Assembly (NCBI GenBank): GCA_023442525.1
Contig: JAEZZA010000020.1
Location: 100,776-164,775, forward strand
Direction of reading: 5' to 3'
DNA: 64,000 nucleotides
DNA from: Bacteroidota bacterium
Lineage (GTDB): Bacteria; Bacteroidota; Bacteroidia; Bacteroidales; UBA10428
Part shown: one piece after another, positions 1-64,000 of the stretch
How the letters are laid out: every line of letters begins with the position of its first letter
Position numbering within the stretch: the first letter of the stretch is position 1
Position numbers and translations under genes: made by a program
The notes under the pieces: model-generated
What the model saw: only the letters and a program-made list of their open reading frames with translations
What the model was told of the DNA's origin: nothing
Databases searched by the model: none

Positions 1-1
1 A

Positions 2-1831
2 GATCATTATGTCTGGCTCGATAAATTCACTGTCAGAAACCTGGAGCTTTTTCACCCACTCTTCGATGGAGGCAAGGCATTTGCCGATATAATCGACAAG
101 ACTATATCACCTATGGGTGCACGTTTGATGAAACGATGGATTGCGCTGCCGTTGAAGGACATAAAACCCGTTAATGATCGTCTCGATGCTGTAGAATATT
201 TAATCAATAATGAAGATATCCGAAATGAGCTTATTGAACATATTTCACGTATAGGTGATCTGGAGCGATTGATATCTCGTGTTGCTGTCGGTCGTATCAC
301 GCCACGTGAAGTAATTCAGCTATGCCTGTCGCTTAAATCTATTATACCGGTTCGTGAACTATGCAGCAAGTCGGGTGAACCGGTTCTCGAAAGAATTGCC
401 GAACAGCTTAATCCCTGTAAACTTGTTTGCGACAGGATAGAAAAAGAGCTTCAACCCGATGCACCGGTACAAATTGTTCGCGGCAATATCATTTCAAAAG
501 GGGTATCGCCCGAACTTGACGAGTTGCGGACAATGCTCTATTCGGGGAAGGAATATCTGCTTGCCATGCAACAAAGAGAGATCGAACGGACTGGCATTTC
601 GTCGCTGAAGATTTCTTTTAATAATGTTTTCGGATATTACATCGAAGTGCGAAATACACATAAGGATAAGGTTCCACCTGAATGGATCAGAAAGCAAACC
701 CTCGTTAATGCTGAAAGATATATTACCGAAGAATTAAAGGAATATGAATCCAGGATCCTTGGAGCTGAGGAAAAGATTCTGGAACTCGAAACCAGGTTAT
801 TCAATGAATTGGTGATTGCAGTATCAGAATATACCGGGCCGGTTCAGTTAAATGCCTCATTGATAGCGCAACTCGATTGTCTGCTGTCGTTTTCACGATG
901 TGCAGTTGAAAGTAATTACCAGCGACCAGTGATTAACGATGGTACGCGGATTGAGATCCGCATGGGAAGGCATCCGGTTATTGAAAAACAGCTACCTGTT
1001 TCGGAAGCATATGTACCAAATGATGTAATTCTTGATCAGGACGAACAGCAGATCATCATTCTTACCGGACCGAATATGTCGGGTAAATCGGCCCTTCTCA
1101 GGCAAACAGCACTGATTGTTCTGATGGCACAAATGGGGAGCTTCGTGCCTGCTGAAAGTGCAGAAATAGGTTACGTCGACAAAATATTCACTCGTGTAGG
1201 AGCATCGGATAATATTTCCATGGGCGAATCCACTTTTATGGTTGAGATGACCGAAACGGCAAGCATTCTGAATAACCTGTCGGATCGCAGCCTGGTGCTG
1301 CTCGATGAGATTGGACGGGGTACCAGTACTTACGATGGTATCTCAATTGCCTGGGCTATGGTGGAATTTCTGCATGGTCATCCTAAATTTCGCCCGAAAA
1401 CCATGTTCGCCACGCATTATCATGAGCTGAACGCCATGGAAGGATCGTTTGAAAGGGTAAAAAACTACCATATATCTATTAAGGAACTTAACGACAGGGT
1501 GATATTCCTAAGAAAACTGGTAAAAGGAGGAAGCGAGCACAGCTTTGGGATACATGTGGCTAGAATGGCAGGGATGCCCAAAAGCCTGGTTAATCGTGCA
1601 AACGAAGTACTCCGCCAGCTTGAGGATACGCAGGATGGGAATGATATTTCAAGACCCATTTCGGAATTGACTGAAAAACGTGAAGGAATGCAGCTCAGTT
1701 TTTTTCAGCTCGACGATCCGGTATTGAAGCAGATCCGGGACGAAATTAAAAAAGTGGATATCAATAATCTTACGCCTCTTGAAGCCCTCAATAAGCTCAA
1801 TGAGATCAAAAAAATGATAGGTTTGAAATAA
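2..1831 (+). CDS. mutS: DNA mismatch repair protein MutS, C-terminal ~610 aa (5' end is upstream of the window)
   Basis: The frame is open from nt 2 ([17 protein letters not shown] precedes the first listed Met). Walker A GPNMSGKS, Walker [17 protein letters not shown] and THYHEL motif are present. Confidence 0.95.
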
Positions 1832-1947
1832 TATTCCTATCTGCGATATTCTCCATGGCCGACAGAGATCCAAGTTCCGAAGCCTTTTTAAAAACTGAAC
1901 CATTTACAAAACTTTGAATTACTTTTATCTGATTCTATCCTGATATA

Positions 1948-2727
1948 ATGGTCCGTTTCAAACTGCTCATCGAATATGATGGATCCCGATACCGTGGGTG
2001 GCAACAGAACACCGGGGTAAAGACTGTTCAGGGAACGATCATTCAAGCCATTGAGGAACTGTTTCATACTAAAAAAATTGAACTATATGGTTCAGGCCGG
2101 ACGGATGCCGGAGTTCATGCGTTGGGACAGGTGGCACACCTGGATGTGACAACACAAATGCATGCTGAATCAATAGCCGGCCGCCTGAATGAGTTACTTC
2201 CTTATGATATCCACATTCTGAATGCAGAAAAAGTTTCAGAAAAATTTCATGCCCGGCATAACGCCACAGCCCGAAGTTATGTGTATATGATCGCGCGTCG
2301 CCGTTCGGCGTTTGGTAAACCCTATTGCTGGTGGGTAAAAGAAGAGTTGGATATTGAAAAAATGAAATCAGCCGCTCGAATTCTGAAAGGGTTTCACGAT
2401 TTTTCATCATTCGGTGCTGCTACCGTCGAAGAAAAATCCACAAAGGTCAATATTGAACATTTGGAAGTGAACGAAACCGGGAATATAATTATGATTCACA
2501 TCATCGGTTCTCATTTTTTATGGATGATGGTTCGAAGGATTACAGGCGTACTGGTGCATGCCGGCAAGGGTAAGTTAAGCCCGGATGAAATAAAACAGTT
2601 TATAAACAGGCATTCTGAGAGGCCATCACAGCTTTCGGCTCCACCTTCAGGACTATACCTGGAGAGGGTGTATTATGCAACCGAATCGTATAATCTTCAA
2701 CCGGGAATTCCAATAACCGTGCTATAA
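1948..2727 (+). CDS. truA: tRNA pseudouridine(38-40) synthase TruA
   Basis: 259 aa. N-terminal LIEYDGSRYRGWQ and catalytic Asp motif GSGRTDAGVHA. Confidence 0.9.
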   Translation: MVRFKLLIEYDGSRYRGWQQNTGVKTVQGTIIQAIEELFHTKKIELYGSGRTDAGVHALGQVAHLDVTTQMHAESIAGRLNELLPYDIHILNAEKVSEKFHARHNATARSYVYMIARRRSAFGKPYCWWVKEELDIEKMKSAARILKGFHDFSSFGAATVEEKSTKVNIEHLEVNETGNIIMIHIIGSHFLWMMVRRITGVLVHAGKGKLSPDEIKQFINRHSERPSQLSAPPSGLYLERVYYATESYNLQPGIPITVL

Positions 2728-2830
2728 TATGGCTGGACAAAAATCGAATGATCAGAGGGGAATGCACTCGGGGTTAAAATATGTCTGAAAACTTCCCCAT
2801 TTCATTACTTTTAGAAAGATTATGTAAACA

Positions 2831-4321
2831 TTGTACCGGATGGTAAAAAAAATCACAATCATAGGTGGGGGTATAGCAGGCTTATCGGCTGGAATTTATG
2901 CAAGGATGAACGGCTTTGATACTGATATTATTGAAATGCATACTGCAACCGGAGGTCAATGCACTGCATGGGATCGTAAAGGCTACCGTTTTGATTACTG
3001 TTTACATTGGCTGGTTGGTACCAGGAACGGACCATTTAACAGAATATGGAAAGAAACTAACGTGATAACCCCAAATGTAAAAATAATCGATCACGATATA
3101 TCGTCGAAAATAAAGACTGCTGATGGTAAGGAATTCATATTTTATACCAACCTTGAGAAATGGAAAGCCTACCTGCTTAAAATTGCACCTGAGGATGTAA
3201 AGGGAATAAATAAGATGTGCAATGATATGCATAAATCAAGGTTTCTAAATCCCTTTACTGACCCCCCTGGTTTGAGGAGCTTCTTTCAGGTTATCAGATC
3301 GGGCTTATCGATGTTGCCAATATTGGTCTTGTTTTTACGATATAGCAGAAAAAACTGCAGGGAGTATTTCCAAAGTCTTGGTTTTAAAAATCCTGATCTG
3401 GTATACTTTCTGAACAGCTTATATGGGAGCCGTGATTTCTCTGCACTAGGATTTATTATGATGTTTGCGTGGTTCAATCAGAAAAATACAGGATATCTGA
3501 TTGGAGGTTCACGTCCGATGACACAACGAATGAGTGAGAAATTCAAAAACCTTGGAGGCAAAATAATTACAGGAAAAAAGATAATCAGGATCCTTACAGA
3601 AAATAACATAGCAAAAGGAGTTATGCTTTCAGACGGGACTCAGTACATTTCTGATTATGTAATAAGCGCGGCGGATGGTCATTCCACAATTTTTGACATG
3701 CTGGAAGGCCGATATGTAAATAAAAAAATTTTGAATGCTTATGAGAACTGGGAACTGTTTACTCCCCTGGTTCAGGTTTCTTTCGGAATAAATAAAAGTA
3801 TGCCGTCGGATGTGCCATCAGAATTGTGGCTGGATAAAAGGCTGATTGGGATGACTAAAATCCAAAACGGATACTCAATCATGAATTACTGTTATGATCC
3901 GGAGATGTTTCCCCCGGGAAAATCCGTAATAATTATCAGGTTTGACTCACCCTGGGATCTATGGAAAAATATGACCCCCACAGAGTATAAGAATGAGAAG
4001 GAAAAAATCGCGAAAGATTGTACTGAAATTCTTTTAAATCACTATCCCGAAATATCCGGGAATATTGAAGTGGTTGATGTTGCTACACCCCTGACTGACG
4101 TGAAATTTACAGGAGTATGGAAGGGAGCATATGAAGGTTTTATGCCATCAAGCAAGACAATGATGAAAAATTTCAATTCGATGCTTCCAGGCTTGAAAAA
4201 CTTTTATATGGCCGGTCAATGGCTTTACCCGGGTGGGGGTCTTCCTCCATCTGCTCAATCTGGAAAATGGGCTATTCAGTATATCTGTAAAAAGGATAAA
4301 ATCAGGTTTAAGACCTCTTAA
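2831..4321 (+). CDS. NAD(P)/FAD-dependent oxidoreductase, phytoene-desaturase-like family
   Basis: Rossmann dinucleotide motif ITIIGGGIAGLSAG followed by E-x(6)-GG. About 495 aa. The listed start is TTG; the ATG at 2840 is more likely. Substrate unknown. Confidence 0.65.
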   Translation: MYRMVKKITIIGGGIAGLSAGIYARMNGFDTDIIEMHTATGGQCTAWDRKGYRFDYCLHWLVGTRNGPFNRIWKETNVITPNVKIIDHDISSKIKTADGKEFIFYTNLEKWKAYLLKIAPEDVKGINKMCNDMHKSRFLNPFTDPPGLRSFFQVIRSGLSMLPILVLFLRYSRKNCREYFQSLGFKNPDLVYFLNSLYGSRDFSALGFIMMFAWFNQKNTGYLIGGSRPMTQRMSEKFKNLGGKIITGKKIIRILTENNIAKGVMLSDGTQYISDYVISAADGHSTIFDMLEGRYVNKKILNAYENWELFTPLVQVSFGINKSMPSDVPSELWLDKRLIGMTKIQNGYSIMNYCYDPEMFPPGKSVIIIRFDSPWDLWKNMTPTEYKNEKEKIAKDCTEILLNHYPEISGNIEVVDVATPLTDVKFTGVWKGAYEGFMPSSKTMMKNFNSMLPGLKNFYMAGQWLYPGGGLPPSAQSGKWAIQYICKKDKIRFKTS

Positions 4322-4378
4322 GCCAAATTAAATACAATTACTTTATACTTTTCTGTCAGACTTAAAATCGAACAATTT

Positions 4379-4409
4379 TTTGCAAAAATAAAAAAGTAGT
4401 TTAATTTTG
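4379..4409 (+). promoter_or_regulatory. Bacteroidota sigma-A type promoter (-33 TTTG / -7 TAnnTTTG) for the tRNA pair
   Basis: TTTG at 4379-4382, a 19-nt spacer, then TAATTTTG at 4402-4409, about 60 nt upstream of tRNA-Gly. Confidence 0.45.
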
Positions 4410-4467
4410 CAGCTCCATTGAGGTGCCAAACAACAAAGTGGATATAGTTCTTGGTAAAAGAATTATT

Positions 4468-4540
<73 letters not shown>

Positions 4541-4548
4541 CAGAATCA

Positions 4549-4580
4549 GGGGCCAACTTTCATCGTTGCCCTTTTTTTTT
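4549..4580 (+). terminator. Terminator-like hairpin plus T9 run between the two tRNAs
   Basis: GGGC(C)AAC - 7-nt loop - GTTGCCC (7 bp with a 1-nt bulge), followed directly by nine T (4572-4580). Confidence 0.4.
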
Positions 4581-4594
4581 CTAAGTTCATTGTT

Positions 4595-4680
4595 GCCCGG
4601 ATGGTGGAATTGGTAGACACGCAGGACTTAAAATCCTGTGGCCAGTAATGGCTGTGCGGGTTCAATTCCCGCTCCGGGTA
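4595..4680 (+). tRNA. tRNA-Leu (anticodon UAA), long-variable-arm class
   Basis: 86 nt. Acceptor GCCCGGA/TCCGGGT, anticodon arm CAGGA-CTTAAAA-TCCTG, long variable arm, T arm GCGGG-TTCAATT-CCCGC. Confidence 0.9.
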
Positions 4681-4795
4681 CAAAAGGTGTTATTCTTTCA
4701 GACTTTCTATTAATGCCTTCATCCCTAATTCAGGAGTGGTTGCTTTTATTCCTAATATCTTTTTATCGTCTGTATCACAATAGTTTATTTTATAT

Positions 4796-5245
4796 TCAAA
4801 GGTAGTTAATACCAATCCCCGATACCCATCCCCAAAACAAATAACGGGCAAATTTACCGGCCAGCATGGCTATGGCTGTTATAAAAACATTGGATCGCAG
4901 AAGGCCCAAACCTACGGCAAAAATATCGCCTACAAAAGGAAGCCAGCTTAGAAAGGCAAATAAAGCCCCCTTCCGGTACAGGCGGTTATGCCATTTTTCA
5001 ATTTTCTCTTTTTTTATTCCAAGATATTTTTCAATCCATTCCCACTTCCCCAGATAACCTATCGCATAACTACTCATACCGCCTAGCCAGTTACCGGCAG
5101 AGGCTACCAGAATAGCCGTCCAGAAATCTGTACCTGTGGCGATAACAACTGCCAGAATGGCTTCTGAACTGAACGGAACCACCGTGGCCGCTAAAAAACT
5201 TGCGAGGAACAATCCCCAAAGACTGTAATCGAAAATACCTTCCAC
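4796..5245 (-). CDS. YqaA/DedA-like small integral membrane protein
   Basis: 149 aa with about 4 hydrophobic helices. The N-terminal LFLASFLAATVVPFSSEAIL segment is typical of the YqaA family. Confidence 0.65.
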   Translation of the reverse strand: MEGIFDYSLWGLFLASFLAATVVPFSSEAILAVVIATGTDFWTAILVASAGNWLGGMSSYAIGYLGKWEWIEKYLGIKKEKIEKWHNRLYRKGALFAFLSWLPFVGDIFAVGLGLLRSNVFITAIAMLAGKFARYLFWGWVSGIGINYL

Positions 5246-5453
5246 CGGAAAACTAAATAATCACAAACCTACAACACTTTAGTGATAATTAACCGGGCCA
5301 GGATAAACGTAACTTTTACTGAAAATTAACAGAACAATAGCAGCCATGTGCTGTTTGACTATATAAGCTGTTATTAAGGGCTAAACCGACAACTGCGATA
5401 GCCTGACAGTTTGTTATAAGAAATTTTCAAGTAGGAATTTTAATTCCAAAGTT

Positions 5454-6206
5454 ATGAAACATAGCATTAAGGATATATTGGATTATAAGGTTGTCAGCAG
5501 GGACGACATGGATGGGAATGCAAAAGATGTACTTTTTGACCAGAATTCATGGATCATACGATACCTGGAAGTAGATTTCGGAAATTTGTTCAATGACAGG
5601 AAGGTTCTGATACCCCGGTTTTTGCTGAGAGATTCGTTTGTTACTGAAAACAGGTTTTTACTGGATGTAACTAAAAGTGATATTGATGCGTGTCCGAAGC
5701 CTGAACAGCATCTTCCCATTTCCAGAAAATACGAGGAGGAATTGCACAGATATTACAGGCTCGATTACTATTGGGATCAGCCCTATGTAACGCCTGTAGA
5801 TCCGGTTATAGGACCTTCGTATCCGTTCAGGGTGCCGGTTGGGGAGGTCGAGGAAGACAAACTGGGTACCAACCTGAGAAGTTTCAGAGAGGTAAAAGGT
5901 TATACTATTAATGCCGCTGACGGCAAGCTGGGAAATATTGCTGATTTACTATTTGACGACAGTAACTGGAGAATAATTTATGCCGTTGTCAATACCGGTA
6001 CATGGCTAAGTTGGAAGAAGAAAGTATTACTAAATATCAGTTGGATCGAAAAGATCAGTTATTCGCAGAAAGAGGCAATTACAGGCCTCACAATGGAGGC
6101 CATAAAGAATTCTCCTGAATATGATCCGAAATCGATGTTTGATGAAAGGTATGAGCGCTCATTTCATGATTATTACGAAAAGAACATGAGCGTATTCAGA
6201 AGGTAG
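5454..6206 (+). CDS. PRC-barrel domain-containing protein (two PRC-like modules)
   Basis: Two copies of the pattern x-V-x-x-x-DG-x-x-G-x-x-x-D-(L/V)-LFD-x-x-x-W-x-I-x-Y: DGNAKDVLFDQNSWIIRYLEV and DGKLGNIADLLFDDSNWRIIYAVV. Confidence 0.6.
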   Translation: MKHSIKDILDYKVVSRDDMDGNAKDVLFDQNSWIIRYLEVDFGNLFNDRKVLIPRFLLRDSFVTENRFLLDVTKSDIDACPKPEQHLPISRKYEEELHRYYRLDYYWDQPYVTPVDPVIGPSYPFRVPVGEVEEDKLGTNLRSFREVKGYTINAADGKLGNIADLLFDDSNWRIIYAVVNTGTWLSWKKKVLLNISWIEKISYSQKEAITGLTMEAIKNSPEYDPKSMFDERYERSFHDYYEKNMSVFRR

Positions 6207-6217
6207 CATACCATTAC

Positions 6218-6244
6218 AAAAAACCCGCCTGAGGCGGGTTTTTT
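6218..6244. terminator. Bidirectional rho-independent terminator between convergent genes
   Basis: AAAAAACCCGCC-TGAG-GGCGGGTTTTTT: a perfect GC-rich stem flanked by an A-run and a T-run. Confidence 0.8.
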
Positions 6245-6247
6245 GCA

Positions 6248-8122
6248 TTAATCAAACATGTGTATATACCAGTTATTTTCGTCGAGAAGATAATTATAGA
6301 TTTGTTCGCGTTTGCTGGCAGGATATTTTTCAGCCACTCTCGATGCCAGGAATGAAGGATTGTTACGCCTCTTGGCTACGCGCATCAGATCATAAAATCT
6401 CTCTCCCTCGAATGCAAGTTCGCGAGCACGTTCATCCAACACCCCTTCTTCGAAGATCTGCTGCTTAAGAGCGAAATTGGTGCCAAGGTCCATGTACCCG
6501 GTAATATCATTAGTGAACGGATCGTGCAGATACTGAATATTATCCAGGGTGATCTGATCATCACCACTACCCAATCCTACTCTTCCTCTTACTCCCATTT
6601 GAAGCCGGGACTGATCGGTTGAATAATAAAGGTAACCATCATTCAGAATACCTTTGGCATAAGCTGTATTGGTTTTATAAGTACCTTTATCATTGAATAT
6701 CATATAGGTGTATATCTCAGCCAGGTAAAGATGAATTCCGCCTGCGCGGTAAACTATAAACCTGGCATCATCCTGGTATTGTCCGGTATAATATTTAAAT
6801 ACAACAGTATCCATGCCCTCCATGATATTGTTTACAGTTCGGGTATCATGCTGAGCTTTCATCTGTAGCATATATTGTACATTGGGAGTAAAGAACATTC
6901 CGCCGGCATTTCTTAAATATACATAGGAAGTCCCGAAACCTCTGAACGGATCCCCGGGAGTACCCCGTTGATTTGGATCCATCCTGCTGAGTGAAGGATT
7001 GGTGTGTCGGATTATTCTTTGGTACATCCATGTGGTTTCCCATTTATGTACAGCAATCTTGGTAGGTTTCAGCATATATTTGTAAGGAGGTATGGGAAGG
7101 AAAAGATCCTGCAGTTGATTTTGCTGGAAGTATTCCTTATCAAACCAGATAGTGTAAATGTGTTCATTCCGGTCTATCTCGCTAAAAATTCTTGACCAGG
7201 CACCATACGCAAATTCATCCGTTAATTGATAACGTTCGGTTTCGGCCGGATTTTTGACTATGGCTTCAAAATAATAAGTGGCTTTATGTAAATTACCGTC
7301 AGTAAGATACATTAGCCCAAGTAATGCATTCTTTGCCCACTCATTCCAGATAGTAACTTCCCATGTAGGATCGGGATTGTCAATATCATGCTTAACACCA
7401 ACAGCTTTTACCTTATCCTCGATTTCATTCGTGAAATAATCAATGATCATTGGGACATCATATAATTGTTTCTCAAGAATAATTTCCTGGTTATATGTTG
7501 TGTCATTACTAAAATAGCCGTCCTTAGAGAAAACAACATGCACACTGTCTACGTATTTTCCTTCGGAATTTACATATGCTTCAATCTCCTCCATTGTTGC
7601 GAGAGAAGCCGGAATAAAAGGCACTTTTCCATAAATTCTCACGGCTGTGAAATAGGCCCAGGCTCTCATACAAATAGCTTCACCATATAGCCTGTCGAAA
7701 TTGGTAATTTCACTCTTCGAGTCAAGTACTTCAGGATGCTCTCTCTCGAGAATATCAATGAAATTGTTGCAGGCCGAAATCAATTTGAAAAAATTTGTAG
7801 GTGAGGCGTATTTATTGGTTTTTGATATATTGAAATTATATATCTCCATAAGATCCGCATCTGCGTTTGGAGTTACCGTTAATAGGTCGCCCCTGAGCTC
7901 ACCCAATACGATCATTTGTTCAACAAGCTGTTGCTGTAAGGCATACAATCCCATTTCAACCGACCGGTATTCGTACCAATCATTAAATAGTTCGTCTTCG
8001 GTGACATCTATTGCCTGCTCAGGATTGAAAAAATCCTGGCACGACAAGATGAGCAATGAAAGACAAGCCAGTAATAAGATTTTGCCTTTATTTTTCATAG
8101 TGATCTTCATTTTCGCTTTCAT
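6248..8122 (-). CDS. SusD/RagB-family outer-membrane lipoprotein (pair 2)
   Basis: Lipoprotein signal LLLACLSLLILSC. C-terminal SusD signature ERARELAFEGERFYDLMR. It starts 2 nt after the SusC stop. Alternative Met starts exist within the first 9 codons. Confidence 0.85.
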   Translation of the reverse strand: MKAKMKITMKNKGKILLLACLSLLILSCQDFFNPEQAIDVTEDELFNDWYEYRSVEMGLYALQQQLVEQMIVLGELRGDLLTVTPNADADLMEIYNFNISKTNKYASPTNFFKLISACNNFIDILEREHPEVLDSKSEITNFDRLYGEAICMRAWAYFTAVRIYGKVPFIPASLATMEEIEAYVNSEGKYVDSVHVVFSKDGYFSNDTTYNQEIILEKQLYDVPMIIDYFTNEIEDKVKAVGVKHDIDNPDPTWEVTIWNEWAKNALLGLMYLTDGNLHKATYYFEAIVKNPAETERYQLTDEFAYGAWSRIFSEIDRNEHIYTIWFDKEYFQQNQLQDLFLPIPPYKYMLKPTKIAVHKWETTWMYQRIIRHTNPSLSRMDPNQRGTPGDPFRGFGTSYVYLRNAGGMFFTPNVQYMLQMKAQHDTRTVNNIMEGMDTVVFKYYTGQYQDDARFIVYRAGGIHLYLAEIYTYMIFNDKGTYKTNTAYAKGILNDGYLYYSTDQSRLQMGVRGRVGLGSGDDQITLDNIQYLHDPFTNDITGYMDLGTNFALKQQIFEEGVLDERARELAFEGERFYDLMRVAKRRNNPSFLASRVAEKYPASKREQIYNYLLDENNWYIHMFD

Positions 8123-8124
8123 TG

Positions 8125-11100
8125 TTAGAAACCAAGTTTAACGCCTATTATAAATTGCCGGGTTTGCGGAGTTAAGCCATAATCAATACCCTGGTGTATC
8201 TGCATGTAAGAAAAGCTGAATTCAGGATCGTACCCCAGATAATTGGTGAGAGTGAGCAGATTATTGGCCGAGGCATAAAACTCTGCATTCTTAAAGGACA
8301 AAAATTCTCCAGGTATCCTGTAACTAATCGAAACATTCTTAAGCCTTACAAATGATCCGTCTTCGATCCATCGGGTCGAGAAATCACTGTTTCCCTGCGG
8401 ATCGTTCCACAATGCTCTGGGTACGTTGGTAACCTGTTCTTCGTATTGCCAGCGATTCAGAACACTCTGACTCTGATTTTCAAGTCCGGTCATACGTTCG
8501 TTGTTGTATCTCACAAAATTGAACAAGTCGTTTCCGTATACAACCTGAATCATCGCACTTAATGTAAACCTCTTATAAGTCAGTGAGTTTACCAGGCTTC
8601 CAGTAAAGTCAGGCAATGGTGAACCAATTGCAGTTTTATCAAAATTGTTAATTACGCCGTCGGGAATTCCTTCGGGGCCTGATAAATCTGCATAGATTGC
8701 ATCTCCGGCGTGATATGCCATTCCTTTATCATTTACTAGTCCTGCGTTAACAGCATCTTCAGTGGAAGCATATACGCCCTTGAAAACATAACCGTAATAA
8801 CTGTTGGCCGGTGCGCCTTCCATGTTTATTATCTCAGCTCCGAGCAATTCGGTAACCAGCTTATTCCCTTTTATATCCAGTACTTCATTTTTAACGGTTG
8901 TAACAAATGCACTCAGATCCCATTTAAATGTTCCATTGTCTACAATCCTTCCGAACAACGAAACTTCAAGGCCCCTGTTGCGCATCTTTCCTGAATTTTC
9001 CATGCGGTAATCATATCCCAGGTATGCATTAACAGGGTTGAAGATCAGCATGTTTTCAGTTTGAGACTGGAATACGTCAACTGTTCCTGCTATCCGGTTG
9101 CCGAAAAGTGATAAATCGATACCGGTATTTACCTGAGTCACTATTTCATAACTCAGCTTGTTATTTTGTATAACTGCGGGATAGAGTCCTACTGTCTCAC
9201 GGAATTTTATAGCCTTATAATAATTGGAAGCACTTGATTCACCAATGTCATCATTTCCCGTTCTTCCATACGACAATCTCCATTTCAACTCTTCGAGCCA
9301 GTATTTGTCTCTCAGGAACGGCTCGCTTGATAAACGCCAGGCAAAACCAGCCGAATAAAACAGTCCGAAAGGTATATCCGCAATTTTTATGGTGTTGGCT
9401 GCTTCATCACCAACCCGTGATGAACCGTCAAGTGATAAGCTGGCGGTTAGAAGTATTTTATCCTTGAATGAATAATTCAGATTTTCATAAAACGACATCC
9501 AGTTCCATGTTCTGTTCTGTCCCCCGACTTCTCTTAAATTCGACTGACCAAAACTTATCGAACGATACTGGTCGTTGGCATGTGAATTCTTATTCAGTCC
9601 CCAGTCGAACTCAAATGTATTTGTCTGAATGTTGACACCGGTAAATGAAGACAACTGGTGATTCTCACCAAATGATCGGTTCACGCTCAGGTAGGAGTTA
9701 TTATAAAAACTACGGAATACATCTGTAGCAGCTTTAGCTACATTATATGCTTCATCATTGTAATAATGTTCCATTCCATGATTAGGCATGAACATCTGCT
9801 CTTTCAGCATATTGTATGTAAAATTGAACTTGCTTTTAAATGAAATCCGGCTGTTGATGGCAGCATCCAGTCCCATATAATATACAAAGCTTGTATTGGT
9901 GTTTGTAGCTTCGAAATTCTTCACAACAGCAACAGGATTGCTCACTCCAAGTTCATCAACTTCAGCATAAGTGGAAATTTCCCTGCCTTGATCGTCATAT
10001 TGGTATGGATTCAGCATGGGCGATTTGCCAAGTGCCGACAAAATGGGATTGGTTTGTTCTGATGTGGCCGCATCGGTTAGCGATCCTTTGTTATAGTTCA
10101 ACGACACACCTGCATTCATTTTCATCCAGCGAAAAACATTCAGGCGGCTTACAAATCGCAGATTATAGCCCTGGTAATCAGTGTTCTTAATAACACCATT
10201 ATTATTCATTAACCCGAATGAAAGTCCGTAAGTTGCTATTTCATCCCCTCCCTTAACCATAACGTTTACGTTCTGAAACATTGAATTCCGGAAGATTTCA
10301 TTTTGCCAGTTGGTGTTATGCTGATAGTCGATGAATCTTTTATCGTCAGGTTCCAGGTACAGGTTAGGATATTCAACCATGATGTTTTCCTCGAGCTTTC
10401 CTGATGAAAATAAAATTTCCTGCAGCAGTGTTTTATGCTGGGTAGCATTGAGCTGAGGGATTTTAATATCCGGTTTAAGCGAAAGACCTGTACTGAGATC
10501 GAGCTCAATTACTGTTTTAGTAACACTGGGATCCAGGGTTTCGATAAGAATAAGTCCGTTTGAACCTCTTGAACCCCACGATGCGGAAACAGCCGGATCC
10601 TTTATAACCGTCACTGCCGATACGTCATTGGGGTTTACTTCAACCAGCGGATTGAATGCGAAACCGTGGATATTTGATCCGAAGACTCCAACCGGAGTGG
10701 TGGGTATGCCATCTACGATATAAAGTGGCTGGTTTACAGCATTCAGAGAATTAATACCCCTGAGATTGATAAAGGTACCTGCTGAAGGGTGGCCTGATTT
10801 TTTAACAATATTTGCTCCGGTAACCCGGCCCTGTAAATATTCATCAATAGTAACCGGCTTCAACCCCTTAATATGCCTCATATCCACGGGAGAAAAGGCT
10901 GCAGCTATATCGCGCTTGCCCACCGATCGCGACATGATCTGAATCGGATCATCGTTGGAAGCCATATCCAGCGGAGTAAGGTATATATCAACCTGTTTCC
11001 GGCTGTTGAGGTATACTCTTTTAGCCTTAAAATCGGATGCCGGTGACACAATTAACCAGTCGGTCCCGGAAGTGGATATTACAGTGAATTCGCCGCTCTC

Positions 11101-11298
11101 ATTTGTAACATAAGGTAATTCAAATGAACCCGCTACACTAACCGAAACATCCTTCAGGGGCCGGCTCATATGATCGTAAATTTTCCCGGTTACAAGGACG
11201 GTATCCTGCGCCGATATCGTAAGTGCAACAGTTGCCATAATCGCGCTCAAGATTATTGACCGAAACCGGTTCCGATTAATTCTGTATGACATATTCAA
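8125..11298 (-). CDS. SusC-type TonB-dependent outer-membrane transporter (pair 2)
   Basis: 1057 aa. N-terminal carboxypeptidase-regulatory-like domain (VTGKIYDHMSRPLKDVSV), plug motifs (YIVDGIP), terminal aromatic residue (GVKLGF). Confidence 0.9.
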   Translation of the reverse strand: MNMSYRINRNRFRSIILSAIMATVALTISAQDTVLVTGKIYDHMSRPLKDVSVSVAGSFELPYVTNESGEFTVISTSGTDWLIVSPASDFKAKRVYLNSRKQVDIYLTPLDMASNDDPIQIMSRSVGKRDIAAAFSPVDMRHIKGLKPVTIDEYLQGRVTGANIVKKSGHPSAGTFINLRGINSLNAVNQPLYIVDGIPTTPVGVFGSNIHGFAFNPLVEVNPNDVSAVTVIKDPAVSASWGSRGSNGLILIETLDPSVTKTVIELDLSTGLSLKPDIKIPQLNATQHKTLLQEILFSSGKLEENIMVEYPNLYLEPDDKRFIDYQHNTNWQNEIFRNSMFQNVNVMVKGGDEIATYGLSFGLMNNNGVIKNTDYQGYNLRFVSRLNVFRWMKMNAGVSLNYNKGSLTDAATSEQTNPILSALGKSPMLNPYQYDDQGREISTYAEVDELGVSNPVAVVKNFEATNTNTSFVYYMGLDAAINSRISFKSKFNFTYNMLKEQMFMPNHGMEHYYNDEAYNVAKAATDVFRSFYNNSYLSVNRSFGENHQLSSFTGVNIQTNTFEFDWGLNKNSHANDQYRSISFGQSNLREVGGQNRTWNWMSFYENLNYSFKDKILLTASLSLDGSSRVGDEAANTIKIADIPFGLFYSAGFAWRLSSEPFLRDKYWLEELKWRLSYGRTGNDDIGESSASNYYKAIKFRETVGLYPAVIQNNKLSYEIVTQVNTGIDLSLFGNRIAGTVDVFQSQTENMLIFNPVNAYLGYDYRMENSGKMRNRGLEVSLFGRIVDNGTFKWDLSAFVTTVKNEVLDIKGNKLVTELLGAEIINMEGAPANSYYGYVFKGVYASTEDAVNAGLVNDKGMAYHAGDAIYADLSGPEGIPDGVINNFDKTAIGSPLPDFTGSLVNSLTYKRFTLSAMIQVVYGNDLFNFVRYNNERMTGLENQSQSVLNRWQYEEQVTNVPRALWNDPQGNSDFSTRWIEDGSFVRLKNVSISYRIPGEFLSFKNAEFYASANNLLTLTNYLGYDPEFSFSYMQIHQGIDYGLTPQTRQFIIGVKLGF

Positions 11299-11344
11299 AT
11301 TCGTTTATCGTGAAAAAACACTATTCTGATTGTTTGTAATGAAC

Positions 11345-12886
11345 CTAATTATCCCTTTGGACAAACTGAATATAATCGATCGCAAGACCATTGATGGTTA
11401 ATGTGCTTGGTCCCCTGTATTCGATCCGTATTTTAGCTTTTCCATATTCCTCGAGGTTATCGATCCAGAAATCAAATTTGTTATATCCCAATGCCTCCGG
11501 TGAATAACGTTTACCCGGAATAACGCTGTTAATGATACCACCGTTAAGCTGATAAACGCGATAGTCGAATGTTTTCACCAATTCATTATTGACATAAATA
11601 TCAAACACTCCGCCTACTCTCATTACTGTTCGAACTACAGCCAGATATCTTCGGGGGAAAAGGTTTTTGACATTAAATTCAACTGTGTACCGCCCGGTAT
11701 AACCCTGATCGAAGTAAACCCTGAAAATAGTATCATTATGGGCTGAGCCGACAAACTCCTTCCTGTAATCAAAAACCTTATCGGATACGTTGACAATACC
11801 CGGATTCCATGCATAAGCCTGGTTACCCAGTGTCTTGAGCCACCATTCAGCCTCATAGTAAACCGGGGCTTTATAAAGTGTGTCGGGCACTGTAAATTCG
11901 TAGTAATTATAAGCGTAACCATTACTGCAAATTGTTTTTTCACCCGGTTCATAATTGATCACCACGCTGTCGCCCAGAATATTTTTTAATTTAACCGTAT
12001 CTTTAACGGCCTTTTGCATAAACTCTTCCCGTTCCAGCATGTTTTCAAATACACCCCGCTTCAACAGGTAGGGTATTAAAACTTTGTATTGCCAATCCAG
12101 TGGTATATCATTGTGATCGGTATAACCGGCCTTCAATTTAGTGGCCATAATATCGAGAGCGGCATTATAATTCTCTTCCTGCGGGAAAACAACCGTTGCG
12201 GTTGCATTACGAAATTCTTTGGAAACCGGGAAGTACTCTACCTCGAACATATTGATAATTTCGGCAACGGTATCGTATATAGTATTTCCGTTCTCATCAA
12301 ATCCGATAGGTGTGCTCAAACGTTTATCCAGAATTACAGAGTCCTTACTGTCAATGTATCTTTTTAGCAGAGGATTTGTAAGCGTGATATATTCGTAAAG
12401 ATTCGGTTTGGGCATTGCAACTTTGCCCATCCTGAAGTACTTTCCATTCTTATATAAAGGGCTTTCGAATTCCAGGGGGATCTCATCATAAAATTTGTCT
12501 CCGCTCTGATGATTGAATAACCCGTATTTTTCCATGAAAGTCTGTACTTTTCTCTTACCAGTAACGGCAGTGGATTGTATGAAAAATTTCGAAACGTGAT
12601 AAGCCAGCACGCCGGTATTTACTGTATCGGTTTGTAAAAATTCAGCGAAAGCTTCGTTAGTAGGAGCAAAAATTGTATATGTATTGTTACCTGTAAATAA
12701 GGTATCATAACGGTTTTCTTTCAGGTACGTCACAAACGAGGATACGGAAGCATCCTGCTGAATGGCATCCCAGACACTCATGTTCCCTGTCACAGGGTAG
12801 CTGTTGTAATGTTCATCCCAGTCCTTTTTACAGGATGACAAGACGGATAAAACAGCTAAGGCAAGAATATATATTCTACAATTCAT
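11345..12886 (-). CDS. Fasciclin (FAS1) domain lipoprotein with a C-terminal beta-sandwich
   Basis: Lipobox LSVLSSC. FAS1 H1-like motif YTIFAPTNEAFAEF. The C-terminus ends ...INGLAIDYIQFV. Confidence 0.75.
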   Translation of the reverse strand: MNCRIYILALAVLSVLSSCKKDWDEHYNSYPVTGNMSVWDAIQQDASVSSFVTYLKENRYDTLFTGNNTYTIFAPTNEAFAEFLQTDTVNTGVLAYHVSKFFIQSTAVTGKRKVQTFMEKYGLFNHQSGDKFYDEIPLEFESPLYKNGKYFRMGKVAMPKPNLYEYITLTNPLLKRYIDSKDSVILDKRLSTPIGFDENGNTIYDTVAEIINMFEVEYFPVSKEFRNATATVVFPQEENYNAALDIMATKLKAGYTDHNDIPLDWQYKVLIPYLLKRGVFENMLEREEFMQKAVKDTVKLKNILGDSVVINYEPGEKTICSNGYAYNYYEFTVPDTLYKAPVYYEAEWWLKTLGNQAYAWNPGIVNVSDKVFDYRKEFVGSAHNDTIFRVYFDQGYTGRYTVEFNVKNLFPRRYLAVVRTVMRVGGVFDIYVNNELVKTFDYRVYQLNGGIINSVIPGKRYSPEALGYNKFDFWIDNLEEYGKAKIRIEYRGPSTLTINGLAIDYIQFVQRDN

Positions 12887-12895
12887 ATCTTCTGT

Positions 12896-14482
12896 TTATT
12901 TTGGTTCGAAACGAATATAATCACCGCTGAAGGTACCTGGAATAAGCGTTTTAATGGTAATAGTATGCTCTGAATACTTTATGAAATTAATAGTACCTAC
13001 TTCTTTATTTCCAAATGGATTATCTCTTGAGGCCTGTACATCGGGATCGCTTGACAAATCGATAGTTCCTCCTACTTTCTTTCCGTCAATGAATATTTCT
13101 ATAACGGCATTCTCTTTTTCAGGGCTGTAGAAATCGGCTCCCAAAAACACAGTATAAGTACCCTGTACAATTTTCGGTATGCGGAATGAGAAGGTAAAAT
13201 CTCCTTCAAGCTGAATGCAGTCGTTACTCCATAGATTCAGGTTTTCCTCTTCGGAATACAATACATAGGTAAGTTCGCTTCCACTGTATGATATTGAATT
13301 CAAAAGTGTTGAATCTTCAACAAGGTAACTACCTGTAAGCAATTGATACTCTTCAAACAAGGGCCTGTCGAAAAACTCGTATGTTTGTATGGCACGCGAC
13401 GGTTGCTGTTGCCTTAATATCCTGTTGATAAAATGAATAACCCCGCTTTGTGTGATAACATTACTCGCATCGTAGTTTAAACCAACATAATTAATAAAAA
13501 TTGTATCCCCAACACCTCTAACGATAGTATCAAAGATCTCCTTACCCTTGTTGATCACAATATCGATACCCCTGCCGTCAACATGAAGCGGAATATCGGA
13601 ATAGGTAGAGTAGTTGGTTGAGACATTCTGAAAATCATCCATGAACATCCTTTCCGACAGAACATGATAAGCCACATAATTATACAAAGGATTCAGCGGA
13701 TTATCATAATCGGTACGTGACGGGCTGATGAGTTTGGCAAGTTGATTAAAAGAGTATATGCCCCTCTTTGCATAAATGGAATCATGTTCTACAAACAGTG
13801 TAAATGGGAGGGTATTCTCATCAACTTTTGGATTTATATTAAAAAGTGCGTCAAGTCCTGTAGTATCTACAGCCTGAATAAACAGGGTAAATCCCCCGTT
13901 CGACTTAAGCCATTGATAGGCAGTATTTGTAACCGGAGAAAGAGCTCTGTTGACGATGTGAATAAAGCCATTCGAAAGCTCTATGTTTGTTTGGATTACC
14001 GGAGCCTGGTTATTTATTTTATAATAAGCCGTATCGGGCTGGATGATGAAACTTACAGCCAGAAAATCCTCCGTGAGTGTATATTCAGAGAAAGCTCCGA
14101 AAGGAAAATCATTTGAATTAATGGCTTCGTTTACCACATGATACCTTGACAGGTACCAGATATATTCCTCATCATTCAATAATTCCTGAAGTGAACCATA
14201 ATTGCTTTTCATGATAAAGCTGTCTATAGCCTCATTGGTGGGAAGGAAAAGAGTATACCCGTCACCGTTGGGATTATAGGCACTTAACGTTTTGTCAAGA
14301 CCCGAACGTTCAAGGATAGAAATAAAACTAGAGAATTGATCCTTATGCTCTGTGATATAATCATAGATGGTTTGTTTCTCAACCTCTTCAAACTCGATGG
14401 GCAGGGTCTCAGGATCGCACGATGCAGCCATTGATATACATACACCGGCGACAATAATCAGAAAATATAAGATCTGCTTCAT
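12896..14482 (-). CDS. Fasciclin (FAS1 x2) domain lipoprotein with a C-terminal beta-sandwich
   Basis: Lipobox SMAASC. FAS1 motifs YTLFLPTNEAIDSF and NGFIHIVNRAL, then a second module FTLFVEHDS and SGVIHFINRIL. The C-terminus ends ...FSGDYIRFEP. Confidence 0.8.
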   Translation of the reverse strand: MKQILYFLIIVAGVCISMAASCDPETLPIEFEEVEKQTIYDYITEHKDQFSSFISILERSGLDKTLSAYNPNGDGYTLFLPTNEAIDSFIMKSNYGSLQELLNDEEYIWYLSRYHVVNEAINSNDFPFGAFSEYTLTEDFLAVSFIIQPDTAYYKINNQAPVIQTNIELSNGFIHIVNRALSPVTNTAYQWLKSNGGFTLFIQAVDTTGLDALFNINPKVDENTLPFTLFVEHDSIYAKRGIYSFNQLAKLISPSRTDYDNPLNPLYNYVAYHVLSERMFMDDFQNVSTNYSTYSDIPLHVDGRGIDIVINKGKEIFDTIVRGVGDTIFINYVGLNYDASNVITQSGVIHFINRILRQQQPSRAIQTYEFFDRPLFEEYQLLTGSYLVEDSTLLNSISYSGSELTYVLYSEEENLNLWSNDCIQLEGDFTFSFRIPKIVQGTYTVFLGADFYSPEKENAVIEIFIDGKKVGGTIDLSSDPDVQASRDNPFGNKEVGTINFIKYSEHTITIKTLIPGTFSGDYIRFEPK

Positions 14483-14485
14483 TTC

Positions 14486-15958
14486 TTAAAAGTTATAATA
14501 TGGATTCTGCACCAGGTTCTTGTTACGTTCCAATTCAGTTTTATATATAGGCAGGTACCAACTGAGAGGATTGGTCAGTTTGGTCTGTAAGATCCTCTTT
14601 TGTGTGGACGGGACGTTTCGTACCATTATTTCAATTAATTGGCTTTTGCGGGCATAATTATTCCGGCGACCCATTCTCATAAGGTCAAACCATCTTTTCC
14701 CTTCAAAGGCTAATTCTCTGGACCGTTCATCCAATATCGCATCCTCATAGGCTATAGGGGAGTTCGGTAAATCGAGTACCCTGCTGATGCCGGCTCTGGT
14801 TCGGATTCTAGCCAGAATTTCAGCGGCTTCAGGAAAACGTCCGATCTGTGATAATGCTTCAGCCTTCATCAGAAGGACATCGGCATACCTGTATACAATC
14901 CAGTTGGCACTGTTCTGAACGCTTCCCGGTCTGAACTGGAATCCGTCACCTTTAAAGCCAACGTATTTCCAAATAATATAATTCCCTTCGGAGTATTTCT
15001 TAATTGATTTTCCAATACCGCGAACAAGTTCCGGGGTTATTTTACTGTCGAAGATTTCAACTGCATAATCACTGGGATCTATATTGTGCGAGTTTTCGTT
15101 GGTTAAACCATAAAGACCGTTCCGCTGGCTCAATGCATCTTCAAACTGAAATTCAAAAATACCTTCATGTGTATTACCCTCAGAGAACAGGGTAAACCAA
15201 TCTTTTGGTTCCAGCAATATATATTTCCTGGAATTTTCAATATTCTGCACATATTCAATACATGTTTCGTAATCGAACATCCAGAGCGCAATATCAGCAA
15301 TCAGGGCGTCAATGGCAGCTTTGGTTGCCCGGCCTACGTTCTCATCCGGAGTAAGATAACCATCAACAGTTGCCCAGTTTCGGGCTCTGATCAGGTCATT
15401 TTTAATATTCTCCAGAATTTCATCCCCATTGGTCTTGGCCGGGTAAACATTGGTTCCGTCGGTAAGTGTAGGTTCGGTAACATAAGGAACGTCCTTAAAA
15501 ATGCGCACCAGGTAAAAATAACTCAGACTTCTCAGAAAATAGGCTTCGGACAGGTAACCATAAAGAATATAGTCAGTGAAGGTATTATCCTTCTGCTGCA
15601 CTTTTGGTGCGTAAGTAATAACCTCATTGCAGTAATTGATTACCTTATAAAAATTATTCCAGTTGCACATGTAATTATCGGGATAAATGCTCCCTTCCAT
15701 TATGCTTCGTTCCTCACCGGACTGATTATAATCACTCTTGAGTAAATCACCCCTCAGTTCTCCGTATTTGAACAATTGATCATCCATCGAAGCAAATGTG
15801 GCATACGTCCCCATGATCACGGCCTGAACATCCTCTTTTGTTTTCCAAAACTCCTCGCGGATCAATCCTTCACGCGGAGGTAATTCCAACCAATCGCCGC
15901 ATGAGAATTGGCTGGAAAGCAACACTATGGCCAGCAAAAGTTTAGTATATATTTTCAT
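14486..15958 (-). CDS. SusD/RagB-family outer-membrane lipoprotein (pair 1)
   Basis: Lipobox LSSQFSC. SusD signature ERSRELAFEGKRWFDLMRMGR. Located directly downstream of SusC. Confidence 0.9.
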   Translation of the reverse strand: MKIYTKLLLAIVLLSSQFSCGDWLELPPREGLIREEFWKTKEDVQAVIMGTYATFASMDDQLFKYGELRGDLLKSDYNQSGEERSIMEGSIYPDNYMCNWNNFYKVINYCNEVITYAPKVQQKDNTFTDYILYGYLSEAYFLRSLSYFYLVRIFKDVPYVTEPTLTDGTNVYPAKTNGDEILENIKNDLIRARNWATVDGYLTPDENVGRATKAAIDALIADIALWMFDYETCIEYVQNIENSRKYILLEPKDWFTLFSEGNTHEGIFEFQFEDALSQRNGLYGLTNENSHNIDPSDYAVEIFDSKITPELVRGIGKSIKKYSEGNYIIWKYVGFKGDGFQFRPGSVQNSANWIVYRYADVLLMKAEALSQIGRFPEAAEILARIRTRAGISRVLDLPNSPIAYEDAILDERSRELAFEGKRWFDLMRMGRRNNYARKSQLIEIMVRNVPSTQKRILQTKLTNPLSWYLPIYKTELERNKNLVQNPYYNF

Positions 15959-15975
15959 AAAAGATGATTTACATA

Positions 15976-18900
15976 TTAAAATCCAATAGATAAAGCCACG
16001 GTATAAATTCTGGGAGGAGGAGTATTGGCCTCATCCACGCCAATCCAGAAAGGATCCTTGGCATTTTGTCCAATTTCCGGATCCTGCCCTGTATAACGGG
16101 TCAAAGTAAAGAGCTTTCTGGAACTGAACGTAATTCCAAGAGTCCTTAAATTCAACTTCTGGCAGAATTCCTGTTTAAACCTGTATCCTATCATCATATT
16201 GAGCAATCTAAGATAATCGCCTTTCTCAACATAGCGGTCCGATCCAAGGTTGTTTGCCGGATGATCCATATAGGCACGTGGCAGCAGATCCGGCTGATTT
16301 TGTCCGTCAATCCTCCAGCGACGTAAAACGGCTTTACTCTGATTGTTTTTATTGTTCATACCCTGGGTTTGCATAGCGACTTTATTAATTATATCGAACC
16401 CGGTACGATAATGAAATCCTATATTGAATTCTATTTGTTTATATTTCACTGATGATCCGAAACCTCCGATAAAATCAGGGTTTGAATCACCTATATATAC
16501 CACGTCGTTCAGATCAATTCTTCCGTCATGGTTGATGTCTTCGTATTTGGCGTCGCCTCCCTTGAAAGTATAAGTACCGTATGACATCGGAACAGGATCG
16601 CCGTCATAATCCAGTATCAGTCCACCACTTGCATCACGGGCGTATGCATCGGCATCTGTGGCATAAACTCCCTTATACCTGAAACCAAAGAATGAACCTA
16701 TAGGCTGACCCTCCTGTAAACTCAGGGGGTACTCTTCATTACGGATTGAAGTGGATCTCTCACGGTTAAAATTATCCGGGAATTCACGGAATGAGTTGAC
16801 ATTATGAGAAGTATTGAAGTTTATCGATACCCTGAAGTTATTTTTGCGTATCACCCTCACATCGAACATCAACTCCCAACCGTCATTCACCATTTCTCCT
16901 GCATTCAGATAGCCAAGTTCCTCAAATCCTGAACTGGTGGGTATTTTGTAGTTTTGAAAAAGAATATTGGTAGTTACCTTGTGGTACATATCACCTTCCA
17001 TATACACTCTGTCGTTGAATAAACTCAATTCCATCCCGATATTCGACTGCGTTATGGATTCCCATTGAAGGTTATCAAGCTGTATTTGTGAATTGACGAT
17101 TCCTGGATCGTACAGATAGTCAGTTACCGAGGATTCGTAGCGTGCAAATCGTGCATACTGGTTGGTCGGCTGTCTTCCAGATACTCCCCACGATGCTCGT
17201 ATCATGCTTTCCCCAAGCCAATTCAGGTTACGTAGTATCGGTTCATTCGAAAACCTCCAGCCTAATGAAATTCCTTTAAATAATCCCCAGCGGTGTTCGG
17301 AACCAAAAGATGAGAATGCATCGGCGCGCATATTACCCTGTATCATATAACGATCTTTGTACTTGTAGTTCAGGTTAATCAAACCACCCATACCCCGCGA
17401 CTCCCACGATCCATCGCCGATCCAGTTTATCTGAGGATCTACTGCCGGATCAGTAATATCAATTGTCGGGAGCTTGTTACCCTGAAGATTCATCCATTCA
17501 CCTGATGCCTGATTGGTAATCCAGGTTATGGCACCTGTTATCACATGATCACTGGAATCCGGAAAGGGCACGTTAAATGCAAGCTGTGATTCCGTATTAA
17601 TGTAGGTCTCCATTGAATTACTTTCTTCCGCCTTGTTCACAGTCCATGCGAGCCAGTCGGTACCCAGTGCATTATAGGGCAAATAATTGAGAAATTTCTT
17701 TCCTATAACCTGAAATGACAAAGTTTCCCGGAATTTGATCCAGTTGTTTATGCCATAACTAAGAGTGAAATTATTCTGAAGGTAATTCTCCTTCCAGTCG
17801 TTCTTTCCCAGGTTGGCCACAGCTACCGGGTTGAAATAAGTACCACCGCCACCCTGATAGCTGTTAATAGGGGTAAAATATTCACCGGTTCGCCGGCCAT
17901 AAGCATCATATTCCCAGATGCTCATATTCGGAGCCTTTATATAGGCCATTTCACGTACGTTTCTTTCGTCAAGTTCCGCGTTACCATCAATATTTTTATT
18001 TGCATAACTAAACATTACCGAAAACAAGGTTTTCTTCGAAAGCTCGTAGTCGAGGTTCACACGGGTTGAAAAGTCTTTTGCACCGGTATTTATAGTTGTT
18101 CCTGTCTCATCAATATAGCTGAAAGAAGTAAAGTATCTCGTCTTTTCACCACCACCCGAAATATTGAAATAATGATCGTGTGTGCGGCCCGTTTGGGTAA
18201 GTGCACCCAGCCAGTCAGTATTTGCCGAATAATTGTAAAAACCGGCGTAATCCTTATCATAGGCTATCTCTGAAGGAATATCGAAAATACCTCTGCTATT
18301 GTGCCACTCTTCGAGCTGTAACATGATGTATTCATCACCGCTAAGCATTGGGATGGCTTTTGGCTGAAAATTGAGACTTCCCTTATATGTATAGTCAAAC
18401 TGTACTTTCCCCAATCTGCCTTTATAGGTTTCTATAAGAAGAACTCCGTCGGCACCTCTCGATCCGTACAGTGCTGTTGAGGCAGCATCTTTCAGGACTT
18501 CAATTGATTTAATATCCTGCAATGCAATGTTTAACTCATTACTCAGATCTTCCTGGTCGGCTGAGGCAAGATCAAAATCCTGCCTCATTTTATATTGAGG
18601 TATCCCGTCGATAACAACCAGTGGACTGTTGTTACCCATTGAACTTAGTCCGCGGATAACGATCTGAGAACCTGAACCCGGATCTCCTGATGCTGATATG
18701 ATATCCAGACCGGCTACTCTTCCCTGCAGGGCATCGGTAGCCGACAGGGCGCCCGATTCACGCATCTCGGCCATATCAATTTTTGTACTGGCCGAAGCCA
18801 CATCACGGTCGTCAATATTCATCAAGCTCAATTCCTGACGCTTACGTGCCGTTACAACAACCTCAGCTACCTGATTGACTTTCGGGTCAAGCTCAATAGT

Positions 18901-19194
18901 GAGATTAGTGGCAGCAACTGTTGGAATGGTTTTAGTATTGTAACCGATCATAACCACCCTTATTACGTTTTGCGGGTTGGAAACAGTAAATACAAAGTCA
19001 CCGTTAACGTCGCAAACGGTACCGTTTACGACACGGTTGTCCTTATCGTACTCAATAATATTTGCACCTATAACTGAAACGCGCTCGACTTTATCCAACA
19101 CTCGACCACGAATTACGATGTCGTTCTGTGCTTGTACAATGGAAAAACTGCAAAGCCACATTACGAGTAGCAGTCCACAGCAGATTTGTTTCAT
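15976..19194 (-). CDS. SusC-type TonB-dependent outer-membrane transporter (pair 1)
   Basis: 1072 aa. Signal peptide, carboxypeptidase-regulatory-like N-domain (IRGRVLDKVERVSVIGANI), plug (VVIDGIP), terminal ALSIGF. Confidence 0.9.
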   Translation of the reverse strand: MKQICCGLLLVMWLCSFSIVQAQNDIVIRGRVLDKVERVSVIGANIIEYDKDNRVVNGTVCDVNGDFVFTVSNPQNVIRVVMIGYNTKTIPTVAATNLTIELDPKVNQVAEVVVTARKRQELSLMNIDDRDVASASTKIDMAEMRESGALSATDALQGRVAGLDIISASGDPGSGSQIVIRGLSSMGNNSPLVVIDGIPQYKMRQDFDLASADQEDLSNELNIALQDIKSIEVLKDAASTALYGSRGADGVLLIETYKGRLGKVQFDYTYKGSLNFQPKAIPMLSGDEYIMLQLEEWHNSRGIFDIPSEIAYDKDYAGFYNYSANTDWLGALTQTGRTHDHYFNISGGGEKTRYFTSFSYIDETGTTINTGAKDFSTRVNLDYELSKKTLFSVMFSYANKNIDGNAELDERNVREMAYIKAPNMSIWEYDAYGRRTGEYFTPINSYQGGGGTYFNPVAVANLGKNDWKENYLQNNFTLSYGINNWIKFRETLSFQVIGKKFLNYLPYNALGTDWLAWTVNKAEESNSMETYINTESQLAFNVPFPDSSDHVITGAITWITNQASGEWMNLQGNKLPTIDITDPAVDPQINWIGDGSWESRGMGGLINLNYKYKDRYMIQGNMRADAFSSFGSEHRWGLFKGISLGWRFSNEPILRNLNWLGESMIRASWGVSGRQPTNQYARFARYESSVTDYLYDPGIVNSQIQLDNLQWESITQSNIGMELSLFNDRVYMEGDMYHKVTTNILFQNYKIPTSSGFEELGYLNAGEMVNDGWELMFDVRVIRKNNFRVSINFNTSHNVNSFREFPDNFNRERSTSIRNEEYPLSLQEGQPIGSFFGFRYKGVYATDADAYARDASGGLILDYDGDPVPMSYGTYTFKGGDAKYEDINHDGRIDLNDVVYIGDSNPDFIGGFGSSVKYKQIEFNIGFHYRTGFDIINKVAMQTQGMNNKNNQSKAVLRRWRIDGQNQPDLLPRAYMDHPANNLGSDRYVEKGDYLRLLNMMIGYRFKQEFCQKLNLRTLGITFSSRKLFTLTRYTGQDPEIGQNAKDPFWIGVDEANTPPPRIYTVALSIGF

Positions 19195-19239
19195 ATCGGG
19201 AAATAAGCTTAATTACAGTTTAAAACAATAAATCATTGA

Positions 19240-21594
19240 TTATTCAGTATCAAGTGCACTATAGATCAGTACATCATTAATCTCATGAAGAACTCCGTTG
19301 GTAACCAGAGTGGGAAAGGTCGTTGCCGCTGTAGGATTAATAATCCTGGCAGCCATTTTATTAGTAGCTGCGGATTCATTAACCGATAAATAAGTAGTGC
19401 CGTCGCTCCCCCTGAAATGTATTGCATCAGGTGTGGGAGTAATATATACTTTAGTATAAATCCGGCTGTATTGAGTTGATTTTTCATCAATTCGTGCCGT
19501 TTCATAATAGCCGGCCGGCATTCGTCCGTCGGTAAATATTAAAGCACCCTGTACGAAATGCATCATACAGAACTTCCTGAGCTGGTCGGTTGAATATCCA
19601 CTAAGGTCAACCGATGCAAGAGCAGCTTCTGAAGGAACAAAGACTGTGTAATTTTCGTCGGGCGACATGAAAGTATACGTGAATGTACTTGTATTAGCCA
19701 GTCCTGCTGAAACTAACAGGCTATGAAACGCGGGATAAGTTGATGAAATGATATTATAAATAGTTGCTGATGTGAATTTAAACCAGTTTGAAATATCATA
19801 GGTTTTGCCGTTATAAGCATTCGTCCCAGCAATCTCCTGGGGCTTAACTACAACAGTCGGGCCCACGAACCCAAAGGTGGTAGGACCACTACCCCGGAAT
19901 TCGCCGGTTTCGTTGTTTACTATAATGTAATTTCCGGCCAGATTACGGATAAATTCTTTTCTGGCATTTCCCCTGGGCAGATCAAGGGCGATATGGTTAA
20001 GAATAAGATTCCTGATGTCGGTAATAGTGGTAGGCTGACGCATATTCACTCTTCCGGAGGTATTGTATACAGAAAAATCTTCCCGGAAACTGTCATAAAT
20101 CAGCGATGAATCGATTGCCAGATTAGCGTCGTTTTCAACGAAAAGCATATAGGTGGCTTCGGGGCGTTTTAACGCAGAAAGCAATCCCGTGTGTCGAATG
20201 GCATTCATTGCCCTTGAATATCCCCGGCGCAGGTATACCGGACCGGTAACACTTGTGAAAGCATTGGGAACAAGCATCTTATTCACACCTATGAATGTAC
20301 AGTTGCTTGCGTATTTCTTTTCAACGATGGTTGACTGGTCAATTTCCATACGGTCGCTTTCACCATTCAGGAAACCCCGCTCAAAGTTACTTGGATATAA
20401 TGGTCCGCTGGCCATCTGAGTATTGATTATCATTTCCCTTATATGAGCAGGTGCCTGCTGTATCGATCCCCAGCGACCCGGTCCTACAAAGTACTCATTA
20501 ATGAACTCATCCATTGCTGCATCCGTTGGGGCAACCAGTCCGTGATGGTAACGTATGGTTACGTTCGAGGGTAAGCCAGTTACGCCTTTGGGAGCAAGCG
20601 TTCTTTCATTTACAATGGAAAAAGTGAGATCTGGATAAGAAATATCAAACAATGAATCTACTGCAAGTCCGAGATCGGCACCAGGCTGATCGTAAGTCTT
20701 GTCTTCATTATAAACCACTTCCGGGAATGTATTTACCAGGTCAAGAAATTTCTTGTAAGAATTGGGAGAATTGCTCAGAATCTGGTAGGCATTCTGAAGA
20801 GGTTCCACAACGCGGTCAACAATATGTACAAAACCGTTCTCCGAAAATATGTCAGCCTGAACTACTTTGGCATTGACAAAAAACAGATCTTTCTTCTCGA
20901 ATGGGCGCTCAAAATAGAATGAAAAATCTTCAGATTTAAGCTTGTAAATGTCAAAATATTCCTGGTAGAAGATTGGCGCAAACTTTCTGGAATCAGTAGC
21001 CTGAAGCCTGTGCCAGTTCGACTGTAAGGTATCCAGAATGACGTATTTTCTGCCTTCTTTTGGATCTGAAGCGTCGAGACGTACATTAATACCATACTTG
21101 GTATTCTTTTCACGTAAAAGGGTTTCCCTTTTATAGCCCTTTGGCTCATCATTATTTAAATCGAGGGAATCAATCCATCCATAGACATCGAGCTGCCTTA
21201 ATTGCTCCGCACTCCAGGGATTCTGTACAATGTGGAACTTTACAATCCGGCTGAGTTCTCCCAGTGGAATATCCTCAACTGATTTGTACTGTGGATGTTC
21301 CTGGAAATACAACTCAAATGCCTGATTGTTGGGTGCGAAAACAGTGTAACTACCTGAAACATTGATAACGCTGTCGTAACCGACAAGTGATATACATTTC
21401 GCGAATTCCGAAAGCTCAGGATTGGCCTTAATCTGAGTAAAAAGTTTCCCCGCAAGCCATGAAGGTCGCTCATAAATATCTTCCTTTTTACATCTGATTG
21501 CTGATAATGTAATTAATACCAACAAAAAAGGGAGTAATGCTTTCTTCATAATTACAGTATTGTTGAAAAGTTTAAAATTATATTTTTTTTTCAA
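19240..21594 (-). CDS. Multi-FAS1 (fasciclin) domain lipoprotein, first gene of the minus-strand PUL arm
   Basis: FAS1 motifs YTVFAPNNQAFELYF with NGFVHIVDRVVEPL, and YTVFVPSEAALASV with NGVLHEINDVLIY. The start is more likely the ATG at 21549 (MKKALLPFLLVLITLSAIRC lipobox). Confidence 0.8.
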   Translation of the reverse strand: MKKKYNFKLFNNTVIMKKALLPFLLVLITLSAIRCKKEDIYERPSWLAGKLFTQIKANPELSEFAKCISLVGYDSVINVSGSYTVFAPNNQAFELYFQEHPQYKSVEDIPLGELSRIVKFHIVQNPWSAEQLRQLDVYGWIDSLDLNNDEPKGYKRETLLREKNTKYGINVRLDASDPKEGRKYVILDTLQSNWHRLQATDSRKFAPIFYQEYFDIYKLKSEDFSFYFERPFEKKDLFFVNAKVVQADIFSENGFVHIVDRVVEPLQNAYQILSNSPNSYKKFLDLVNTFPEVVYNEDKTYDQPGADLGLAVDSLFDISYPDLTFSIVNERTLAPKGVTGLPSNVTIRYHHGLVAPTDAAMDEFINEYFVGPGRWGSIQQAPAHIREMIINTQMASGPLYPSNFERGFLNGESDRMEIDQSTIVEKKYASNCTFIGVNKMLVPNAFTSVTGPVYLRRGYSRAMNAIRHTGLLSALKRPEATYMLFVENDANLAIDSSLIYDSFREDFSVYNTSGRVNMRQPTTITDIRNLILNHIALDLPRGNARKEFIRNLAGNYIIVNNETGEFRGSGPTTFGFVGPTVVVKPQEIAGTNAYNGKTYDISNWFKFTSATIYNIISSTYPAFHSLLVSAGLANTSTFTYTFMSPDENYTVFVPSEAALASVDLSGYSTDQLRKFCMMHFVQGALIFTDGRMPAGYYETARIDEKSTQYSRIYTKVYITPTPDAIHFRGSDGTTYLSVNESAATNKMAARIINPTAATTFPTLVTNGVLHEINDVLIYSALDTE

Positions 21595-21972
21595 TTGTGA
21601 TACTTTTTGGTAAAATTTTTAACAATCACGAATCCTCAATAATTACTGCAAATAAATAGAGTCCAAAACATGAGAGACTTAGCGTATTTTTTACGATAAG
21701 TTTCCGTTTTTTTTATTCTTTAAAAAAACAAAGTATTGGTATTTTCAATAATATTTTTATTATTTTTAACTGGGTATTTAGCGTCTCTGATAATAAACGC
21801 TATAATTACTATAATATATAGGTATCAATTTCAATCCGACTAAGCTTGAATTCAGACAGGACTAGTACTAACTTAAAACCTATTAACCGTCAACATTAAA
21901 TCAACAGGCTAATAATTAACCTTTTAGTAACTGAATAACAAATTAATTTTTCTAACTAAAAAACCTAGCTTT

Positions 21973-24900
21973 ATGAGGACTAAATTTTTACTATTCTTCT
22001 CATTTCTGTTGTGCGGGGTATTGAACGCCCAGGTGGACGATACCATTCGCACATTGATCATTACGGAGGTGAGGCTTGATGACGCAAGGCGCGGGTACGT
22101 TGAAATAGCCAACGTCGGCGATGCGACCGTCAACCTGTCATCTTTTGAGATTGGTCGAATTGATGCCTGGACTGCTCCATGGTCTACTCCGACAGCGAAC
22201 TGGATGATGCTGCCTGATAAGGATCTGGCTCCCGGCGAAACTTTCCTTATTGCTGCCATGCGCGATTTCCGTCTGGAAATGTACAAGTTAAATCCGGAAG
22301 AATTCGACCCGATGGAAGCCAATAAGGCAGAATTCTGGACACTTGCCGATCTCCAGTTACATGTTGATGAATCAAACTACAGTCCGGTTAATGACTCGAT
22401 CAGTCCTGCTGCCGGAAGAGAGCTGCTTACAGTATGGAGCGGCCGCGATTGCTTGTACCTGAGATATCATATCGGTGGTGATTCAGCAGTTATCGACCAG
22501 GTTAACGGTATCTTCGGAGGTGACGGAAATATTCGTCCTGATCATCCGAATGGCGGTAAAGGCCCTGTTAACGTGGCAGGTGTAACTGATGCTACCAATA
22601 CCTCTACCCTTGTAAGGAAATTCAAGGTTACGACCGGTAATACGGACTTCGCATCCTCAAAAGGTGAAGACCTTACCGAATCGGAATGGATTCCTATTCC
22701 GCACCAGGCTAGCGGCAGATGGGCTGACAACGTAAGAAGACTTTTCTGGACAGCCGGTTTCCATGGCAATGCAGTTCTTACCGAAACAACGCTGAAACCT
22801 CTTGCAAAGTATGAATCTGTTATTGATGTGGATTATGCAGGAAAGAAAATTACTGTTCCCTGGGGCGTAAGACGTGACGACTCGATTATGTTCATGTTTG
22901 AAAAAGTTCCGGGTCTGGCATGGCATTATGACTATGTTGCTTCATACGAAGACTCTGCTTATGTTTCAGCAAGAACAGGCGACACCCTTACCGTGTATGC
23001 CACAGGTAATGAACTTACTATGCGCAAATTCGGAATCGAGGTAGCTCCTCCAACCGACGATGCCAAGATCGTTGTTCCCAGGAAAGCTCCTAACGGAGAT
23101 GGCTTCTTTGACGGTGTTGACGATCCTCCATATACCATCAGCGATGGTCTTGTAAAGGATACCATCGGTACCTACCGTTGGGGTGGTATTCCGTTTGCTA
23201 CCCGTATCGATACACTGATGAAATATATTGAAGTTCCTGAAGGTGCTTCAGCAGAAATCGTTTACGTGGACACACCGGGAAGAACCGATCTCAAAGACGG
23301 TGATGTTCTGAAAGTGACTGCAGCTGATAATTCCACCAAGGAATACTATATAAAAGTTGATAAATACAGGAAGAGCCATAATGCATTCCTGAGTGCAATT
23401 ACATGGCCTGATATCCCCGAGGATTACAGGAATGTAAAAGGCTGGCTGGGTGATACGGTTCCTAATTTCTCACCTACGGTTTATAACTATATAGCTAATG
23501 TTCCTTCGGATGTACAGGGTATTCCGGCTTTGGTTGGAAAGAACCAGGCTCTCGAAGGCAAACATTCGGTTATCGTAGCCACGAACCTCGACGGCAGTCC
23601 TGCCAATCAGACTGTAACCTTCAATACGGTTGCCGAAGATGATACGACTTTCCGTACCTATACCGTACAATTGATTAAGGAAAAAGATCCCAGCACAATT
23701 CAACCCTGGGACGGTGATGCATTCATATCAGAATGGGTGTTCTGGGAGCAGTGGGATGCTACCAACTTCATTGAAGTTGCAAACCCAAGACCCAACGACA
23801 TCGATATGAGTCAGTATATGTTCGTTGTGACCTGGGAAAACAATCCGGCTACTGCCATTTCCGAAACCCGTACACAAGCTGACCAGTGGTTAAACCGCTA
23901 CCGTCGCTATGTACCAGGTTACAAATGGGTTGACAGCCTTACCTGGACAACCAATCCCGGTATGCTTACTCCCGACCTGGCAGTTAACCCTGTTGTAAAA
24001 GGTGGCGATGTATTTGTAATTGGCAGCATTACTGGTGGTGGTGCACATCCGCTCGACTGGAGTGCTTACAAACAATGCGATGTTAACCTGGCCGATAACA
24101 ATGCAAGATTCCCGAACCCATGGGGTGAAAATATAGGCGAAGGAATGGCTCACTGGATGAACCAGAATATTTACATGTTCAAAATACTGAACGATTCGAT
24201 AACCCGTGGTTTGAAGAATGCCAACGATCCGAACGACTTTGAACTTATAGATGTACTCGGTAACGGCGATGGTACCGATATGACAATCGGTGGACGTAAT
24301 GTTGATATGATTGAAACTTATATCAGAAAACCGTCGATCTATAAAGGAAATGCTGTAATAAAAGGTTCTGCCGGAGATACACCGGAAACTTCCGAATGGA
24401 TAATGAGAAATGCAGCATACTATGCCAGCCTTGGTGCAGGATGGCCCGATCAGATATGGTGGGTTGTTAATGATATCGGAATTCATCTGTTGAATGAAGT
24501 AACCATTTTCAAATCAACTGTAAGTTCTGCTATTTATAAAGTAAGTCCGGGATATACCGAAGAAGAAACCATACGTGGTATTGTTGATGGTACAACTGTC
24601 AGCGAATTCTTTGGTAATCTGATTAAAGCCGACCCGGGTCAGCAACTGAACGTTGTGAGCGCTACCAGCGGCGAAACTCTTGCCGATGACGATGCTCCGG
24701 CCAACGGTGATACCCTGGTTGTTCTTTCAGCCGATCTGAAGAATACATCCAAATATATCCTTGAAGTTACAGCAGAAGGTTTGAATAGCGATGCAGTTCT
24801 TGTATCAGATGCATGGACTATTACCGTTGATGGTGCTGAAGGTGTTATTTCGGATTTCGATCCTCTGATTACTTTCAAGGAATTCATGGACAACATCGAA

Positions 24901-25854
24901 GTTCCATCAGGTGCATTAGTAATTCCTACTTATCCCGATGGTAAATATGTTCCTTACAAGATGTTGAACTATGATACTACTTATGCGCCAGTATTGGTGA
25001 GCGACAATATCACCATTCTGGTAACAGCTGAAAACGGTGTTGATAAGATTACTTATACACTTCAGCCGAACCATTCTGAAACTGATGCATTCGTAACTTC
25101 ATCCATGTTTGGAGTAGATCAGAACCTGTCGATTATCTTCCTGGTACCCGACGGTATCCCCGTTTCTTCATTCCTGTCCTATCTCATCCCAAGTACCGGA
25201 GCTGAAATCGAACTCAGAGATAAGTTCGGATTCGTCAGAGAGATGGGTAATGTAATGCTGGACGACTCACTATACGTGACCGCTGAAGATGGAGTAACTA
25301 TACGCAAGTATGGAATTCAGATGCTTGGTGGCCTTACTGTAGAGGATATTGCTTATGTAATTTCCGAGGTTTATCTTGTTGATCAGGAAACCATGTGGAT
25401 AACTGGTGAAAATATCACTACTACACTTAGCGTTGCTGATTTCAAAGCAAATCTTATCGCTTCAACCGGAGCAACAATTGCTGTAACCAATGCCAGCGGA
25501 GCTCCAAAGAACTCCGGTAACCTGGCTGAGGGTGACCTTGTAAAGGTTATTTCTGCAAACGGTTTGACAATTGTTACTTACCAGATTGATGTGATCCTGG
25601 TAGGTCTTGACGACAAGTCACAGGATGACGTACAGATATTCCCGAACCCCAGCAGAGGATTGTATAATCTGAAGGGCGTGAAGGCCGGTTCAAGAATACA
25701 GGTACATAACATTCTGGGTGTGAAAGTTGCTGAAAAGGTAGCAATCGCCTACAGCGAAACTATCTCGATTGAAAAGGAAACCAACGGTATTTATTTCATC
25801 ACTGTAAGTGATAATGATAACGTTGTTGGCCGCTATAAAGTTGTTAAAAAATAA
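21973..25854 (+). CDS. Large secreted non-catalytic protein: two lamin-tail-like domains, a cadherin-like beta-sandwich, repeated ~80-aa modules and a type A T9SS C-terminal sorting domain
   Basis: Signal peptide ending LNAQ. LTD-like LIITEVRLDDARRGYVEIANVGDATVNLSSFEI and AFISEWVFWEQWDATNFIEVANPRPNDIDMSQYMF. CTD VQIFPNPSRG...GIYFITV...YKVVKK (nt 25630-25851). Confidence 0.7.
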   Translation: MRTKFLLFFSFLLCGVLNAQVDDTIRTLIITEVRLDDARRGYVEIANVGDATVNLSSFEIGRIDAWTAPWSTPTANWMMLPDKDLAPGETFLIAAMRDFRLEMYKLNPEEFDPMEANKAEFWTLADLQLHVDESNYSPVNDSISPAAGRELLTVWSGRDCLYLRYHIGGDSAVIDQVNGIFGGDGNIRPDHPNGGKGPVNVAGVTDATNTSTLVRKFKVTTGNTDFASSKGEDLTESEWIPIPHQASGRWADNVRRLFWTAGFHGNAVLTETTLKPLAKYESVIDVDYAGKKITVPWGVRRDDSIMFMFEKVPGLAWHYDYVASYEDSAYVSARTGDTLTVYATGNELTMRKFGIEVAPPTDDAKIVVPRKAPNGDGFFDGVDDPPYTISDGLVKDTIGTYRWGGIPFATRIDTLMKYIEVPEGASAEIVYVDTPGRTDLKDGDVLKVTAADNSTKEYYIKVDKYRKSHNAFLSAITWPDIPEDYRNVKGWLGDTVPNFSPTVYNYIANVPSDVQGIPALVGKNQALEGKHSVIVATNLDGSPANQTVTFNTVAEDDTTFRTYTVQLIKEKDPSTIQPWDGDAFISEWVFWEQWDATNFIEVANPRPNDIDMSQYMFVVTWENNPATAISETRTQADQWLNRYRRYVPGYKWVDSLTWTTNPGMLTPDLAVNPVVKGGDVFVIGSITGGGAHPLDWSAYKQCDVNLADNNARFPNPWGENIGEGMAHWMNQNIYMFKILNDSITRGLKNANDPNDFELIDVLGNGDGTDMTIGGRNVDMIETYIRKPSIYKGNAVIKGSAGDTPETSEWIMRNAAYYASLGAGWPDQIWWVVNDIGIHLLNEVTIFKSTVSSAIYKVSPGYTEEETIRGIVDGTTVSEFFGNLIKADPGQQLNVVSATSGETLADDDAPANGDTLVVLSADLKNTSKYILEVTAEGLNSDAVLVSDAWTITVDGAEGVISDFDPLITFKEFMDNIEVPSGALVIPTYPDGKYVPYKMLNYDTTYAPVLVSDNITILVTAENGVDKITYTLQPNHSETDAFVTSSMFGVDQNLSIIFLVPDGIPVSSFLSYLIPSTGAEIELRDKFGFVREMGNVMLDDSLYVTAEDGVTIRKYGIQMLGGLTVEDIAYVISEVYLVDQETMWITGENITTTLSVADFKANLIASTGATIAVTNASGAPKNSGNLAEGDLVKVISANGLTIVTYQIDVILVGLDDKSQDDVQIFPNPSRGLYNLKGVKAGSRIQVHNILGVKVAEKVAIAYSETISIEKETNGIYFITVSDNDNVVGRYKVVKK

Positions 25855-25877
25855 ATAGCAGGCTTTAAATAATGATT

Positions 25878-25904
25878 AAGCCCCGCTTCGGCGGGGCTTT
25901 TTTA
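25878..25904 (+). terminator. Rho-independent terminator after the LTD/T9SS gene
   Basis: AAGCCCCGC-TTCG-GCGGGGCTT followed by TTTTT. Confidence 0.8.
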
Positions 25905-25946
25905 TTATATTTATGGCACATAATTAATATTACTCAATCAGCTATT

Positions 25947-26900
25947 ATGAAAAAGATGCTTTTCTGGTCATTCATTATTATTATTATGAATGTCACAGTT
26001 CTTATGGGACAGCAACCGGTGAAAATTCACGGGAAATTGTCCGTTCAGGGGGTACAACTAATGGATGAAAAAGGTAAGCCGGTAATGCTTCAGGGCGTCA
26101 GCTACGGCTGGCATAATTGGTGGCCGAGATTTTATAATAAGGAATCGGTTACGTGGTTGGCAAACGACTGGAATTGCACTGTTGTCAGGGCCGCGATGGG
26201 TGTTGGTCCAAAAGGATCTTATCTTGATAAAACCGAATGGTCGCAGAAGCTTATCGAAGATGTTGTTGAAGGGGCCATTGAAAACGACGTCTACGTTATA
26301 ATAGACTGGCACAGTCACCAGGTTGAAACCGAGGCGGCTAAGAAATTTTTCGCTCAAATGGCTAAAAAATACGGTAAATATCCTCACGTCATTTATGAGA
26401 TTTTCAATGAACCGGTTCACGATTCATGGGAGGTTATTAAAAACTATTCGATTGAAGTCATCAAAGCCATACGTGAACACGATCCGGATAATATCATCCT
26501 GATTGGCAGTCCTCACTGGGATCAGGATGTCCACATTGCAGCCGACAGCCCCATAGAGGGTTATAAAAACCTGATGTATACACTTCACTTTTATGCAGCT
26601 ACTCATAAACAGGATCTTCGCGAAAGGGGAAATTATGCATTAAGTAAAGGTCTTCCGCTTTTCGTTTCGGAATCAGCAGGAATGTCAGCCAACGGAGATG
26701 GTCCTATTAATTATGAAGAGTGGAATCTTTGGATCGACTGGATGAAGAAAAACAAAATTAGCTGGGTTTCCTGGTCAATTGCCGATAAAAACGAAACATG
26801 CTCCATGTTGCTTCCTTCTGCAGCATCAACCGGGGGATGGAAAGAAACGGATATGAAGGAATCAGGGATTAAAACCCGTGAATTACTGAAAAAGAAATAA
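25947..26900 (+). CDS. Glycoside hydrolase family 5 endo-beta-1,4-glucanase-like enzyme
   Basis: Start placed at MKKMLFWSF (signal peptide). The upstream part of the listed ORF covers the terminator. GH5 motifs: VIIDWHSH, acid/base IYEIFNEP, HFYAATH, nucleophile region LFVSESAG, SWVSWS. Confidence 0.85.
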   Translation: MKKMLFWSFIIIIMNVTVLMGQQPVKIHGKLSVQGVQLMDEKGKPVMLQGVSYGWHNWWPRFYNKESVTWLANDWNCTVVRAAMGVGPKGSYLDKTEWSQKLIEDVVEGAIENDVYVIIDWHSHQVETEAAKKFFAQMAKKYGKYPHVIYEIFNEPVHDSWEVIKNYSIEVIKAIREHDPDNIILIGSPHWDQDVHIAADSPIEGYKNLMYTLHFYAATHKQDLRERGNYALSKGLPLFVSESAGMSANGDGPINYEEWNLWIDWMKKNKISWVSWSIADKNETCSMLLPSAASTGGWKETDMKESGIKTRELLKKK

Positions 26901-27013
26901 TTAAAGTCCGGGGGGATTTCCCGGGCTTGATATTGCTGCGATTTAATAACCTGTACCTGCGAACAGAACAGGCATAGACGATTTTTCGTATAACGAAGGT
27001 AAAGCCGTTTAAT

Positions 27014-30000
27014 ATGAAAAAAATTTACATAACAACTGGTTTGGCAGGGTTGCTGCATCTGTTGTTGATCACGGGAATTTACGCCCAATCGGTTGTAATT
27101 AATGTCAATACGACTGCCGAAAAGAAAGCCATTTCACCTTATATTTTTGGTAAGAACAACAGTCTTTCAGATAATTTTCTTGGATCGGGAGATCTCAGTG
27201 CCAGCCAATGGCAGCGATTGAAAGACATGGGCATCAAAATGTTCAGGGAAAACGGCGGTAATAATTCAACCAAGTACAATTGGAGAAGGAAACTGTCGAG
27301 CCACCCCGACTGGTATAACAATGTATATGCCCACGACTGGGGTTATGCAGCCAGGTCGTTACAGCAAAACATACCTTCGGCTCAGGGTATGTGGGCTTTT
27401 CAGCTAATTGGAAAAGCTGCAAAAACCTCTGCTCACAATTTTAACGACTGGGGTTACAATGGTTCAAAATGGTGGGAGGGCTGCGGTCAGAATCTTGCCG
27501 GAGGCGGCGTGGTTAATCCCGCTGGTGGCACGGATGCCCTGGTCGAAGGAAACCCTGATTTGTACCTGGAGACCTGGAATGCAGATTCAACAACCGGAAT
27601 TCTTGATCATTGGTTTGGACCAGATGGTATCGGACTTGACAGCAACAAGATACTTTACTGGAGCATGGATAACGAACCTGAAATTTGGAACGGTACACAC
27701 GATGACGTATGGCCTGTACAGCCTTCAGCTGAAGAATTCATGCAAATGTATTTTGCAACGGCTAAAAAAGCCCGGGCTAAATTTCCGGGAATAAAGCTCA
27801 CTGGTCCTGTTGTGGCTAATGAATGGCAATGGTATTGCTGGGCAGGCGATCTGATTTCCTATAAAGGGAAGAAATACCCCTGGCTGGAGTACTTTATTCT
27901 CAGAGTGGCCGAAGAACAGCAGTTAAGCGACATCAGGCTACTCGATGTACTTGATATTCATTTTTATCCAAACGAAACCGACCCGGCACAAATAGTTCAG
28001 TTACATCGAATATTTTTTGACTCAACATACGTTTACCCGGGTGCCAATGGCATAAAGAAAACAGGATCAAGCGGCTGGGACAATTCTCTTAATAAAGAAT
28101 ATATATTTAAGCGTTGTAACGCCTGGCTTGCAAAGTATATGGGGGCCGGTCACGGCGTAAAACTGGCAGTCACCGAAACTGCAATTAAGAAAAGAGACGA
28201 TCCTGATTTGACAGCCAACTGGTATGCCTCCACATTGGGTGAATTTGCACGAAACGGGGTTGAAATATTCACTCCATGGGACTGGGTGACCGGTATGTCG
28301 GAAGTAGTGCATCTTTTTACTCACTACTGTAAACCAAACATACTTCCCGCAATATCTTCAAACGAAAATTATGTTTCAGCCTACCCTACCATCAATAATT
28401 CAGGCGATTCAATAACTGTTTTTTTTGTTAACAGGCATCTTAAAGATTCGAAGCCCGTTACATTATATCTTGAGAATTTCTATGTGGATGACGGCCCTTA
28501 TAATTTTTACACCCTTTCGGATCTGCCGGCATCGGAAACCTTTGTTTCTCATACCCAAAATGCTCTCAACCTGAGTACAGTAGTAGTTAAGGACAATATT
28601 ATCCAATTAATACTGGATCCGTTATCGGTTTCGGCTCTTGTCCTGAAAAGGGGCAAGTTTGATATTGCACCTTCACTTATCGACACCTTTGCTACCCAGG
28701 CCACCAAAGATCTTTATGAATTCCTTAAGTCTCAGTTCGGCAATCACATTATCTCGGGGCAGACGCACGACTATTATAATCAACTGAAAACCGTTGCCGG
28801 TAAATCACCTATGCTCCGGGCAGGCGATTTTCAGCACTATACACAGGGATACCCATATCTGTGGTCAAATGAAATCGGCGGTCACACTTACGGGTACGAC
28901 ACTCAGGCTAATACAGTGAGCACGCTCATTTCGTGGTACAATGGTACCGATAAAAAAGGAATCGTTTCCATGCAATGGCACTGGCACGATCCCCTGAGCG
29001 ATTCTACCAGTAATGTCAGCACCAATACTTTCTATACCGATCAGACCAGTTTCGATATCCGGAGGGCGGTTATCCCGGGAACCTTTGAATATGACTGCGT
29101 AATTCGGGATATTGACAGTATTGCCACACAGCTTAAAAAATTCCAGTCAGCCGGAATTCCGGTATTATGGCGACCCCTGCACGAAGCTGGCGGAGGATGG
29201 TTCTGGTGGGGAGCTCACGGCCCCGAACCCTGCCTGGCACTTTGGGATATTCTTATTGAACGTTTGAAAAATCATCATCAACTCCATAATCTGATTTGGG
29301 TTTGGTCAAGTCCCGAGCCGGATTGGTACCCCGGTAACGATAAGGTGGATATCATTGGATATGATTCCTATCCGGGTGCGTTCAATTATACCAACCAGAA
29401 GGCAATATTTGATAACCTGTACACCATTACCGATGGTGAAAAGCTTATCGCGATGACTGAAAACGGTCCTATTCCTGATCCCGTGGCGTGCATTGAAGGT
29501 GATTCCCCCTGGTTGTTTTTCATGTCATGGAATAATCTGGTGGAAACTCAAAACACAACAGATCATATCCGTAGTGTTTATAATAATCCTCTGGTGGTTA
29601 AACTTGAAAGTTTCGATCCTCCGGAATACAGTGTTACTATTAAGTTGCTTCGTGATCTGACTTTTGAACCTCTGCAATCCAACGCAGTTGTATTTAACGG
29701 GGTTACCGAAGTTACTGATTTTGAAGGTGAAGTTACTTATACTGTGACTCCCGGAAGTTATGATTACCTGGTACAGCTAACATCATACGAAAGTAAGGAG
29801 GGTACTTTCGAAATTACATCGGATACATCCTTTACCATATTATTACAGCAAACTCATGCAAATATAAGGATCCGGTTAAGAGAAGAGTCTCGTCCGGTTG
29901 CAAACGCCGTTGTGGCATTGAATGGCGACACCATGTTGACCAGTAGCCTTGGAGACGCCGTGTACAATCAACGTCCGGTTAGTCAAATATATTCCTACAC

Positions 30001-30349
30001 TGTAAATAAAGAAGGATATGAAGAGCTTTCAGGCACGGTACAACTGGCGCGTGATACAATTGTACAACTTGAAATGACCCGAATTGTACTGTCAGCAGGA
30101 TATGGATCCGGAGATATAAAATTCACCATCTGGCCAAATCCTGCTGATGAATACGTTCATTTCGGATTGCCGGACGGCAATCAGCCCGTTCAGGTACAAA
30201 TTACAGGCGTAAACGGCGGTTTTACGAAAAATACATCGGTACAGAATCCGCCCTGGCGAATCAGTGTAAACGACCTGGCTCCGGGGATTTATGTTCTGCA
30301 GGTTATTTGTAAGGAATCGGTTTATAAGGGGCTGTTTTCAAAACAGTGA
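27014..30349 (+). CDS. Bifunctional GH44 (endoglucanase/xyloglucanase-like) - GH26 (beta-mannanase-like) enzyme with two beta-sandwich domains and a type A T9SS sorting domain
   Basis: GH44-like (aa ~27-546): ENGGNNSTKYNW, YWSMDNEPEIW, LDVLDIHFYP, KLAVTETA. GH26-like (aa ~552-864): QWHWH, VLWRPLHEAGGGWFWWG, IAMTENG. CTD IWPNPADEYVHF...GIYVLQV (nt 30116-30346). Confidence 0.8.
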   Translation: MKKIYITTGLAGLLHLLLITGIYAQSVVINVNTTAEKKAISPYIFGKNNSLSDNFLGSGDLSASQWQRLKDMGIKMFRENGGNNSTKYNWRRKLSSHPDWYNNVYAHDWGYAARSLQQNIPSAQGMWAFQLIGKAAKTSAHNFNDWGYNGSKWWEGCGQNLAGGGVVNPAGGTDALVEGNPDLYLETWNADSTTGILDHWFGPDGIGLDSNKILYWSMDNEPEIWNGTHDDVWPVQPSAEEFMQMYFATAKKARAKFPGIKLTGPVVANEWQWYCWAGDLISYKGKKYPWLEYFILRVAEEQQLSDIRLLDVLDIHFYPNETDPAQIVQLHRIFFDSTYVYPGANGIKKTGSSGWDNSLNKEYIFKRCNAWLAKYMGAGHGVKLAVTETAIKKRDDPDLTANWYASTLGEFARNGVEIFTPWDWVTGMSEVVHLFTHYCKPNILPAISSNENYVSAYPTINNSGDSITVFFVNRHLKDSKPVTLYLENFYVDDGPYNFYTLSDLPASETFVSHTQNALNLSTVVVKDNIIQLILDPLSVSALVLKRGKFDIAPSLIDTFATQATKDLYEFLKSQFGNHIISGQTHDYYNQLKTVAGKSPMLRAGDFQHYTQGYPYLWSNEIGGHTYGYDTQANTVSTLISWYNGTDKKGIVSMQWHWHDPLSDSTSNVSTNTFYTDQTSFDIRRAVIPGTFEYDCVIRDIDSIATQLKKFQSAGIPVLWRPLHEAGGGWFWWGAHGPEPCLALWDILIERLKNHHQLHNLIWVWSSPEPDWYPGNDKVDIIGYDSYPGAFNYTNQKAIFDNLYTITDGEKLIAMTENGPIPDPVACIEGDSPWLFFMSWNNLVETQNTTDHIRSVYNNPLVVKLESFDPPEYSVTIKLLRDLTFEPLQSNAVVFNGVTEVTDFEGEVTYTVTPGSYDYLVQLTSYESKEGTFEITSDTSFTILLQQTHANIRIRLREESRPVANAVVALNGDTMLTSSLGDAVYNQRPVSQIYSYTVNKEGYEELSGTVQLARDTIVQLEMTRIVLSAGYGSGDIKFTIWPNPADEYVHFGLPDGNQPVQVQITGVNGGFTKNTSVQNPPWRISVNDLAPGIYVLQVICKESVYKGLFSKQ

Positions 30350-30356
30350 CTTCAAA

Positions 30357-31130
30357 CTAAAATTTCAGATAGAAAGCCGCGGTTAGCTTTTTATAATCCT
30401 CACTGAATTCTCCGGCTGCACTCCGGATCGCTATTATATCCTCAGTACATTTTTTTCCCTGTTCCTGGCCGAATTCGATCAGACATCGGATATTTTTCTT
30501 CCCTTCATAAGGTTTAATGAAAGTTCTCCTTATGGGATACAACAAATAGAAAAAAGCCGTGGATATCAGGTATTCGATATCTTCTGCCGGGTAGATAATT
30601 GAAACGATACCAGAATTAGTTAATACCCGGGCTGCATTATACAATAATAAATCAGCACTAAGTTTATCATTATGCCTTGCCATGGATCGTGAATCGGCGG
30701 GCGGCTTCAATGAATCCCTAAAAAACGGAGGATTTGATATGATCAGATCATATTTTGTACCCGTTGCATGTGCATGACTAAAGTCCTGAAACGAGTCATT
30801 TACAACCCTGATGCGATGACTCCAGTTTGATCCTCTGCAATTCTCTTCAGCCTGCATGGCAGCGGCAGGGTTGATTTCCACAGCTTCGATCTGAGCACTT
30901 TTTGATCGTTGTGCGCACATCAGTGCAAGAAGTCCTGTTCCTGAACCCACATCCAGGATATTCCCCTCATCAGGTACAGTTGCCCAGGCACCCAGCAGCA
31001 CACCATCGGTGCCTACTTTCATGGCACACCGGTCCTGGTAAATTGTAAATTGCTTAAATTGAAAATAATCGTTCAATTTAACAGATGTTGGATTATTCAA
31101 AAATACTGATCCCAAACAGTGCAAAATCAT
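30357..31130 (-). CDS. trmN6: tRNA1(Val) (adenine37-N6)-methyltransferase (YfiC/TrmN6-like)
   Basis: FQFKQFTIYQDRCAMKVGTDGVLLGAWA, SAM motif ILDVGSGTGLL, catalytic IISNPPFF. The start is uncertain: ATG 31130 overlaps the upstream gene by 38 nt, and TTG at 31100 or 31076 is possible. Confidence 0.8.
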   Translation of the reverse strand: MILHCLGSVFLNNPTSVKLNDYFQFKQFTIYQDRCAMKVGTDGVLLGAWATVPDEGNILDVGSGTGLLALMCAQRSKSAQIEAVEINPAAAMQAEENCRGSNWSHRIRVVNDSFQDFSHAHATGTKYDLIISNPPFFRDSLKPPADSRSMARHNDKLSADLLLYNAARVLTNSGIVSIIYPAEDIEYLISTAFFYLLYPIRRTFIKPYEGKKNIRCLIEFGQEQGKKCTEDIIAIRSAAGEFSEDYKKLTAAFYLKF

Positions 31131-31848
31131 ATTTCACCGGATCATTGGGATCGAATTCTTTCAGCCGGCTGGTTAATTCATTCACCGCCTGCCAGTCGTC
31201 ATTCTTTCGGTTAAGCAAACCTAACCTTCGTGCGGTACGGCCTGTATGAAGGTCTAGCGGGATTGATAGCCACGAAGGACTTATCTCCTTCCACAAACCA
31301 AAATCGACACCTTTTGAATCATCACGAACCATCCACCTGAGGAACATATTCAGCCGTTTGGCCGATGAGCCTTTTTGCACGTTTGGCACATGTTTTAAGG
31401 TTCGTGAAGGATATTCTTTTTCGAAAAATACAGATCTGAAGGATGCTATTGCTGTTCCGGCATTTTCACCGGTCTTAAATCCGGCCATAAAAACAGTCTT
31501 TAGTCCTCCTTTATTCTGATAGATATTCCTGAGTGAATGCAGGAAATAGATGGTGTCGGTTGCATTAAATGTCCGGTGACAAAAATTTTCAAACCTGGAA
31601 AATTCTTTTGACCGGGCATGGGTAATAAATTCGAAAGGACTGTTGTCCATAAGATTCATTAATTCCTTTGATTTGTTGATGATAGTTTTTCGCTGTCCCC
31701 ATGCCAAAGTGGCTGCAAGGAAGCCAGAAATCTCTATATCTTCGGGATTTATGAAAAGATGCGGGATTTGTATGGGATCAGATTCAATGAATTCCGGACG
31801 GTTATAAAGTTCAACTTTCTCATCGAGGTAATCTTTAATTCCTTCCAT
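31093..31848 (-). CDS. TIGR02757/DUF2400 family protein
   Basis: 251 aa. I recognise the N-terminal LDEKVELYNRPEFIESDPIQIPH and the later LAWGQRKTII / PLDLHTGR segments as this conserved Bacteroidota family. Confidence 0.65.
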   Translation of the reverse strand: MEGIKDYLDEKVELYNRPEFIESDPIQIPHLFINPEDIEISGFLAATLAWGQRKTIINKSKELMNLMDNSPFEFITHARSKEFSRFENFCHRTFNATDTIYFLHSLRNIYQNKGGLKTVFMAGFKTGENAGTAIASFRSVFFEKEYPSRTLKHVPNVQKGSSAKRLNMFLRWMVRDDSKGVDFGLWKEISPSWLSIPLDLHTGRTARRLGLLNRKNDDWQAVNELTSRLKEFDPNDPVKYDFALFGISIFE

Positions 31849-31882
31849 TTTATTCCAAACCTCAAACCTTAATACTTAAACC

Positions 31883-32539
31883 TCACACCAATACCCCATC
31901 GTGCATGGTAATTGTCCTGTCGCTCATTCCGGCCAACTCATTGTCATGTGTAACAATCACAAAAGTTTGGTTAAACTGATTACGCAGGGTAAAAAACAAT
32001 TCGTGCAATTCCTTTTTGTTTTGTGAATCGAGGTTTCCCGATGGCTCATCGGCCAGTACAACGTCGGGGTTGTTGATCAAAGCCCTTGCAACAGCCACAC
32101 GCTGCTGTTCTCCACCCGATAGTTCATTGGGTTTATGATCCGTCCTGGATTTAAGACCGAGAAAATCGAGTAATTCGTGTGCCTTCTTCTGGGCTTCGGA
32201 TTTGGGTGTTCCGGTAATAAAAGCGGGAATGCAAACATTCTCGAGTGCAGTGAACTCCGGGAGCAAATGATGGAACTGAAAAACAAAACCAATATGACTG
32301 TTACGAAAACGGGCCAGCTCTTTATCGCGCAGATCATTAACCCGTGTACCGTTTATCAGGATTGCCCCTTCCGAGGGTTTCATTAATGTACCGGCAATCT
32401 GCAGGAATGTTGTTTTGCCTGCACCGCTGGCTCCGACAATGGAAATAATCTCACCTTTTTCAACAGTTGTGGTAATTCCCTTTAAAACCTGAAGGTTGCC
32501 GAATGATTTCCGGATGTCTTTGGCTTCTATCAGGGCCAT
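31883..32539 (-). CDS. lolD: ABC transporter ATP-binding protein, LolD-like
   Basis: Walker [10 protein letters not shown], signature [15 protein letters not shown], Walker [13 protein letters not shown], 218 aa. Confidence 0.75.
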
Positions 32540-32569
32540 AACTGAATTATATGCGGTTATTTAAGCGGA

Positions 32570-32956
32570 TCATTCCTTTTCTTCTGCTTCATCCACATCC
32601 TTTTTAAATTCTTCAGCTGCTCCATCGACTTCTTTTTTAAATTCAGTTGTTGCTGAATTGATGGTGTTACTGAAGTCTTCCGTTGCCTTATTAATATCGG
32701 ATGTGATGTCGCTTGTAATTTCAGTGATATTTCTTCTGATACCGCTAACACTTTCACTGATCTCACGGGTTATGCCATCGGTACTCTGGCTGATTTCCCG
32801 CTTAATATCATCGGTAGCCCGCTTGAATTCGCGTAATCCCTTTCCCAATCCCTTTGCCATTTCCGGTATTTTATTCGATCCGAACAAGAGGAGAAAGACC
32901 AGAACTACAAGAAATATTTCGCCTCCGCTGAGAAATAATATGATTAATGGATACAT
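32570..32956 (-). CDS. tatA: Twin-arginine translocase TatA/E family protein with an extended repeat tail
   Basis: Start placed at MYPLIILFLSGGEIFLVV. TM helix plus hinge/amphipathic helix LLLFGSNKIPEMAKGLGKGLREFKRA. 128 aa instead of the usual ~60-90. Confidence 0.8.
   Translation of the reverse strand: MYPLIILFLSGGEIFLVVLVFLLLFGSNKIPEMAKGLGKGLREFKRATDDIKREISQSTDGITREISESVSGIRRNITEITSDITSDINKATEDFSNTINSATTEFKKEVDGAAEEFKKDVDEAEEKE
32582..32812 (-). repeat. Seven consecutive 11-codon (33-nt) periodic repeats encoding the TatA tail
   Basis: DDIKREISQST / DGITREISESV / SGIRRNITEIT / SDITSDINKAT / EDFSNTINSAT / TEFKKEVDGAA / EEFKKDVDEAE. Hydrophobic residues are fixed at positions 3 and 7. Confidence 0.85.
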
Positions 32957-32996
32957 ATACTCAAATTGATCATGCAAATATAACAAAGAAGACAAG

Positions 32997-33025
32997 AAAA
33001 AACCCCGGTCACGAGCCGGGGTTTT
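32997..33025 (-). terminator. Rho-independent terminator downstream of secDF
   Basis: The minus strand reads GAAAACCCCGG-CTCGTGA-CCGGGGTTTTTTC. Confidence 0.75.
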
Positions 33026-33045
33026 CGAATTTCATTTATGTTTTA

Positions 33046-36000
33046 TTATTTGGCAGATGCCTTTATTTCTTTATTCTTACGCGTATCATAAACCAATGCT
33101 GTGGCAATAAATACAGTAGAATAAACTCCGGAGAAAAGACCAAGCAGAAGTGCAAATGCAAAGCCCCTGACGCTCTCACCGGTGTAGAAGAATATAATGC
33201 CAACTGTGATCAACACCGTAAGTGAAGTAATAATGGTACGACTGAACGTGTCATTTACCGCCTTATTCATCAATGTAGCGTAATCCATCTTGGGATGAAG
33301 TGCTTTATACTCCCGGATACGGTCGAATATAACCACCGTGTCGTTTACCGAGTAACCGATAATGGTAAGAATTGCAGCAATAAACGTTTGATCCATCTCC
33401 ATTGAGAAAGGCATTAAACCGTAGAGTAATGAGAACATGGCTATTACAAAGAAGGCATCATGTGCCAGAGAAGCCATCGCTCCGAGTCCGAAGCTCCAGT
33501 TACGGAACCGTAATCCGATATATAGGAACATAAAGAAGAGCGATATAATAAGAGCTATAAACGAATCCCTCTTGATATCCGCGGCAATCGTCGGCCCTAC
33601 CTTCTGTAGTCCCTGTACATTTTCTCCTCTGAATTGTTCAAAAGAGACATTCTCTGGTAATAATGACTTAACCCCATTATAAATTTTCTGTTCGATTTCA
33701 GTTTCAACCTCGGAATCCTCAGATTCAACACCATACTTGGTAGTTATCCTTACCTTATCTTCACTGCCGTAAGTAATAACGGTAGGACGCATACCGAGTT
33801 CGGATTCAATCATATCAGCAACATCCTGGTTATTTACAGGTTTATCAAACTGTACGATATAATTGCGTCCGCCGGCAAAATCAACACCCTCATCCAGACC
33901 GCGAACGAAGAGTGAAATGACACCAATTACTATTATAACTGAAGAAATAGTATAAAAGACCTTACGGTTCTTGATATAGTTAAGATTGATATTCTTGAAT
34001 GCACCAGTCGAAAGTTTTGTTGAGAACGTAAGTTTGTAACCTTTATCAAGCATTATTTCAAATACCAGTCTGCTGATGAATATGGCAGCAAACATAGAAG
34101 TAATGATACCTACTACGAGAGTAGTTGCAAATCCTTTAACAGGTCCTGTACCCAGGAAATAAAGTATTATTCCGGTGATAAGTGTTGTAAGGTTACCATC
34201 GACAATAGCCGACAATGCATTTTTGTAACCGTCGGCAACTGCCATTCGTACGCCCTTACCTGCGGAAATTTCTTCACGGATACGCTCAAATATAAGTACA
34301 TTGGCATCTACCGACATACCAATTGTAAGCACAACGCCGGCGATACCCGGAAGGGTAAGCACAAGGCCGAGTGAGGCAAGCACACCAAACAGGAAGAACA
34401 TGTTGAGGAAAAGTGCAATATCCGCTACAACTCCTGCCCTTCGTGTATAATAGAAAATCATGAAGGCGAAAATCAACACAAATGATATGAGCAGTGAGTT
34501 CATACCTGAATTGATAGATTCCTTACCCAGCGAGGGTCCGATTACTTCTTCCTGGATTATTTTACAGGGTGCGGGCATGGTACCCGATTTCAGAAGGTTT
34601 GCAAGGTCAGCTGCTTCTTCAGGAGTGAAATGTCCACTGATCCTTGAACTTCCATTTGGAATTTCTTCATTAACTCTTGGATAGGAATACACGTAATTAT
34701 CCATAACCACGGCTATGATCTTACCAACATTCTCCCGGGTAAGTCTGGCCCAAATCTGCGTTCCCTGAGCGTTCATGTCCATCGACACAAAAGCTTCCGC
34801 AGTGTTCTGGTCGTATTCATTAACCGCGCGGGTTATAACGTCACCGGTAAGCGGAGCCCGATTATCGCGGCTCGTTACTTTTATGGCATGTATCTCAAAG
34901 TAATCGGTTGATTTGCGTGAGTTCGGATTCTGGATAGGCTTGGCCGACCACAGGTATCTGAAATCGCGTGGGAACATACCACGTTGCATACCCAGCCTTA
35001 GATACTGATTAACTTTTGCGGTATCCCTGAAATGAACCTGACCAAATACCGATCCGGGGATCAGCTCATTATTCTGTGTTACATAGGGGATCAGAACGGT
35101 GAAAAGCGGATTTTCTTTGAAAAATTCCTCGGCAGTTGCATTTGAAGCAGTATCTTCAGTACCTGAAGCCGGGTCGCCTGTTAACTGCTCGAGCAAAGAC
35201 GGTTCACCGGCACCTGTGGAATCAGTAGGAGTTGCTGATACTGTGCTCTGTGTACCTGAAACAGCTGCAGGGCTTCCTGAAGTTGATGTTGAGGGAGTTG
35301 TATTCTTGTTGATTTCTCTTACATAGTCGTTCAGCGACATTAAACCATTGCGGATTACTGCATCGGTATTGTCGTAGGTCTCCCAGAATTCAAGCCGGGC
35401 CGCACCCTGCAAAAGCTTACGAACACGATCTTTTTCCGATACACCCGGTAACTCAACAAGTATCCTGTCGCCGCTCTGAAGCCGTTGAACATTTGGAGAA
35501 GTAACTCCAAAATGGTCGATACGGGTTGAAATGATATTGAATGAATTTGAAATAGCTTTATCAGCTTCTTCCCGGATAATCCGCAATACTTCACTGTTCG
35601 GAGTATTATAATTGATACGTTCGCGGAATTCAGATGTGGTAAAAAGTGCAGATAACCTGGCATTGGGATCAACCTGTTCAAAAGCTCTTCCGAATAAGGT
35701 AACAAAATCCTCACCCGAGCCTATCTGGTTTCTTCTGGCAATTTCAATTGCCTTGTTGAATGTGGTATCACGGCTGTAATTGGCCATTGACCGCACAACA
35801 TCAACCACCGAAACTTCGAGAACTACGTTCATACCACCCTGGAGGTCGAGACCAAGGTTGATCTCACGCTCCTGGCATTCACGGTAGGTGTATTTCTTTA
35901 ACCACAAAAAATTATATACAGGTTCACTGGCAACCGAGTCGAGGTAATATTCGGCCTTCTTCAGATCCACAGCATTGTTTTCGTCGCGCGCATAAGCCTG

Positions 36001-36105
36001 CGCGTCCCTTTTTACTTTATAAGTAACCACAGTAAATGAAAGCTGGTAAATGCAAACCAGCACCAACGCTATAGCCAGTGTCCAAATGGCTCCTTTGTTA
36101 CGCAT
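33046..36105 (-). CDS. secDF: Protein translocase subunit SecDF (fused)
   Basis: 1019 aa. The N-terminal TM, large periplasmic domain, two 6-TM bundles and conserved LGLDLQGGM and GPSLG motifs are typical of the Bacteroidota fused SecDF. Confidence 0.95.
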   Translation of the reverse strand: MRNKGAIWTLAIALVLVCIYQLSFTVVTYKVKRDAQAYARDENNAVDLKKAEYYLDSVASEPVYNFLWLKKYTYRECQEREINLGLDLQGGMNVVLEVSVVDVVRSMANYSRDTTFNKAIEIARRNQIGSGEDFVTLFGRAFEQVDPNARLSALFTTSEFRERINYNTPNSEVLRIIREEADKAISNSFNIISTRIDHFGVTSPNVQRLQSGDRILVELPGVSEKDRVRKLLQGAARLEFWETYDNTDAVIRNGLMSLNDYVREINKNTTPSTSTSGSPAAVSGTQSTVSATPTDSTGAGEPSLLEQLTGDPASGTEDTASNATAEEFFKENPLFTVLIPYVTQNNELIPGSVFGQVHFRDTAKVNQYLRLGMQRGMFPRDFRYLWSAKPIQNPNSRKSTDYFEIHAIKVTSRDNRAPLTGDVITRAVNEYDQNTAEAFVSMDMNAQGTQIWARLTRENVGKIIAVVMDNYVYSYPRVNEEIPNGSSRISGHFTPEEAADLANLLKSGTMPAPCKIIQEEVIGPSLGKESINSGMNSLLISFVLIFAFMIFYYTRRAGVVADIALFLNMFFLFGVLASLGLVLTLPGIAGVVLTIGMSVDANVLIFERIREEISAGKGVRMAVADGYKNALSAIVDGNLTTLITGIILYFLGTGPVKGFATTLVVGIITSMFAAIFISRLVFEIMLDKGYKLTFSTKLSTGAFKNINLNYIKNRKVFYTISSVIIVIGVISLFVRGLDEGVDFAGGRNYIVQFDKPVNNQDVADMIESELGMRPTVITYGSEDKVRITTKYGVESEDSEVETEIEQKIYNGVKSLLPENVSFEQFRGENVQGLQKVGPTIAADIKRDSFIALIISLFFMFLYIGLRFRNWSFGLGAMASLAHDAFFVIAMFSLLYGLMPFSMEMDQTFIAAILTIIGYSVNDTVVIFDRIREYKALHPKMDYATLMNKAVNDTFSRTIITSLTVLITVGIIFFYTGESVRGFAFALLLGLFSGVYSTVFIATALVYDTRKNKEIKASAK

Positions 36106-36146
36106 TATTAGCTATAAATTAGTTTATAATAAATTTTTAAGTGCCG

Positions 36147-36154
36147 CAAATATA
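36147..36154 (-). promoter_or_regulatory. Candidate -7 box (TATATTTG) upstream of secDF
   Basis: The minus strand reads TATATTTG about 42 nt upstream of the secDF ATG. No clear -33 TTTG. Confidence 0.3.
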
Positions 36155-36229
36155 TAAAAATTTCCCGTCGTCGCTCAACAGACGTGATGAAATAGTCGGA
36201 ATGTTTAAGAGGTTTTAAGTGTTAAAGGT

Positions 36230-36802
36230 TTAAGGTGTTAACGAAAGCTTCTTCGCCTCAATAACAAGCTGCTCAAACCAGTTCTTGCCATACTTTCTTT
36301 CAAGAGCATCACGGGTAAACTGATATACCGTCGTATTCAAGGTATTACCGCGAATTATCGCAGGATGACAGATCTCCCATTTGTCGTAATTTACGGCATC
36401 GCTATACCGGTATTTTTTAATCCGTACCGGGTATAAGTGACATGACAATGGTTTTCTGAAACTGATCACGCCTTCATTATAGGCCTTTTCAATTGCACAA
36501 AAGGCAATTCCGTTTTCAAAAACAACGTAAGCGCATTCCTTTCCGTTGTTTAGAGGTGTAACCTTGTCGTTTTCTACATCAATTACCCAGGTACCGTATG
36601 TTTCAATAGTCTTAACCGATTCTTCGCCCAGGTAACATTTGACCGATGGATATATTTCTTCCAGAATGGCCGTTTCCTCATCTTCGAGAGGGGCGCCTGA
36701 ATCACCGGCCACACAACAGGCCCCTTTACATGCAGCGAGATCACAACTGAATTTCGATTCAATCAGATCATGACTGATAACGGCTTTCCCAATCGCCAGC
36801 AT
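36230..36802 (-). CDS. DUF3109 family Cys-rich protein
   Basis: 190 aa. N-terminal FSCDLAACKGACCVAGDSGAPLEDEE cysteine cluster characteristic of DUF3109. Confidence 0.65.
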   Translation of the reverse strand: MLAIGKAVISHDLIESKFSCDLAACKGACCVAGDSGAPLEDEETAILEEIYPSVKCYLGEESVKTIETYGTWVIDVENDKVTPLNNGKECAYVVFENGIAFCAIEKAYNEGVISFRKPLSCHLYPVRIKKYRYSDAVNYDKWEICHPAIIRGNTLNTTVYQFTRDALERKYGKNWFEQLVIEAKKLSLTP

Positions 36803-36967
36803 ACAAGTTTTTTTGCAAAGGTAAAAAGGATTAGTTATGATTTATGAGTTAATCACAAAACTTAAAATCAATTATAATTCGTAAATCGTAAATCAATAAT
36901 TAATTCACCCCCTTTTTTTCCACCTTCTGTCAATTTTTTTTATTTTTTTTGAAATTATCTCCAATTT

Positions 36968-37000
36968 TTTGGGGGTATGTTAGAATTTTTTGTATTTTTG
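36968..37000 (+). promoter_or_regulatory. Candidate promoter of glutamine synthetase III gene (-33 TTTG / -7 TATTTTTG)
   Basis: TTTG at 36968-36971, a 21-nt spacer, then TATTTTTG at 36993-37000, 28 nt before the ATG. Confidence 0.35.
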
Positions 37001-37027
37001 TACCGTCAACCTCTTAAAAAATAACAA

Positions 37028-39217
37028 ATGGCCTCAATACGATTTAATGCACTATCGGTTGCCTTCAACAGGGAAGTTGGGGGTTACTCAAAACCCAGGA
37101 TTCCGGTTTCTGAATACTTTGGGATAAATGTATTCGACAGGAAGAAGATGAAAAAATACCTTGCATCGGAAGCTTATGAACATGTTCTCGAAGCAATCGA
37201 CAAGGGTACTAAGATCGACCGGAAAATTGCCGATCAGATTGCTTCGGGAATGAAAGCCTGGGCGGTGGAAATGGGTGCTACCCATTATACCCACTGGTTT
37301 CAGCCTCTGACCGACAGTACCGCTGAAAAGCATGATGCCTTTCTTACACTTTCATCCGATGGTGAACCCATTGAATCGTTTTCGGGTAAGCTGTTAGCCC
37401 AGCAGGAGCCTGATGCTTCAAGCTTCCCCAGCGGTGGTATCCGTAATACTTTTGAGGCTCGCGGTTATACCGCATGGGATCCGTCATCTCCCGCATTTAT
37501 CCTGGGTACTACCCTGAGTATTCCTACAATATTTGTATCCTATACCGGCGAAGCACTCGATAATAAAATGCCTCTGCTTAAAGCTTTGCAGGCTATTGAT
37601 AAAGCAGCCGTTGACGTTTGCCAGTATTTCGACAAAGATGTTAACAAAGTAGTTGCCACGCTTGGAGTAGAGCAGGAATACTTTTTGATTGATGAAGCCC
37701 TTTACAATGCACGTCCTGACATTGTCCTCACCGGTCGTTCTCTCATGGGGCATGCTTCTGCAAAAGATCAGCAGCTCGAAGACCATTATTTCGGATCAAT
37801 ACCGGAAAGGGTGACTGCATTTATTGATGAACTTGAAACTGAAGCATACAAACTTGGAATTCCAATTAAAACCCGTCACGACGAAGTTGCTCCTAACCAG
37901 TTCGAATGTGCTCCCATTTTTGAGGAGTGTAACCTGGCAGTCGATCATAACGTGCTTTTAATGGACCTGATGAGAAGGGTTGCACGCCATCATAAATTTG
38001 CTGTTCTCCACCACGAAAAACCGTTTGATCACATCAACGGCTCAGGTAAACATTGCAACTGGGCTCTGGCTACCAATACCGGCGTTAACCTCTTTTCTCC
38101 GGGGAAAAATCCTAAAACCAATTTGCAATTCCTTACTTTCCTGGTTAACACCCTCAAAGCTGTTCATAAACATGCCGACCTACTGAGAGGAAGTGTTGCC
38201 ACACCTGGTAATGCACACCGTCTGGGAGCAAACGAGGCACCACCTGCCATTATATCAGCATTCATTGGTAAACAGCTAACCGATATGCTGAACCGGATTG
38301 AGAAAAAGGTGACCAATGAAAAAATGACTCCGGATGAAAAGATTGAGTTAAAGCTCAATATTATAAAGGTACCTTCCATATTGCTGGATAATACCGACCG
38401 CAACCGCACATCACCGTTTGCATTTACCGGTAATAAATTTGAGTTTCGTGCTGTTGGATCCTCGGCAAGCCCCGCCGGCCCAATGACCGTATTAAATACT
38501 GCCGTGGCCGAACAGTTGATTGAATTCAAAAACGAAGTGGATAAACTTATTGAAAAAGATGTCAAGAAAGACGAAGCTATCTTCCAGGTATTAAGGAAAT
38601 ATATTACCGATTCCAAGCCCATTCGTTTCGATGGCAACAATTACGGCGAAGAATGGAAAAAAGAGGCTAAGAAACGCGGACTTTCCAACATTATCAATCC
38701 CGTTGAAGCTCTTGATGCATACCTGTCCCCGAAATCCAAGAAGCTGTTTAGCGATCTCGACGTGATGACCGAACGTGAAAATGAAGCCCGTACAAAAGTT
38801 CGCTGGGATTACTATACCAAACGGGTACAGATTGAATCGCGCGTTTTGGGTGATCTGGTTATGAACCATGTTGTTCCGGTTGCCATACGTTATCAGACCG
38901 AATTAATTGAAAACATAAAAGGCCTTAAAGAACTCTTCAGCGAAAAGGAATTCAAAGAAGTAGCCGGAGCGCGTATTGAACTTGTGAAAAACATATCGCA
39001 ACATGTGAGCTACATCAAGGCTAAAGTCAATGAGATGATCGAAGCACGCAAAGTGGCTAATAAAATTGAAAATGAACGCGAGAGAGCATTTGAGTATTCA
39101 ACCAAGATATTCTGTTTTCTCGACGATATCCGGTATCATGTGGATAAGCTCGAACTCATTGTTGACGATGAATACTGGCCCCTGCCCAAGTACAGGGAAC
39201 TGTTATTTGTACGTTAA
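37028..39217 (+). CDS. glnN: Glutamine synthetase type III
   Basis: 729 aa, the size class of GSIII. N-terminal FGINVFDRKKMKKYL, and GVEQEYFLID / HDEVAPNQFE / NGSGKHCNW catalytic-core motifs. Confidence 0.9.
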   Translation: MASIRFNALSVAFNREVGGYSKPRIPVSEYFGINVFDRKKMKKYLASEAYEHVLEAIDKGTKIDRKIADQIASGMKAWAVEMGATHYTHWFQPLTDSTAEKHDAFLTLSSDGEPIESFSGKLLAQQEPDASSFPSGGIRNTFEARGYTAWDPSSPAFILGTTLSIPTIFVSYTGEALDNKMPLLKALQAIDKAAVDVCQYFDKDVNKVVATLGVEQEYFLIDEALYNARPDIVLTGRSLMGHASAKDQQLEDHYFGSIPERVTAFIDELETEAYKLGIPIKTRHDEVAPNQFECAPIFEECNLAVDHNVLLMDLMRRVARHHKFAVLHHEKPFDHINGSGKHCNWALATNTGVNLFSPGKNPKTNLQFLTFLVNTLKAVHKHADLLRGSVATPGNAHRLGANEAPPAIISAFIGKQLTDMLNRIEKKVTNEKMTPDEKIELKLNIIKVPSILLDNTDRNRTSPFAFTGNKFEFRAVGSSASPAGPMTVLNTAVAEQLIEFKNEVDKLIEKDVKKDEAIFQVLRKYITDSKPIRFDGNNYGEEWKKEAKKRGLSNIINPVEALDAYLSPKSKKLFSDLDVMTERENEARTKVRWDYYTKRVQIESRVLGDLVMNHVVPVAIRYQTELIENIKGLKELFSEKEFKEVAGARIELVKNISQHVSYIKAKVNEMIEARKVANKIENERERAFEYSTKIFCFLDDIRYHVDKLELIVDDEYWPLPKYRELLFVR

Positions 39218-39264
39218 AAGACAGTTGATGGTAAACTCCTGATTTTCCATTTCATATTCAAGTG

Positions 39265-39296
39265 AACCTGCCGTATTAATTCGCGGCAGGTTTTGC
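39265..39296 (+). terminator. Rho-independent terminator after glnN
   Basis: AACCTGCCG - 10-nt loop - CGGCAGGTT followed by TTGCTTT. Confidence 0.6.
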
Positions 39297-39321
39297 TTTC
39301 CTGTGTATATCTTCTTTTTAC

Positions 39322-39346
39322 TATATTTGTCATTATCGTATTTTTG
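39322..39346 (+). promoter_or_regulatory. Two overlapping-phase candidate -7 boxes upstream of the OmpA-family gene
   Basis: TATATTTG (39322-39329) and TATTTTTG (39339-39346), 54-71 nt before the ATG at 39400. Confidence 0.35.
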
Positions 39347-39399
39347 CATACGATCAGCGATGAATATCCGTTTATCCGTTTATAAAACCTGGATGAAAA

Positions 39400-41388
39400 A
39401 TGAGAGCTCTTAAATATTTCCTGATAGCAATTTCAATTATTGTTAGCACCAGTTCACTCTCGGCTCAGGGAAAGAAGTCGGCAAAAGCCTACACTACTTA
39501 CGATGCAGGGGAGTATTTTGCTGCAATTGATCAGTTTAAAGATGCCTATCAAAAAACGTCTGATAAAAAAGAAAAACTCAACATCGCTTTTCATATAGCG
39601 GAGTGCTACCGGCAACTAGACAACGCTCCGCAGGCAGCCCTCTGGTATGGCAAGGTTATAGCCAAGGATTACGACAATCCCGTGTCCATCCTCTATTATG
39701 CCGATGCACTCAGGATGAATCAAAACTATGAAGAGGCAAAGGCTCAATACCAGCGTTATAAAGAACTGGTACCCGACGATCCGCGTGGTTCCGACGGAAT
39801 ATTATCCTGCGATTTTGCATTGCAATGGATGGACCAACCTACAGGGTATCAGGTAGAAGAACTCAAATTCATCAATTCGAAATTCAGCGACTACAGTCCT
39901 GCTTATTCACGGTCTGATTACCAGGAACTTTATTTTACCTCGTCACGTGACGAAAGCGTAGGAAATTCCGAGCATGGCGGAACGGGACAGCAGTTTGCCG
40001 ATATCTTTTTTTCCACGATGGATAAAAAAGGAAAATGGAGTACCCCCGTTCCTCTTCCTGAACCAATTAACTCAGAGGCCGAGGAAGGAACTCCTGTTTT
40101 CACAGCAGATTATAACACCATGTATTTTACTCGTTGTAATGTGAGTAAAAGAAAAGCTCTCGGATGTGAAATTTTTACAACCTCCCGTAACGGAGACAAA
40201 TGGAGTAATCCGGAATCACTTGCCCTGGCCGAAGACAGTGTGATAGTTGCGCATCCTGCCATTAATGCCGATGGAAGTGTTATGTATTTCGTGTCGGATA
40301 TGGCGGGAAGTATGAAAACTCCCGAAGGCACAGCAAGTAAGGATATCTGGATGGCTACACGCTCGGGTAAGGAATGGAGCGACCCGGTAAATTTGGGGGC
40401 TCCGATTAATACGGCCGGCGACGAGGTATTTCCGTATTTACATGCCGATGGCACCCTATATTTTTCTTCCGATGGACATATCGGAATGGGAGGCCTCGAT
40501 ATTTTCAAGGCCGTGAAGTCAGACGACGGACAGTGGCAGGTTGAAAACATGAAATACCCGATCAATTCAGCTGCCGACGATTTCGGTATTGTATTTGAAA
40601 AGGACCGGGAAAGTGGATATTTCACTTCAACACGCAAGGGAAAAACAATGGATGATATCTACTCTTTTGTTCTTCCTCCGCTCAGGTTCACCCTGGTTGG
40701 CGTGGTGAAAAATGAAAAAACGGATGAAATTATTCCGGATGCCACAATAAAATCGATCGGGAGCGATGGTATTACCCTTGATACCAAATCGGGTAACGAC
40801 GGACAATTCCGTTTTACTCTTAAACCGGGTACCGATTACGTGTTTATAGCCGAAAAGACGGGATTCCTCAAAGGAAAAGAAAGAGAATCAACCAAAGGCA
40901 TAGGAAAGAGTACAGAGTTTAGAACTGAAATTTATCTTGCATCTACCGAAGCTCCCATTGAAGTTGAAAATATTTTCTTCGATCTTGATAAAGCTGATTT
41001 GCGACCGGAATCCATGGTGTCACTCGACAAACTGGTTGAAACTCTCAACGACAATCCGAATATTGTAATTGAACTGGGTTCGCATACCGACTCCAGGGCA
41101 TCTGATGAATATAACCTGGACCTTTCCAGGCGCAGGGCTCAATCGGTTGTCAATTATCTAATCGAAAAAGGTATTGATCGTGAAAGACTGGTAGCTAAAG
41201 GTTACGGTGAAACCCAGCCTAAAATGGTCGACAAAAAAGACCACGCAGCATATTCATTCCTGACCGTGGGTACGCAGTTGTCAGAAAGCTACATCAACAG
41301 CCTTGGCGATGACGATCGTATGGAAATGGCTCATTTCCTGAACAGAAGAACCGAATTTAAAGTGCTGAGATCAGATTATAAGAAGTAG
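39400..41388 (+). CDS. OmpA-family protein with TPR, PD40/TolB-like beta-propeller, carboxypeptidase-regulatory-like and OmpA_C domains
   Basis: TPR-like N-terminus; PD40-type repeats (YSPAYS..., MYFTRC, LYFSSD, GGLDIFKA); C-terminal IFFDLDKADLRPES...GSHTDSRASDEYNLDLSRRRAQSV. Confidence 0.85.
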   Translation: MRALKYFLIAISIIVSTSSLSAQGKKSAKAYTTYDAGEYFAAIDQFKDAYQKTSDKKEKLNIAFHIAECYRQLDNAPQAALWYGKVIAKDYDNPVSILYYADALRMNQNYEEAKAQYQRYKELVPDDPRGSDGILSCDFALQWMDQPTGYQVEELKFINSKFSDYSPAYSRSDYQELYFTSSRDESVGNSEHGGTGQQFADIFFSTMDKKGKWSTPVPLPEPINSEAEEGTPVFTADYNTMYFTRCNVSKRKALGCEIFTTSRNGDKWSNPESLALAEDSVIVAHPAINADGSVMYFVSDMAGSMKTPEGTASKDIWMATRSGKEWSDPVNLGAPINTAGDEVFPYLHADGTLYFSSDGHIGMGGLDIFKAVKSDDGQWQVENMKYPINSAADDFGIVFEKDRESGYFTSTRKGKTMDDIYSFVLPPLRFTLVGVVKNEKTDEIIPDATIKSIGSDGITLDTKSGNDGQFRFTLKPGTDYVFIAEKTGFLKGKERESTKGIGKSTEFRTEIYLASTEAPIEVENIFFDLDKADLRPESMVSLDKLVETLNDNPNIVIELGSHTDSRASDEYNLDLSRRRAQSVVNYLIEKGIDRERLVAKGYGETQPKMVDKKDHAAYSFLTVGTQLSESYINSLGDDDRMEMAHFLNRRTEFKVLRSDYKK

Positions 41389-41413
41389 ATTACCGATAAG
41401 TCAGCTGATTTGT

Positions 41414-41893
41414 CTACCAGACAAAATCTCTTGTGACTCCTGTATTACTCTTATTCCCGGCCCTGTCGACTATATAAAATTCATACCGGATTGTATCGTA
41501 AGGTGGTTTCAAAAGATAGGTAATTTGAACTTTTATCTCACCTTTAAGGGCACCATTCCGGTTCAGTTTGGTATTTTCACTAATTGAATAGAACCGGTTA
41601 TACCGGCTTGCTCCTGTGGAATCATAAATCCCGTCAACTTTATAAAACGGGTAAATGAACAAGTTTTTTTCTTTTGGAGATTTTGTTGTATCCACTCCAA
41701 AATCCGAATCCCCGTCCCTGAATTCAAAAACCAGATCGGTGGCATTCAGCCTGATTGTGGATGAATCAAACGAATATGGGGCACTGATACTCTTGAATGA
41801 AACGTAAGGAATGGGGCTGAATTCTTCCCTCGGCTCACACGCGAAGAAAATCAGAAAACAAATAATTATCAGCGATATATTGAATGCTCTCAT
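41414..41893 (-). CDS. Hypothetical lipoprotein
   Basis: Signal peptide with lipobox LIFFAC. 159 aa. No recognisable family. Confidence 0.5.
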   Translation of the reverse strand: MRAFNISLIIICFLIFFACEPREEFSPIPYVSFKSISAPYSFDSSTIRLNATDLVFEFRDGDSDFGVDTTKSPKEKNLFIYPFYKVDGIYDSTGASRYNRFYSISENTKLNRNGALKGEIKVQITYLLKPPYDTIRYEFYIVDRAGNKSNTGVTRDFVW

Positions 41894-41926
41894 ATTGATA
41901 TTTCTTTAATAAATAACATATCAACT

Positions 41927-43231
41927 TCATTTCTCCCTCATGAAAATCTGAATGGGTACTCCATTAAAGTCAAAGTTCTGTCTGAGCTTGTTCTCCAAAT
42001 ATCTCTTATATGGCTCCTTTACATACTTGGGAAAATTACAGAAAAATGCGAAAGAGGGTGCGTGAGTGGGCAGTTGGGTCACATATTTGATCTTAATATA
42101 TTTCCCCTTAAATGCCGGTGGCGGGTAATCTTCAATTGCTTTTAACATTACTTCATTCAGTTGTGATGTTGGTATTTTTTGAATACGGTTTTCGTATACC
42201 TTCATCGCTGTTTCAATAACCTTATGTATCCTCACCTTATTTAATGCCGATATAAACAAAACCGGCACATCACGGAAAGGTGCTATTTTGTCGAGCAATG
42301 CCTTTTCATAATCGCGGGCAGTATTGGTTGATTTTTCCAGTGCATCCCACTTATTTACCAAAAGTACCAGTCCTTTATTATTTTTCCGGACCACACTCAG
42401 TATCGAAAGGTCTTGCGACTCCAAACCCTGAGTGGCATCAATCATCAGCAGGCAAACATCGGAGTACTCAATAGTCCTTATTGACCTCATTACCGAATAG
42501 AATTCAATATTCTCGGTAACTTTTCCTTTTTTGCGAATACCGGCAGTATCTACCAGGAAGAAATCGTGATTGTATTTATTATATCTGGTGAAAATTGAAT
42601 CACGGGTTGTACCGGCCACCGGTGTTACAATATGTCTATCTTCGCCCAACAGGGCATTGATCAGTGTAGATTTACCAACGTTTGGCCTTCCAACCACGGC
42701 AATCTTAGGCAGGTCGGGAACATCCGTGTCGCTCTCGCCTGTAAATGAATTAACCAGGTCATCGAGTAAATCGCCTGTTCCGCTTCCATTCATCGATGAT
42801 ATTTTATACAGATCTCCCAATCCCAATGAATGAAATATATCAGCCTCATATTGCAGATTATTATTATCCACCTTGTTAACCACAACCATTACTTTTTTTG
42901 TGCCTCTTCGCAATATTGAAGCAACGGTCTTATCCATATCCATGAGGCCGTCTCTCACATCCACCAGAAACAACAAAACATCCGCTTCTTCTATTGCCAG
43001 GTGGACCTGCTTGCGAATTTCCTCCTCAAAAACATCATCAGAGCCCTCAACATATCCCCCGGTATCAATCACTGAAAACTCAATACCGTTCCAAATCGAT
43101 TTACCGTAGTGTCTGTCGCGTGTAACACCACTGGTTTCGTGAACAATGGCATCCCGGGTTTCAGTAAGCCTGTTAAATAGTGTTGACTTTCCTACATTAG
43201 GACGCCCAACAATAGCAACTATATTACCCAT
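41927..43231 (-). CDS. der: Ribosome biogenesis GTPase Der (EngA)
   Basis: Two tandem GTPase domains ([12 protein letters not shown] and [12 protein letters not shown]; DTGG / DTAG; NKVD / NKWD) plus a KH-like C-terminus. Confidence 0.95.
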
Positions 43232-43311
43232 TTTGCAGGTATAAGATTAATTTTCGAACTCAATGGTTGCGCGTCTGTCGCGAATATATTGCAAATCATA
43301 CACATGTAATT

Positions 43312-44187
43312 TTAATTGTAACCGAATCGTTTCAGAGCCCTTTCATTGTTTCTCCAATCAGGTGCTACTTTTACCTGCAAACCCAGGTATATTTTTTTTC
43401 CAAGGAATTTCTCAATATCCATACGCGCCTGGATCCCGGTTTTCTTAAGGCCCTCACCTTTATGGCCAATAATAATTCCTTTCTGGGTTTCGCGCAATAC
43501 ATTTATAATGGCATTTATCCGGATAATATCCTCGGCCTCTTTAAATGAATCAATGACGACTTCGCAGGAATAAGGAATTTCCTTTTTATAATTCAAAAAG
43601 ATTTTCTCCCTTATAATTTCGGCAACAAAAAACCGTTCCGGCCTGTCAGTCAGCGAATCGTCGGGATAATAAACCGGGCCCTCGGGAAGTTTATCCAGCA
43701 GCCCGGTGAACAACTCACTGATATTTGAACGGTACAAAGCAGAAATAGCTATCACATCGGCATTTGGTAAAATCTGCTTCCATTCGGATATCATGATTTC
43801 AATCTTTGCCGGTTCGGCCAGATCAGATTTATTAATGGCAACAATTACAGGCGTTTTGGTTTTCTTCAACCTTGCAATGAATTCTTCATGTTTTTCCCTG
43901 CTCTCGAATGTATCCGTAACATACAGTATGATGTCGGCATCACTCAGGGCAGTGCGTACAAACCGCATCATATTTTCGTGCAGTTTATAAACGGGCTTGA
44001 CAATTCCCGGGGTATCTGAAAATACCATCTGAAAATTCTCGCCGTTTACAATACCCATAATCCGGTGACGCGTAGTCTGGGCTTTGGATGTGATTATGGA
44101 AAGCTTCTCACCAACCAGCTCATTCATGAGTGTTGATTTCCCGACATTGGGATTACCGATGATATTAATAAATCCGGATTTAAACAT
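43312..44187 (-). CDS. era: GTPase Era
   Basis: [20 protein letters not shown] and a C-terminal KH domain (IIIGHKGEGLKKTG). Confidence 0.95.
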   Translation of the reverse strand: MFKSGFINIIGNPNVGKSTLMNELVGEKLSIITSKAQTTRHRIMGIVNGENFQMVFSDTPGIVKPVYKLHENMMRFVRTALSDADIILYVTDTFESREKHEEFIARLKKTKTPVIVAINKSDLAEPAKIEIMISEWKQILPNADVIAISALYRSNISELFTGLLDKLPEGPVYYPDDSLTDRPERFFVAEIIREKIFLNYKKEIPYSCEVVIDSFKEAEDIIRINAIINVLRETQKGIIIGHKGEGLKKTGIQARMDIEKFLGKKIYLGLQVKVAPDWRNNERALKRFGYN

Positions 44188-44200
44188 GCAGGTTTTTATG

Positions 44201-46672
44201 TTACAAACTAAGCTGAATGGTCAATTTAAAGGCAAAGTTATCAATAGTTTTCTGATATGCATACGGTCCGTAACGGTATAAAGCTCCTATCCCATATTCG
44301 AGCGGCCTAAAGCGAAAGATATTATTTATGAGAATGCCTCCTTCATAATACCCCTCTTCCATAGTTTTATATATAATGTCTTCAACAGGTTTATTTTCAA
44401 GTGAACCAAAACCAATATTCTGAACAAGGGCAATCTCGGGCTGAAATTTACCACGCGGCTTAAAAAGCAGCTTACCGAAATCCTGTTTCAGGAACAAAGC
44501 AGCAAACTGGTCCGACAAAAACTCGTTAAAACGCATGGTTCCAAACGATTGTTCGGTTTCCAGCGTGAAAGGCCTGTAACTGGCTATTCCGGAATATAAT
44601 AAGGAATAAGGCGCAATACCATTGAACCAGCCTCCTGCAAATGCAATGCGGGTATCACCCAGCGCCCTTGTTTTAAATATTTTTGTTATTTTGATTTCAC
44701 TTCGGCTGTAATTATACTGTTCATCTTTAAAGTCTCCCGCACGGGCATAATTCAAAAAGATGACCGGGTAATTGGTTCCCAGGGAGAATTTATTTCCACG
44801 GGGCGATTTCACAAAAGTTTCCTTATATGCATACCTGAACTTTATCCCGGTTTCGGTAACCGAAAATGCAGATGAATTCACCAGGGCATCAGGTTCATAA
44901 TCGTACCGGTCCGACGGAGTAATGGTACTATGCCTGATATAGGGAAGGACAGTCAGATATTTTAATGCCCTGAAATTCAAATTAAGTTCCGCATCACGCG
45001 ACCGGTCCATTAAATCAACCATGTAGTCTCTGAAAAAAGCAGTACCTGAAATTGTCCAGGCTTCATTAAAAGTGATTCCTCCGGTTTCCTTAACATCGTC
45101 TCTGTACAGAACTGTCAGATTTAATTCAGTAGCCTTATGTAAATTAAAGGTGACGCCTCCACTATACTTCCACGATTTATCTCTCGTTCCGTAAGCAACA
45201 TATCCGCTTACTGAGAATAGATCCGACAGAGCGGAAGAGGTTTTTCCACCTGCTCCAAGCCGGAATCCTTCATAAGGATTATACCCCACGAATCTGCGTA
45301 TATCAAAATTCCAGTATTTTCCGGGGAGATAACCCGTAAGCAGGGTTTCAAACGAGATTATGGTACCGTCGAGATGCTCGGCTTTTCCCAGGCTATCGAT
45401 CACACGGTAAGTTTCGAGTTCTCTTCGGGTAAGTGAATCAGTCCGGTAAAGACTCCAAACCTGTTCAGGTTGTTTATGAGAATCAGGCTTAACCTCAATG
45501 CCCACCTCGGAGAATTCTGATGGGTTGAATTTCGGATTGAAATCGATATTGACAATATAGCTTTTTCCGCTGCCGGCCAGGTTTACAGGTGCACCCTTGA
45601 ATCCAAACATTGAAGGATTAATTCGGATGGTTGTATTCAGTAACACAGGGAACCATCGTACTCCATTAACCAGATCGTACTGCTGCTGTATCGAAACACT
45701 AACCGGCACACCTTTTTGCTCAGCGGCTTCCGCTATTACGTTCTGAATGGCATAACCATGCGAATTAATATACAATACTCCTTTCAGACCTTCGAAATTC
45801 TTACCACGCATTGGCCTGAACGAAATAATAAACACGGTATCACTTCTTGAGGTAAAAACACTATCCCTTATCTCAAAAAAATATTTTTCGGTACTACCCG
45901 TTGAAATCGGATTCAAATACTGACGGTCGGCGATATTTATGAAATTCTCGTAGAAAGAGAACGATTGGAATTGCCTGGCCAATACCATAAATGATGGTTG
46001 TGAAACACCGGATACTCGTGATGCGATGACCTCTTCCTTGTTTTTCTCGGCACTGAAATATTTTCTGCTGCTGACATTTTCCATCATAAACAGGTACTGA
46101 TCTTCAAGGAATCTCCTGATATCAATCCTGCTCTTCCCGTCCATACCATAATTTAAAGAATCGTCAATGACACGTCTTATAGCTGTAGTATCAACTCCTT
46201 TAACAAGACTTGTATCAGATTCAATCCCGAAAATCACTTTCTCATAAGCGATATAGGAGAACGGCCCTGATTTTTCAGGGTTATTTTTCACCCTGTTTTC
46301 AGAAGCTTTTTTGATGATCCGGTGTGCCGGATTTTCGGTGGGATAAACGATTACTTCTTCAATGTCCTGAGGAAATGGTCTGAGCAATATCCTTTCATTT
46401 GGCTTCAGGCCTTCCTTTCCGACAGGGATTGTCTTTGTATGGTAACCAATATAACGGAGTTTAATAAACTGAACATTGCCCGGGAAAGGAATGCGGAATA
46501 ATCCGTCGAGGTTAGTAACCACACCATGCCCTGCAGTATTATACACAATACTTACAAAAGCCAGTGGTTCATTAGTGATACTGTCGGTTACTATACCTGA
46601 TATATAGCCTTCCTGAGCCCTGATGGAACCGGCAGACAGCAGTAATATCAGCAGCAGCCAACAGTATCTCAT
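44201..46672 (-). CDS. Carboxypeptidase-regulatory-like domain plus DUF5686-like outer-membrane protein
   Basis: Signal peptide and N-terminal ISGIVTDSITNEPLAFVSIVY (CarboxypepD_reg-like). 823 aa. The beta-rich C-terminal half ends in an aromatic-rich strand. The family call is from memory of the architecture only. Confidence 0.5.
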   Translation of the reverse strand: MRYCWLLLILLLSAGSIRAQEGYISGIVTDSITNEPLAFVSIVYNTAGHGVVTNLDGLFRIPFPGNVQFIKLRYIGYHTKTIPVGKEGLKPNERILLRPFPQDIEEVIVYPTENPAHRIIKKASENRVKNNPEKSGPFSYIAYEKVIFGIESDTSLVKGVDTTAIRRVIDDSLNYGMDGKSRIDIRRFLEDQYLFMMENVSSRKYFSAEKNKEEVIASRVSGVSQPSFMVLARQFQSFSFYENFINIADRQYLNPISTGSTEKYFFEIRDSVFTSRSDTVFIISFRPMRGKNFEGLKGVLYINSHGYAIQNVIAEAAEQKGVPVSVSIQQQYDLVNGVRWFPVLLNTTIRINPSMFGFKGAPVNLAGSGKSYIVNIDFNPKFNPSEFSEVGIEVKPDSHKQPEQVWSLYRTDSLTRRELETYRVIDSLGKAEHLDGTIISFETLLTGYLPGKYWNFDIRRFVGYNPYEGFRLGAGGKTSSALSDLFSVSGYVAYGTRDKSWKYSGGVTFNLHKATELNLTVLYRDDVKETGGITFNEAWTISGTAFFRDYMVDLMDRSRDAELNLNFRALKYLTVLPYIRHSTITPSDRYDYEPDALVNSSAFSVTETGIKFRYAYKETFVKSPRGNKFSLGTNYPVIFLNYARAGDFKDEQYNYSRSEIKITKIFKTRALGDTRIAFAGGWFNGIAPYSLLYSGIASYRPFTLETEQSFGTMRFNEFLSDQFAALFLKQDFGKLLFKPRGKFQPEIALVQNIGFGSLENKPVEDIIYKTMEEGYYEGGILINNIFRFRPLEYGIGALYRYGPYAYQKTIDNFAFKLTIQLSL

Positions 46673-48058
46673 TCAGCTTATTAATTCATTGATTTCCCTG
46701 ATCATTTTTAATGCAAGCTCTTCGGCTTTCTGTTGAGTTGTGCTTTCGCTAATCACACGGATAATAGGTTCCGTGTTCGATTTACGAAGGTGTACCCATT
46801 CCCGGTCAAAGTCAATACGAATCCCGTCACTGTTATTTATCGGAAAACCCTCGTATTTTTCCCTTACCCTACTTATCAATTCGTCAACATTGGTTCCGGG
46901 TTTAAGTTCGAGCTTGTTTTTTGAATTAAAATAATCAGGGTACGATTTGCGAAGCTCCGAACATTTTTTACCGGAAAGGGCAAGATGCGAAAGGAACAAT
47001 CCTATACCTGCCAGCGCATCTCTGCCATAATGCAGATCGGGATATATAACTCCGCCGTTACCTTCACCTCCTATAATTGCATTTACCCTTTTCATTTCGT
47101 TAACAACATTTACCTCACCAACTGCTGCTGCAGAATATTTACCCCCATAACGAGCGGTAACATCTGCCAGCGCTCTGGTAGATGAGAGATTGGATACGGT
47201 ATTCCCCGCCCCGTGTGATAGTACATAATCTGCTACAGCTACCAGGGTGTATTCTTCGCCAAACATACTGCCGTCTTCATTAACAATCACCAACCTGTCG
47301 ACATCCGGGTCAACAACAAAACCCACATCGGCCTGGTGTTCCTTTACAGCTTTTGAAATATCACCCAGATGTTGAGGAAGCGGCTCCGGATTATGCGGGA
47401 ATTTACCAGTAGGTTCGCAATAAAGCTTTATTACCTCTGCCCCAAGTTTCTCAAGTAATACAGGGAGAATAATTCCCCCTACCGAATTCACACAGTCAAT
47501 CACCACCTTAAAACGCGCCTTTCTAATGGCATCGGTATCAACGTATTTCATTTTCAAAACTGCATCAACATGGATCTCATCCATATTGTTGAAGGAAAGT
47601 AATTTGCCCAGCTTATCCACCTCGGTATAGGAAACAGAGTCGCTGGCTGCAAGCTGTAAAAGCTCTGCACCCTGCTCTGCAGAAATAAATTCGCCCTTTT
47701 CGTTAAGGAGTTTTAATGCATTCCACTGGCCCGGGTTGTGACTTGCCGTAAGTATGATACCCCCGTCGGCTTTGTGCCAGGTGACTCCCAACTCCACTGT
47801 TGGCGTTGTGGCAAATCCCAGCTCGATCACATCAATTCCCATTCCCATCAAAGTTCCTGCCACCAGACTTAAAACCATTTCGCCCGATACCCGGGCATCC
47901 CGTCCTATGACTACCTTATAATTATCTTTGAGTTGTTTGTTCCTGATTTGCTGTGCAAAGGCTGTGGTAAACCTCACCACATCAATGGGAGTCAATGATT
48001 CACCAGGTTTTCCTCCAATAGTTCCCCGAATTCCGGATATCGATTTAATAAGTGTCAT
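46673..48058 (-). CDS. glmM: Phosphoglucosamine mutase
   Basis: Phosphoserine loop LTASHNPGQWNALK, Mg site FVVDPDVDRL, sugar-binding GGEGNGG. 461 aa. Confidence 0.9.
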   Translation of the reverse strand: MTLIKSISGIRGTIGGKPGESLTPIDVVRFTTAFAQQIRNKQLKDNYKVVIGRDARVSGEMVLSLVAGTLMGMGIDVIELGFATTPTVELGVTWHKADGGIILTASHNPGQWNALKLLNEKGEFISAEQGAELLQLAASDSVSYTEVDKLGKLLSFNNMDEIHVDAVLKMKYVDTDAIRKARFKVVIDCVNSVGGIILPVLLEKLGAEVIKLYCEPTGKFPHNPEPLPQHLGDISKAVKEHQADVGFVVDPDVDRLVIVNEDGSMFGEEYTLVAVADYVLSHGAGNTVSNLSSTRALADVTARYGGKYSAAAVGEVNVVNEMKRVNAIIGGEGNGGVIYPDLHYGRDALAGIGLFLSHLALSGKKCSELRKSYPDYFNSKNKLELKPGTNVDELISRVREKYEGFPINNSDGIRIDFDREWVHLRKSNTEPIIRVISESTTQQKAEELALKMIREINELIS

Positions 48059-48152
48059 AAGATTGAATTTTAATCATAAGGGTTTGAAATTTCGTAATTT
48101 TATAGCTCCAAAATTAAGCATTAAAGTTTTTGATGCTAATAAATACATACAA

Positions 48153-49013
48153 ATGGCATTTGCAAAAGGTCCCCGAAAACCCGCCGAGAGCGGACAACGT
48201 AAAAAAAGAACTGTAATCCATGGCGCAGGCAAGGTAGTCCGTAAATCAGCGACTAATCGCAGTAAACCTGCAAAAGCGGAGATCTTCGACGAAAATGCGC
48301 CTGTCAGGCTGAACAAATACCTGGCAAGTACAGGTATCTGCTCACGCAGAGAGGCGGATGACCTGATAACGGCAGGTTTGGTATCTGTGAACGGGAAATT
48401 AATAACCAACCTCGGTACTAAAATTCATCCCGGCGACACGGTGAAATACAATGGAGAGACTCTTAAAGAGGAGAAGAAAGTATATTTACTTTTGAATAAA
48501 CCCAAAGACTATGTCACTACCGTGGAAGATCCCCATGCAAAAAAAACCGTACTAGACCTGGTACGCGGGGCATGTAAAGAAAGGATCTATCCGGTGGGAC
48601 GGCTCGACAGAAATACAACCGGAGTTTTATTGCTTACAAATGACGGCGAACTAACCAAACGACTCACACATCCGCAATTTGAGAAATTAAAGATTTATCA
48701 CGTACATCTTAACAAGAATATCAAACCGTCGGATATGGAGAAAATTTCAACAGGAATAAACCTCGAAGACGGAATTATCAAGGCCGACTCAATCAGTTTT
48801 GCCGACCCCACAGATAAAACTCAGGTGGGAATTGAGTTACATTCGGGAAAAAACCATATTGTCAGGAGGATTTTTGAACACCTGGGTTATGAAGTTGTCA
48901 AACTCGACCGGGTTTATTTTGCCGGCCTTACAAAGAAAAACCTCCCCCGCGGATCATGGCGATTCCTAAACGAGAAAGAAATTGCCATGCTGAAAATGAA
49001 TGCGTTTAAATAA
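48153..49013 (+). CDS. RluB/RsuA-family 23S/16S rRNA pseudouridine synthase
   Basis: Start placed at MAFAKGPRK; the longer listed ORF overlaps glmM antisense. Basic N-tail, S4 domain (RLNKYLASTGICSRREAD), catalytic motif GRLDRNTTGVLLLTNDG. Confidence 0.85.
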   Translation: MAFAKGPRKPAESGQRKKRTVIHGAGKVVRKSATNRSKPAKAEIFDENAPVRLNKYLASTGICSRREADDLITAGLVSVNGKLITNLGTKIHPGDTVKYNGETLKEEKKVYLLLNKPKDYVTTVEDPHAKKTVLDLVRGACKERIYPVGRLDRNTTGVLLLTNDGELTKRLTHPQFEKLKIYHVHLNKNIKPSDMEKISTGINLEDGIIKADSISFADPTDKTQVGIELHSGKNHIVRRIFEHLGYEVVKLDRVYFAGLTKKNLPRGSWRFLNEKEIAMLKMNAFK

Positions 49014-49017
49014 TATA

Positions 49018-49067
49018 CCAATATGCCAATATGCCAATATTAGAATAATTAGCACATTAGCACATTA
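49018..49067. repeat. Two different 8-bp tandem duplications in a 51-nt convergent intergenic spacer
   Basis: CCAATATG x2.9 (49018-49040) and ATTAGCAC x2.5 (49048-49067). The second runs into the stop codon of the minus-strand gene. Confidence 0.8.
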
Positions 49068-52000
49068 AATTTTGATTCCCATAAACAAAACATCATCCAC
49101 CTGATCATAGTTTTCTTTCCAGAGGTTAAATGTGTTTTTCACATGCAGGCATTGTTCATCCATAGGTTTGGAATGAATATCCTGAAGCAGGTTTTTAAGA
49201 CGTATCATCTTAAACTTTTTACCCATGGGGCCTCCGAACTGATCGGAATACCCGTCGGAGAACATATAGATTATATCACCCTTGCTCAATTGCAGGCCTT
49301 CATCTTCAAACAGATTATTCTCTTTATCGTAATGACCGCCCACTGAATTTCTGCTACCCTTGATAAATATTTCTTCTCCGTCTTTGTAAATGATCATTGG
49401 CCGCATAGCCGAAGCAAACCGGATATAATGTGTTTTCAGGTCTATTTCACACACTATGATATCCATTCCATCTCCGGGCTTTGTGCCGTCGTCCAGGTCG
49501 TGATTCAACGTGTTACGCAGCTCGCAATCGAGCACCTGCAGAACTTTCGATGGTGAAGTATCTGATTCACGGTTGCAAATATCTTTGATCAGCGTTGAAC
49601 CGATCATCGACATAAATGCACCGGGCACTCCGTGGCCTGTTGAATCGGCACATACAATGATAAATTTGTTCTCATTGATCCTGTCGAACCAGTAAAAGTC
49701 ACCACTCACGATATCCCTCGGGCTATAGAACACAAAACAACCCGAGAAATGCTGCTGCAATCTCTTAACCGGTGGCAGCATGCTTGTTTGAATACGTTTG
49801 GCATAATTAATACTGTCAGTAATGTCCCGGTTCTTTATTTCGATCTCTTCTTTTTGTTCAACCACCTCTTTGGTGCGCAAAGTAAGCTCTCTTTCAAGAT
49901 ATTCCTGTAATTGCTTCTGTTTACGCTCGCGGTATTTGATAACCAGGTAAAACAGAGAGAGCATCGCAAGTGTCATTGCAGCAATAAACCACCACCTCTT
50001 CCACAAGGGTGGTTTTACACGTAAGTGAAAGGTTACCGGAATGATCTCCTCAGTGAGTCCTTCATTATTATACGACCGCACGTAGAAAGTATATTCTCCG
50101 TCTTCAATTCTTGGATACGTTACCGATGTCTGCGAAGTGATATCCGACCAGTCGAGATCGTATCCTTCAAGCTTATACTGGTATCGTACGGCATTGGGGT
50201 CACTATAATTCAAACCTATGAATTCAATCCTCAGATTATATATCTTATATGGCAGAACTATATCCTTGCTGTAATCAAAGGGCTTGTCCGAAATCAGCAG
50301 GCTCACAATATTCGTGAATGGAGGTAACGGGGTTTTATTCTCTCTCGCATGATGATATCCAATCAGCCCTTCAGTGGTACCGAAATAAACATCTCCATGT
50401 TCATTACCATAAACGGCATTTAAATTGACATCGCCAAAAACTCCTAAGTGCTGATCATATAGGCTGATGAGCATATTCTTCAGATTTATGCGACTTAAAC
50501 CCATCCGGTGACCAACCCAAATATGGCCATTACGATCGGCTGTGATGCCGTAGCAATAATTTGATTTCAATCCCAGCCGTTCAGTAAACTGGTATAGTGA
50601 ATCTTTTGTGAAACAGAGCACTCCATCACCATAAGTAGCTGCCCAAATGTTCTCGCTTTCATCTTCGGTAACCGACTTAAAATCGACCTCTGTTCCTGTG
50701 GGGTAAACATTTACAACCTCATCATCGTCGGTTATTGTTATGATCCCGCTTGCTTTGGTAGCAATTAATACCCTGTCACGGCTGTCAACAATAAGATGTT
50801 CAATATAATTATGAGGCATTCCGTTGGTTGTGGTAAAATGCCCTGTGACCTGCAAATTGAGGTTAAACCTGTAAACCCCGTCTTTAGTACCCAGATACAG
50901 ATATTTTGAACTCAGTGCAATTGCACTTACCCACTTGCCCATTGAATAAGCTTCGTATTCAACTTTTTTAACCTGATCCTTAAGGGTATTTACAACATAT
51001 AATCCGTTTGATTCAGTACCGGCATACAAGGTGTTTCCTTTCAGCAGCAGCGCTGTGATCTTTGTTGCGGGAATGCCAGATATGCGCCTTGGCGACTTAT
51101 CCTTTTCGTCGTTATAACGGAATAAGCCACCTGAACCCCCAACGTATTCAGTACCATCCGGGGTAACTGCAACGCAGAGAACATTATTTTCGATACCCGG
51201 AATTTCATATTCTGAAAATACCATGGGTTGACCCGTGAGCATCGACAATCCATCGCCATATAAGGCAATCCAGATATTACCTTCGAGATCGCGGAATACT
51301 TTTCTTACGCGGTCACCTGACAGCCCGTTTCCACTGGAAAATCTCTCAACCCGGGCATATCTGCCCTGGTCTTCATCCGAAAGCCGGTAAACGCCTTTAT
51401 ATGAGCCAATCCACAGCTGGTTATCGTCATCCTGAAAAACCGACTGAACTCTTGCTTCACCTAGCCCCAGGTCGGGCGCCACTTCAGTCAGGTTGTAATT
51501 TTCTCCGTGCAGTTCGATTTTAAATACGCCCTTTTCTTCAGCGGCTATCCAGTATGAATTCTTTTCATCGGCAGGTTGAATGTCCGATATACGTGAGAAT
51601 TCAAGTTCACTTACCGAAATTACTTTCGTAGCTGACTTTCCTTCGTTGTCGACTGAGTAAATTTTCAGCCCATCATGGGTGCCGGTTAGCAGAATGTTGC
51701 CCTTAACATAAACAGCGCTTATGTTACCGGATTCAATACCTTCGGTGGTATAGACCTGCTTTCCGTCGAAGCCGGAAATTCCGTTATTCAGAGTTGAAAT
51801 AAGAATATTCCCATCCGAAAGCTCAACAATGCCCGTTATTGCACTATTGATCAATTTCCCGGTATTAATGAGGTTAAAGCTTTTACCATTATACACTGCA
51901 ATACTGCCATTCTGAAACCCAAACCATACATTTCCCCTGCTGTCTTTTAAACTTACAGAGGCCACCTGTCCCTTAAGTGTATCCGGCGTTCCGCTAACCA

Positions 52001-52208
52001 CGAATGAAAATCCGTTAAACCTGCATATACCTTCACCTGTACCTATCCAGATATATCCCTGACTATCCTGATTTATTGTATATACAAAAGGATGAAGTAT
52101 GCCTTCGGAAGTACCGTAATTACTTACGCGGTATTCCTGGGCCTGTATTATGAAAAATAAGGCATGGAAACCGAAAATTAAAATGAGAATCCGCTTTAAA
52201 CCAGACAT
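49065..52208 (-). CDS. Membrane sensor: periplasmic two-component-regulator-propeller + Y_Y_Y domains, one TM, cytoplasmic SpoIIE/PP2C phosphatase
   Basis: Repeated propeller blades (IWIGT..G, VWFGF..G, LWIGS..G, IWVGH..G); Y_Y_Y segment RYQYKLEGYDLDWSD...GEYTFYVRSYN; TM WWFIAAMTLAMLSLFYLVI; PP2C motifs VSGDFYWF, CADSTGHGVPGA, MFSDGYSDQFG, DDVLFMGIKI. Confidence 0.8.
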   Translation of the reverse strand: MSGLKRILILIFGFHALFFIIQAQEYRVSNYGTSEGILHPFVYTINQDSQGYIWIGTGEGICRFNGFSFVVSGTPDTLKGQVASVSLKDSRGNVWFGFQNGSIAVYNGKSFNLINTGKLINSAITGIVELSDGNILISTLNNGISGFDGKQVYTTEGIESGNISAVYVKGNILLTGTHDGLKIYSVDNEGKSATKVISVSELEFSRISDIQPADEKNSYWIAAEEKGVFKIELHGENYNLTEVAPDLGLGEARVQSVFQDDDNQLWIGSYKGVYRLSDEDQGRYARVERFSSGNGLSGDRVRKVFRDLEGNIWIALYGDGLSMLTGQPMVFSEYEIPGIENNVLCVAVTPDGTEYVGGSGGLFRYNDEKDKSPRRISGIPATKITALLLKGNTLYAGTESNGLYVVNTLKDQVKKVEYEAYSMGKWVSAIALSSKYLYLGTKDGVYRFNLNLQVTGHFTTTNGMPHNYIEHLIVDSRDRVLIATKASGIITITDDDEVVNVYPTGTEVDFKSVTEDESENIWAATYGDGVLCFTKDSLYQFTERLGLKSNYCYGITADRNGHIWVGHRMGLSRINLKNMLISLYDQHLGVFGDVNLNAVYGNEHGDVYFGTTEGLIGYHHARENKTPLPPFTNIVSLLISDKPFDYSKDIVLPYKIYNLRIEFIGLNYSDPNAVRYQYKLEGYDLDWSDITSQTSVTYPRIEDGEYTFYVRSYNNEGLTEEIIPVTFHLRVKPPLWKRWWFIAAMTLAMLSLFYLVIKYRERKQKQLQEYLERELTLRTKEVVEQKEEIEIKNRDITDSINYAKRIQTSMLPPVKRLQQHFSGCFVFYSPRDIVSGDFYWFDRINENKFIIVCADSTGHGVPGAFMSMIGSTLIKDICNRESDTSPSKVLQVLDCELRNTLNHDLDDGTKPGDGMDIIVCEIDLKTHYIRFASAMRPMIIYKDGEEIFIKGSRNSVGGHYDKENNLFEDEGLQLSKGDIIYMFSDGYSDQFGGPMGKKFKMIRLKNLLQDIHSKPMDEQCLHVKNTFNLWKENYDQVDDVLFMGIKI

Positions 52209-52224
52209 GGATCAGTAACTTTTA

Positions 52225-53190
52225 TTATTGAGGTCTTTTTGTACGAATTTCCGCGTTATACTTAGGTACTCCGCCGATGGGAATTACATAAAATGGTAGT
52301 AATTCGCCATACTGGTTGCGGACATTAACAACCACATTGTTGTTTTTTACTGCAGGCGTTTTTCGTTTGATAAACTGAATGTCGAGTGATGTGTTTTTCT
52401 CCTCTCCATAGATCGCAAATTCATCATCAATCCAGTTATCTTCTCCTGAAACCTTGCTGAGCTGGCCCTTTCGGGCCACTGAAACTATGCGTATCCAGCC
52501 GTCGGAATCCCAATCGAAATTCGACAGCTTTACTGATATAGTACGATCATCAACATATGGATATATGTGCGATATTTCCATAGGGTTATCGTGCATCCTG
52601 AAAGAATATTCGTATGCAAAAGCATTGGCGCCTTCAATAGGCCTGTTCTCATTTTCTCTGGTCGATATATAATACCGGTAAAGATTACCGTCGTCTCCCG
52701 AAATTCCGTCACAGATCACCTTCAGCACATATCCGTTATATTGCTGTACAAATTCTCCCTCGGTAGGATTAAAAGGTCCAAAGGTGTACCATTTGTTATC
52801 GTACTCCGGTTGATTTCCAAATGTTTTTGAAGCCAGGAGGTTCCCGCTTTTATAATTTCCAACGGGTTGAGTTTCTCTGGCGTCTTTATGCGAATAACAG
52901 TCTTTTCCCCCATAAACAGAGTACGTCATTTTAGTGTCGAAAACTCCATTGAGTTCGTCGGTGGTACCACTGATATCCGGATCAAAAACCCTGATATAAA
53001 CAGGTTGTGTGAAATCTTTTGGAATCAGAAAGAAAAATGTTTGTGAGAAATCATCATCTCCCCATGAAGTACTGGCTTTAGGGCCAAATGACATAAGGTA
53101 TGGAATATTCTCATCGCCAGCCGGGACAGGCTGTGCCAGTGCAAGAGTAAAGGAAAAAACCGTGAAAAGAACTGTGAAAGTGTATCTCAT
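52225..53190 (-). CDS. Secreted protein of unknown function (321 aa)
   Basis: Signal peptide FSFTLALAQ. Coding-like composition. 16 nt upstream of the phosphatase gene on the same strand. No family recognised. Confidence 0.5.
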   Translation of the reverse strand: MRYTFTVLFTVFSFTLALAQPVPAGDENIPYLMSFGPKASTSWGDDDFSQTFFFLIPKDFTQPVYIRVFDPDISGTTDELNGVFDTKMTYSVYGGKDCYSHKDARETQPVGNYKSGNLLASKTFGNQPEYDNKWYTFGPFNPTEGEFVQQYNGYVLKVICDGISGDDGNLYRYYISTRENENRPIEGANAFAYEYSFRMHDNPMEISHIYPYVDDRTISVKLSNFDWDSDGWIRIVSVARKGQLSKVSGEDNWIDDEFAIYGEEKNTSLDIQFIKRKTPAVKNNNVVVNVRNQYGELLPFYVIPIGGVPKYNAEIRTKRPQ

Positions 53191-53274
53191 AGTTAAATGG
53201 GAATCAGTTTTGATAAAAGTAATACGTTAAAAAAACGGATAAGATACATTTTACGTACCAAACATGATCAAATG

Positions 53275-54702
53275 CTAATTTTTTTGGTTTAACACTACAA
53301 TTTTGCGTGTTATGCAATGGCTTGCGGCAGATTCTTCAGCCCCGGGTACTTTTCCTGACAATCCGAGGACAATATTATAGGTACCGGGCAAAGGAAAAGT
53401 ATATTTGGCTTCAATTCCCTGGCTTCGAGATCCGTCGCCAAAATCCCAGTAATAATTTTCAATTCTGAAGTTCGGTAAAAATGACTCACGGGCATCCGGA
53501 GTGATCTCCTGCCCTGCCCAAACAGTATCGGCAACAGTAATATATGGCTGTACAATCTGTTCAACGACAAATTCATATTCAGCCTGACTGATCAGAACAT
53601 CCTGTGTCATCTTGTCAACAATGTTTAGCCGGATATGATACGTATCTGGCCTGGCAAAGCAATGCTCTGCTTCAAGGGCACGTATCAGGGTTCCGTCACC
53701 AAGGTCCCACTCGTACGCAAATGCCGTTGTGTCTATTTCGTTGTTATTCGATTCATAAAACACATAGCAGTAATCGTTTTCTTTCTGCTCATTACAGGAT
53801 GTGAAGGTCGGCAATGTTGACACTGCGGCATAAATATCAGCCGAACCATGACGGTCCGACACAAAATACGCCGTATCCTGATTATTGGAAAAAATAACAC
53901 CGTAATCATCCTGCGGCGAATTAAAGGGTTCGCTCATCCTTACCGGCTTCTGCCATTTATCATCAACCTTCATGGTATGGTAGATATCCAGGTCGCCCTT
54001 CGGATTTAAGCCCCGAGAAGCAAAATATAACCTGCCGTTACTGTGATAAAAAGGAAATACTTCGTTTTTTCCTGTATTCACTTCAGGGCCCAGGTTTTCG
54101 GGCTTGCTCCATTTGCCACTTCTTAGTGTTGATACGTAAATATCAAAGCCACCCATGCCTTCAGGATTGTCAGAGCAAAAGAAAAGCTGGCTGCCGTCAC
54201 CGCTAAGATGAGGATAACCTGTATTATATGCAGCACTGTTATATTCAAATGGAATGGGCTGCGACCATTGACCGTTTACCAGTCTCGACATAAATATGCC
54301 GTACGTGGTATCACCCCGGTTGCGGTTTCGATTTCCCACTGCAATATCAATTGACCGGGTAAAATAAATCAAAGTACCATCGTGGTTAAATGTGGCAGGC
54401 CCTTCGAACATAAATGTAGTGAGCTCCTTAGCCAGTAGCCTTGGGATTTCGAAATTCAGGTTTTTTTTCTTTTCACTGAAATACAGGTTGGTTAATGGAT
54501 TTTTATCATAATCATGATAGCTCACTATAAAATCCGATCGTCTGTCAGAACAAAAAACCAGTCCGTTCCGAAAAAATGACGGGGCCAATTCTTTCGACCG
54601 CGAATTAATATCAAGACGTGAAATTTTAAAATGATTCTGACTGCTTACAGTTTGTAAACAGATCAGTGAGACCACCAGTATTATGACATATTTTCTTATC
54701 AT
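53275..54702 (-). CDS. PD40/TolB-like beta-propeller protein with two PKD-like domains
   Basis: PD40-type repeats (LIYFTRS, LFFCSD..GGFDIYVS, LYFASR..GDLDIYHT, AYFVSDRHGSADIY). Two PKD signatures (YEWDLGDGT, YYWDFGDGS). The start overlaps the upstream stop (TGATG). Confidence 0.65.
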   Translation of the reverse strand: MIRKYVIILVVSLICLQTVSSQNHFKISRLDINSRSKELAPSFFRNGLVFCSDRRSDFIVSYHDYDKNPLTNLYFSEKKKNLNFEIPRLLAKELTTFMFEGPATFNHDGTLIYFTRSIDIAVGNRNRNRGDTTYGIFMSRLVNGQWSQPIPFEYNSAAYNTGYPHLSGDGSQLFFCSDNPEGMGGFDIYVSTLRSGKWSKPENLGPEVNTGKNEVFPFYHSNGRLYFASRGLNPKGDLDIYHTMKVDDKWQKPVRMSEPFNSPQDDYGVIFSNNQDTAYFVSDRHGSADIYAAVSTLPTFTSCNEQKENDYCYVFYESNNNEIDTTAFAYEWDLGDGTLIRALEAEHCFARPDTYHIRLNIVDKMTQDVLISQAEYEFVVEQIVQPYITVADTVWAGQEITPDARESFLPNFRIENYYWDFGDGSRSQGIEAKYTFPLPGTYNIVLGLSGKVPGAEESAASHCITRKIVVLNQKN

Positions 54703-55604
54703 CAGAAAATGGTGGGATTTGACGCTTTGATCCGGTATCCGAAATTATACTCCAGTGCGATTTCAACCGACCCGCGATTATATTCATTGATCTCGCTCAA
54801 CCCGTAATCGTAAGCTGCTCCAATTCGGAGCTGGTAATTTACCTTGAAATCAAGAAGAACAATAACAGCCTGTTTCGAGCGATATGAAACTCCCAGTTTA
54901 AGAGCATCTTTGTAGATGAATTTCATACCTGCATCTGCCACAACTCCTCCCGCGTTTTGGTATTCAACAAGTGCAGAAGGCTCAATCTGCCAGTCTTGTG
55001 CCAATCCCAACATTACCCCGGTCGTCAGATAATAAGAATACTTTGAAAAATCATGATAGGCTACCACTTCTCCTCCATCGGCCTTAAATCCCATGAGCAG
55101 AGGCACAGATAATCCGGCATAAAATCTCCTGGTGTAATAATATGCCCCTACTCCAAAATTGGGTAAGAGATATCGTATGGAATTCCGGCCGGCCGTGATA
55201 TCATTATCCAGATCGGCTGACTCATATTTTCCCGTGCTGATACCTCCTTTAAGCCCAAGGGAAAGCTTACCCCTTCCCACCTCCATCCTGTGAGCATAGT
55301 TGGCATATATCGATGTGTATTTTCTAAGCCCGATGCTTTCGTTCATCAGCAGCAAGCCTAATCCCATCCGGGTATTTTTATAAGGAGTGTGTATGCTCAG
55401 CGTATTATAGGAAGGCGCTCCCTCAAAGCCAATCCACTGACTGCGGTGAGTAACACTTGCACTCAGCATGTCATGGCTGCCCGTATAGGCAGGATTTATA
55501 GCAAGTCCGTTGAAACTGTAATGACTATACAGGATACTTTTTTCCTGAGCCTCCGTTACAATGGCGAAGAGCAGGAATATCAATATGTATCTCAGCTTCA
55601 ACAT
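54702..55604 (-). CDS. PorP/SprF-family type IX secretion system membrane protein
   Basis: 300 aa. Family signature YSHYSFNGLAINPAYTGS...SQWIGFEGAPSYNTLS, beta-barrel-like C-terminus ending in F. The start overlaps the upstream stop (TAATG). Confidence 0.85.
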   Translation of the reverse strand: MLKLRYILIFLLFAIVTEAQEKSILYSHYSFNGLAINPAYTGSHDMLSASVTHRSQWIGFEGAPSYNTLSIHTPYKNTRMGLGLLLMNESIGLRKYTSIYANYAHRMEVGRGKLSLGLKGGISTGKYESADLDNDITAGRNSIRYLLPNFGVGAYYYTRRFYAGLSVPLLMGFKADGGEVVAYHDFSKYSYYLTTGVMLGLAQDWQIEPSALVEYQNAGGVVADAGMKFIYKDALKLGVSYRSKQAVIVLLDFKVNYQLRIGAAYDYGLSEINEYNRGSVEIALEYNFGYRIKASNPTIF

Positions 55605-58600
55605 TATCTGATTATTTCAACAAATGACCTCATTTCGAATTCTTTTTGGCGCCCCGCAATTTTCATACGAAGTATATAATAATAGGTTCCTTCGGGGAGT
55701 TCCACATTGTTTTTATTAAAACCTTTCCATACATCGCAATCCGACCCAACTGCATCAGCCTTGCAATAATTGTCTGTTTCAAAAACAAGCTGACCGGAAC
55801 GGTTAAAGATACGGGCACTAATACGCTCGGCATTTTGAGCATCGATATGGAAATAATCGTTAACGCCGTTACCGTCGGGGGTAAATGCCTTTTTGAATTC
55901 AATTGGCTTTACTACAATTCTTACACTGTCGGAAACTGCCGGGCAAACCCCGTTGATTACCGTCCATTTAAGGATATTCTCATTATCAAGTTCACTTACC
56001 TGTGTATTATGTAGTGTAAGGTCGTAGAACTCACACGAACCACTTGAAACACTCCATGATCCGGTACCCACTAATGGTTCCGGGGCCTGTAATTGAGTGG
56101 AAAATACAAAGTCGAGTTCCTGGTCGGCACCGGCTTCAGGTATTTCGGGCTGCTCATAGAATGTAATAATTGCTTCATCATCATCTGAACATTGCCAGTT
56201 TGTCTCAGTCCATTTGAACACTTGTTCACCATGTATGGCTGATGTAGCAACGGCATTCTCCAGCGTGGGATCAGAAAAAACAACATTTCCGGCCGTCCAG
56301 AATCCGTTATAGACCTCATTGGTTTTTTGAGCCGCCAAAGTGTATACATTTCCGCAAACCTCAGCATCAGCACCCGCATTAGCCGACGGTATTTCATATA
56401 CCTCCACGGGAATCAGCGGAACAAAGCCATCTGTAGCGGCAAAACATCCACTGTCGTCTTCAAGCGATACCATTACAAACTCCTGAGTAATCACAGGATT
56501 GAATTCAATGTAGCCGAAAATTCCGTTAACACCTGACTCACTCTTAGCAGGTTCGCTTTCTCCACGTATTGAAACATTGAAAGGGGCACTTCCCGTAACA
56601 AAATATTTTATCTGAACCGGTGAACCCGCACATATTGTGTCAAACGTGGTAACAACATTACCGGTTGGGAGCGGATTAATCCTTACTTCAACAGACGAAC
56701 TAGTGTCGATACATTCATGATACAACGGTGTTGAAAATATTTTCCTCCGGAAATATGTTGTGGATGTAAGATTTTCCGAAGTGAAATTCCGATCTGATCC
56801 TTCTGCATCTTCCCATAAAATCTTGTCTGTACTTTTTTGCCAGGCGTAACTGTACATTCCCGGACCGAAACCGTCTTCCGGAACCGATCCACTTAACGAT
56901 ACGGGAGAATCATAACATGTAAATCTGACCGTGGATCCTTCAATAAAATTATTACTGATGGGGGGCCGGGCTGAAATTGTTTTAATGCCGCTGGTATCAA
57001 TGCAGGCATCATTATAACCAGAATACACTATCCTGCGGAATTTTGTGGTTTCAGTTATTATTCCGGATGTGAATGACACTGAATCGCCAGTACCGGCAAA
57101 ACCCGTCCAACTACCGGAAGTTGAATACTGCCACAGGTAATTATAATGGCCTGAGCCTCCTTCCGGAATTTTCATTTCAATTCTTCCGGGTGAAGTACCC
57201 TGACAGATGGTTGAATCGGGAGTTGAAAAAACGTTATTTGTTATTGAAGGTAAAACTGCAATTCGTATGAGATTACTGGTATCGGAACAATAAGCAGTAG
57301 AATTAACTATGCGCCGGTATATTGTTGTAGATGTAAGTACGGGCGGGTCATAATCCGAAGAATTGCCTTTATCCGACCAATTCTGATTATCGGTTGTAGC
57401 CTGCCAGATATAACTGAAATTATTGTTACCTCCATTAACAGGCGTACCTGTAATAATCTTGCCATTGTCATTGTAACAAATGGTATCGGTTCCGAGAATA
57501 TTATTGTTGACAATTGCCGGATAAACAAATATTTTAATTACCCGGCTTGTATCCCTTACGGTCCCTGGCTTCAAAGGATTTTCAGAATTTACAATCCTGC
57601 GATAAAATGTTGTCTGGTTAAGTGCCATCGGGGCAAAACTTCTGAGTTCGTCGATACCGATTGCAGGAGACCAGTTTTCATTATCAGTACTCTGCTCCCA
57701 GCTGTAGGAATAAGTCCCGTTTCCGCCTTTAGGCTGACTGGCTGTAAGTACATTAGGCACCTGCGATTCGCAGATAGTATCTGTTCCACGTATGGAATTA
57801 AATAAAAACCCTGTAAGTGGTACTATTAAGCCTTTTAATTTTATACCCTGAAGACCCGGGCGTCCCAACATTGACGAATAAGTCGAACCACCGGGTGTTA
57901 CTCCGCCTGACCCGTTAAGCGTGTCGAGATGAATTTCAGGTATAGTTGAGCCCGAATGCCAGAATACACCACCACTTCCTCCTCCACCTGCGCCATTAAG
58001 ATTTGGCAGGGGATTTGTTGTGGAACTTCCGTTTCCTCCTTTAATCTCTATAGTGAACTGTTCTCCAATGAAATTAGTTGCATCCATCAGGATAGTCCCG
58101 CCTGCACCGCCCCCGGCGCCACTGCCGGTTGTAGATTCGGGAAAAGCATTTGTGCCGTTGGCCCGAATAGTAACATTCGGTTCGGTAACCACAGTACCCG
58201 TGATCATTATGATCATTCCTCCGCCGTTACCTCCATTCGAAGGCGTAGAACCACCTTTTGTATTTCCCGTTCCGCCGCCACCACCAAAAATAGGTCTTGG
58301 TTTTAGAGGGTTGTCATAGAAGACTGAGAAGTTATCTCCACCCCAGCCTCCTTTGGCCGTATTTGGCATATTACAGGAATTGTTCTGCTGGCCGCCATCT
58401 CCACCCCTCATAAAATTGCTTCCTCCTCCACCGCCGGAAAACAAACCGTTGCCGGCTCCACCGCCATTTAAGTTATAAGCAGTTCCTTTGGTATATGGCC
58501 AGCTGCTGCTGATTATTCCCTCACCTTTATTACCCGAACGGTATAACTTATCAGGCAAAAAGAATACTGTGTCATGGATACTTTCACTTATTCCATACCG

Positions 58601-59191
58601 GCATAATCCCTCGGGATATATTTCCGATGGCGCTAAACCTCCGCGAAATCCTTTCCCGCTTGCGTCAATAACACTGCCTTGAAGAAGTTTTATTGTGTCA
58701 ATACCTATCATGGCTATAATTCCGCCTGTCTGGCCATCCCAGGGCCTTGCGGTCAGTGTACCATCAACGGTTATGGTTTCGCCTTCAATTACTTTCACCA
58801 GCTGAATTTTCTCGCCGATATCATAAAGATTACTGAGATTGTCGGTAAAATATATGATGGTATCAGTTCCACTTTCAACGATCTCATCAATCTGAAGAAT
58901 TTCAAAATTTCCGGTGTTTCCTGTCGATGAACGTATTGGAGGTAAAGTAGTTAAAAAGTTTGATCCCGTGCCCATTTTAACACCGGTCATCTGCATTATA
59001 AGGGCTTTATCACCCGGGAAAAAGTTTTCCAATTGCCCGCTCGTGGTTTGAGATACCTTGACACCATTTGTCAATACCTCAGTAATTTTCAGGTAATAAT
59101 TAGGACTTTCACCTGTAACCGTAATACTTTGAGGGTAAAGCGTGAAGCTCAGAAACCAGTGGGCCAATATTATAAGTAATATCCTGGTCAA
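55604..59191 (-). CDS. Large cell-surface adhesin-like protein with a glycine-rich region, four ~75-aa Cys/Trp repeats and a type B T9SS (gliding motility-associated, CHU_C) C-terminal domain
   Basis: TTG start with signal peptide. Gly-rich aa ~235-420. Repeats end in TTFYRRIV, TTIYRRIV, TTKFRRIV and TTYFRRKI. CTD AFTPDGNGVNDYFHI...IFNRSGQLVFE...GTYYYIL (nt 55607-55894). Confidence 0.8.
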   Translation of the reverse strand: MTRILLIILAHWFLSFTLYPQSITVTGESPNYYLKITEVLTNGVKVSQTTSGQLENFFPGDKALIMQMTGVKMGTGSNFLTTLPPIRSSTGNTGNFEILQIDEIVESGTDTIIYFTDNLSNLYDIGEKIQLVKVIEGETITVDGTLTARPWDGQTGGIIAMIGIDTIKLLQGSVIDASGKGFRGGLAPSEIYPEGLCRYGISESIHDTVFFLPDKLYRSGNKGEGIISSSWPYTKGTAYNLNGGGAGNGLFSGGGGGSNFMRGGDGGQQNNSCNMPNTAKGGWGGDNFSVFYDNPLKPRPIFGGGGGTGNTKGGSTPSNGGNGGGMIIMITGTVVTEPNVTIRANGTNAFPESTTGSGAGGGAGGTILMDATNFIGEQFTIEIKGGNGSSTTNPLPNLNGAGGGGSGGVFWHSGSTIPEIHLDTLNGSGGVTPGGSTYSSMLGRPGLQGIKLKGLIVPLTGFLFNSIRGTDTICESQVPNVLTASQPKGGNGTYSYSWEQSTDNENWSPAIGIDELRSFAPMALNQTTFYRRIVNSENPLKPGTVRDTSRVIKIFVYPAIVNNNILGTDTICYNDNGKIITGTPVNGGNNNFSYIWQATTDNQNWSDKGNSSDYDPPVLTSTTIYRRIVNSTAYCSDTSNLIRIAVLPSITNNVFSTPDSTICQGTSPGRIEMKIPEGGSGHYNYLWQYSTSGSWTGFAGTGDSVSFTSGIITETTKFRRIVYSGYNDACIDTSGIKTISARPPISNNFIEGSTVRFTCYDSPVSLSGSVPEDGFGPGMYSYAWQKSTDKILWEDAEGSDRNFTSENLTSTTYFRRKIFSTPLYHECIDTSSSVEVRINPLPTGNVVTTFDTICAGSPVQIKYFVTGSAPFNVSIRGESEPAKSESGVNGIFGYIEFNPVITQEFVMVSLEDDSGCFAATDGFVPLIPVEVYEIPSANAGADAEVCGNVYTLAAQKTNEVYNGFWTAGNVVFSDPTLENAVATSAIHGEQVFKWTETNWQCSDDDEAIITFYEQPEIPEAGADQELDFVFSTQLQAPEPLVGTGSWSVSSGSCEFYDLTLHNTQVSELDNENILKWTVINGVCPAVSDSVRIVVKPIEFKKAFTPDGNGVNDYFHIDAQNAERISARIFNRSGQLVFETDNYCKADAVGSDCDVWKGFNKNNVELPEGTYYYILRMKIAGRQKEFEMRSFVEIIR

Positions 59192-59220
59192 TGAAAGATG
59201 GTTTGGTTTAGTTTTGTTAT

Positions 59221-59228
59221 CAAATATA
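59221..59228 (-). promoter_or_regulatory. Candidate -7 box (TATATTTG) upstream of the type B T9SS cargo operon
   Basis: The minus strand reads TATATTTG 30 nt upstream of the TTG start. No clear -33 element. Confidence 0.3.
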
Positions 59229-59303
59229 ATTGAATCTGTTTAGCATTATAATCCCAATTATTAACACATTGGGAATCACAAAACACGATACAGTTTAATT
59301 AAG

Positions 59304-62300
59304 CTATCCCCTGCCCTCCGGTTCATCACGTCTATATGCCGGTAGTTCAATGATGAACGTGGTGCCGAGGTTAACTTTAGTTTTAAACGTAATGTCCCCT
59401 CCAAAAGATACAATTATACTCTTTACAATTGATAAACCTAAACCCATACCACTTGATTTAGTGGTAAAACTTGGCGTAAACATCTTATTCTGAAGCTCTT
59501 CCGGAATTCCTTTCCCATTATCGGTTATACTTATTCTTATGGTATTCCGGTTCTGAATCAGGCTGATAACTATTTTTCCCTGCCGGCTATCCGGTATAGA
59601 TTGAATTGCATTTTTAATAAGATTGATGAACACACGCGACAATTGTTCCTTGTCGGCTAATACGGGAACATAATCACTCTCATGTTCAAAAACGAAGTCC
59701 ACATTCTCGGTATTGCTATACAGGTTAAGGGTAGATCTTATCGAATCAATTATGTTGATTTGCTCGGTTACCGCCTTGGGCATTTTGGCAAAATTGCTGA
59801 ACTCTGATGCAATGAATGAAAGATTGTCGATTTGCTCGATAAGCGTGCGGGTGACTCGTTCAAGGTATTCATCGAAATTCTCCCTGTTATCTCTCCACGA
59901 TCGTAACAGGTGCTGCACACTAAGCTTCATGGGTGTAAGCGGATTCTTTATTTCGTGTGCAACCTGCTTGGCCATTTCTCTCCAGGCACTTTCACGTTCC
60001 GACTGGGCAAGCATATCGATACTGTGAACCAGTTCCTTCATCATTCGGTTGTACTCGTTGACCAATCCGGCAATCTCATCACGTCCTTTATAAATGATAG
60101 GTTCACTTTTCCGGCCCAGTTTCATCTGGCTGAATCGTTGCTGTATCATTTTAAGCGGCCTGGTAATTTCATCCGAGATAAATGCAGCCATGGCAATGGT
60201 TACAAGAATCAACAACACATACACGTTGATTATGGCAACTACAAGTGTCGTCACATCATTTTTAAGCACATTCTGCCGTGTAAAATAAGGCAGATTTATA
60301 TATGCCAGAAGTTTATGATTGATTGCACTTACAAAGGGTACATATGCTGAAATATAATTGAGCTCTCCGATGGTTTCACGGTGAATGAACTCAGCCTGCT
60401 TTTCATTTACCATGACATTGTATGCCATAGGATCCATGCGTTCTCCAAGTAATCCCTCTGAAAAAACCTCCTGCCTTGAAGTAGCTATCAGATCGCCCTC
60501 GGGATTATACAAATTGATGTCGGTGTAAAAGACATCCGACAGTTTTATGAGAAGCTGATTCAGATTCGCATAAATATCATTGCTCCAATCAGGAGGAATT
60601 CTCTCGGTGAAATATGCCAGTAACAAATCGAGTTCAACATAGACCGATTGTATTTTCTCACTCAGAATATCGTGTTGTTTTCGCTGGTATTGCTCAATTG
60701 TAAAGTATATGGTTCCACCTCCGACAAGAAAAAGAGATACAAAGATCAGTGCAGTAATGGATAACTGTATTTTGTTTCTGAAGTTGAATTCGATCTCGGT
60801 TCCGAGCTTCGAAAAATCGCGGGTAAGAATAAAGAACAGAACAACAACATAAAAGAATATAAATATATAGGAGAATGATACCAGGTTATTGAAAAATGTG
60901 GTTCGGGGCCGGCTGACCATTACGGCATTATCGTTCCCTGAATAATTTATATAGTGTACATAATTGTCGAATGTTGAAGGTTTATTCCGGTAAGTATTCA
61001 AGTCGAGGCTGTATTGAAAGGTCCCGCTTTGAGCCATCAACTGGTTTTTATGATACTTGGCGTATGAGTATTCTTCGAGCAGTTTGTTTTTCTGATATCT
61101 TTCATCGAGCAACAGTTCGGGAAATCCCAGTTCCTCGGCAACCAGTCTGGAATCGAGTTCAATAAACAATGTTCTTTCATCTGTACTGTCGGCTCTGTAG
61201 TACTTAAATACCCCCAGATAACTGATACTTCCGTTCTGGTTGTCGAGGAAAACAAAATTCGTGTTTGGCAGTTTCATACTTCTTCCTTCGTCAATATGGT
61301 TATTGAACCATTCGTAACAATTTTCACCAGAGTCCAAAAAATAACCATCGGGAGCACAAACTGTATGGATGAGTGAATACTTTCCCCAGAAACCATAAAA
61401 ATAATTACTACGCAAATAGTTATGCTGCTGCTCATCGTCAATGCTATTCCAATACAAGAGATAGCGGCTAAGGTTCACATCATTTTGCAGTCGCTCACTG
61501 ATGTCCTCAAGTAAATATTCAGCAACAGGATCGTGCTCTGCAGCCAGGTTTCCCGCATATACAGCCATATTATCCATAACTTTCCGGTTATTGAAATGGG
61601 CAATGATATAAACCGCAAAAATTGAGAATAGGATAGCCATAAGTGTCATAGGCGTGTGATTTCCAAGGGGAACCTTCCGGGAATGCAATATGGCAGGAGT
61701 AATAAACAGAATTATATAAGCCAGGTATGAACCTGGGTCGATACGGTAATTGAAGAAATATAACAATATCAGTATACCTCCGCCCACAATCAGAAATATT
61801 ACAATAAGCCGTGAAAACCTGCACCGGTGGCGGCAAACTTCGACGATCTTATTGGAAATCATCAGAAGCACGGCAAAATGCATCACCATTATTACAAGTC
61901 CTATAAAAGTGTAAATGCTTAAACCGGCGGCCTTGTAAAACTCAAAGCTTATACTGGAATGCAGGATCAGGTTTGAGATAATGCTGTGAGTGAAAATGAA
62001 AAATCCGGTAAAAATTGCAATAAGAATGGATATCGAAATGATACTGCCGGGGTTACGACCCTTATAAACACGATCGGGCATTTTAAAAAACACGAAAAAC
62101 TCACTGATAATATATAATATCAGAAGCGTGTTCAGAAAGACATCGCCCAGCGAGGGTAACCAGTCGGATTTACCAAACGGCATTGGGCCAAATAATTCAA
62201 GGTCGAAAAGGTCATCCGGCACATGATATTTATACATTATCCATCGTAAAACACCGAAGAAAATAGGCATTGCCAGAATGACTAAATTTCGTGTACTGTG

Positions 62301-62963
62301 CCTTCGGAACCAAATCAGGGTTTGATGTATAAATAACAGGAAACTAAGTAGAGTAAGCAATATCAGCGAAGGTATCAGGTATTTCTCAAGACGTGCAAAC
62401 CGCAGTTCATCTGTGTTAAAGCGGATTGAGAACAGGTAAATCCCCTCCCAGTCATGTACAGCATAAGATCCTGGCTGCGGTGAAGTAAGAAGTTCCGTCG
62501 ACTCAGGCAAACGCAGGTCCGGATGAAAGCCGTTCTGAAGAAATCTATTGTTATACGAATATTCTGTTTTGACAAGGATAAGAGCGTAGGCCCTGATTGA
62601 ATCAGTAAGATATGGCTTTACAATGTACCAGCCATTAGAGATAAATTCAAATCTTCTTTCATCCAGTATGGATGAACTGAGTGAGCTGAATGATATGCTG
62701 TTATCTGACCAGTACCGGAGACTGTCATTCCGGTAAGCAAGTATGATAATACCATCTTTTGGCGGAAGAGGTGTATCAAGTTGCCAATTGTTGAAGATCA
62801 GTCGGTCGTAAATCCGGTCGGCCATTCTGAATTTCGCATTCAGATCGTTTTGCAACCGCCGGTGATCACCCTGCCTGTAATGCCAGTTATCCAGAACGAA
62901 ATTGGCCGAAATAGTAAGCACCAGCAGTGAAATAAACAAAAGTAAATATCTCCAGGTCTTCAT
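59304..62963 (-). CDS. Large multi-pass membrane sensor histidine kinase (no receiver domain)
   Basis: 1219 aa. N-terminal extracytoplasmic segment, a cluster of ~7 TM helices, a second extracytoplasmic segment, HAMP-like linker. H-box AHEIKNPLTPM, N-box LIKNAIQS, G-boxes DNGKGIP and GMGLGLSIV. Confidence 0.85.
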   Translation of the reverse strand: MKTWRYLLLFISLLVLTISANFVLDNWHYRQGDHRRLQNDLNAKFRMADRIYDRLIFNNWQLDTPLPPKDGIIILAYRNDSLRYWSDNSISFSSLSSSILDERRFEFISNGWYIVKPYLTDSIRAYALILVKTEYSYNNRFLQNGFHPDLRLPESTELLTSPQPGSYAVHDWEGIYLFSIRFNTDELRFARLEKYLIPSLILLTLLSFLLFIHQTLIWFRRHSTRNLVILAMPIFFGVLRWIMYKYHVPDDLFDLELFGPMPFGKSDWLPSLGDVFLNTLLILYIISEFFVFFKMPDRVYKGRNPGSIISISILIAIFTGFFIFTHSIISNLILHSSISFEFYKAAGLSIYTFIGLVIMVMHFAVLLMISNKIVEVCRHRCRFSRLIVIFLIVGGGILILLYFFNYRIDPGSYLAYIILFITPAILHSRKVPLGNHTPMTLMAILFSIFAVYIIAHFNNRKVMDNMAVYAGNLAAEHDPVAEYLLEDISERLQNDVNLSRYLLYWNSIDDEQQHNYLRSNYFYGFWGKYSLIHTVCAPDGYFLDSGENCYEWFNNHIDEGRSMKLPNTNFVFLDNQNGSISYLGVFKYYRADSTDERTLFIELDSRLVAEELGFPELLLDERYQKNKLLEEYSYAKYHKNQLMAQSGTFQYSLDLNTYRNKPSTFDNYVHYINYSGNDNAVMVSRPRTTFFNNLVSFSYIFIFFYVVVLFFILTRDFSKLGTEIEFNFRNKIQLSITALIFVSLFLVGGGTIYFTIEQYQRKQHDILSEKIQSVYVELDLLLAYFTERIPPDWSNDIYANLNQLLIKLSDVFYTDINLYNPEGDLIATSRQEVFSEGLLGERMDPMAYNVMVNEKQAEFIHRETIGELNYISAYVPFVSAINHKLLAYINLPYFTRQNVLKNDVTTLVVAIINVYVLLILVTIAMAAFISDEITRPLKMIQQRFSQMKLGRKSEPIIYKGRDEIAGLVNEYNRMMKELVHSIDMLAQSERESAWREMAKQVAHEIKNPLTPMKLSVQHLLRSWRDNRENFDEYLERVTRTLIEQIDNLSFIASEFSNFAKMPKAVTEQINIIDSIRSTLNLYSNTENVDFVFEHESDYVPVLADKEQLSRVFINLIKNAIQSIPDSRQGKIVISLIQNRNTIRISITDNGKGIPEELQNKMFTPSFTTKSSGMGLGLSIVKSIIVSFGGDITFKTKVNLGTTFIIELPAYRRDEPEGRG

Positions 62964-62973
62964 ATAAACAATC

Positions 62974-63447
62974 TTAAGCGTGATGATAGGGCTCGCCCTT
63001 TATTATTGTGAAAGCTCTGTAAAGTTGTTCCATGAAAATCAGCCTGACCATCTGATGTGAAAAGGTCATTGCCGACAATGAAATGCGTTCGCCTACCTTC
63101 TGGTAAACTTCGTCAGAAAATCCATACGGGCCGCCAGCTATAAAAGCCAGGTTGCGCGTACCCATATTCATATATTGTTGCAACAGCTTTGCAAATGATT
63201 CCGAATTCATTTGCCTGCCCGTGACATCCAGCAATATCTTTCTGTCGGCCTTCTCTATAGCCGGCATAATCAACCTTCCCTCAGCTTCTTTTTGCATATT
63301 TTCGGGCAGATTCCGAAGGTTTTTGGGTTCGTTAAGGCAAATCATACTGAAAGGAGCATATTTTTCAATTCTTTTACCGAATATATCAATACCCTTCCTG
63401 AGATACTCCTCCTGAGTACTACCAATATTTACAAATGTAATCTTCAT
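62974..63447 (-). CDS. rlmH: 23S rRNA (pseudouridine1915-N3)-methyltransferase RlmH
   Basis: 157 aa SPOUT fold. C-terminal GGPYGFSDEV...LSAMTFSHQMVRLIFMEQLYRAFTIIKGEPYHH. Confidence 0.9.
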   Translation of the reverse strand: MKITFVNIGSTQEEYLRKGIDIFGKRIEKYAPFSMICLNEPKNLRNLPENMQKEAEGRLIMPAIEKADRKILLDVTGRQMNSESFAKLLQQYMNMGTRNLAFIAGGPYGFSDEVYQKVGERISLSAMTFSHQMVRLIFMEQLYRAFTIIKGEPYHHA

Positions 63448-63550
63448 CCCTATCCTCTTACATCATTATTTTTCATTCCTTGTAAGGTGTTCACACCCAA
63501 ATCCCACCTCAAATATCCAGCATCCACAACCCAGCACCCATTAACTACTA

Positions 63551-63610
63551 TTAAACAATCTGAAACAATCTGAAACAATTTGAAACCACTTGGAACAAAT
63601 TGGAACTATT
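63551..63610. repeat. Six helically phased 10-bp direct repeats (consensus TGAAACAATY)
   Basis: (tt)AAACAATC / TGAAACAATC / TGAAACAATT / TGAAACCACT / TGGAACAAAT / TGGAACTATT with an exact 10-bp register. Confidence 0.8.
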
Positions 63611-63618
63611 CTCAGTCT

Positions 63619-63644
63619 CCCTTCTCCCTACTCGTCCCTGACCC
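63619..63644 (-). other. Canonical G-quadruplex-forming motif (G3N3G3N7G3N4G3) on the minus strand
   Basis: The plus strand reads CCCttctCCCtactcgtCCCtgaCCC. It is embedded in a ~160-nt stretch almost devoid of G on the plus strand. Confidence 0.55.
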
Positions 63645-63693
63645 TACACTTTGGCCCGGAATTTGATAAAAATTGTTAATTAAATTAATTAAT

Positions 63694-63701
63694 TAAATTT
63701 G
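63694..63701 (+). promoter_or_regulatory. Candidate -7 box (TAAATTTG) for the DUF4783 gene
   Basis: TAAATTTG lies 52 nt upstream of the ATG at 63754. A partial -33 (ATTG) sits 18 nt upstream. Confidence 0.3.
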
Positions 63702-63753
63702 CTGAGCATTGGGCTTAGGTAATTTCAAAATTACTTTTTATTTTAACATAAGC

Positions 63754-64000
63754 ATGCTGAAAATCAATCGTTTCAAAAACATCTTGTTGGTTAGCCTCTT
63801 ATTACCTTTTTTAGTTGGTTTTACTCTTGCCGATATCCCACAGGGAATGATTGATGCTTTAAAGACAGGAAACTCCATTATGCTTTCGCGGTATTTCAGT
63901 TCAAGTATTGAATTGGCCATTCCGGGGAAAGAAGATATTTATAGTAATAAACAGGCTGAACTCATTTTGAAGGACTTCTTCGCAAAACATGTGCCATCGG
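63754..64000 (+). CDS. DUF4783-like secreted protein, N-terminal 82 aa (continues past the window end)
   Basis: ATG at 63754, open to the window edge: MLKINRFKNILLVSLLLPFLVGFTLADIPQGMIDALKTGNSIMLSRYFSSSIELAIPGKEDIYSNKQAELILKDFFAKHVPS. It is absent from the ORF track because there is no stop. The pattern resembles DUF4783. Confidence 0.6.
   Translation, partial: MLKINRFKNILLVSLLLPFLVGFTLADIPQGMIDALKTGNSIMLSRYFSSSIELAIPGKEDIYSNKQAELILKDFFAKHVPS

Follow-up and report, generated by a model that had tools for sequence, protein, structure and literature searches.

SusC/D loci are the main polysaccharide-feeding route of the Bacteroidota, and the accessory surface proteins that accompany them are very diverse and mostly uncharacterised. 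The locus at 6248-30349 raises the question of which glycan could be served by two SusC/D pairs, three fasciclin lipoproteins, a giant LTD protein and three endo-acting glycoside hydrolase domains, and how these parts might work together. Neither a regulator nor an exo-glycosidase adjoins the locus in the window, i.e. the whole 64-kb stretch of DNA that was analysed, and the flanks consist of housekeeping genes. Strands, order and gaps, rechecked on the open reading frames, agree with the first description, with 10 genes on two divergent arms. Profile searches with Pfam and NCBIfam, a check named in the preliminary description of this DNA, upheld its GH44, GH26, FAS1 and LTD calls as well as the full inventory of three Fasciclin proteins, two SusC, two SusD, an LTD protein with a T9SS tail, a GH5 and a GH44-GH26 protein with a T9SS tail. 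The features, in order of position, are:

6207-6247, no strand: bidirectional intrinsic terminator (AAAAAACCCGCCTGAGGCGGGTTTTTT) from the terminator scan, closing the minus arm after SusD2
6248-8122, minus: SusD2, divergent SusD/RagB-family lipoprotein, 620-624 aa (lipobox ...LILSC, then QDFF)
8125-11298, minus: SusC2, SusC/RagA TonB-dependent transporter (TIGR04056, 589.7 bits; Plug domain)
11345-12886, minus: FAS513, lipoprotein (C19, then KKDWDE; Pfam Fasciclin, 33.7 bits)
12896-14482, minus: FAS528, lipoprotein (C22, then DPE; Pfam Fasciclin, 100.3 bits, two stretches)
14486-15958, minus: SusD1, canonical SusD-family lipoprotein, 490 aa (SusD_RagB, 124.9 bits; SusD-like_3, 53.1 bits)
15976-19194, minus: SusC1, SusC/RagA TonB-dependent transporter (TIGR04056, 671.3 bits; TIGR04057 signature, 52.9 bits)
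19240-21549, minus: FAS784 (769 aa from the ATG), lipoprotein (C20, then KKED; Pfam Fasciclin, 88.3 bits, three stretches)
21550-21972, no strand: AT-rich divergent intergenic region, about 26% GC, presumed promoter region of both arms
21973-25854, plus: LTD/T9SS protein, 1293 aa (Pfam LTD, 36.8 bits; Por_Secre_tail, 33 bits; TIGR04183, 33.9 bits)
25878-25905, plus: intrinsic terminator with a 9-bp GC-rich stem, UUCG loop and U-run (dG -29.1 kcal/mol, z -4.69)
25947-26900, plus: predicted GH5 endo-beta-1,4-glucanase, GH5_2-like, 317 aa (Pfam Cellulase, 189.8 bits)
27014-30349, plus: GH44, GH26, beta-sandwich spacer and T9SS tail, 1111 aa (Pfam GH26, 189.2 bits; GH44, 80.1 bits)

The minus arm holds two adjacent SusC/D pairs (TIGR04056 at 671 and 590 bits), with SusD profiles above their cut-offs; SusD2 matches SusD_RagB at 37.6 bits and SusD-like_3 at 31.8 bits and has 996 homologues, with identities of 56-82% among the matches listed. 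All three fasciclin scores (88.3, 100.3 and 33.7) lie above the PF02469 cut-off of 22 bits. FAS784, which opens the cassette, has about four tandem FAS1 domains and 907 homologues; its 784-aa reading frame covers 19240-21594, and it probably starts at the internal ATG at 21549, which gives 769 aa, the same length as its homologues. The best Foldseek matches of its AlphaFold model (pLDDT 78.6, pTM 0.74) are periostin and TGFBIp (E 1e-20), and the carotenoid-binding AstaP is also among the matches. FAS528 consists of two FAS1 domains followed by a beta-rich C-terminal region, its PDB sequence matches being the FAS1 domains of TGFBIp and periostin, and FAS513 of a single N-terminal FAS1 domain and about 350 residues that carry no annotation. 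In all three fasciclin proteins and both SusD proteins the lipobox cysteine is followed by acidic residues. The statement that the locus has no SusE/F-type binding protein thus stands at the Pfam level only, since FAS528 and FAS513 are lipoproteins that occupy the exact SusE/F position, immediately downstream of susD, with no similarity to SusE/F. We infer that the three fasciclin lipoproteins are surface-exposed glycan-binding partners of SusC/D that stand in for SusE/F or SGBPs. The FAS1 ligands known elsewhere are diverse (integrins, carotenoids and others), and to our knowledge no bacterial FAS1 domain has so far been demonstrated to bind a plant glycan. The literature searched contained no paper linking fasciclin proteins to SusC/D loci and no mention of the seven-gene fasciclin cassette.

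With intergenic gaps of 2-46 nt and a strong terminator at its end, the minus arm is probably one operon. The spacer between the arms was correctly described as AT-rich and divergent (378 bp, 25.7% GC), but its length becomes 423 bp once FAS784 starts at 21549; the exact Bacteroidetes -7 motif TAnnTTTG was not found in it, and no conserved block was found across 14 related spacers. On the plus arm, a GH5 start at 25872 was rejected as spurious, as the terminator that sits after the LTD gene (25878-25905) would lie inside the first codons of this long reading frame. Translation instead begins at the ATG at 25947, yielding a protein of 317 aa beside homologues of 317-321 aa, so the gap between the LTD and GH5 genes is 92 nt with a terminator and not 17 nt. 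Because that terminator is a strong one, the plus arm is not obviously a single unit.

The LTD protein comprises a signal peptide, an LTD domain, cadherin-like beta-sandwich repeats and a type A T9SS tail. Its PF00932 match is marginal (36.8 against a gathering score of 34.3) and a further, weak LTD-like segment around residues 580-620 reaches only E 0.054; precomputed LTD matches are present in most of its homologues. There are 524 of these, and among the 120 listed nearly all span 97-100% of the query. The predicted model is all-beta (pLDDT 84.8), and its Foldseek matches are confined to chains of the multi-Ig, cadherin, S-layer and alpha-2-macroglobulin kinds. On this model of linked beta-sandwiches, in which no catalytic fold was recognised, a role in binding or scaffolding at the cell surface is probable. 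Every homologue goes by the name "hypothetical" or "T9SS sorting domain protein", and with the silence of the literature searched on fasciclin proteins and SusC/D, the earlier remark that neither component has an assigned role holds.

The tail of the LTD protein is clear (TIGR04183 33.9 against a cut-off of 23), whereas that of the GH44-GH26 protein falls just under both curated cut-offs (Por_Secre_tail, PF18962, 24.2 against 27; TIGR04183 22.8 against 23), with the usual WPNP...GIY motifs present. Separate GH44 and GH26 proteins in the related loci L086 and L087 carry Por_Secre_tail matches with no weak mark. The observation that the main depolymerases of a SusC/D-type glycan locus bear type A T9SS tails is therefore retained, the GH44-GH26 tail being borderline. 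Of the T9SS itself, the window contains PorP/SprF and type B CTD cargo; the core PorK/L/M/N and SprA lie beyond it.

The GH44 domain scores 80.1 bits against a cut-off of 25.1 and has endoglucanase/xyloglucanases as PDB relatives (3fw6, 2yih, 2e0p; also 2ykk), while the PDB relatives of the GH26 domain are endo-beta-1,4-mannanases (3zm8, 6hpf, 3wdq). The catalytic glutamate pairs, read from motifs, are E222 (DNEP) and E388 (TETA) in GH44 and E724 (RPLHE) and E816 (TENG) in GH26, and the protein is predicted to be a bifunctional secreted glucanase/xyloglucanase and endo-mannanase. The small GH5 matches 5i2u (E 5e-117), 5ihs (5e-80), which is a Cytophaga hutchinsonii GH5, and the Endoglucanase 5A series (1h11, 5e-75), endoglucanases that we take to be GH5_2, the subfamily being assigned from these PDB neighbours and not from dbCAN. 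Its motif-derived glutamates are E180 in NEP (179-181) and E266 in long-ORF numbering. It has a type I signal peptide with neither a lipobox nor a T9SS tail and, lacking other sorting signals, is probably periplasmic, which makes the claim that the locus has no periplasmic enzymes doubtful.

Does the association of the two arms mean anything? Relatives of the fasciclin gene that opens the cassette occur in at least 212 species genomes of Bacteroidales and Prolixibacteraceae, including the cultured Mariniphaga anaerophila DSM 26910, Tangfeifania diversioriginum DSM 27063 and Bacteroidales bacterium 6E, with protein identities across lineages of 50-65% for the cassette. The synteny comparison proposed earlier showed the order FAS(769)-SusC-SusD-FAS(528)-FAS(513)-SusC-SusD to be held wherever the locus was long enough: SusC-SusD-FAS-FAS-SusC follows the first fasciclin gene in 64 of 80 loci, the remainder being truncated or on broken contigs, and FAS513 orthologues (43-64% identity) stand directly after FAS528 in 64 of the 80. 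Sensors or regulators of the HTCS, ECF/anti-sigma or SusR kinds, which are typical of PULs but not obligatory, were not found within or beside 6248-30349. The absence noted in the preliminary description is thus real at this locus but not a property of the system; it is lineage-specific, since in 20 of the 55 related loci whose upstream sequence extends for 8 kb or more, a canonical hybrid two-component system of about 1390 aa immediately precedes the first fasciclin gene. Such regulators are glycan sensors, and adjacent to SusC/D they mark glycan loci.

The CAZymes beside susC/D here (GH5, GH44 and GH26 on the divergent arm) belong to the families that are cassette-linked in relatives. Linkage of the cassette to LTD, GH5, GH26 or GH44 genes was seen in 22 of 55 upstream and 9 of 34 downstream regions, in at least four arrangements: divergent upstream (this locus and 13 related loci), co-directional upstream (L011), convergent downstream (L086, L102, L109-L111, L146) and co-directional downstream (L087, L119). 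Judged from this recurrence in different arrangements, the cassette-enzyme pairing is functional. What had been called a "hybrid" locus is better seen as a pair of modules, one for uptake and one carrying the enzymes, variously joined in different genomes and unlinked in M. anaerophila, where LTD, GH5-CBM6 and GH5 form an operon of their own. That separation would suit an explanation in which the arms are functionally unlinked: the cassette would import something else, be it a different glycan, a glycoprotein or a nutrient other than carbohydrate, and the glycanases would serve independently as a secreted public-good set. Among cassette copies with sufficient flanking sequence, roughly one in two has no CAZyme closer than 10 kb, and some have genes for a GFO/IDH/MocA oxidoreductase and a 3-keto-disaccharide hydrolase as neighbours, so the cassette substrate could be broader or different; the very different FAS1 ligands of other organisms, AstaP being an example, point the same way. 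However, at least four independent arrangements, in divergent lineages, place the same enzyme families beside the cassette, which is hard to explain unless co-inheritance or co-regulation was selected, and the HTCS adjacent to SusC/D is the mark of a glycan locus. We therefore regard unlinked arms as quite improbable.

The earlier reading of the GH5, GH44 and GH26 set as pointing to beta-1,4-glucan and (gluco)mannan is borne out by its resemblance to GH5_2 endoglucanases, GH26 endo-mannanases and GH44 glucanase/xyloglucanases, which indicates glucomannan and soluble beta-1,4-glucans. In relatives, the GH5-CBM6 partner matches CtCelH, FnCel5A and TmCel5A, presumably GH5_25 enzymes; GH5_25 and GH44 enzymes are active on glucomannan and soluble glucans. 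A xyloglucan locus centred on GH5 and a GH44 xyloglucanase could be argued from the presence of xyloglucanase Cel44C (2yih, 2ykk) among the GH44 relatives, but none of the loci encodes the side-chain enzymes GH31, GH2, GH29/95 and GH43/51, the relatives of GH5 belong to the GH5_2 and GH5_25 types and not to the GH5_4 xyloglucanases, and a GH26 mannanase is out of place in such a locus. We consider this explanation very improbable.

Another alternative is a dedicated cellulose system. Here the LTD protein would be a cellulose-binding adhesin, GH5 and GH44 would nick chains, GH26 would be an accessory, and the fasciclin/SusCD cassette would thread long cellodextrins to the periplasmic GH5, as proposed for C. 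hutchinsonii. GH5 endoglucanases (GH5-CBM6 and the 317-aa GH5) are indeed the commonest LTD partners, in 16 of 22 LTD-bearing upstream regions, and our GH5 resembles that of C. hutchinsonii (5ihs), an organism with periplasmic cellulases whose oligosaccharide importers are unidentified and in which a double mutant in the GH5 gene CHU_2103 and the GH9 gene CHU_1280 cannot digest cellulose (reviewed in PMC6247017). Yet GH9, GH8, GH48, GH6, any processive enzyme, CBM2, CBM3 and CBM10 are absent from every locus examined, the GH26 mannanase, often with CBM35, recurs equally persistently, and the glucomannan and soluble-glucan activities of GH5_25 and GH44 enzymes speak for other substrates. Cellulose as the dedicated target is, on balance, unlikely.

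We thus favour, with reasonable though not high confidence, the interpretation that the two modules together exploit plant glycans with beta-1,4 linkages and gluco or manno configuration, the likeliest being glucomannan and soluble or amorphous beta-glucan. On the plus arm, the Sec-/T9SS-exported GH44-GH26 protein would cleave the polymer extracellularly, while the T9SS-exported LTD protein, multi-beta-sandwich and with no catalytic fold, would hold substrate or enzymes at the cell surface. On the minus arm, the three mutually divergent fasciclin lipoproteins would serve as surface glycan-binding partners of two SusC/D importers, which might take different oligosaccharide classes or sizes; the GH5_2-like endoglucanase would shorten the imported oligosaccharides in the periplasm, and final breakdown, by exo-glycosidases or phosphorylases, and regulation would have to be encoded elsewhere in the genome. 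More tentatively, the fasciclin lipoproteins could be a new class of SusC/D partner for glycan binding or substrate threading, defining a distinct and widespread dual-importer "utilisome" of anaerobic Bacteroidales and Prolixibacteraceae, and the LTD protein of about 1290 aa a new family of non-catalytic scaffolds, anchored via the T9SS, that may tether beta-glucan/mannan fibres or the secreted GH5, GH26 and GH44 enzymes with which this conserved surface protein travels. Should the fasciclin proteins bind glycans, the known surface glycan-binding proteins would gain a further fold and bacterial FAS1 domains a definite function, the first biochemical one for bacterial multi-FAS1 proteins; the system would also offer a molecular handle on the capture of insoluble plant fibre by non-cellulosomal anaerobic Bacteroidota and help to explain hemicellulose and cellulose turnover by such anaerobes. 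Since cultured hosts exist, all this is directly testable.

Several known systems share parts of this design. The four-FAS1 arrays of periostin and TGFBIp (PDB 5yjh, 5nv6) align with the whole FAS784 model, at only 12-13% identity, and FAS784 differs from them in being a predicted bacterial outer-membrane lipoprotein in a nutrient-uptake operon. BoManPUL of Bacteroides ovatus is a SusC/D beta-mannan system with a surface GH26 endo-mannanase, a further endo-enzyme for the oligosaccharides once imported, and two locus-encoded glycan-binding proteins, but it has one SusC/D pair, a surface enzyme that is lipid-anchored and not T9SS-exported, and a GH36 side-chain enzyme (PMC5217682, PMC6556568); its SGBPs are unrelated to fasciclin, and GH44, GH5 and the LTD protein are missing. 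C. hutchinsonii combines T9SS-exported endoglucanases with periplasmic GH5 and GH9 enzymes, two being jointly needed for cellulose digestion and CHU_1280 being reported as periplasmic, and lacks cellobiohydrolases; it does not rely on a PUL, in contrast to the dedicated dual SusC/D cassette found here (PMC6247017). The anaerobic Bacteroidales member Ca. Paraporphyromonas polyenzymogenes likewise has T9SS-tailed GH5/GH26 proteins with several catalytic domains and unannotated "hypothetical" binding regions, but its T9SS system operates in a genome devoid of SusC/D-CAZyme loci, whereas ours is SusC/D-centred (PMC5831590). The suggestion that T9SS enzymes feeding SusC/D importers are limited to a few, mostly uncultured, taxa does not hold, as the chitin locus of Flavobacterium johnsoniae, ChiUL, in which the two are combined, has been characterised genetically and biochemically (PMC5127042). 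ChiUL differs in its chitin target (GH18, GH20), in having a two-component regulator, an inner-membrane transporter and the exo-enzyme GH20 in the locus, and in lacking fasciclin lipoproteins and an LTD protein. Like the present locus, it has two SusC/D pairs and a key depolymerase with two catalytic domains that is T9SS-exported and not lipid-anchored (PMC5127042), and its target, like the one predicted here, is a recalcitrant beta-1,4-linked polymer.

The ten open reading frames of the preliminary description were recovered at the same positions of the locus (window 6248-30349), and their domain calls were borne out by Pfam and NCBIfam. On the minus arm, hereafter the cassette, fasciclin domains were found in three proteins (88.3, 100.3 and 33.7 bits, against a Pfam cut-off of 22), together with two SusC/RagA transporters (NCBIfam TIGR04056, 671 and 590 bits) and two SusD-family proteins (Pfam). 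On the plus arm, the 1293-aa protein combines an LTD domain with a type A T9SS tail, and is followed by a GH5 protein (189.8 bits in Pfam) and a 1111-aa protein with GH44 (80.1 bits) and GH26 (189.2 bits) domains, whose T9SS tail scores slightly under the curated cut-offs (24.2 against 27, and 22.8 against 23). By motif inspection, all three GH domains fit intact catalytic glutamates. The intergenic gaps of the minus arm are 2-46 nt, and the divergent spacer as first drawn has 378 bp at 25.7% GC. Housekeeping genes (for a PRC-barrel protein, a methyltransferase, DUF2400, an ABC ATPase, TatA and SecDF) occupy the flanks, so that the locus is discrete and, as had been noted, neither a regulator nor an exo-glycosidase stands next to it. 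It is a bona fide Sus-like locus.

The homologues of the first fasciclin protein (FAS784) are ~769 aa long, and the gene caller starts this gene at an internal ATG, with which the spacer becomes 423 bp. The longest GH5 reading frame, which starts at 25872, contains within its first codons, 24 nt past the LTD stop codon, the following element:

25878-25905, plus strand: strong intrinsic terminator of canonical form, GCCCCGC-UUCG-GCGGGGC and then a U-run (dG -29.1 kcal/mol, z -4.7)

Because of this terminator, the start at 25872 is spurious and the real start is the ATG at 25947, giving a GH5 of 317 aa in agreement with its 317-321-aa homologues; the plus arm therefore comprises at least two transcription units. 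The corrected protein begins with MKKMLFWSFIIIIMNVTVLMGQQ..., a type I signal peptide that contains no lipobox Cys, and it ends without a T9SS tail; from these features the small GH5 would most simply be periplasmic. Each of the three fasciclin proteins, like each SusD protein, has a lipobox Cys with acidic residues after it, a combination compatible with the Bacteroidota surface-export signal. Within the divergent spacer, neither the exact -7 motif TAnnTTTG nor sigma-70 scan matches above those of shuffled sequence were found, and an alignment of 14 related spacers contained no conserved block.

The cassette is both old and widely distributed. For the 769-aa fasciclin protein, 907 homologues were found; among the 120 matches listed, lengths are 746-821 aa (mostly 765-775) and identities at least 52%. 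The corresponding numbers of homologues are 996 for SusD2 and 524 for the LTD protein. When a single genome per species was scanned, at least 212 genomes proved to encode a relative of this first fasciclin protein. The 80 that were kept are all labelled Bacteroidales, Bacteroidia or Bacteroidota, many of them being Prolixibacteraceae (Mariniphaga, Draconibacterium, Tangfeifania, Sunxiuqinia). The order SusC-SusD-FAS-FAS-SusC follows the first fasciclin gene in 64 of these 80 loci, the other 16 being short contigs or broken reading frames, and SusD2 comes next wherever the cassette was retrieved from its other end. The fact that the set includes cultured carriers (M. anaerophila DSM 26910, T. 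diversioriginum DSM 27063 and Bacteroidales bacterium 6E) makes the system experimentally tractable. Several genomes have two whole cassettes with differing upstream neighbours (the retrieved loci L022 and L023, on one contig of Prolixibacteraceae UBA1413; L059 and L067; L074 and L078; L028 and L041; L021 and L055).

It could be supposed that the three fasciclin proteins are recent paralogues. However, their mutual similarity is weak and limited to the FAS1 motif, whereas each has orthologues at 45-65% identity, which rules this out; by sequence comparison they are three old, distinct and non-redundant components. The predicted model of FAS784 (pLDDT 78.6, pTM 0.74) matches periostin and TGFBIp over the full length of their arrays of four FAS1 domains (Foldseek, E 1e-20). 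The genes of the other two, FAS528 and FAS513, take precisely the place of the genes for SusE/F-type binding lipoproteins, so the lack of a SusE/F-type protein in the preliminary description would be a matter of naming. Nothing significant was found in Pfam for the C-terminal regions of FAS528 and FAS513, relaxed scans included. The literature searched did not connect fasciclin proteins with SusC/D loci, and for fasciclin or lamin tail domains in a Bacteroidetes glycan or T9SS context it contained only generic mentions of an "adhesion domain" and nothing on function. A cassette with three fasciclin lipoproteins is a new architecture, widely conserved and, in the literature searched, undescribed.

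As a module, the enzyme arm is separate from the cassette and has repeatedly travelled with it. In M. anaerophila, the LTD protein, a GH5-CBM6 and a GH5 of 321 aa form an operon of their own on another contig than the cassette (L084, FQUM01000001, 10001-16916); the opposite strand nearby carries GH2, GH92 and DUF4972/Laminin_G_3 genes. In the clade of the window, the module is divergent upstream and usually reads LTD, GH5-CBM6, GH5, GH44/GH26 (L001, L005-L009, L012, L014, L038, L039), the window itself being without the GH5-CBM6 gene; in L011 it is upstream and co-directional. Eight loci bearing a hybrid two-component system (HTCS) have an LTD homologue upstream, mostly divergent from the HTCS and in six cases beside a GH5. 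Downstream placements also occur: a Draconibacterium MAG has CBM35-GH26-tail, GH5 (319 aa) and GH44-tail genes convergent downstream of SusD2, and in L087 the cassette continues co-directionally into genes for a CBM35-GH26-tail protein, a WbsX-like protein and a SASA esterase. Altogether, members of the enzyme set were seen in 22 of the 55 regions upstream (counting loci for which 8 kb or more of upstream sequence was available) and in 9 of the 34 downstream. Since the same families recur beside the cassette in four or more geometries, in lineages that share only 50-65% protein identity, this distribution argues for a functional partnership rather than chance adjacency.

Other upstream neighbours were also seen. 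A divergent GFO/IDH/MocA oxidoreductase precedes the cassette in ten loci (L021, L025, L028, L035, L041, L045, L046, L050, L067, L073), five of them with a 3-keto-disaccharide hydrolase (DUF1080) and eight with an unannotated 773-793-aa protein, hinting at an oxidative 3-keto-glycoside route tied to the same importer. Just upstream of the cassette in L002, L015, L019 and L077 is a gene, itself preceded by a phospholipase D-family gene, for a T9SS-tailed protein of 828-846 aa in which Pfam recognizes nothing else; in L015 a further 589-aa reading frame separates this gene from the cassette. In the window, one cluster points to a T9SS in the organism:

53275-59191, minus strand: T9SS-related cluster of a PKD/PD40 protein, a PorP/SprF-family protein and a 1195-aa CHU_C (type B) sorting-domain protein

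Comparison across lineages changes the view of the regulator, whose absence had been taken as a trait of the system; this is an artefact of looking at a single lineage. In 20 of the 55 loci, a ~1390-aa protein lies directly upstream of the cassette on the same strand, and its domains (Reg_prop, Y_Y_Y, HisKA, HATPase_c, Response_reg, HTH_AraC) make it a canonical HTCS. The lineage of the window has no HTCS at this position, and the lack of a regulator is lineage-specific. Two sensor genes lie elsewhere in the window:

49065-52208, minus strand: HTCS-like sensor of 1047 aa, periplasmic Reg_prop repeats and Y_Y_Y fused to a SpoIIE/PP2C phosphatase
59304-62963, minus strand: HAMP/HisKA/HATPase histidine kinase of 1219 aa, with an unannotated N-terminal region of ~900 aa

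In the former, the only HTCS-like sensor in the window, the phosphatase replaces the kinase, receiver and AraC domains. It was considered as the regulator of the locus but not assigned to it, its 21.6% identity to the HTCS of the relatives being no better than generic family similarity.

In a PDB sequence search the LTD protein was matched through its T9SS tail alone, and relaxed Pfam scans of its fragments gave nothing significant. Its predicted model (pLDDT 84.8, pTM 0.56) is an all-beta chain of sandwich domains, for which the Foldseek matches were confined to multi-domain chains of the contactin, cadherin, S-layer and alpha-2-macroglobulin type, all of them generic multi-Ig matches at low TM-scores, with no catalytic fold among them; no catalytic or CBM assignment resulted. 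Because of this model and the tail-only match, we read the protein as a putative T9SS-anchored binder or scaffold without catalytic function; a hidden activity is possible. Likewise new is the finding of a conserved LTD protein, probably at the cell surface, that is linked to GH5, GH26 and GH44 enzymes.

As to the substrate, the nearest PDB structures of the 317-aa GH5 are the endoglucanases 5i2u (E 5e-117), 5ihs (C. hutchinsonii GH5) and the Endoglucanase 5A series 1h11, which we take to be GH5_2. The GH26 domain is nearest to endo-beta-1,4-mannanases (3zm8, 6hpf, 3wdq), and the GH44 domain to endoglucanase/xyloglucanases (3fw6, 2yih, 2e0p). The GH5-CBM6 of the relatives is nearest to CtCelH, FnCel5A and TmCel5A, which we take to be GH5_25 enzymes; members of this subfamily act on both glucan and mannan. 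Side-chain and exo-acting enzymes were absent from all of the loci. The simplest interpretation of these similarities is that the substrate would be a glucose/mannose beta-1,4 backbone, glucomannan together with soluble or amorphous beta-glucans, and the two importers may serve two classes or sizes of oligosaccharide.

On the whole, the observation first made at this locus holds, and its interpretation does so only in part; T9SS together with dual SusC/D pairs, which had been considered unusual, is already known. C. hutchinsonii has T9SS endoglucanases along with GH5 and GH9 endoglucanases in the periplasm, its importers being unknown (PMC6247017), and Ca. P. polyenzymogenes has T9SS multi-domain enzymes but no PULs (PMC5831590). 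The mannan PUL of B. ovatus is similar in having a surface GH26, a periplasmic endo-enzyme and two binding proteins, but its enzymes are lipid-anchored (PMC5217682, PMC6556568). The closest characterized analogue is the chitin locus of F. johnsoniae, which shares two SusC/D pairs and a T9SS-secreted enzyme with two catalytic domains, but is without fasciclin or LTD proteins and itself encodes a regulator, a transporter and an exo-enzyme (PMC5127042).

Follow-up and report, generated by a model that had tools for sequence, protein, structure and literature searches.

The window, that is, the whole stretch of DNA analysed here, is 64 kb long, and the gene of interest lies at 21973..25854 (+) within it; translation of the open reading frame confirmed both this extent and the length of 1293 aa given in the initial annotation, and all of the peptide strings quoted there were found in the translation. 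The product of this gene is referred to below as the LTD-family protein. Its Sec signal peptide (residues 1-19, 21973..22029 (+), MRTKFLLFFSFLLCGVLNA, followed by Q) was called by eye from the translation, where it is present as originally noted, and the A19-Q20 pair at its end is nearly invariant across the family. At the other end of the chain, the proposed type A T9SS C-terminal sorting domain (CTD; residues 1219-1293, 25627..25851 (+)) is borne out by PF18962 (residues 1222-1285, 33.0 bits against a cut-off of 27), by TIGR04183 (residues 1222-1293, 33.9 bits against a cut-off of 23) and by a PDB sequence search, in which the C-terminus resembles the CTD 8glj_D (E 0.0013). A type A cargo would be expected to carry a Sec signal peptide and to come from an organism with T9SS machinery, and both are found here, the window also containing a T9SS PorP/SprF gene (54702-55604) and encoding a CHU_C type B CTD cargo. 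The protein has a CTD rather than a clear lipobox, and is not a lipoprotein; judged from these signals, it is probably exported to the cell surface.

Two lamin-tail-like segments had been suggested by eye, and both were recovered, by different routes. LTD1 (residues 24-245, 22042..22707 (+)) is a lamin-tail-type beta-sandwich with a large insertion and a short conserved helical extension running to about residue 282; PF00932 matches its residues 26-97 with 36.8 bits, above the family's cut-off (34.3), placing it within the family, its strands are modelled with high pLDDT by AlphaFold2, and it is homologous to LTD2. For LTD2 (residues 578-846, 23704..24510 (+)) PF00932 falls below its gathering score (14.4 bits in the 1293-aa protein), as do the Pfam LTD matches seen in 16 of 29 LTD2 regions of homologues (best E 0.0019), while in one homologue, P0121, the equivalent region scores 32.8 bits. 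Profile comparison by hhalign, on the other hand, aligns LTD1 with LTD2 over 173 columns (probability 94.9%, E 4.7e-8), and the two have an E-x-x-N core motif in common. LTD2 was modelled with pLDDT 91.9 and pTM 0.91, and in a Foldseek search lamin Ig-folds fill the list behind the leading match, discussed below; since these lamin matches are weak (E 0.25-1.6, TMt 0.37-0.51), the status of LTD2 depends on the profile comparison, by which it is a real but divergent LTD. The family alignment shows many invariant Trp and Tyr residues in the LTD insertions; in LTD2 the invariant residues include Y646, P648, G649, W652, W658, D741, K748, R785, W809, W824 and H838, and the invariant charged or polar residues of the two LTD regions are D175, Q176 and R215, and D679, D741, K748, R785 and H838, respectively.

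The remainder of the chain consists largely of six small beta modules, namely M1 (residues 283-360, 22819..23052), M2 (393-464, 23149..23364), M3 (847-935, 24511..24777), M4 (945-1034, 24805..25074), M5 (1038-1120, 25084..25332) and M6 (1125-1209, 25345..25599), all (+). Self-BLASTP detected no similarity among them, unlike profile-profile comparison, in which all six are linked by homology far above chance, as the description of six repeated modules had implied: the hhalign values are 92.1% (E 6e-7) for M1 with M2, 97.9% and 97.5% for M2 with M5 and M6, 98.3% and 97.1% for M3 with M6 and M5, 96.9% and 96.1% for M4 with M6 and M5, and 99.8% (E 1e-29) for M5 with M6. On these profile relationships the LTD-family protein is a twofold arrangement of an LTD followed by small beta modules, produced by ancient internal duplication. 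Between the two halves lies a further beta-sandwich segment (residues 470-572, 23380..23688 (+)) that is weakly cadherin-like or DUF6242-like. The segment is all-beta in the AlphaFold2 model, and its description as cadherin-like is only weakly supported, as PF12733 at residues 497-567 remains under its gathering score (16.7 bits against 24.2, E 0.0099); DUF6242 matches the segment with E 0.0023 in Pfam, and about 10 of the 120 homologues listed have a precomputed PF12733 match.

Immediately downstream is a GH5 endoglucanase gene (25947..26900 (+); PF00150, E 9e-56), whose product was seen on translation to have a signal peptide but no CTD or obvious docking module, and which in the PDB is closest to GH5 endoglucanases, among them 5i2u, 5ihs and 1h11; the start is likely to be at 25947, the ORF start called mechanically (25872) giving an overlap with the terminator described below. 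The GH44-GH26 enzyme that had been taken for the adjacent gene is in fact the second one downstream (27014..30349 (+)), encoding a GH44 and a GH26 (beta-mannanase) domain with a T9SS CTD, according to Pfam and to PDB matches with the GH26 mannanases 3zm8 and 6hpf and with GH44 3fw6 and 2yih. On the opposite strand a divergent PUL arm (6248..21594 (-), assigned using Pfam) runs outwards from the LTD-family gene, in the order fasciclin (19240-21594), SusC (15976-19194), SusD (14486-15958), fasciclin (12896-14482), fasciclin (11345-12886), a second SusC-like gene (8125-11298) and, outermost, a second SusD-like gene (6248-8122). Such a fasciclin-SusC-SusD arm is also found at homologous locus L002 and at about 13 others.

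At 34 of 63 homologous loci a GH5 follows as the next gene on the same strand, 28 of these with CBM6, and most of the remaining loci have other carbohydrate-active families, the non-GH5 neighbours comprising GH44, GH26, GH43, GH140-like apiosidase, BNR/sortilin and beta-helix proteins and sulfatases. Many homologues adjoin secA, with nothing but GH5 genes downstream. Genomes carry several paralogues, each with a CAZyme cluster beside it; paralogues lie upstream of other plant-cell-wall CAZymes, and the same-strand adjacency is kept across 40-50% sequence divergence. The suggested link to glycan loci is therefore upheld in respect of the conserved CAZyme neighbours, but is not universal in respect of SusC/D, which occur within 10 kb at only 22 of the 46 loci with enough flank. 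The cooperation proposed specifically with the GH44-GH26 enzyme is not supported, the conserved partner being GH5, often GH5 with CBM6.

Between the LTD-family gene and the downstream hydrolase genes stands a strong intrinsic terminator, found by pattern scan and RNA folding at 25878..25910 (+), or 25878-25899 in a narrower delimitation, and consisting of AAGCCCCGC-TTCG-GCGGGGCTT followed by a T-run. It begins 24 nt past the stop codon, and its RNA folds with -29.1 kcal/mol (z -4.69), a value that none of 200 shuffles equalled. An equivalent hairpin follows the LTD-family gene at 75 of 78 homologous loci, compared with 25 of 483 control genes (5%), the controls being other genes at the same homologous loci. 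The original picture of the gene as heading the glycoside hydrolase arm, if taken to mean a single operon, is thus not supported, and more generally the terminator cautions against treating CAZyme gene arrays as simple operons. Its conservation leads us to read the LTD-family protein as more highly expressed than the enzymes encoded downstream, a higher level that we infer from the terminator alone; if this is right, a terminator that is nearly universal would be a clear example of differential expression conserved within an array of CAZyme genes.

With more than 500 full-length homologues, and 561 clusters when grouped at 50% identity, the family is large. All members found belong to Bacteroidota, for the most part to Prolixibacteraceae, and their annotations go no further than hypothetical or “T9SS sorting domain” protein. 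Longer relatives always keep the CTD, and are fused solely to SprB, CUB, PKD, Laminin_G_3, LRR and HYDIN-like Ig domains, all of them adhesin or binding-type, non-catalytic partners. One could imagine from the SprB repeats and CUB domains of some relatives, as well as from the large, repetitive, CTD-bearing architecture and the terminator that parts the gene from the GH genes, that the protein is a T9SS adhesin of the SprB/RemA kind serving gliding or surface colonisation, its CAZyme neighbours being incidental. However, SprB-type adhesins normally have type B CTDs and a PorP/SprF partner, whereas the CTD here is type A, and the persistence of same-strand CAZyme adjacency over such sequence divergence also tells against this idea, which we regard as improbable.

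Conservation is about equal over all domains (45-58%), so that the LTDs are not singled out. When proteins adjacent to GH5 were compared with those adjacent to other CAZymes, similarity between the groups equalled that within them for every domain, only the LTDs being lower, by 6-7%; this absence of divergence is unlike substrate-specific binders such as SusD and SGBPs, and fits a generic role better. A second explanation makes the protein a structural component or scaffold of a generic kind: an S-layer-like coat or a docking platform, abundant and anchored by the T9SS, that would organise or protect secreted enzymes at the surface irrespective of substrate, without itself binding glycan. Uniform conservation and the lack of group-specific divergence among paralogues paired with different CAZymes would suit such a protein, as would the abundance suggested by the conserved terminator; the whole-protein model (pTM 0.74 over 1195 residues and 10 domains) suggests fixed packing between domains; and the S-layer proteins Sap, EA1, SbsC and HPI head the whole-model Foldseek list. 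Against this, the S-layer matches are generic multi-Ig ones with TM scores of 0.1-0.17, several paralogues per genome beside CAZyme clusters would be unusual for a coat protein, and the adjacent GH5 offers neither a CTD nor an obvious docking module. A scaffold of this sort is on balance unlikely, though it is the least unlikely of the alternatives.

Searches of Pfam, NCBIfam and the PDB (by sequence), and with Foldseek, found no catalytic family, so that the reported lack of a hydrolase, lyase or protease signature held throughout, and the protein has no recognisable glycoside hydrolase, polysaccharide lyase or protease domain. Nor was there a match to a known CBM family in Pfam or by Foldseek fold comparison, the LTD regions in particular matching neither a catalytic fold nor a known CBM in Foldseek; the sole CBM-like match, 4b9p, was rejected as noise (E 1.5 over 49 columns). 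As homologues are also linked to glycan loci, neither of the two outcomes that the initial annotation had named as counting against it was observed. The invariant charged and polar residues listed above, together with the CAZyme adjacency, might prompt the suggestion that the LTD insertions form a new polysaccharide-acting catalytic site, and hence a new CAZy family, but we consider this very improbable, given that no hydrolase, lyase or esterase resembles the protein in fold or in sequence, that the LTD regions are beta-sandwiches with loops in which no cleft-forming domain was recognised, and that the known fusion partners are exclusively non-catalytic.

Among solved structures, LTD2 comes nearest to that of the DUF4876 protein BT_1938 (PDB 4q1z; Foldseek probability 1.0, E 1.9e-5, but TMq only 0.40), which is also the best structural match to the whole model. 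A preprint predicts that BT_1938, a surface lipoprotein, is the substrate-binding lid of a non-SusC TonB-dependent transporter (bioRxiv 10.1101/2023.03.17.533168). No other structural match to LTD2 is significant, and with a divergent SusC/D arm present in the window and at many other loci, this one invites an analogy in which the LTDs would dock on TonB-dependent transporters, whether SusC-like or of another kind, and pass substrate to them, as DUF4876 lids may do. But the low TMq is accompanied by the absence of any DUF4876 (PF16215) signal, whether in the whole protein (E up to 1) or in 29 LTD2 regions searched with Pfam (E up to 0.1), SusC/D are missing within 10 kb at about half of the loci, and the protein is not a lipoprotein; a transporter accessory of this kind seems to us hardly more probable than a hidden enzyme.

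The usual position upstream of wall-degrading enzyme genes, together with the gene's own terminator, suggests an abundant partner that binds or scaffolds for the enzymes. Our preferred reading, which we put at a little short of evenly balanced, is that the LTD-family protein is an abundant, surface-anchored, non-catalytic binder of glycans or fibres, and in this we infer anchoring at the surface, high abundance, the binding of glycan and the choice of binding domain alike. Once exported, first by the Sec pathway and then by the T9SS, it would be attached to the outer surface, probably through the type A CTD. The two elaborated LTD beta-sandwiches would be the working parts, binding plant-cell-wall beta-glycans or fibres, while modules M1 to M6 and the cadherin-like segment would form a rigid body displaying both; in this way substrate, or the cell itself, could be kept near the GH5, GH44 and GH26 enzymes and the fasciclin-SusC/D import machinery. 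Owing to the conserved terminator, the gene's transcript would far outnumber those of the enzymes downstream. A more specific version, in which the elaborated LTDs are a new carbohydrate- or fibre-binding module (which would give a bacterial LTD its first assigned function), the protein is the abundant T9SS-anchored plant-cell-wall tether of a GH5-centred degradation system of Prolixibacteraceae and related Bacteroidales, and its stoichiometry relative to the enzymes is set by the conserved intra-array terminator with its stem GAGCCYG...CRGGCTC under selection, is appreciably more tentative.

Sediment and digester Bacteroidota are important degraders of plant biomass, and if the binder proposal is correct it would add a T9SS-delivered, enzyme-free component to their polysaccharide-utilisation systems, as well as providing a testable role for bacterial lamin-tail domains. 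As Mariniphaga anaerophila and Tangfeifania diversioriginum are cultured carriers, the protein should be open to binding assays and localisation, and perhaps to gene deletion.

Comparison with known systems brings out both likenesses and differences. LTD1, to which LTD2 is homologous, belongs to the same family as the LTDs of other bacterial PF00932 proteins, such as cellulosomal CotH/LTD proteins and extracellular nucleases; no assigned function for a bacterial LTD was found in the literature searched. LTD modules are listed among the cellulosomal components of Clostridium thermocellum (PMC6083626). Compared with a canonical LTD, however, LTD1 and LTD2 are roughly double the size (about 220-270 aa), with large conserved insertions, and compared with other bacterial LTD proteins they are duplicated in one chain and accompanied by six family-specific beta modules. 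BT_1938 is likewise a Bacteroidota protein exposed at the surface and presumed to bind a ligand, but is a lipoprotein of roughly 390 aa rather than a 1293-aa T9SS cargo. PUL SGBPs (SusE/F-like) are also non-catalytic, consist of several beta-sandwiches and have their genes next to those of SusC/D and glycoside hydrolases, and holding substrate at the cell surface, as they do, is what may be proposed for the LTD-family protein. SGBPs are lipoproteins, though, and diverge with substrate, whereas this family has a T9SS CTD, shows little divergence between CAZyme contexts and at about half of its loci lacks SusC/D; membership of the SGBPs, for which a lipoprotein signal and a position next to susC/susD were looked for, was accordingly rejected. 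The T9SS-secreted surface cargos of cellulolytic Bacteroidota, such as the surface cellulases and adhesins of Cytophaga hutchinsonii and the multimodular cellulases of “Ca. Paraporphyromonas polyenzymogenes”, share with the LTD-family protein the type A CTD and the company of GH5, GH26 and GH44 enzymes, and in C. hutchinsonii T9SS substrates are documented as anchored at the surface (PMC12860637); those cargos are enzymes or carry known CBMs, whereas the LTD-family protein has neither a catalytic domain nor a known CBM.

The open reading frame at 21973-25854 (+) encodes a protein of 1293 residues, exactly as the initial annotation had it, and all of the peptides quoted from it are present in the translation; two antisense ORFs that overlap the gene, at 21924-22322 and 23890-24486, were treated as spurious. 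Judged from its sequence, the N-terminus (MRTKFLLFFSFLLCGVLNA/Q) resembles a Sec signal peptide, in which A19 and Q20 are nearly invariant across the alignment of homologues. This signal peptide (21973-22029) is also unusually conserved, its mean pairwise identity of 58% being level with that of the best-conserved domains, and Cys is the majority residue at position 14 in the family alignment. At the other end of the protein the proposed type A T9SS sorting domain (CTD) is borne out by TIGR04183 at residues 1222-1293 (33.9 bits against a cut-off of 23; NCBIfam) and by a Pfam T9SS sorting domain match at residues 1222-1285, and when the whole protein was compared with the PDB using phmmer, the CTD was the only part to find a match. 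Pfam recognises a lamin tail domain (LTD) at residues 26-97 (36.8 bits against a gathering score of 34.3), while the segment described earlier as cadherin-like is weakly supported, with PF12733 scoring 16.7 bits against 24.2 and DUF6242 matching at E 0.0023. In terms of established classes, the protein counts as an LTD protein (by its first copy) and as T9SS type A cargo, and it falls outside the cadherin-like and DUF4876 families, any CBM family, any catalytic family and the lipoprotein SGBPs.

Self-BLASTP reveals no internal repeats in this protein, so that profile methods are needed to see them. In a profile-profile comparison built on an alignment of 58 homologues, M5 matches M6 at 99.8% (E 1e-29), M3 and M4 match M5/M6 at 96-98%, M2 links to M5/M6 at about 98%, and M1 is tied in via M2 at 92%; since all of the six small beta modules (M1-M6) are thus connected by homology, all six that had been claimed are real, and the four C-terminal ones (M3-M6) are clearly homologous. 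Residues 36-475, the N-terminal half, can be aligned with residues 592-1131 at a probability of 96.9%, and the first and second lamin-tail-type beta-sandwiches (LTD1 and LTD2) align to one another with a probability of 94.9% (E 4.7e-8), so that the whole is an ancient duplication, consisting of an LTD with modules, a beta-sandwich, a further LTD with modules, and the CTD. Each LTD is about twice the canonical length, with conserved insertions in which invariant Trp, Tyr, Asp, Lys, Arg and His are plentiful. LTD2 qualifies as an LTD through its homology to LTD1 and not through its Pfam score, which at 14.4 bits is under threshold in the window protein; sub-threshold matches are seen in 16 of 29 homologues, and one homologue (P0121) reaches 32.8 bits in this region. 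Searched against PDB sequences, the LTD2 profile gave only spurious matches to acetaldehyde dehydrogenase (E 0.16-1.2), a likeness that rests on a common 'Y-[VI]-P-G-Y' string. The module profile gave nothing significant in the PDB, the nearest entries being 4het (E 0.024) and 4jrl (E 0.16), two JCSG 'putative glycoside hydrolases' whose N-terminal domain it touches. Because these matches are non-significant, and those of individual module sequences in Pfam are weak and scattered (Cadherin-like 7/66, DUF6242 7/66, ThiS 1/66), M1-M6 are classed no further than as small beta modules that each include one short helix.

An AlphaFold2 model of residues 21-1215, using 119 sequences, has a mean pLDDT of 89 and a pTM of 0.74, the latter being high for ten domains and suggesting a fixed inter-domain packing. 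Foldseek, applied to the whole 1195-residue model, returned mostly generic multi-Ig, S-layer, cadherin and complement chains (TM 0.05-0.17), and membership of the S-layer proteins was not accepted from generic multi-Ig matches of this kind; the single specific match was 4q1z, the DUF4876 protein BT_1938. The same entry is the sole significant PDB neighbour of LTD2 when this is modelled alone (pLDDT 91.9, pTM 0.91), with E 1.9e-5, a probability of 1.0 and TMq 0.40, lamin Ig-folds ranking after it (E 0.25-1.6). DUF4876 proteins are surface lipoproteins predicted to form the lids of non-SusC TonB-dependent transporters (bioRxiv 10.1101/2023.03.17.533168). The neighbour could thus bring to mind a lid-like accessory associated with a transporter, a role that we consider very improbable for this protein. 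The PDB neighbours of LTD2 include no known CBM fold and no glycoside hydrolase, lyase or protease, so that the outcome named in the initial annotation as refuting its reading, an assignment of the LTD-like regions to a known catalytic fold or CBM family, did not arise; the protein as a whole, which had been said to lack any catalytic motif, indeed matches no catalytic family in Pfam, NCBIfam or PDB sequence searches, and that it should be a cryptic enzyme seems the most improbable reading of all.

More than 500 full-length homologues are found, of about 1260-1330 residues, the best 120 listed being 43-77% identical. When 1.84 billion representatives were scanned exhaustively with HMMER, 561 clusters were obtained at E <=0.001 and 273 at E <=1e-30, and a scan of one genome per species gave 182 relatives, for which 78 loci were kept. 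All 78 are labelled Bacteroidota, the majority belonging to Prolixibacteraceae (Mariniphaga, Draconibacterium, Tangfeifania, Sunxiuqinia, Maribellus) or to other Bacteroidales MAGs. Where a source names the full-length homologues, the label is 'hypothetical protein' or 'T9SS type A sorting domain-containing protein', save for P0056, which JGI calls 'ThiS', a name discarded as spurious. Multiple paralogues per genome are frequent, at times in tandem; in Prolixibacteraceae MAGs, for instance, L074 has copies at 10001-13924 and 14537-18460, L063 and L064 are paralogues about 15 kb apart on one contig, and for L038 (15822-18644) there is a further 941-aa protein, starting with an LTD, two genes downstream. 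In longer relatives the only fusion partners are adhesin-type domains without catalytic function (SprB repeats, CUB, PKD, Laminin_G_3, LRR and HYDIN-like Ig), and the CTD is kept in every case; that the family protein serves as a motility or attachment adhesin, as such partners might suggest, is in our estimate unlikely. No description of the family turned up in searches of the literature on LTDs, T9SS, PULs, fasciclin/SusD loci and Prolixibacteraceae; LTD modules do appear among listed cellulosomal components (PMC6083626).

A strong intrinsic terminator (25878-25899, with a T-run to 25910; +) lies 24 nt past the stop codon, with a stem of 9 bp, 7 of them G-C, closed by a TTCG loop and followed by the T-run; its RNA folds at -29.1 kcal/mol (z -4.69), and 0/200 shuffles fold as well. 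In 75 of the 78 homologous loci an equivalent hairpin and T-run follows the stop codon at a distance of no more than 150 nt, against control rates of 25/483 (5%) among the loci's other genes of 200 aa or more and 11/360 (3%) for genes with a same-strand gene next. The gene had been described as heading the glycoside hydrolase arm; so strong and conserved a terminator points to a separate or strongly attenuated transcription unit and speaks against a plain leading cistron of a hydrolase operon. By analogy with genes for major structural subunits, the protein may be produced far in excess of the downstream enzymes. The Rfam matches all fall below threshold and concern sRNA and leader families with a terminator at their end; the hairpin belongs to no known RNA family and is an ordinary terminator. 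Its stem, GAGCCYG...CRGGCTC, is common to 34 of 79 hairpins, where the proteins are only 40-50% identical, and is found in only 2 control terminators; a plain terminator role does not explain this conservation of sequence. In a k-mer search upstream of the genes, the only words to emerge were AT-rich ones and one that contains TATTTG, ATATTTGTT (14/74), which may represent a -7 promoter box.

The next gene downstream encodes a GH5 enzyme (25947-26900, +), and the T9SS-exported GH44-GH26 enzyme (27014-30349, +), which had been given as the adjacent gene, comes after it. As mechanically listed, the GH5 ORF starts at 25872 and overlaps the hairpin (region 25872-25946); because the terminator would then lie inside its 5' end, the gene probably begins at the ATG at 25947 instead, its product starting MKKMLFWSF... 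with a signal peptide. This GH5 has neither a lipobox nor a CTD, so it may be periplasmic and not surface-exposed. Its closest solved structures are GH5 endoglucanases, and the matches to the second enzyme are GH26 endo-beta-mannanases and GH44, making beta-1,4-glucan or glucomannan the likely target polysaccharide. The divergent PUL arm (6248-21594, -) runs fasciclin, SusC, SusD, fasciclin, fasciclin and a second SusC-like/SusD-like pair, which makes three proteins with a fasciclin (FAS1) domain alongside two SusC/SusD-like pairs; L002 and about 13 other loci have the same fasciclin-SusC-SusD-fasciclin-fasciclin order. No regulator is evident within the PUL of the window. Two large sensor proteins are encoded elsewhere in the window (49065-52208, -, and 59304-62963, -), one fusing Reg_prop/Y_Y_Y beta-propeller sensor domains to a SpoIIE phosphatase and the other being a 1219-aa histidine kinase. 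The stretch 54702-59191 (-) encodes a protein of 1195 aa that carries a type B T9SS signal (CHU_C) and, directly downstream of it, PorP/SprF; type B cargo with PorP is a classic pairing, and its presence shows that the organism has a T9SS.

Across the homologous loci GH5 is the next same-strand gene in 34 of 63, with CBM6 in 28 of the 34, and most of the remainder have GH44, GH26, GH43, GH140-like apiosidase, BNR/sortilin, beta-helix, DUF4832 or sulfatase genes. SusC/D is found no further than 10 kb away in 22 of the 46 loci having enough flank, and many Prolixibacteraceae copies adjoin secA and are followed by GH5 genes alone. What is conserved at the core is therefore the LTD-family protein with GH5; of the expected link to glycan loci, CAZyme adjacency holds, and PUL linkage is frequent, not universal. 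Four loci (L036, L040, L050, L075) show differing sets downstream of family members, namely GH140-like apiosidase, GHL15 with GH31, BNR/sortilin (one with a CTD) and a beta-helix protein, families typical of enzymes acting on plant-cell-wall polymers.

The best-supported reading is of an abundant, T9SS-delivered, surface-anchored, non-catalytic partner of plant-cell-wall CAZymes. We propose, tentatively but as a serious possibility, that a rigid body of beta modules would present two elaborated LTDs, which would bind glycan or fibre; the grounds are the lack of an enzyme domain, the adhesin-type fusion partners, the conserved CAZyme neighbourhood, a closest structure that is a presumed ligand-binding surface protein, and the invariant aromatics in the LTD insertions. 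Real evidence against binding by the LTDs comes, at the level of sequence, from the paralogues: no specificity-determining domain was found on comparing GH5-linked with other paralogues, similarity between groups beside different CAZyme sets equals that within groups for all domains (only the LTDs being 6-7% lower), and all domains are about equally conserved (45-58%). This pattern would fit a substrate-independent role at least as well, which could be that of a generic plant-cell-wall or cellulose tether, or of a structural or scaffold platform; the platform, for which the equal similarity of paralogues across CAZyme contexts and the even conservation of domains both speak, is rather unlikely in our estimate.

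Overall, the observation made in the initial annotation is confirmed and its interpretation supported in part: the gene encodes a T9SS surface protein, non-catalytic and linked to CAZyme clusters, and the uncharacterised family to which it belongs is of fair size, set apart by its duplicated LTD architecture and by a 3' terminator that is remarkably conserved. Its individual domain classes are already familiar and the functional reading is drawn from context; the finding opens a testable route to function for bacterial LTDs. The LTD-family protein may work much as an SGBP or an adhesin does, yet it belongs to none of the described families.
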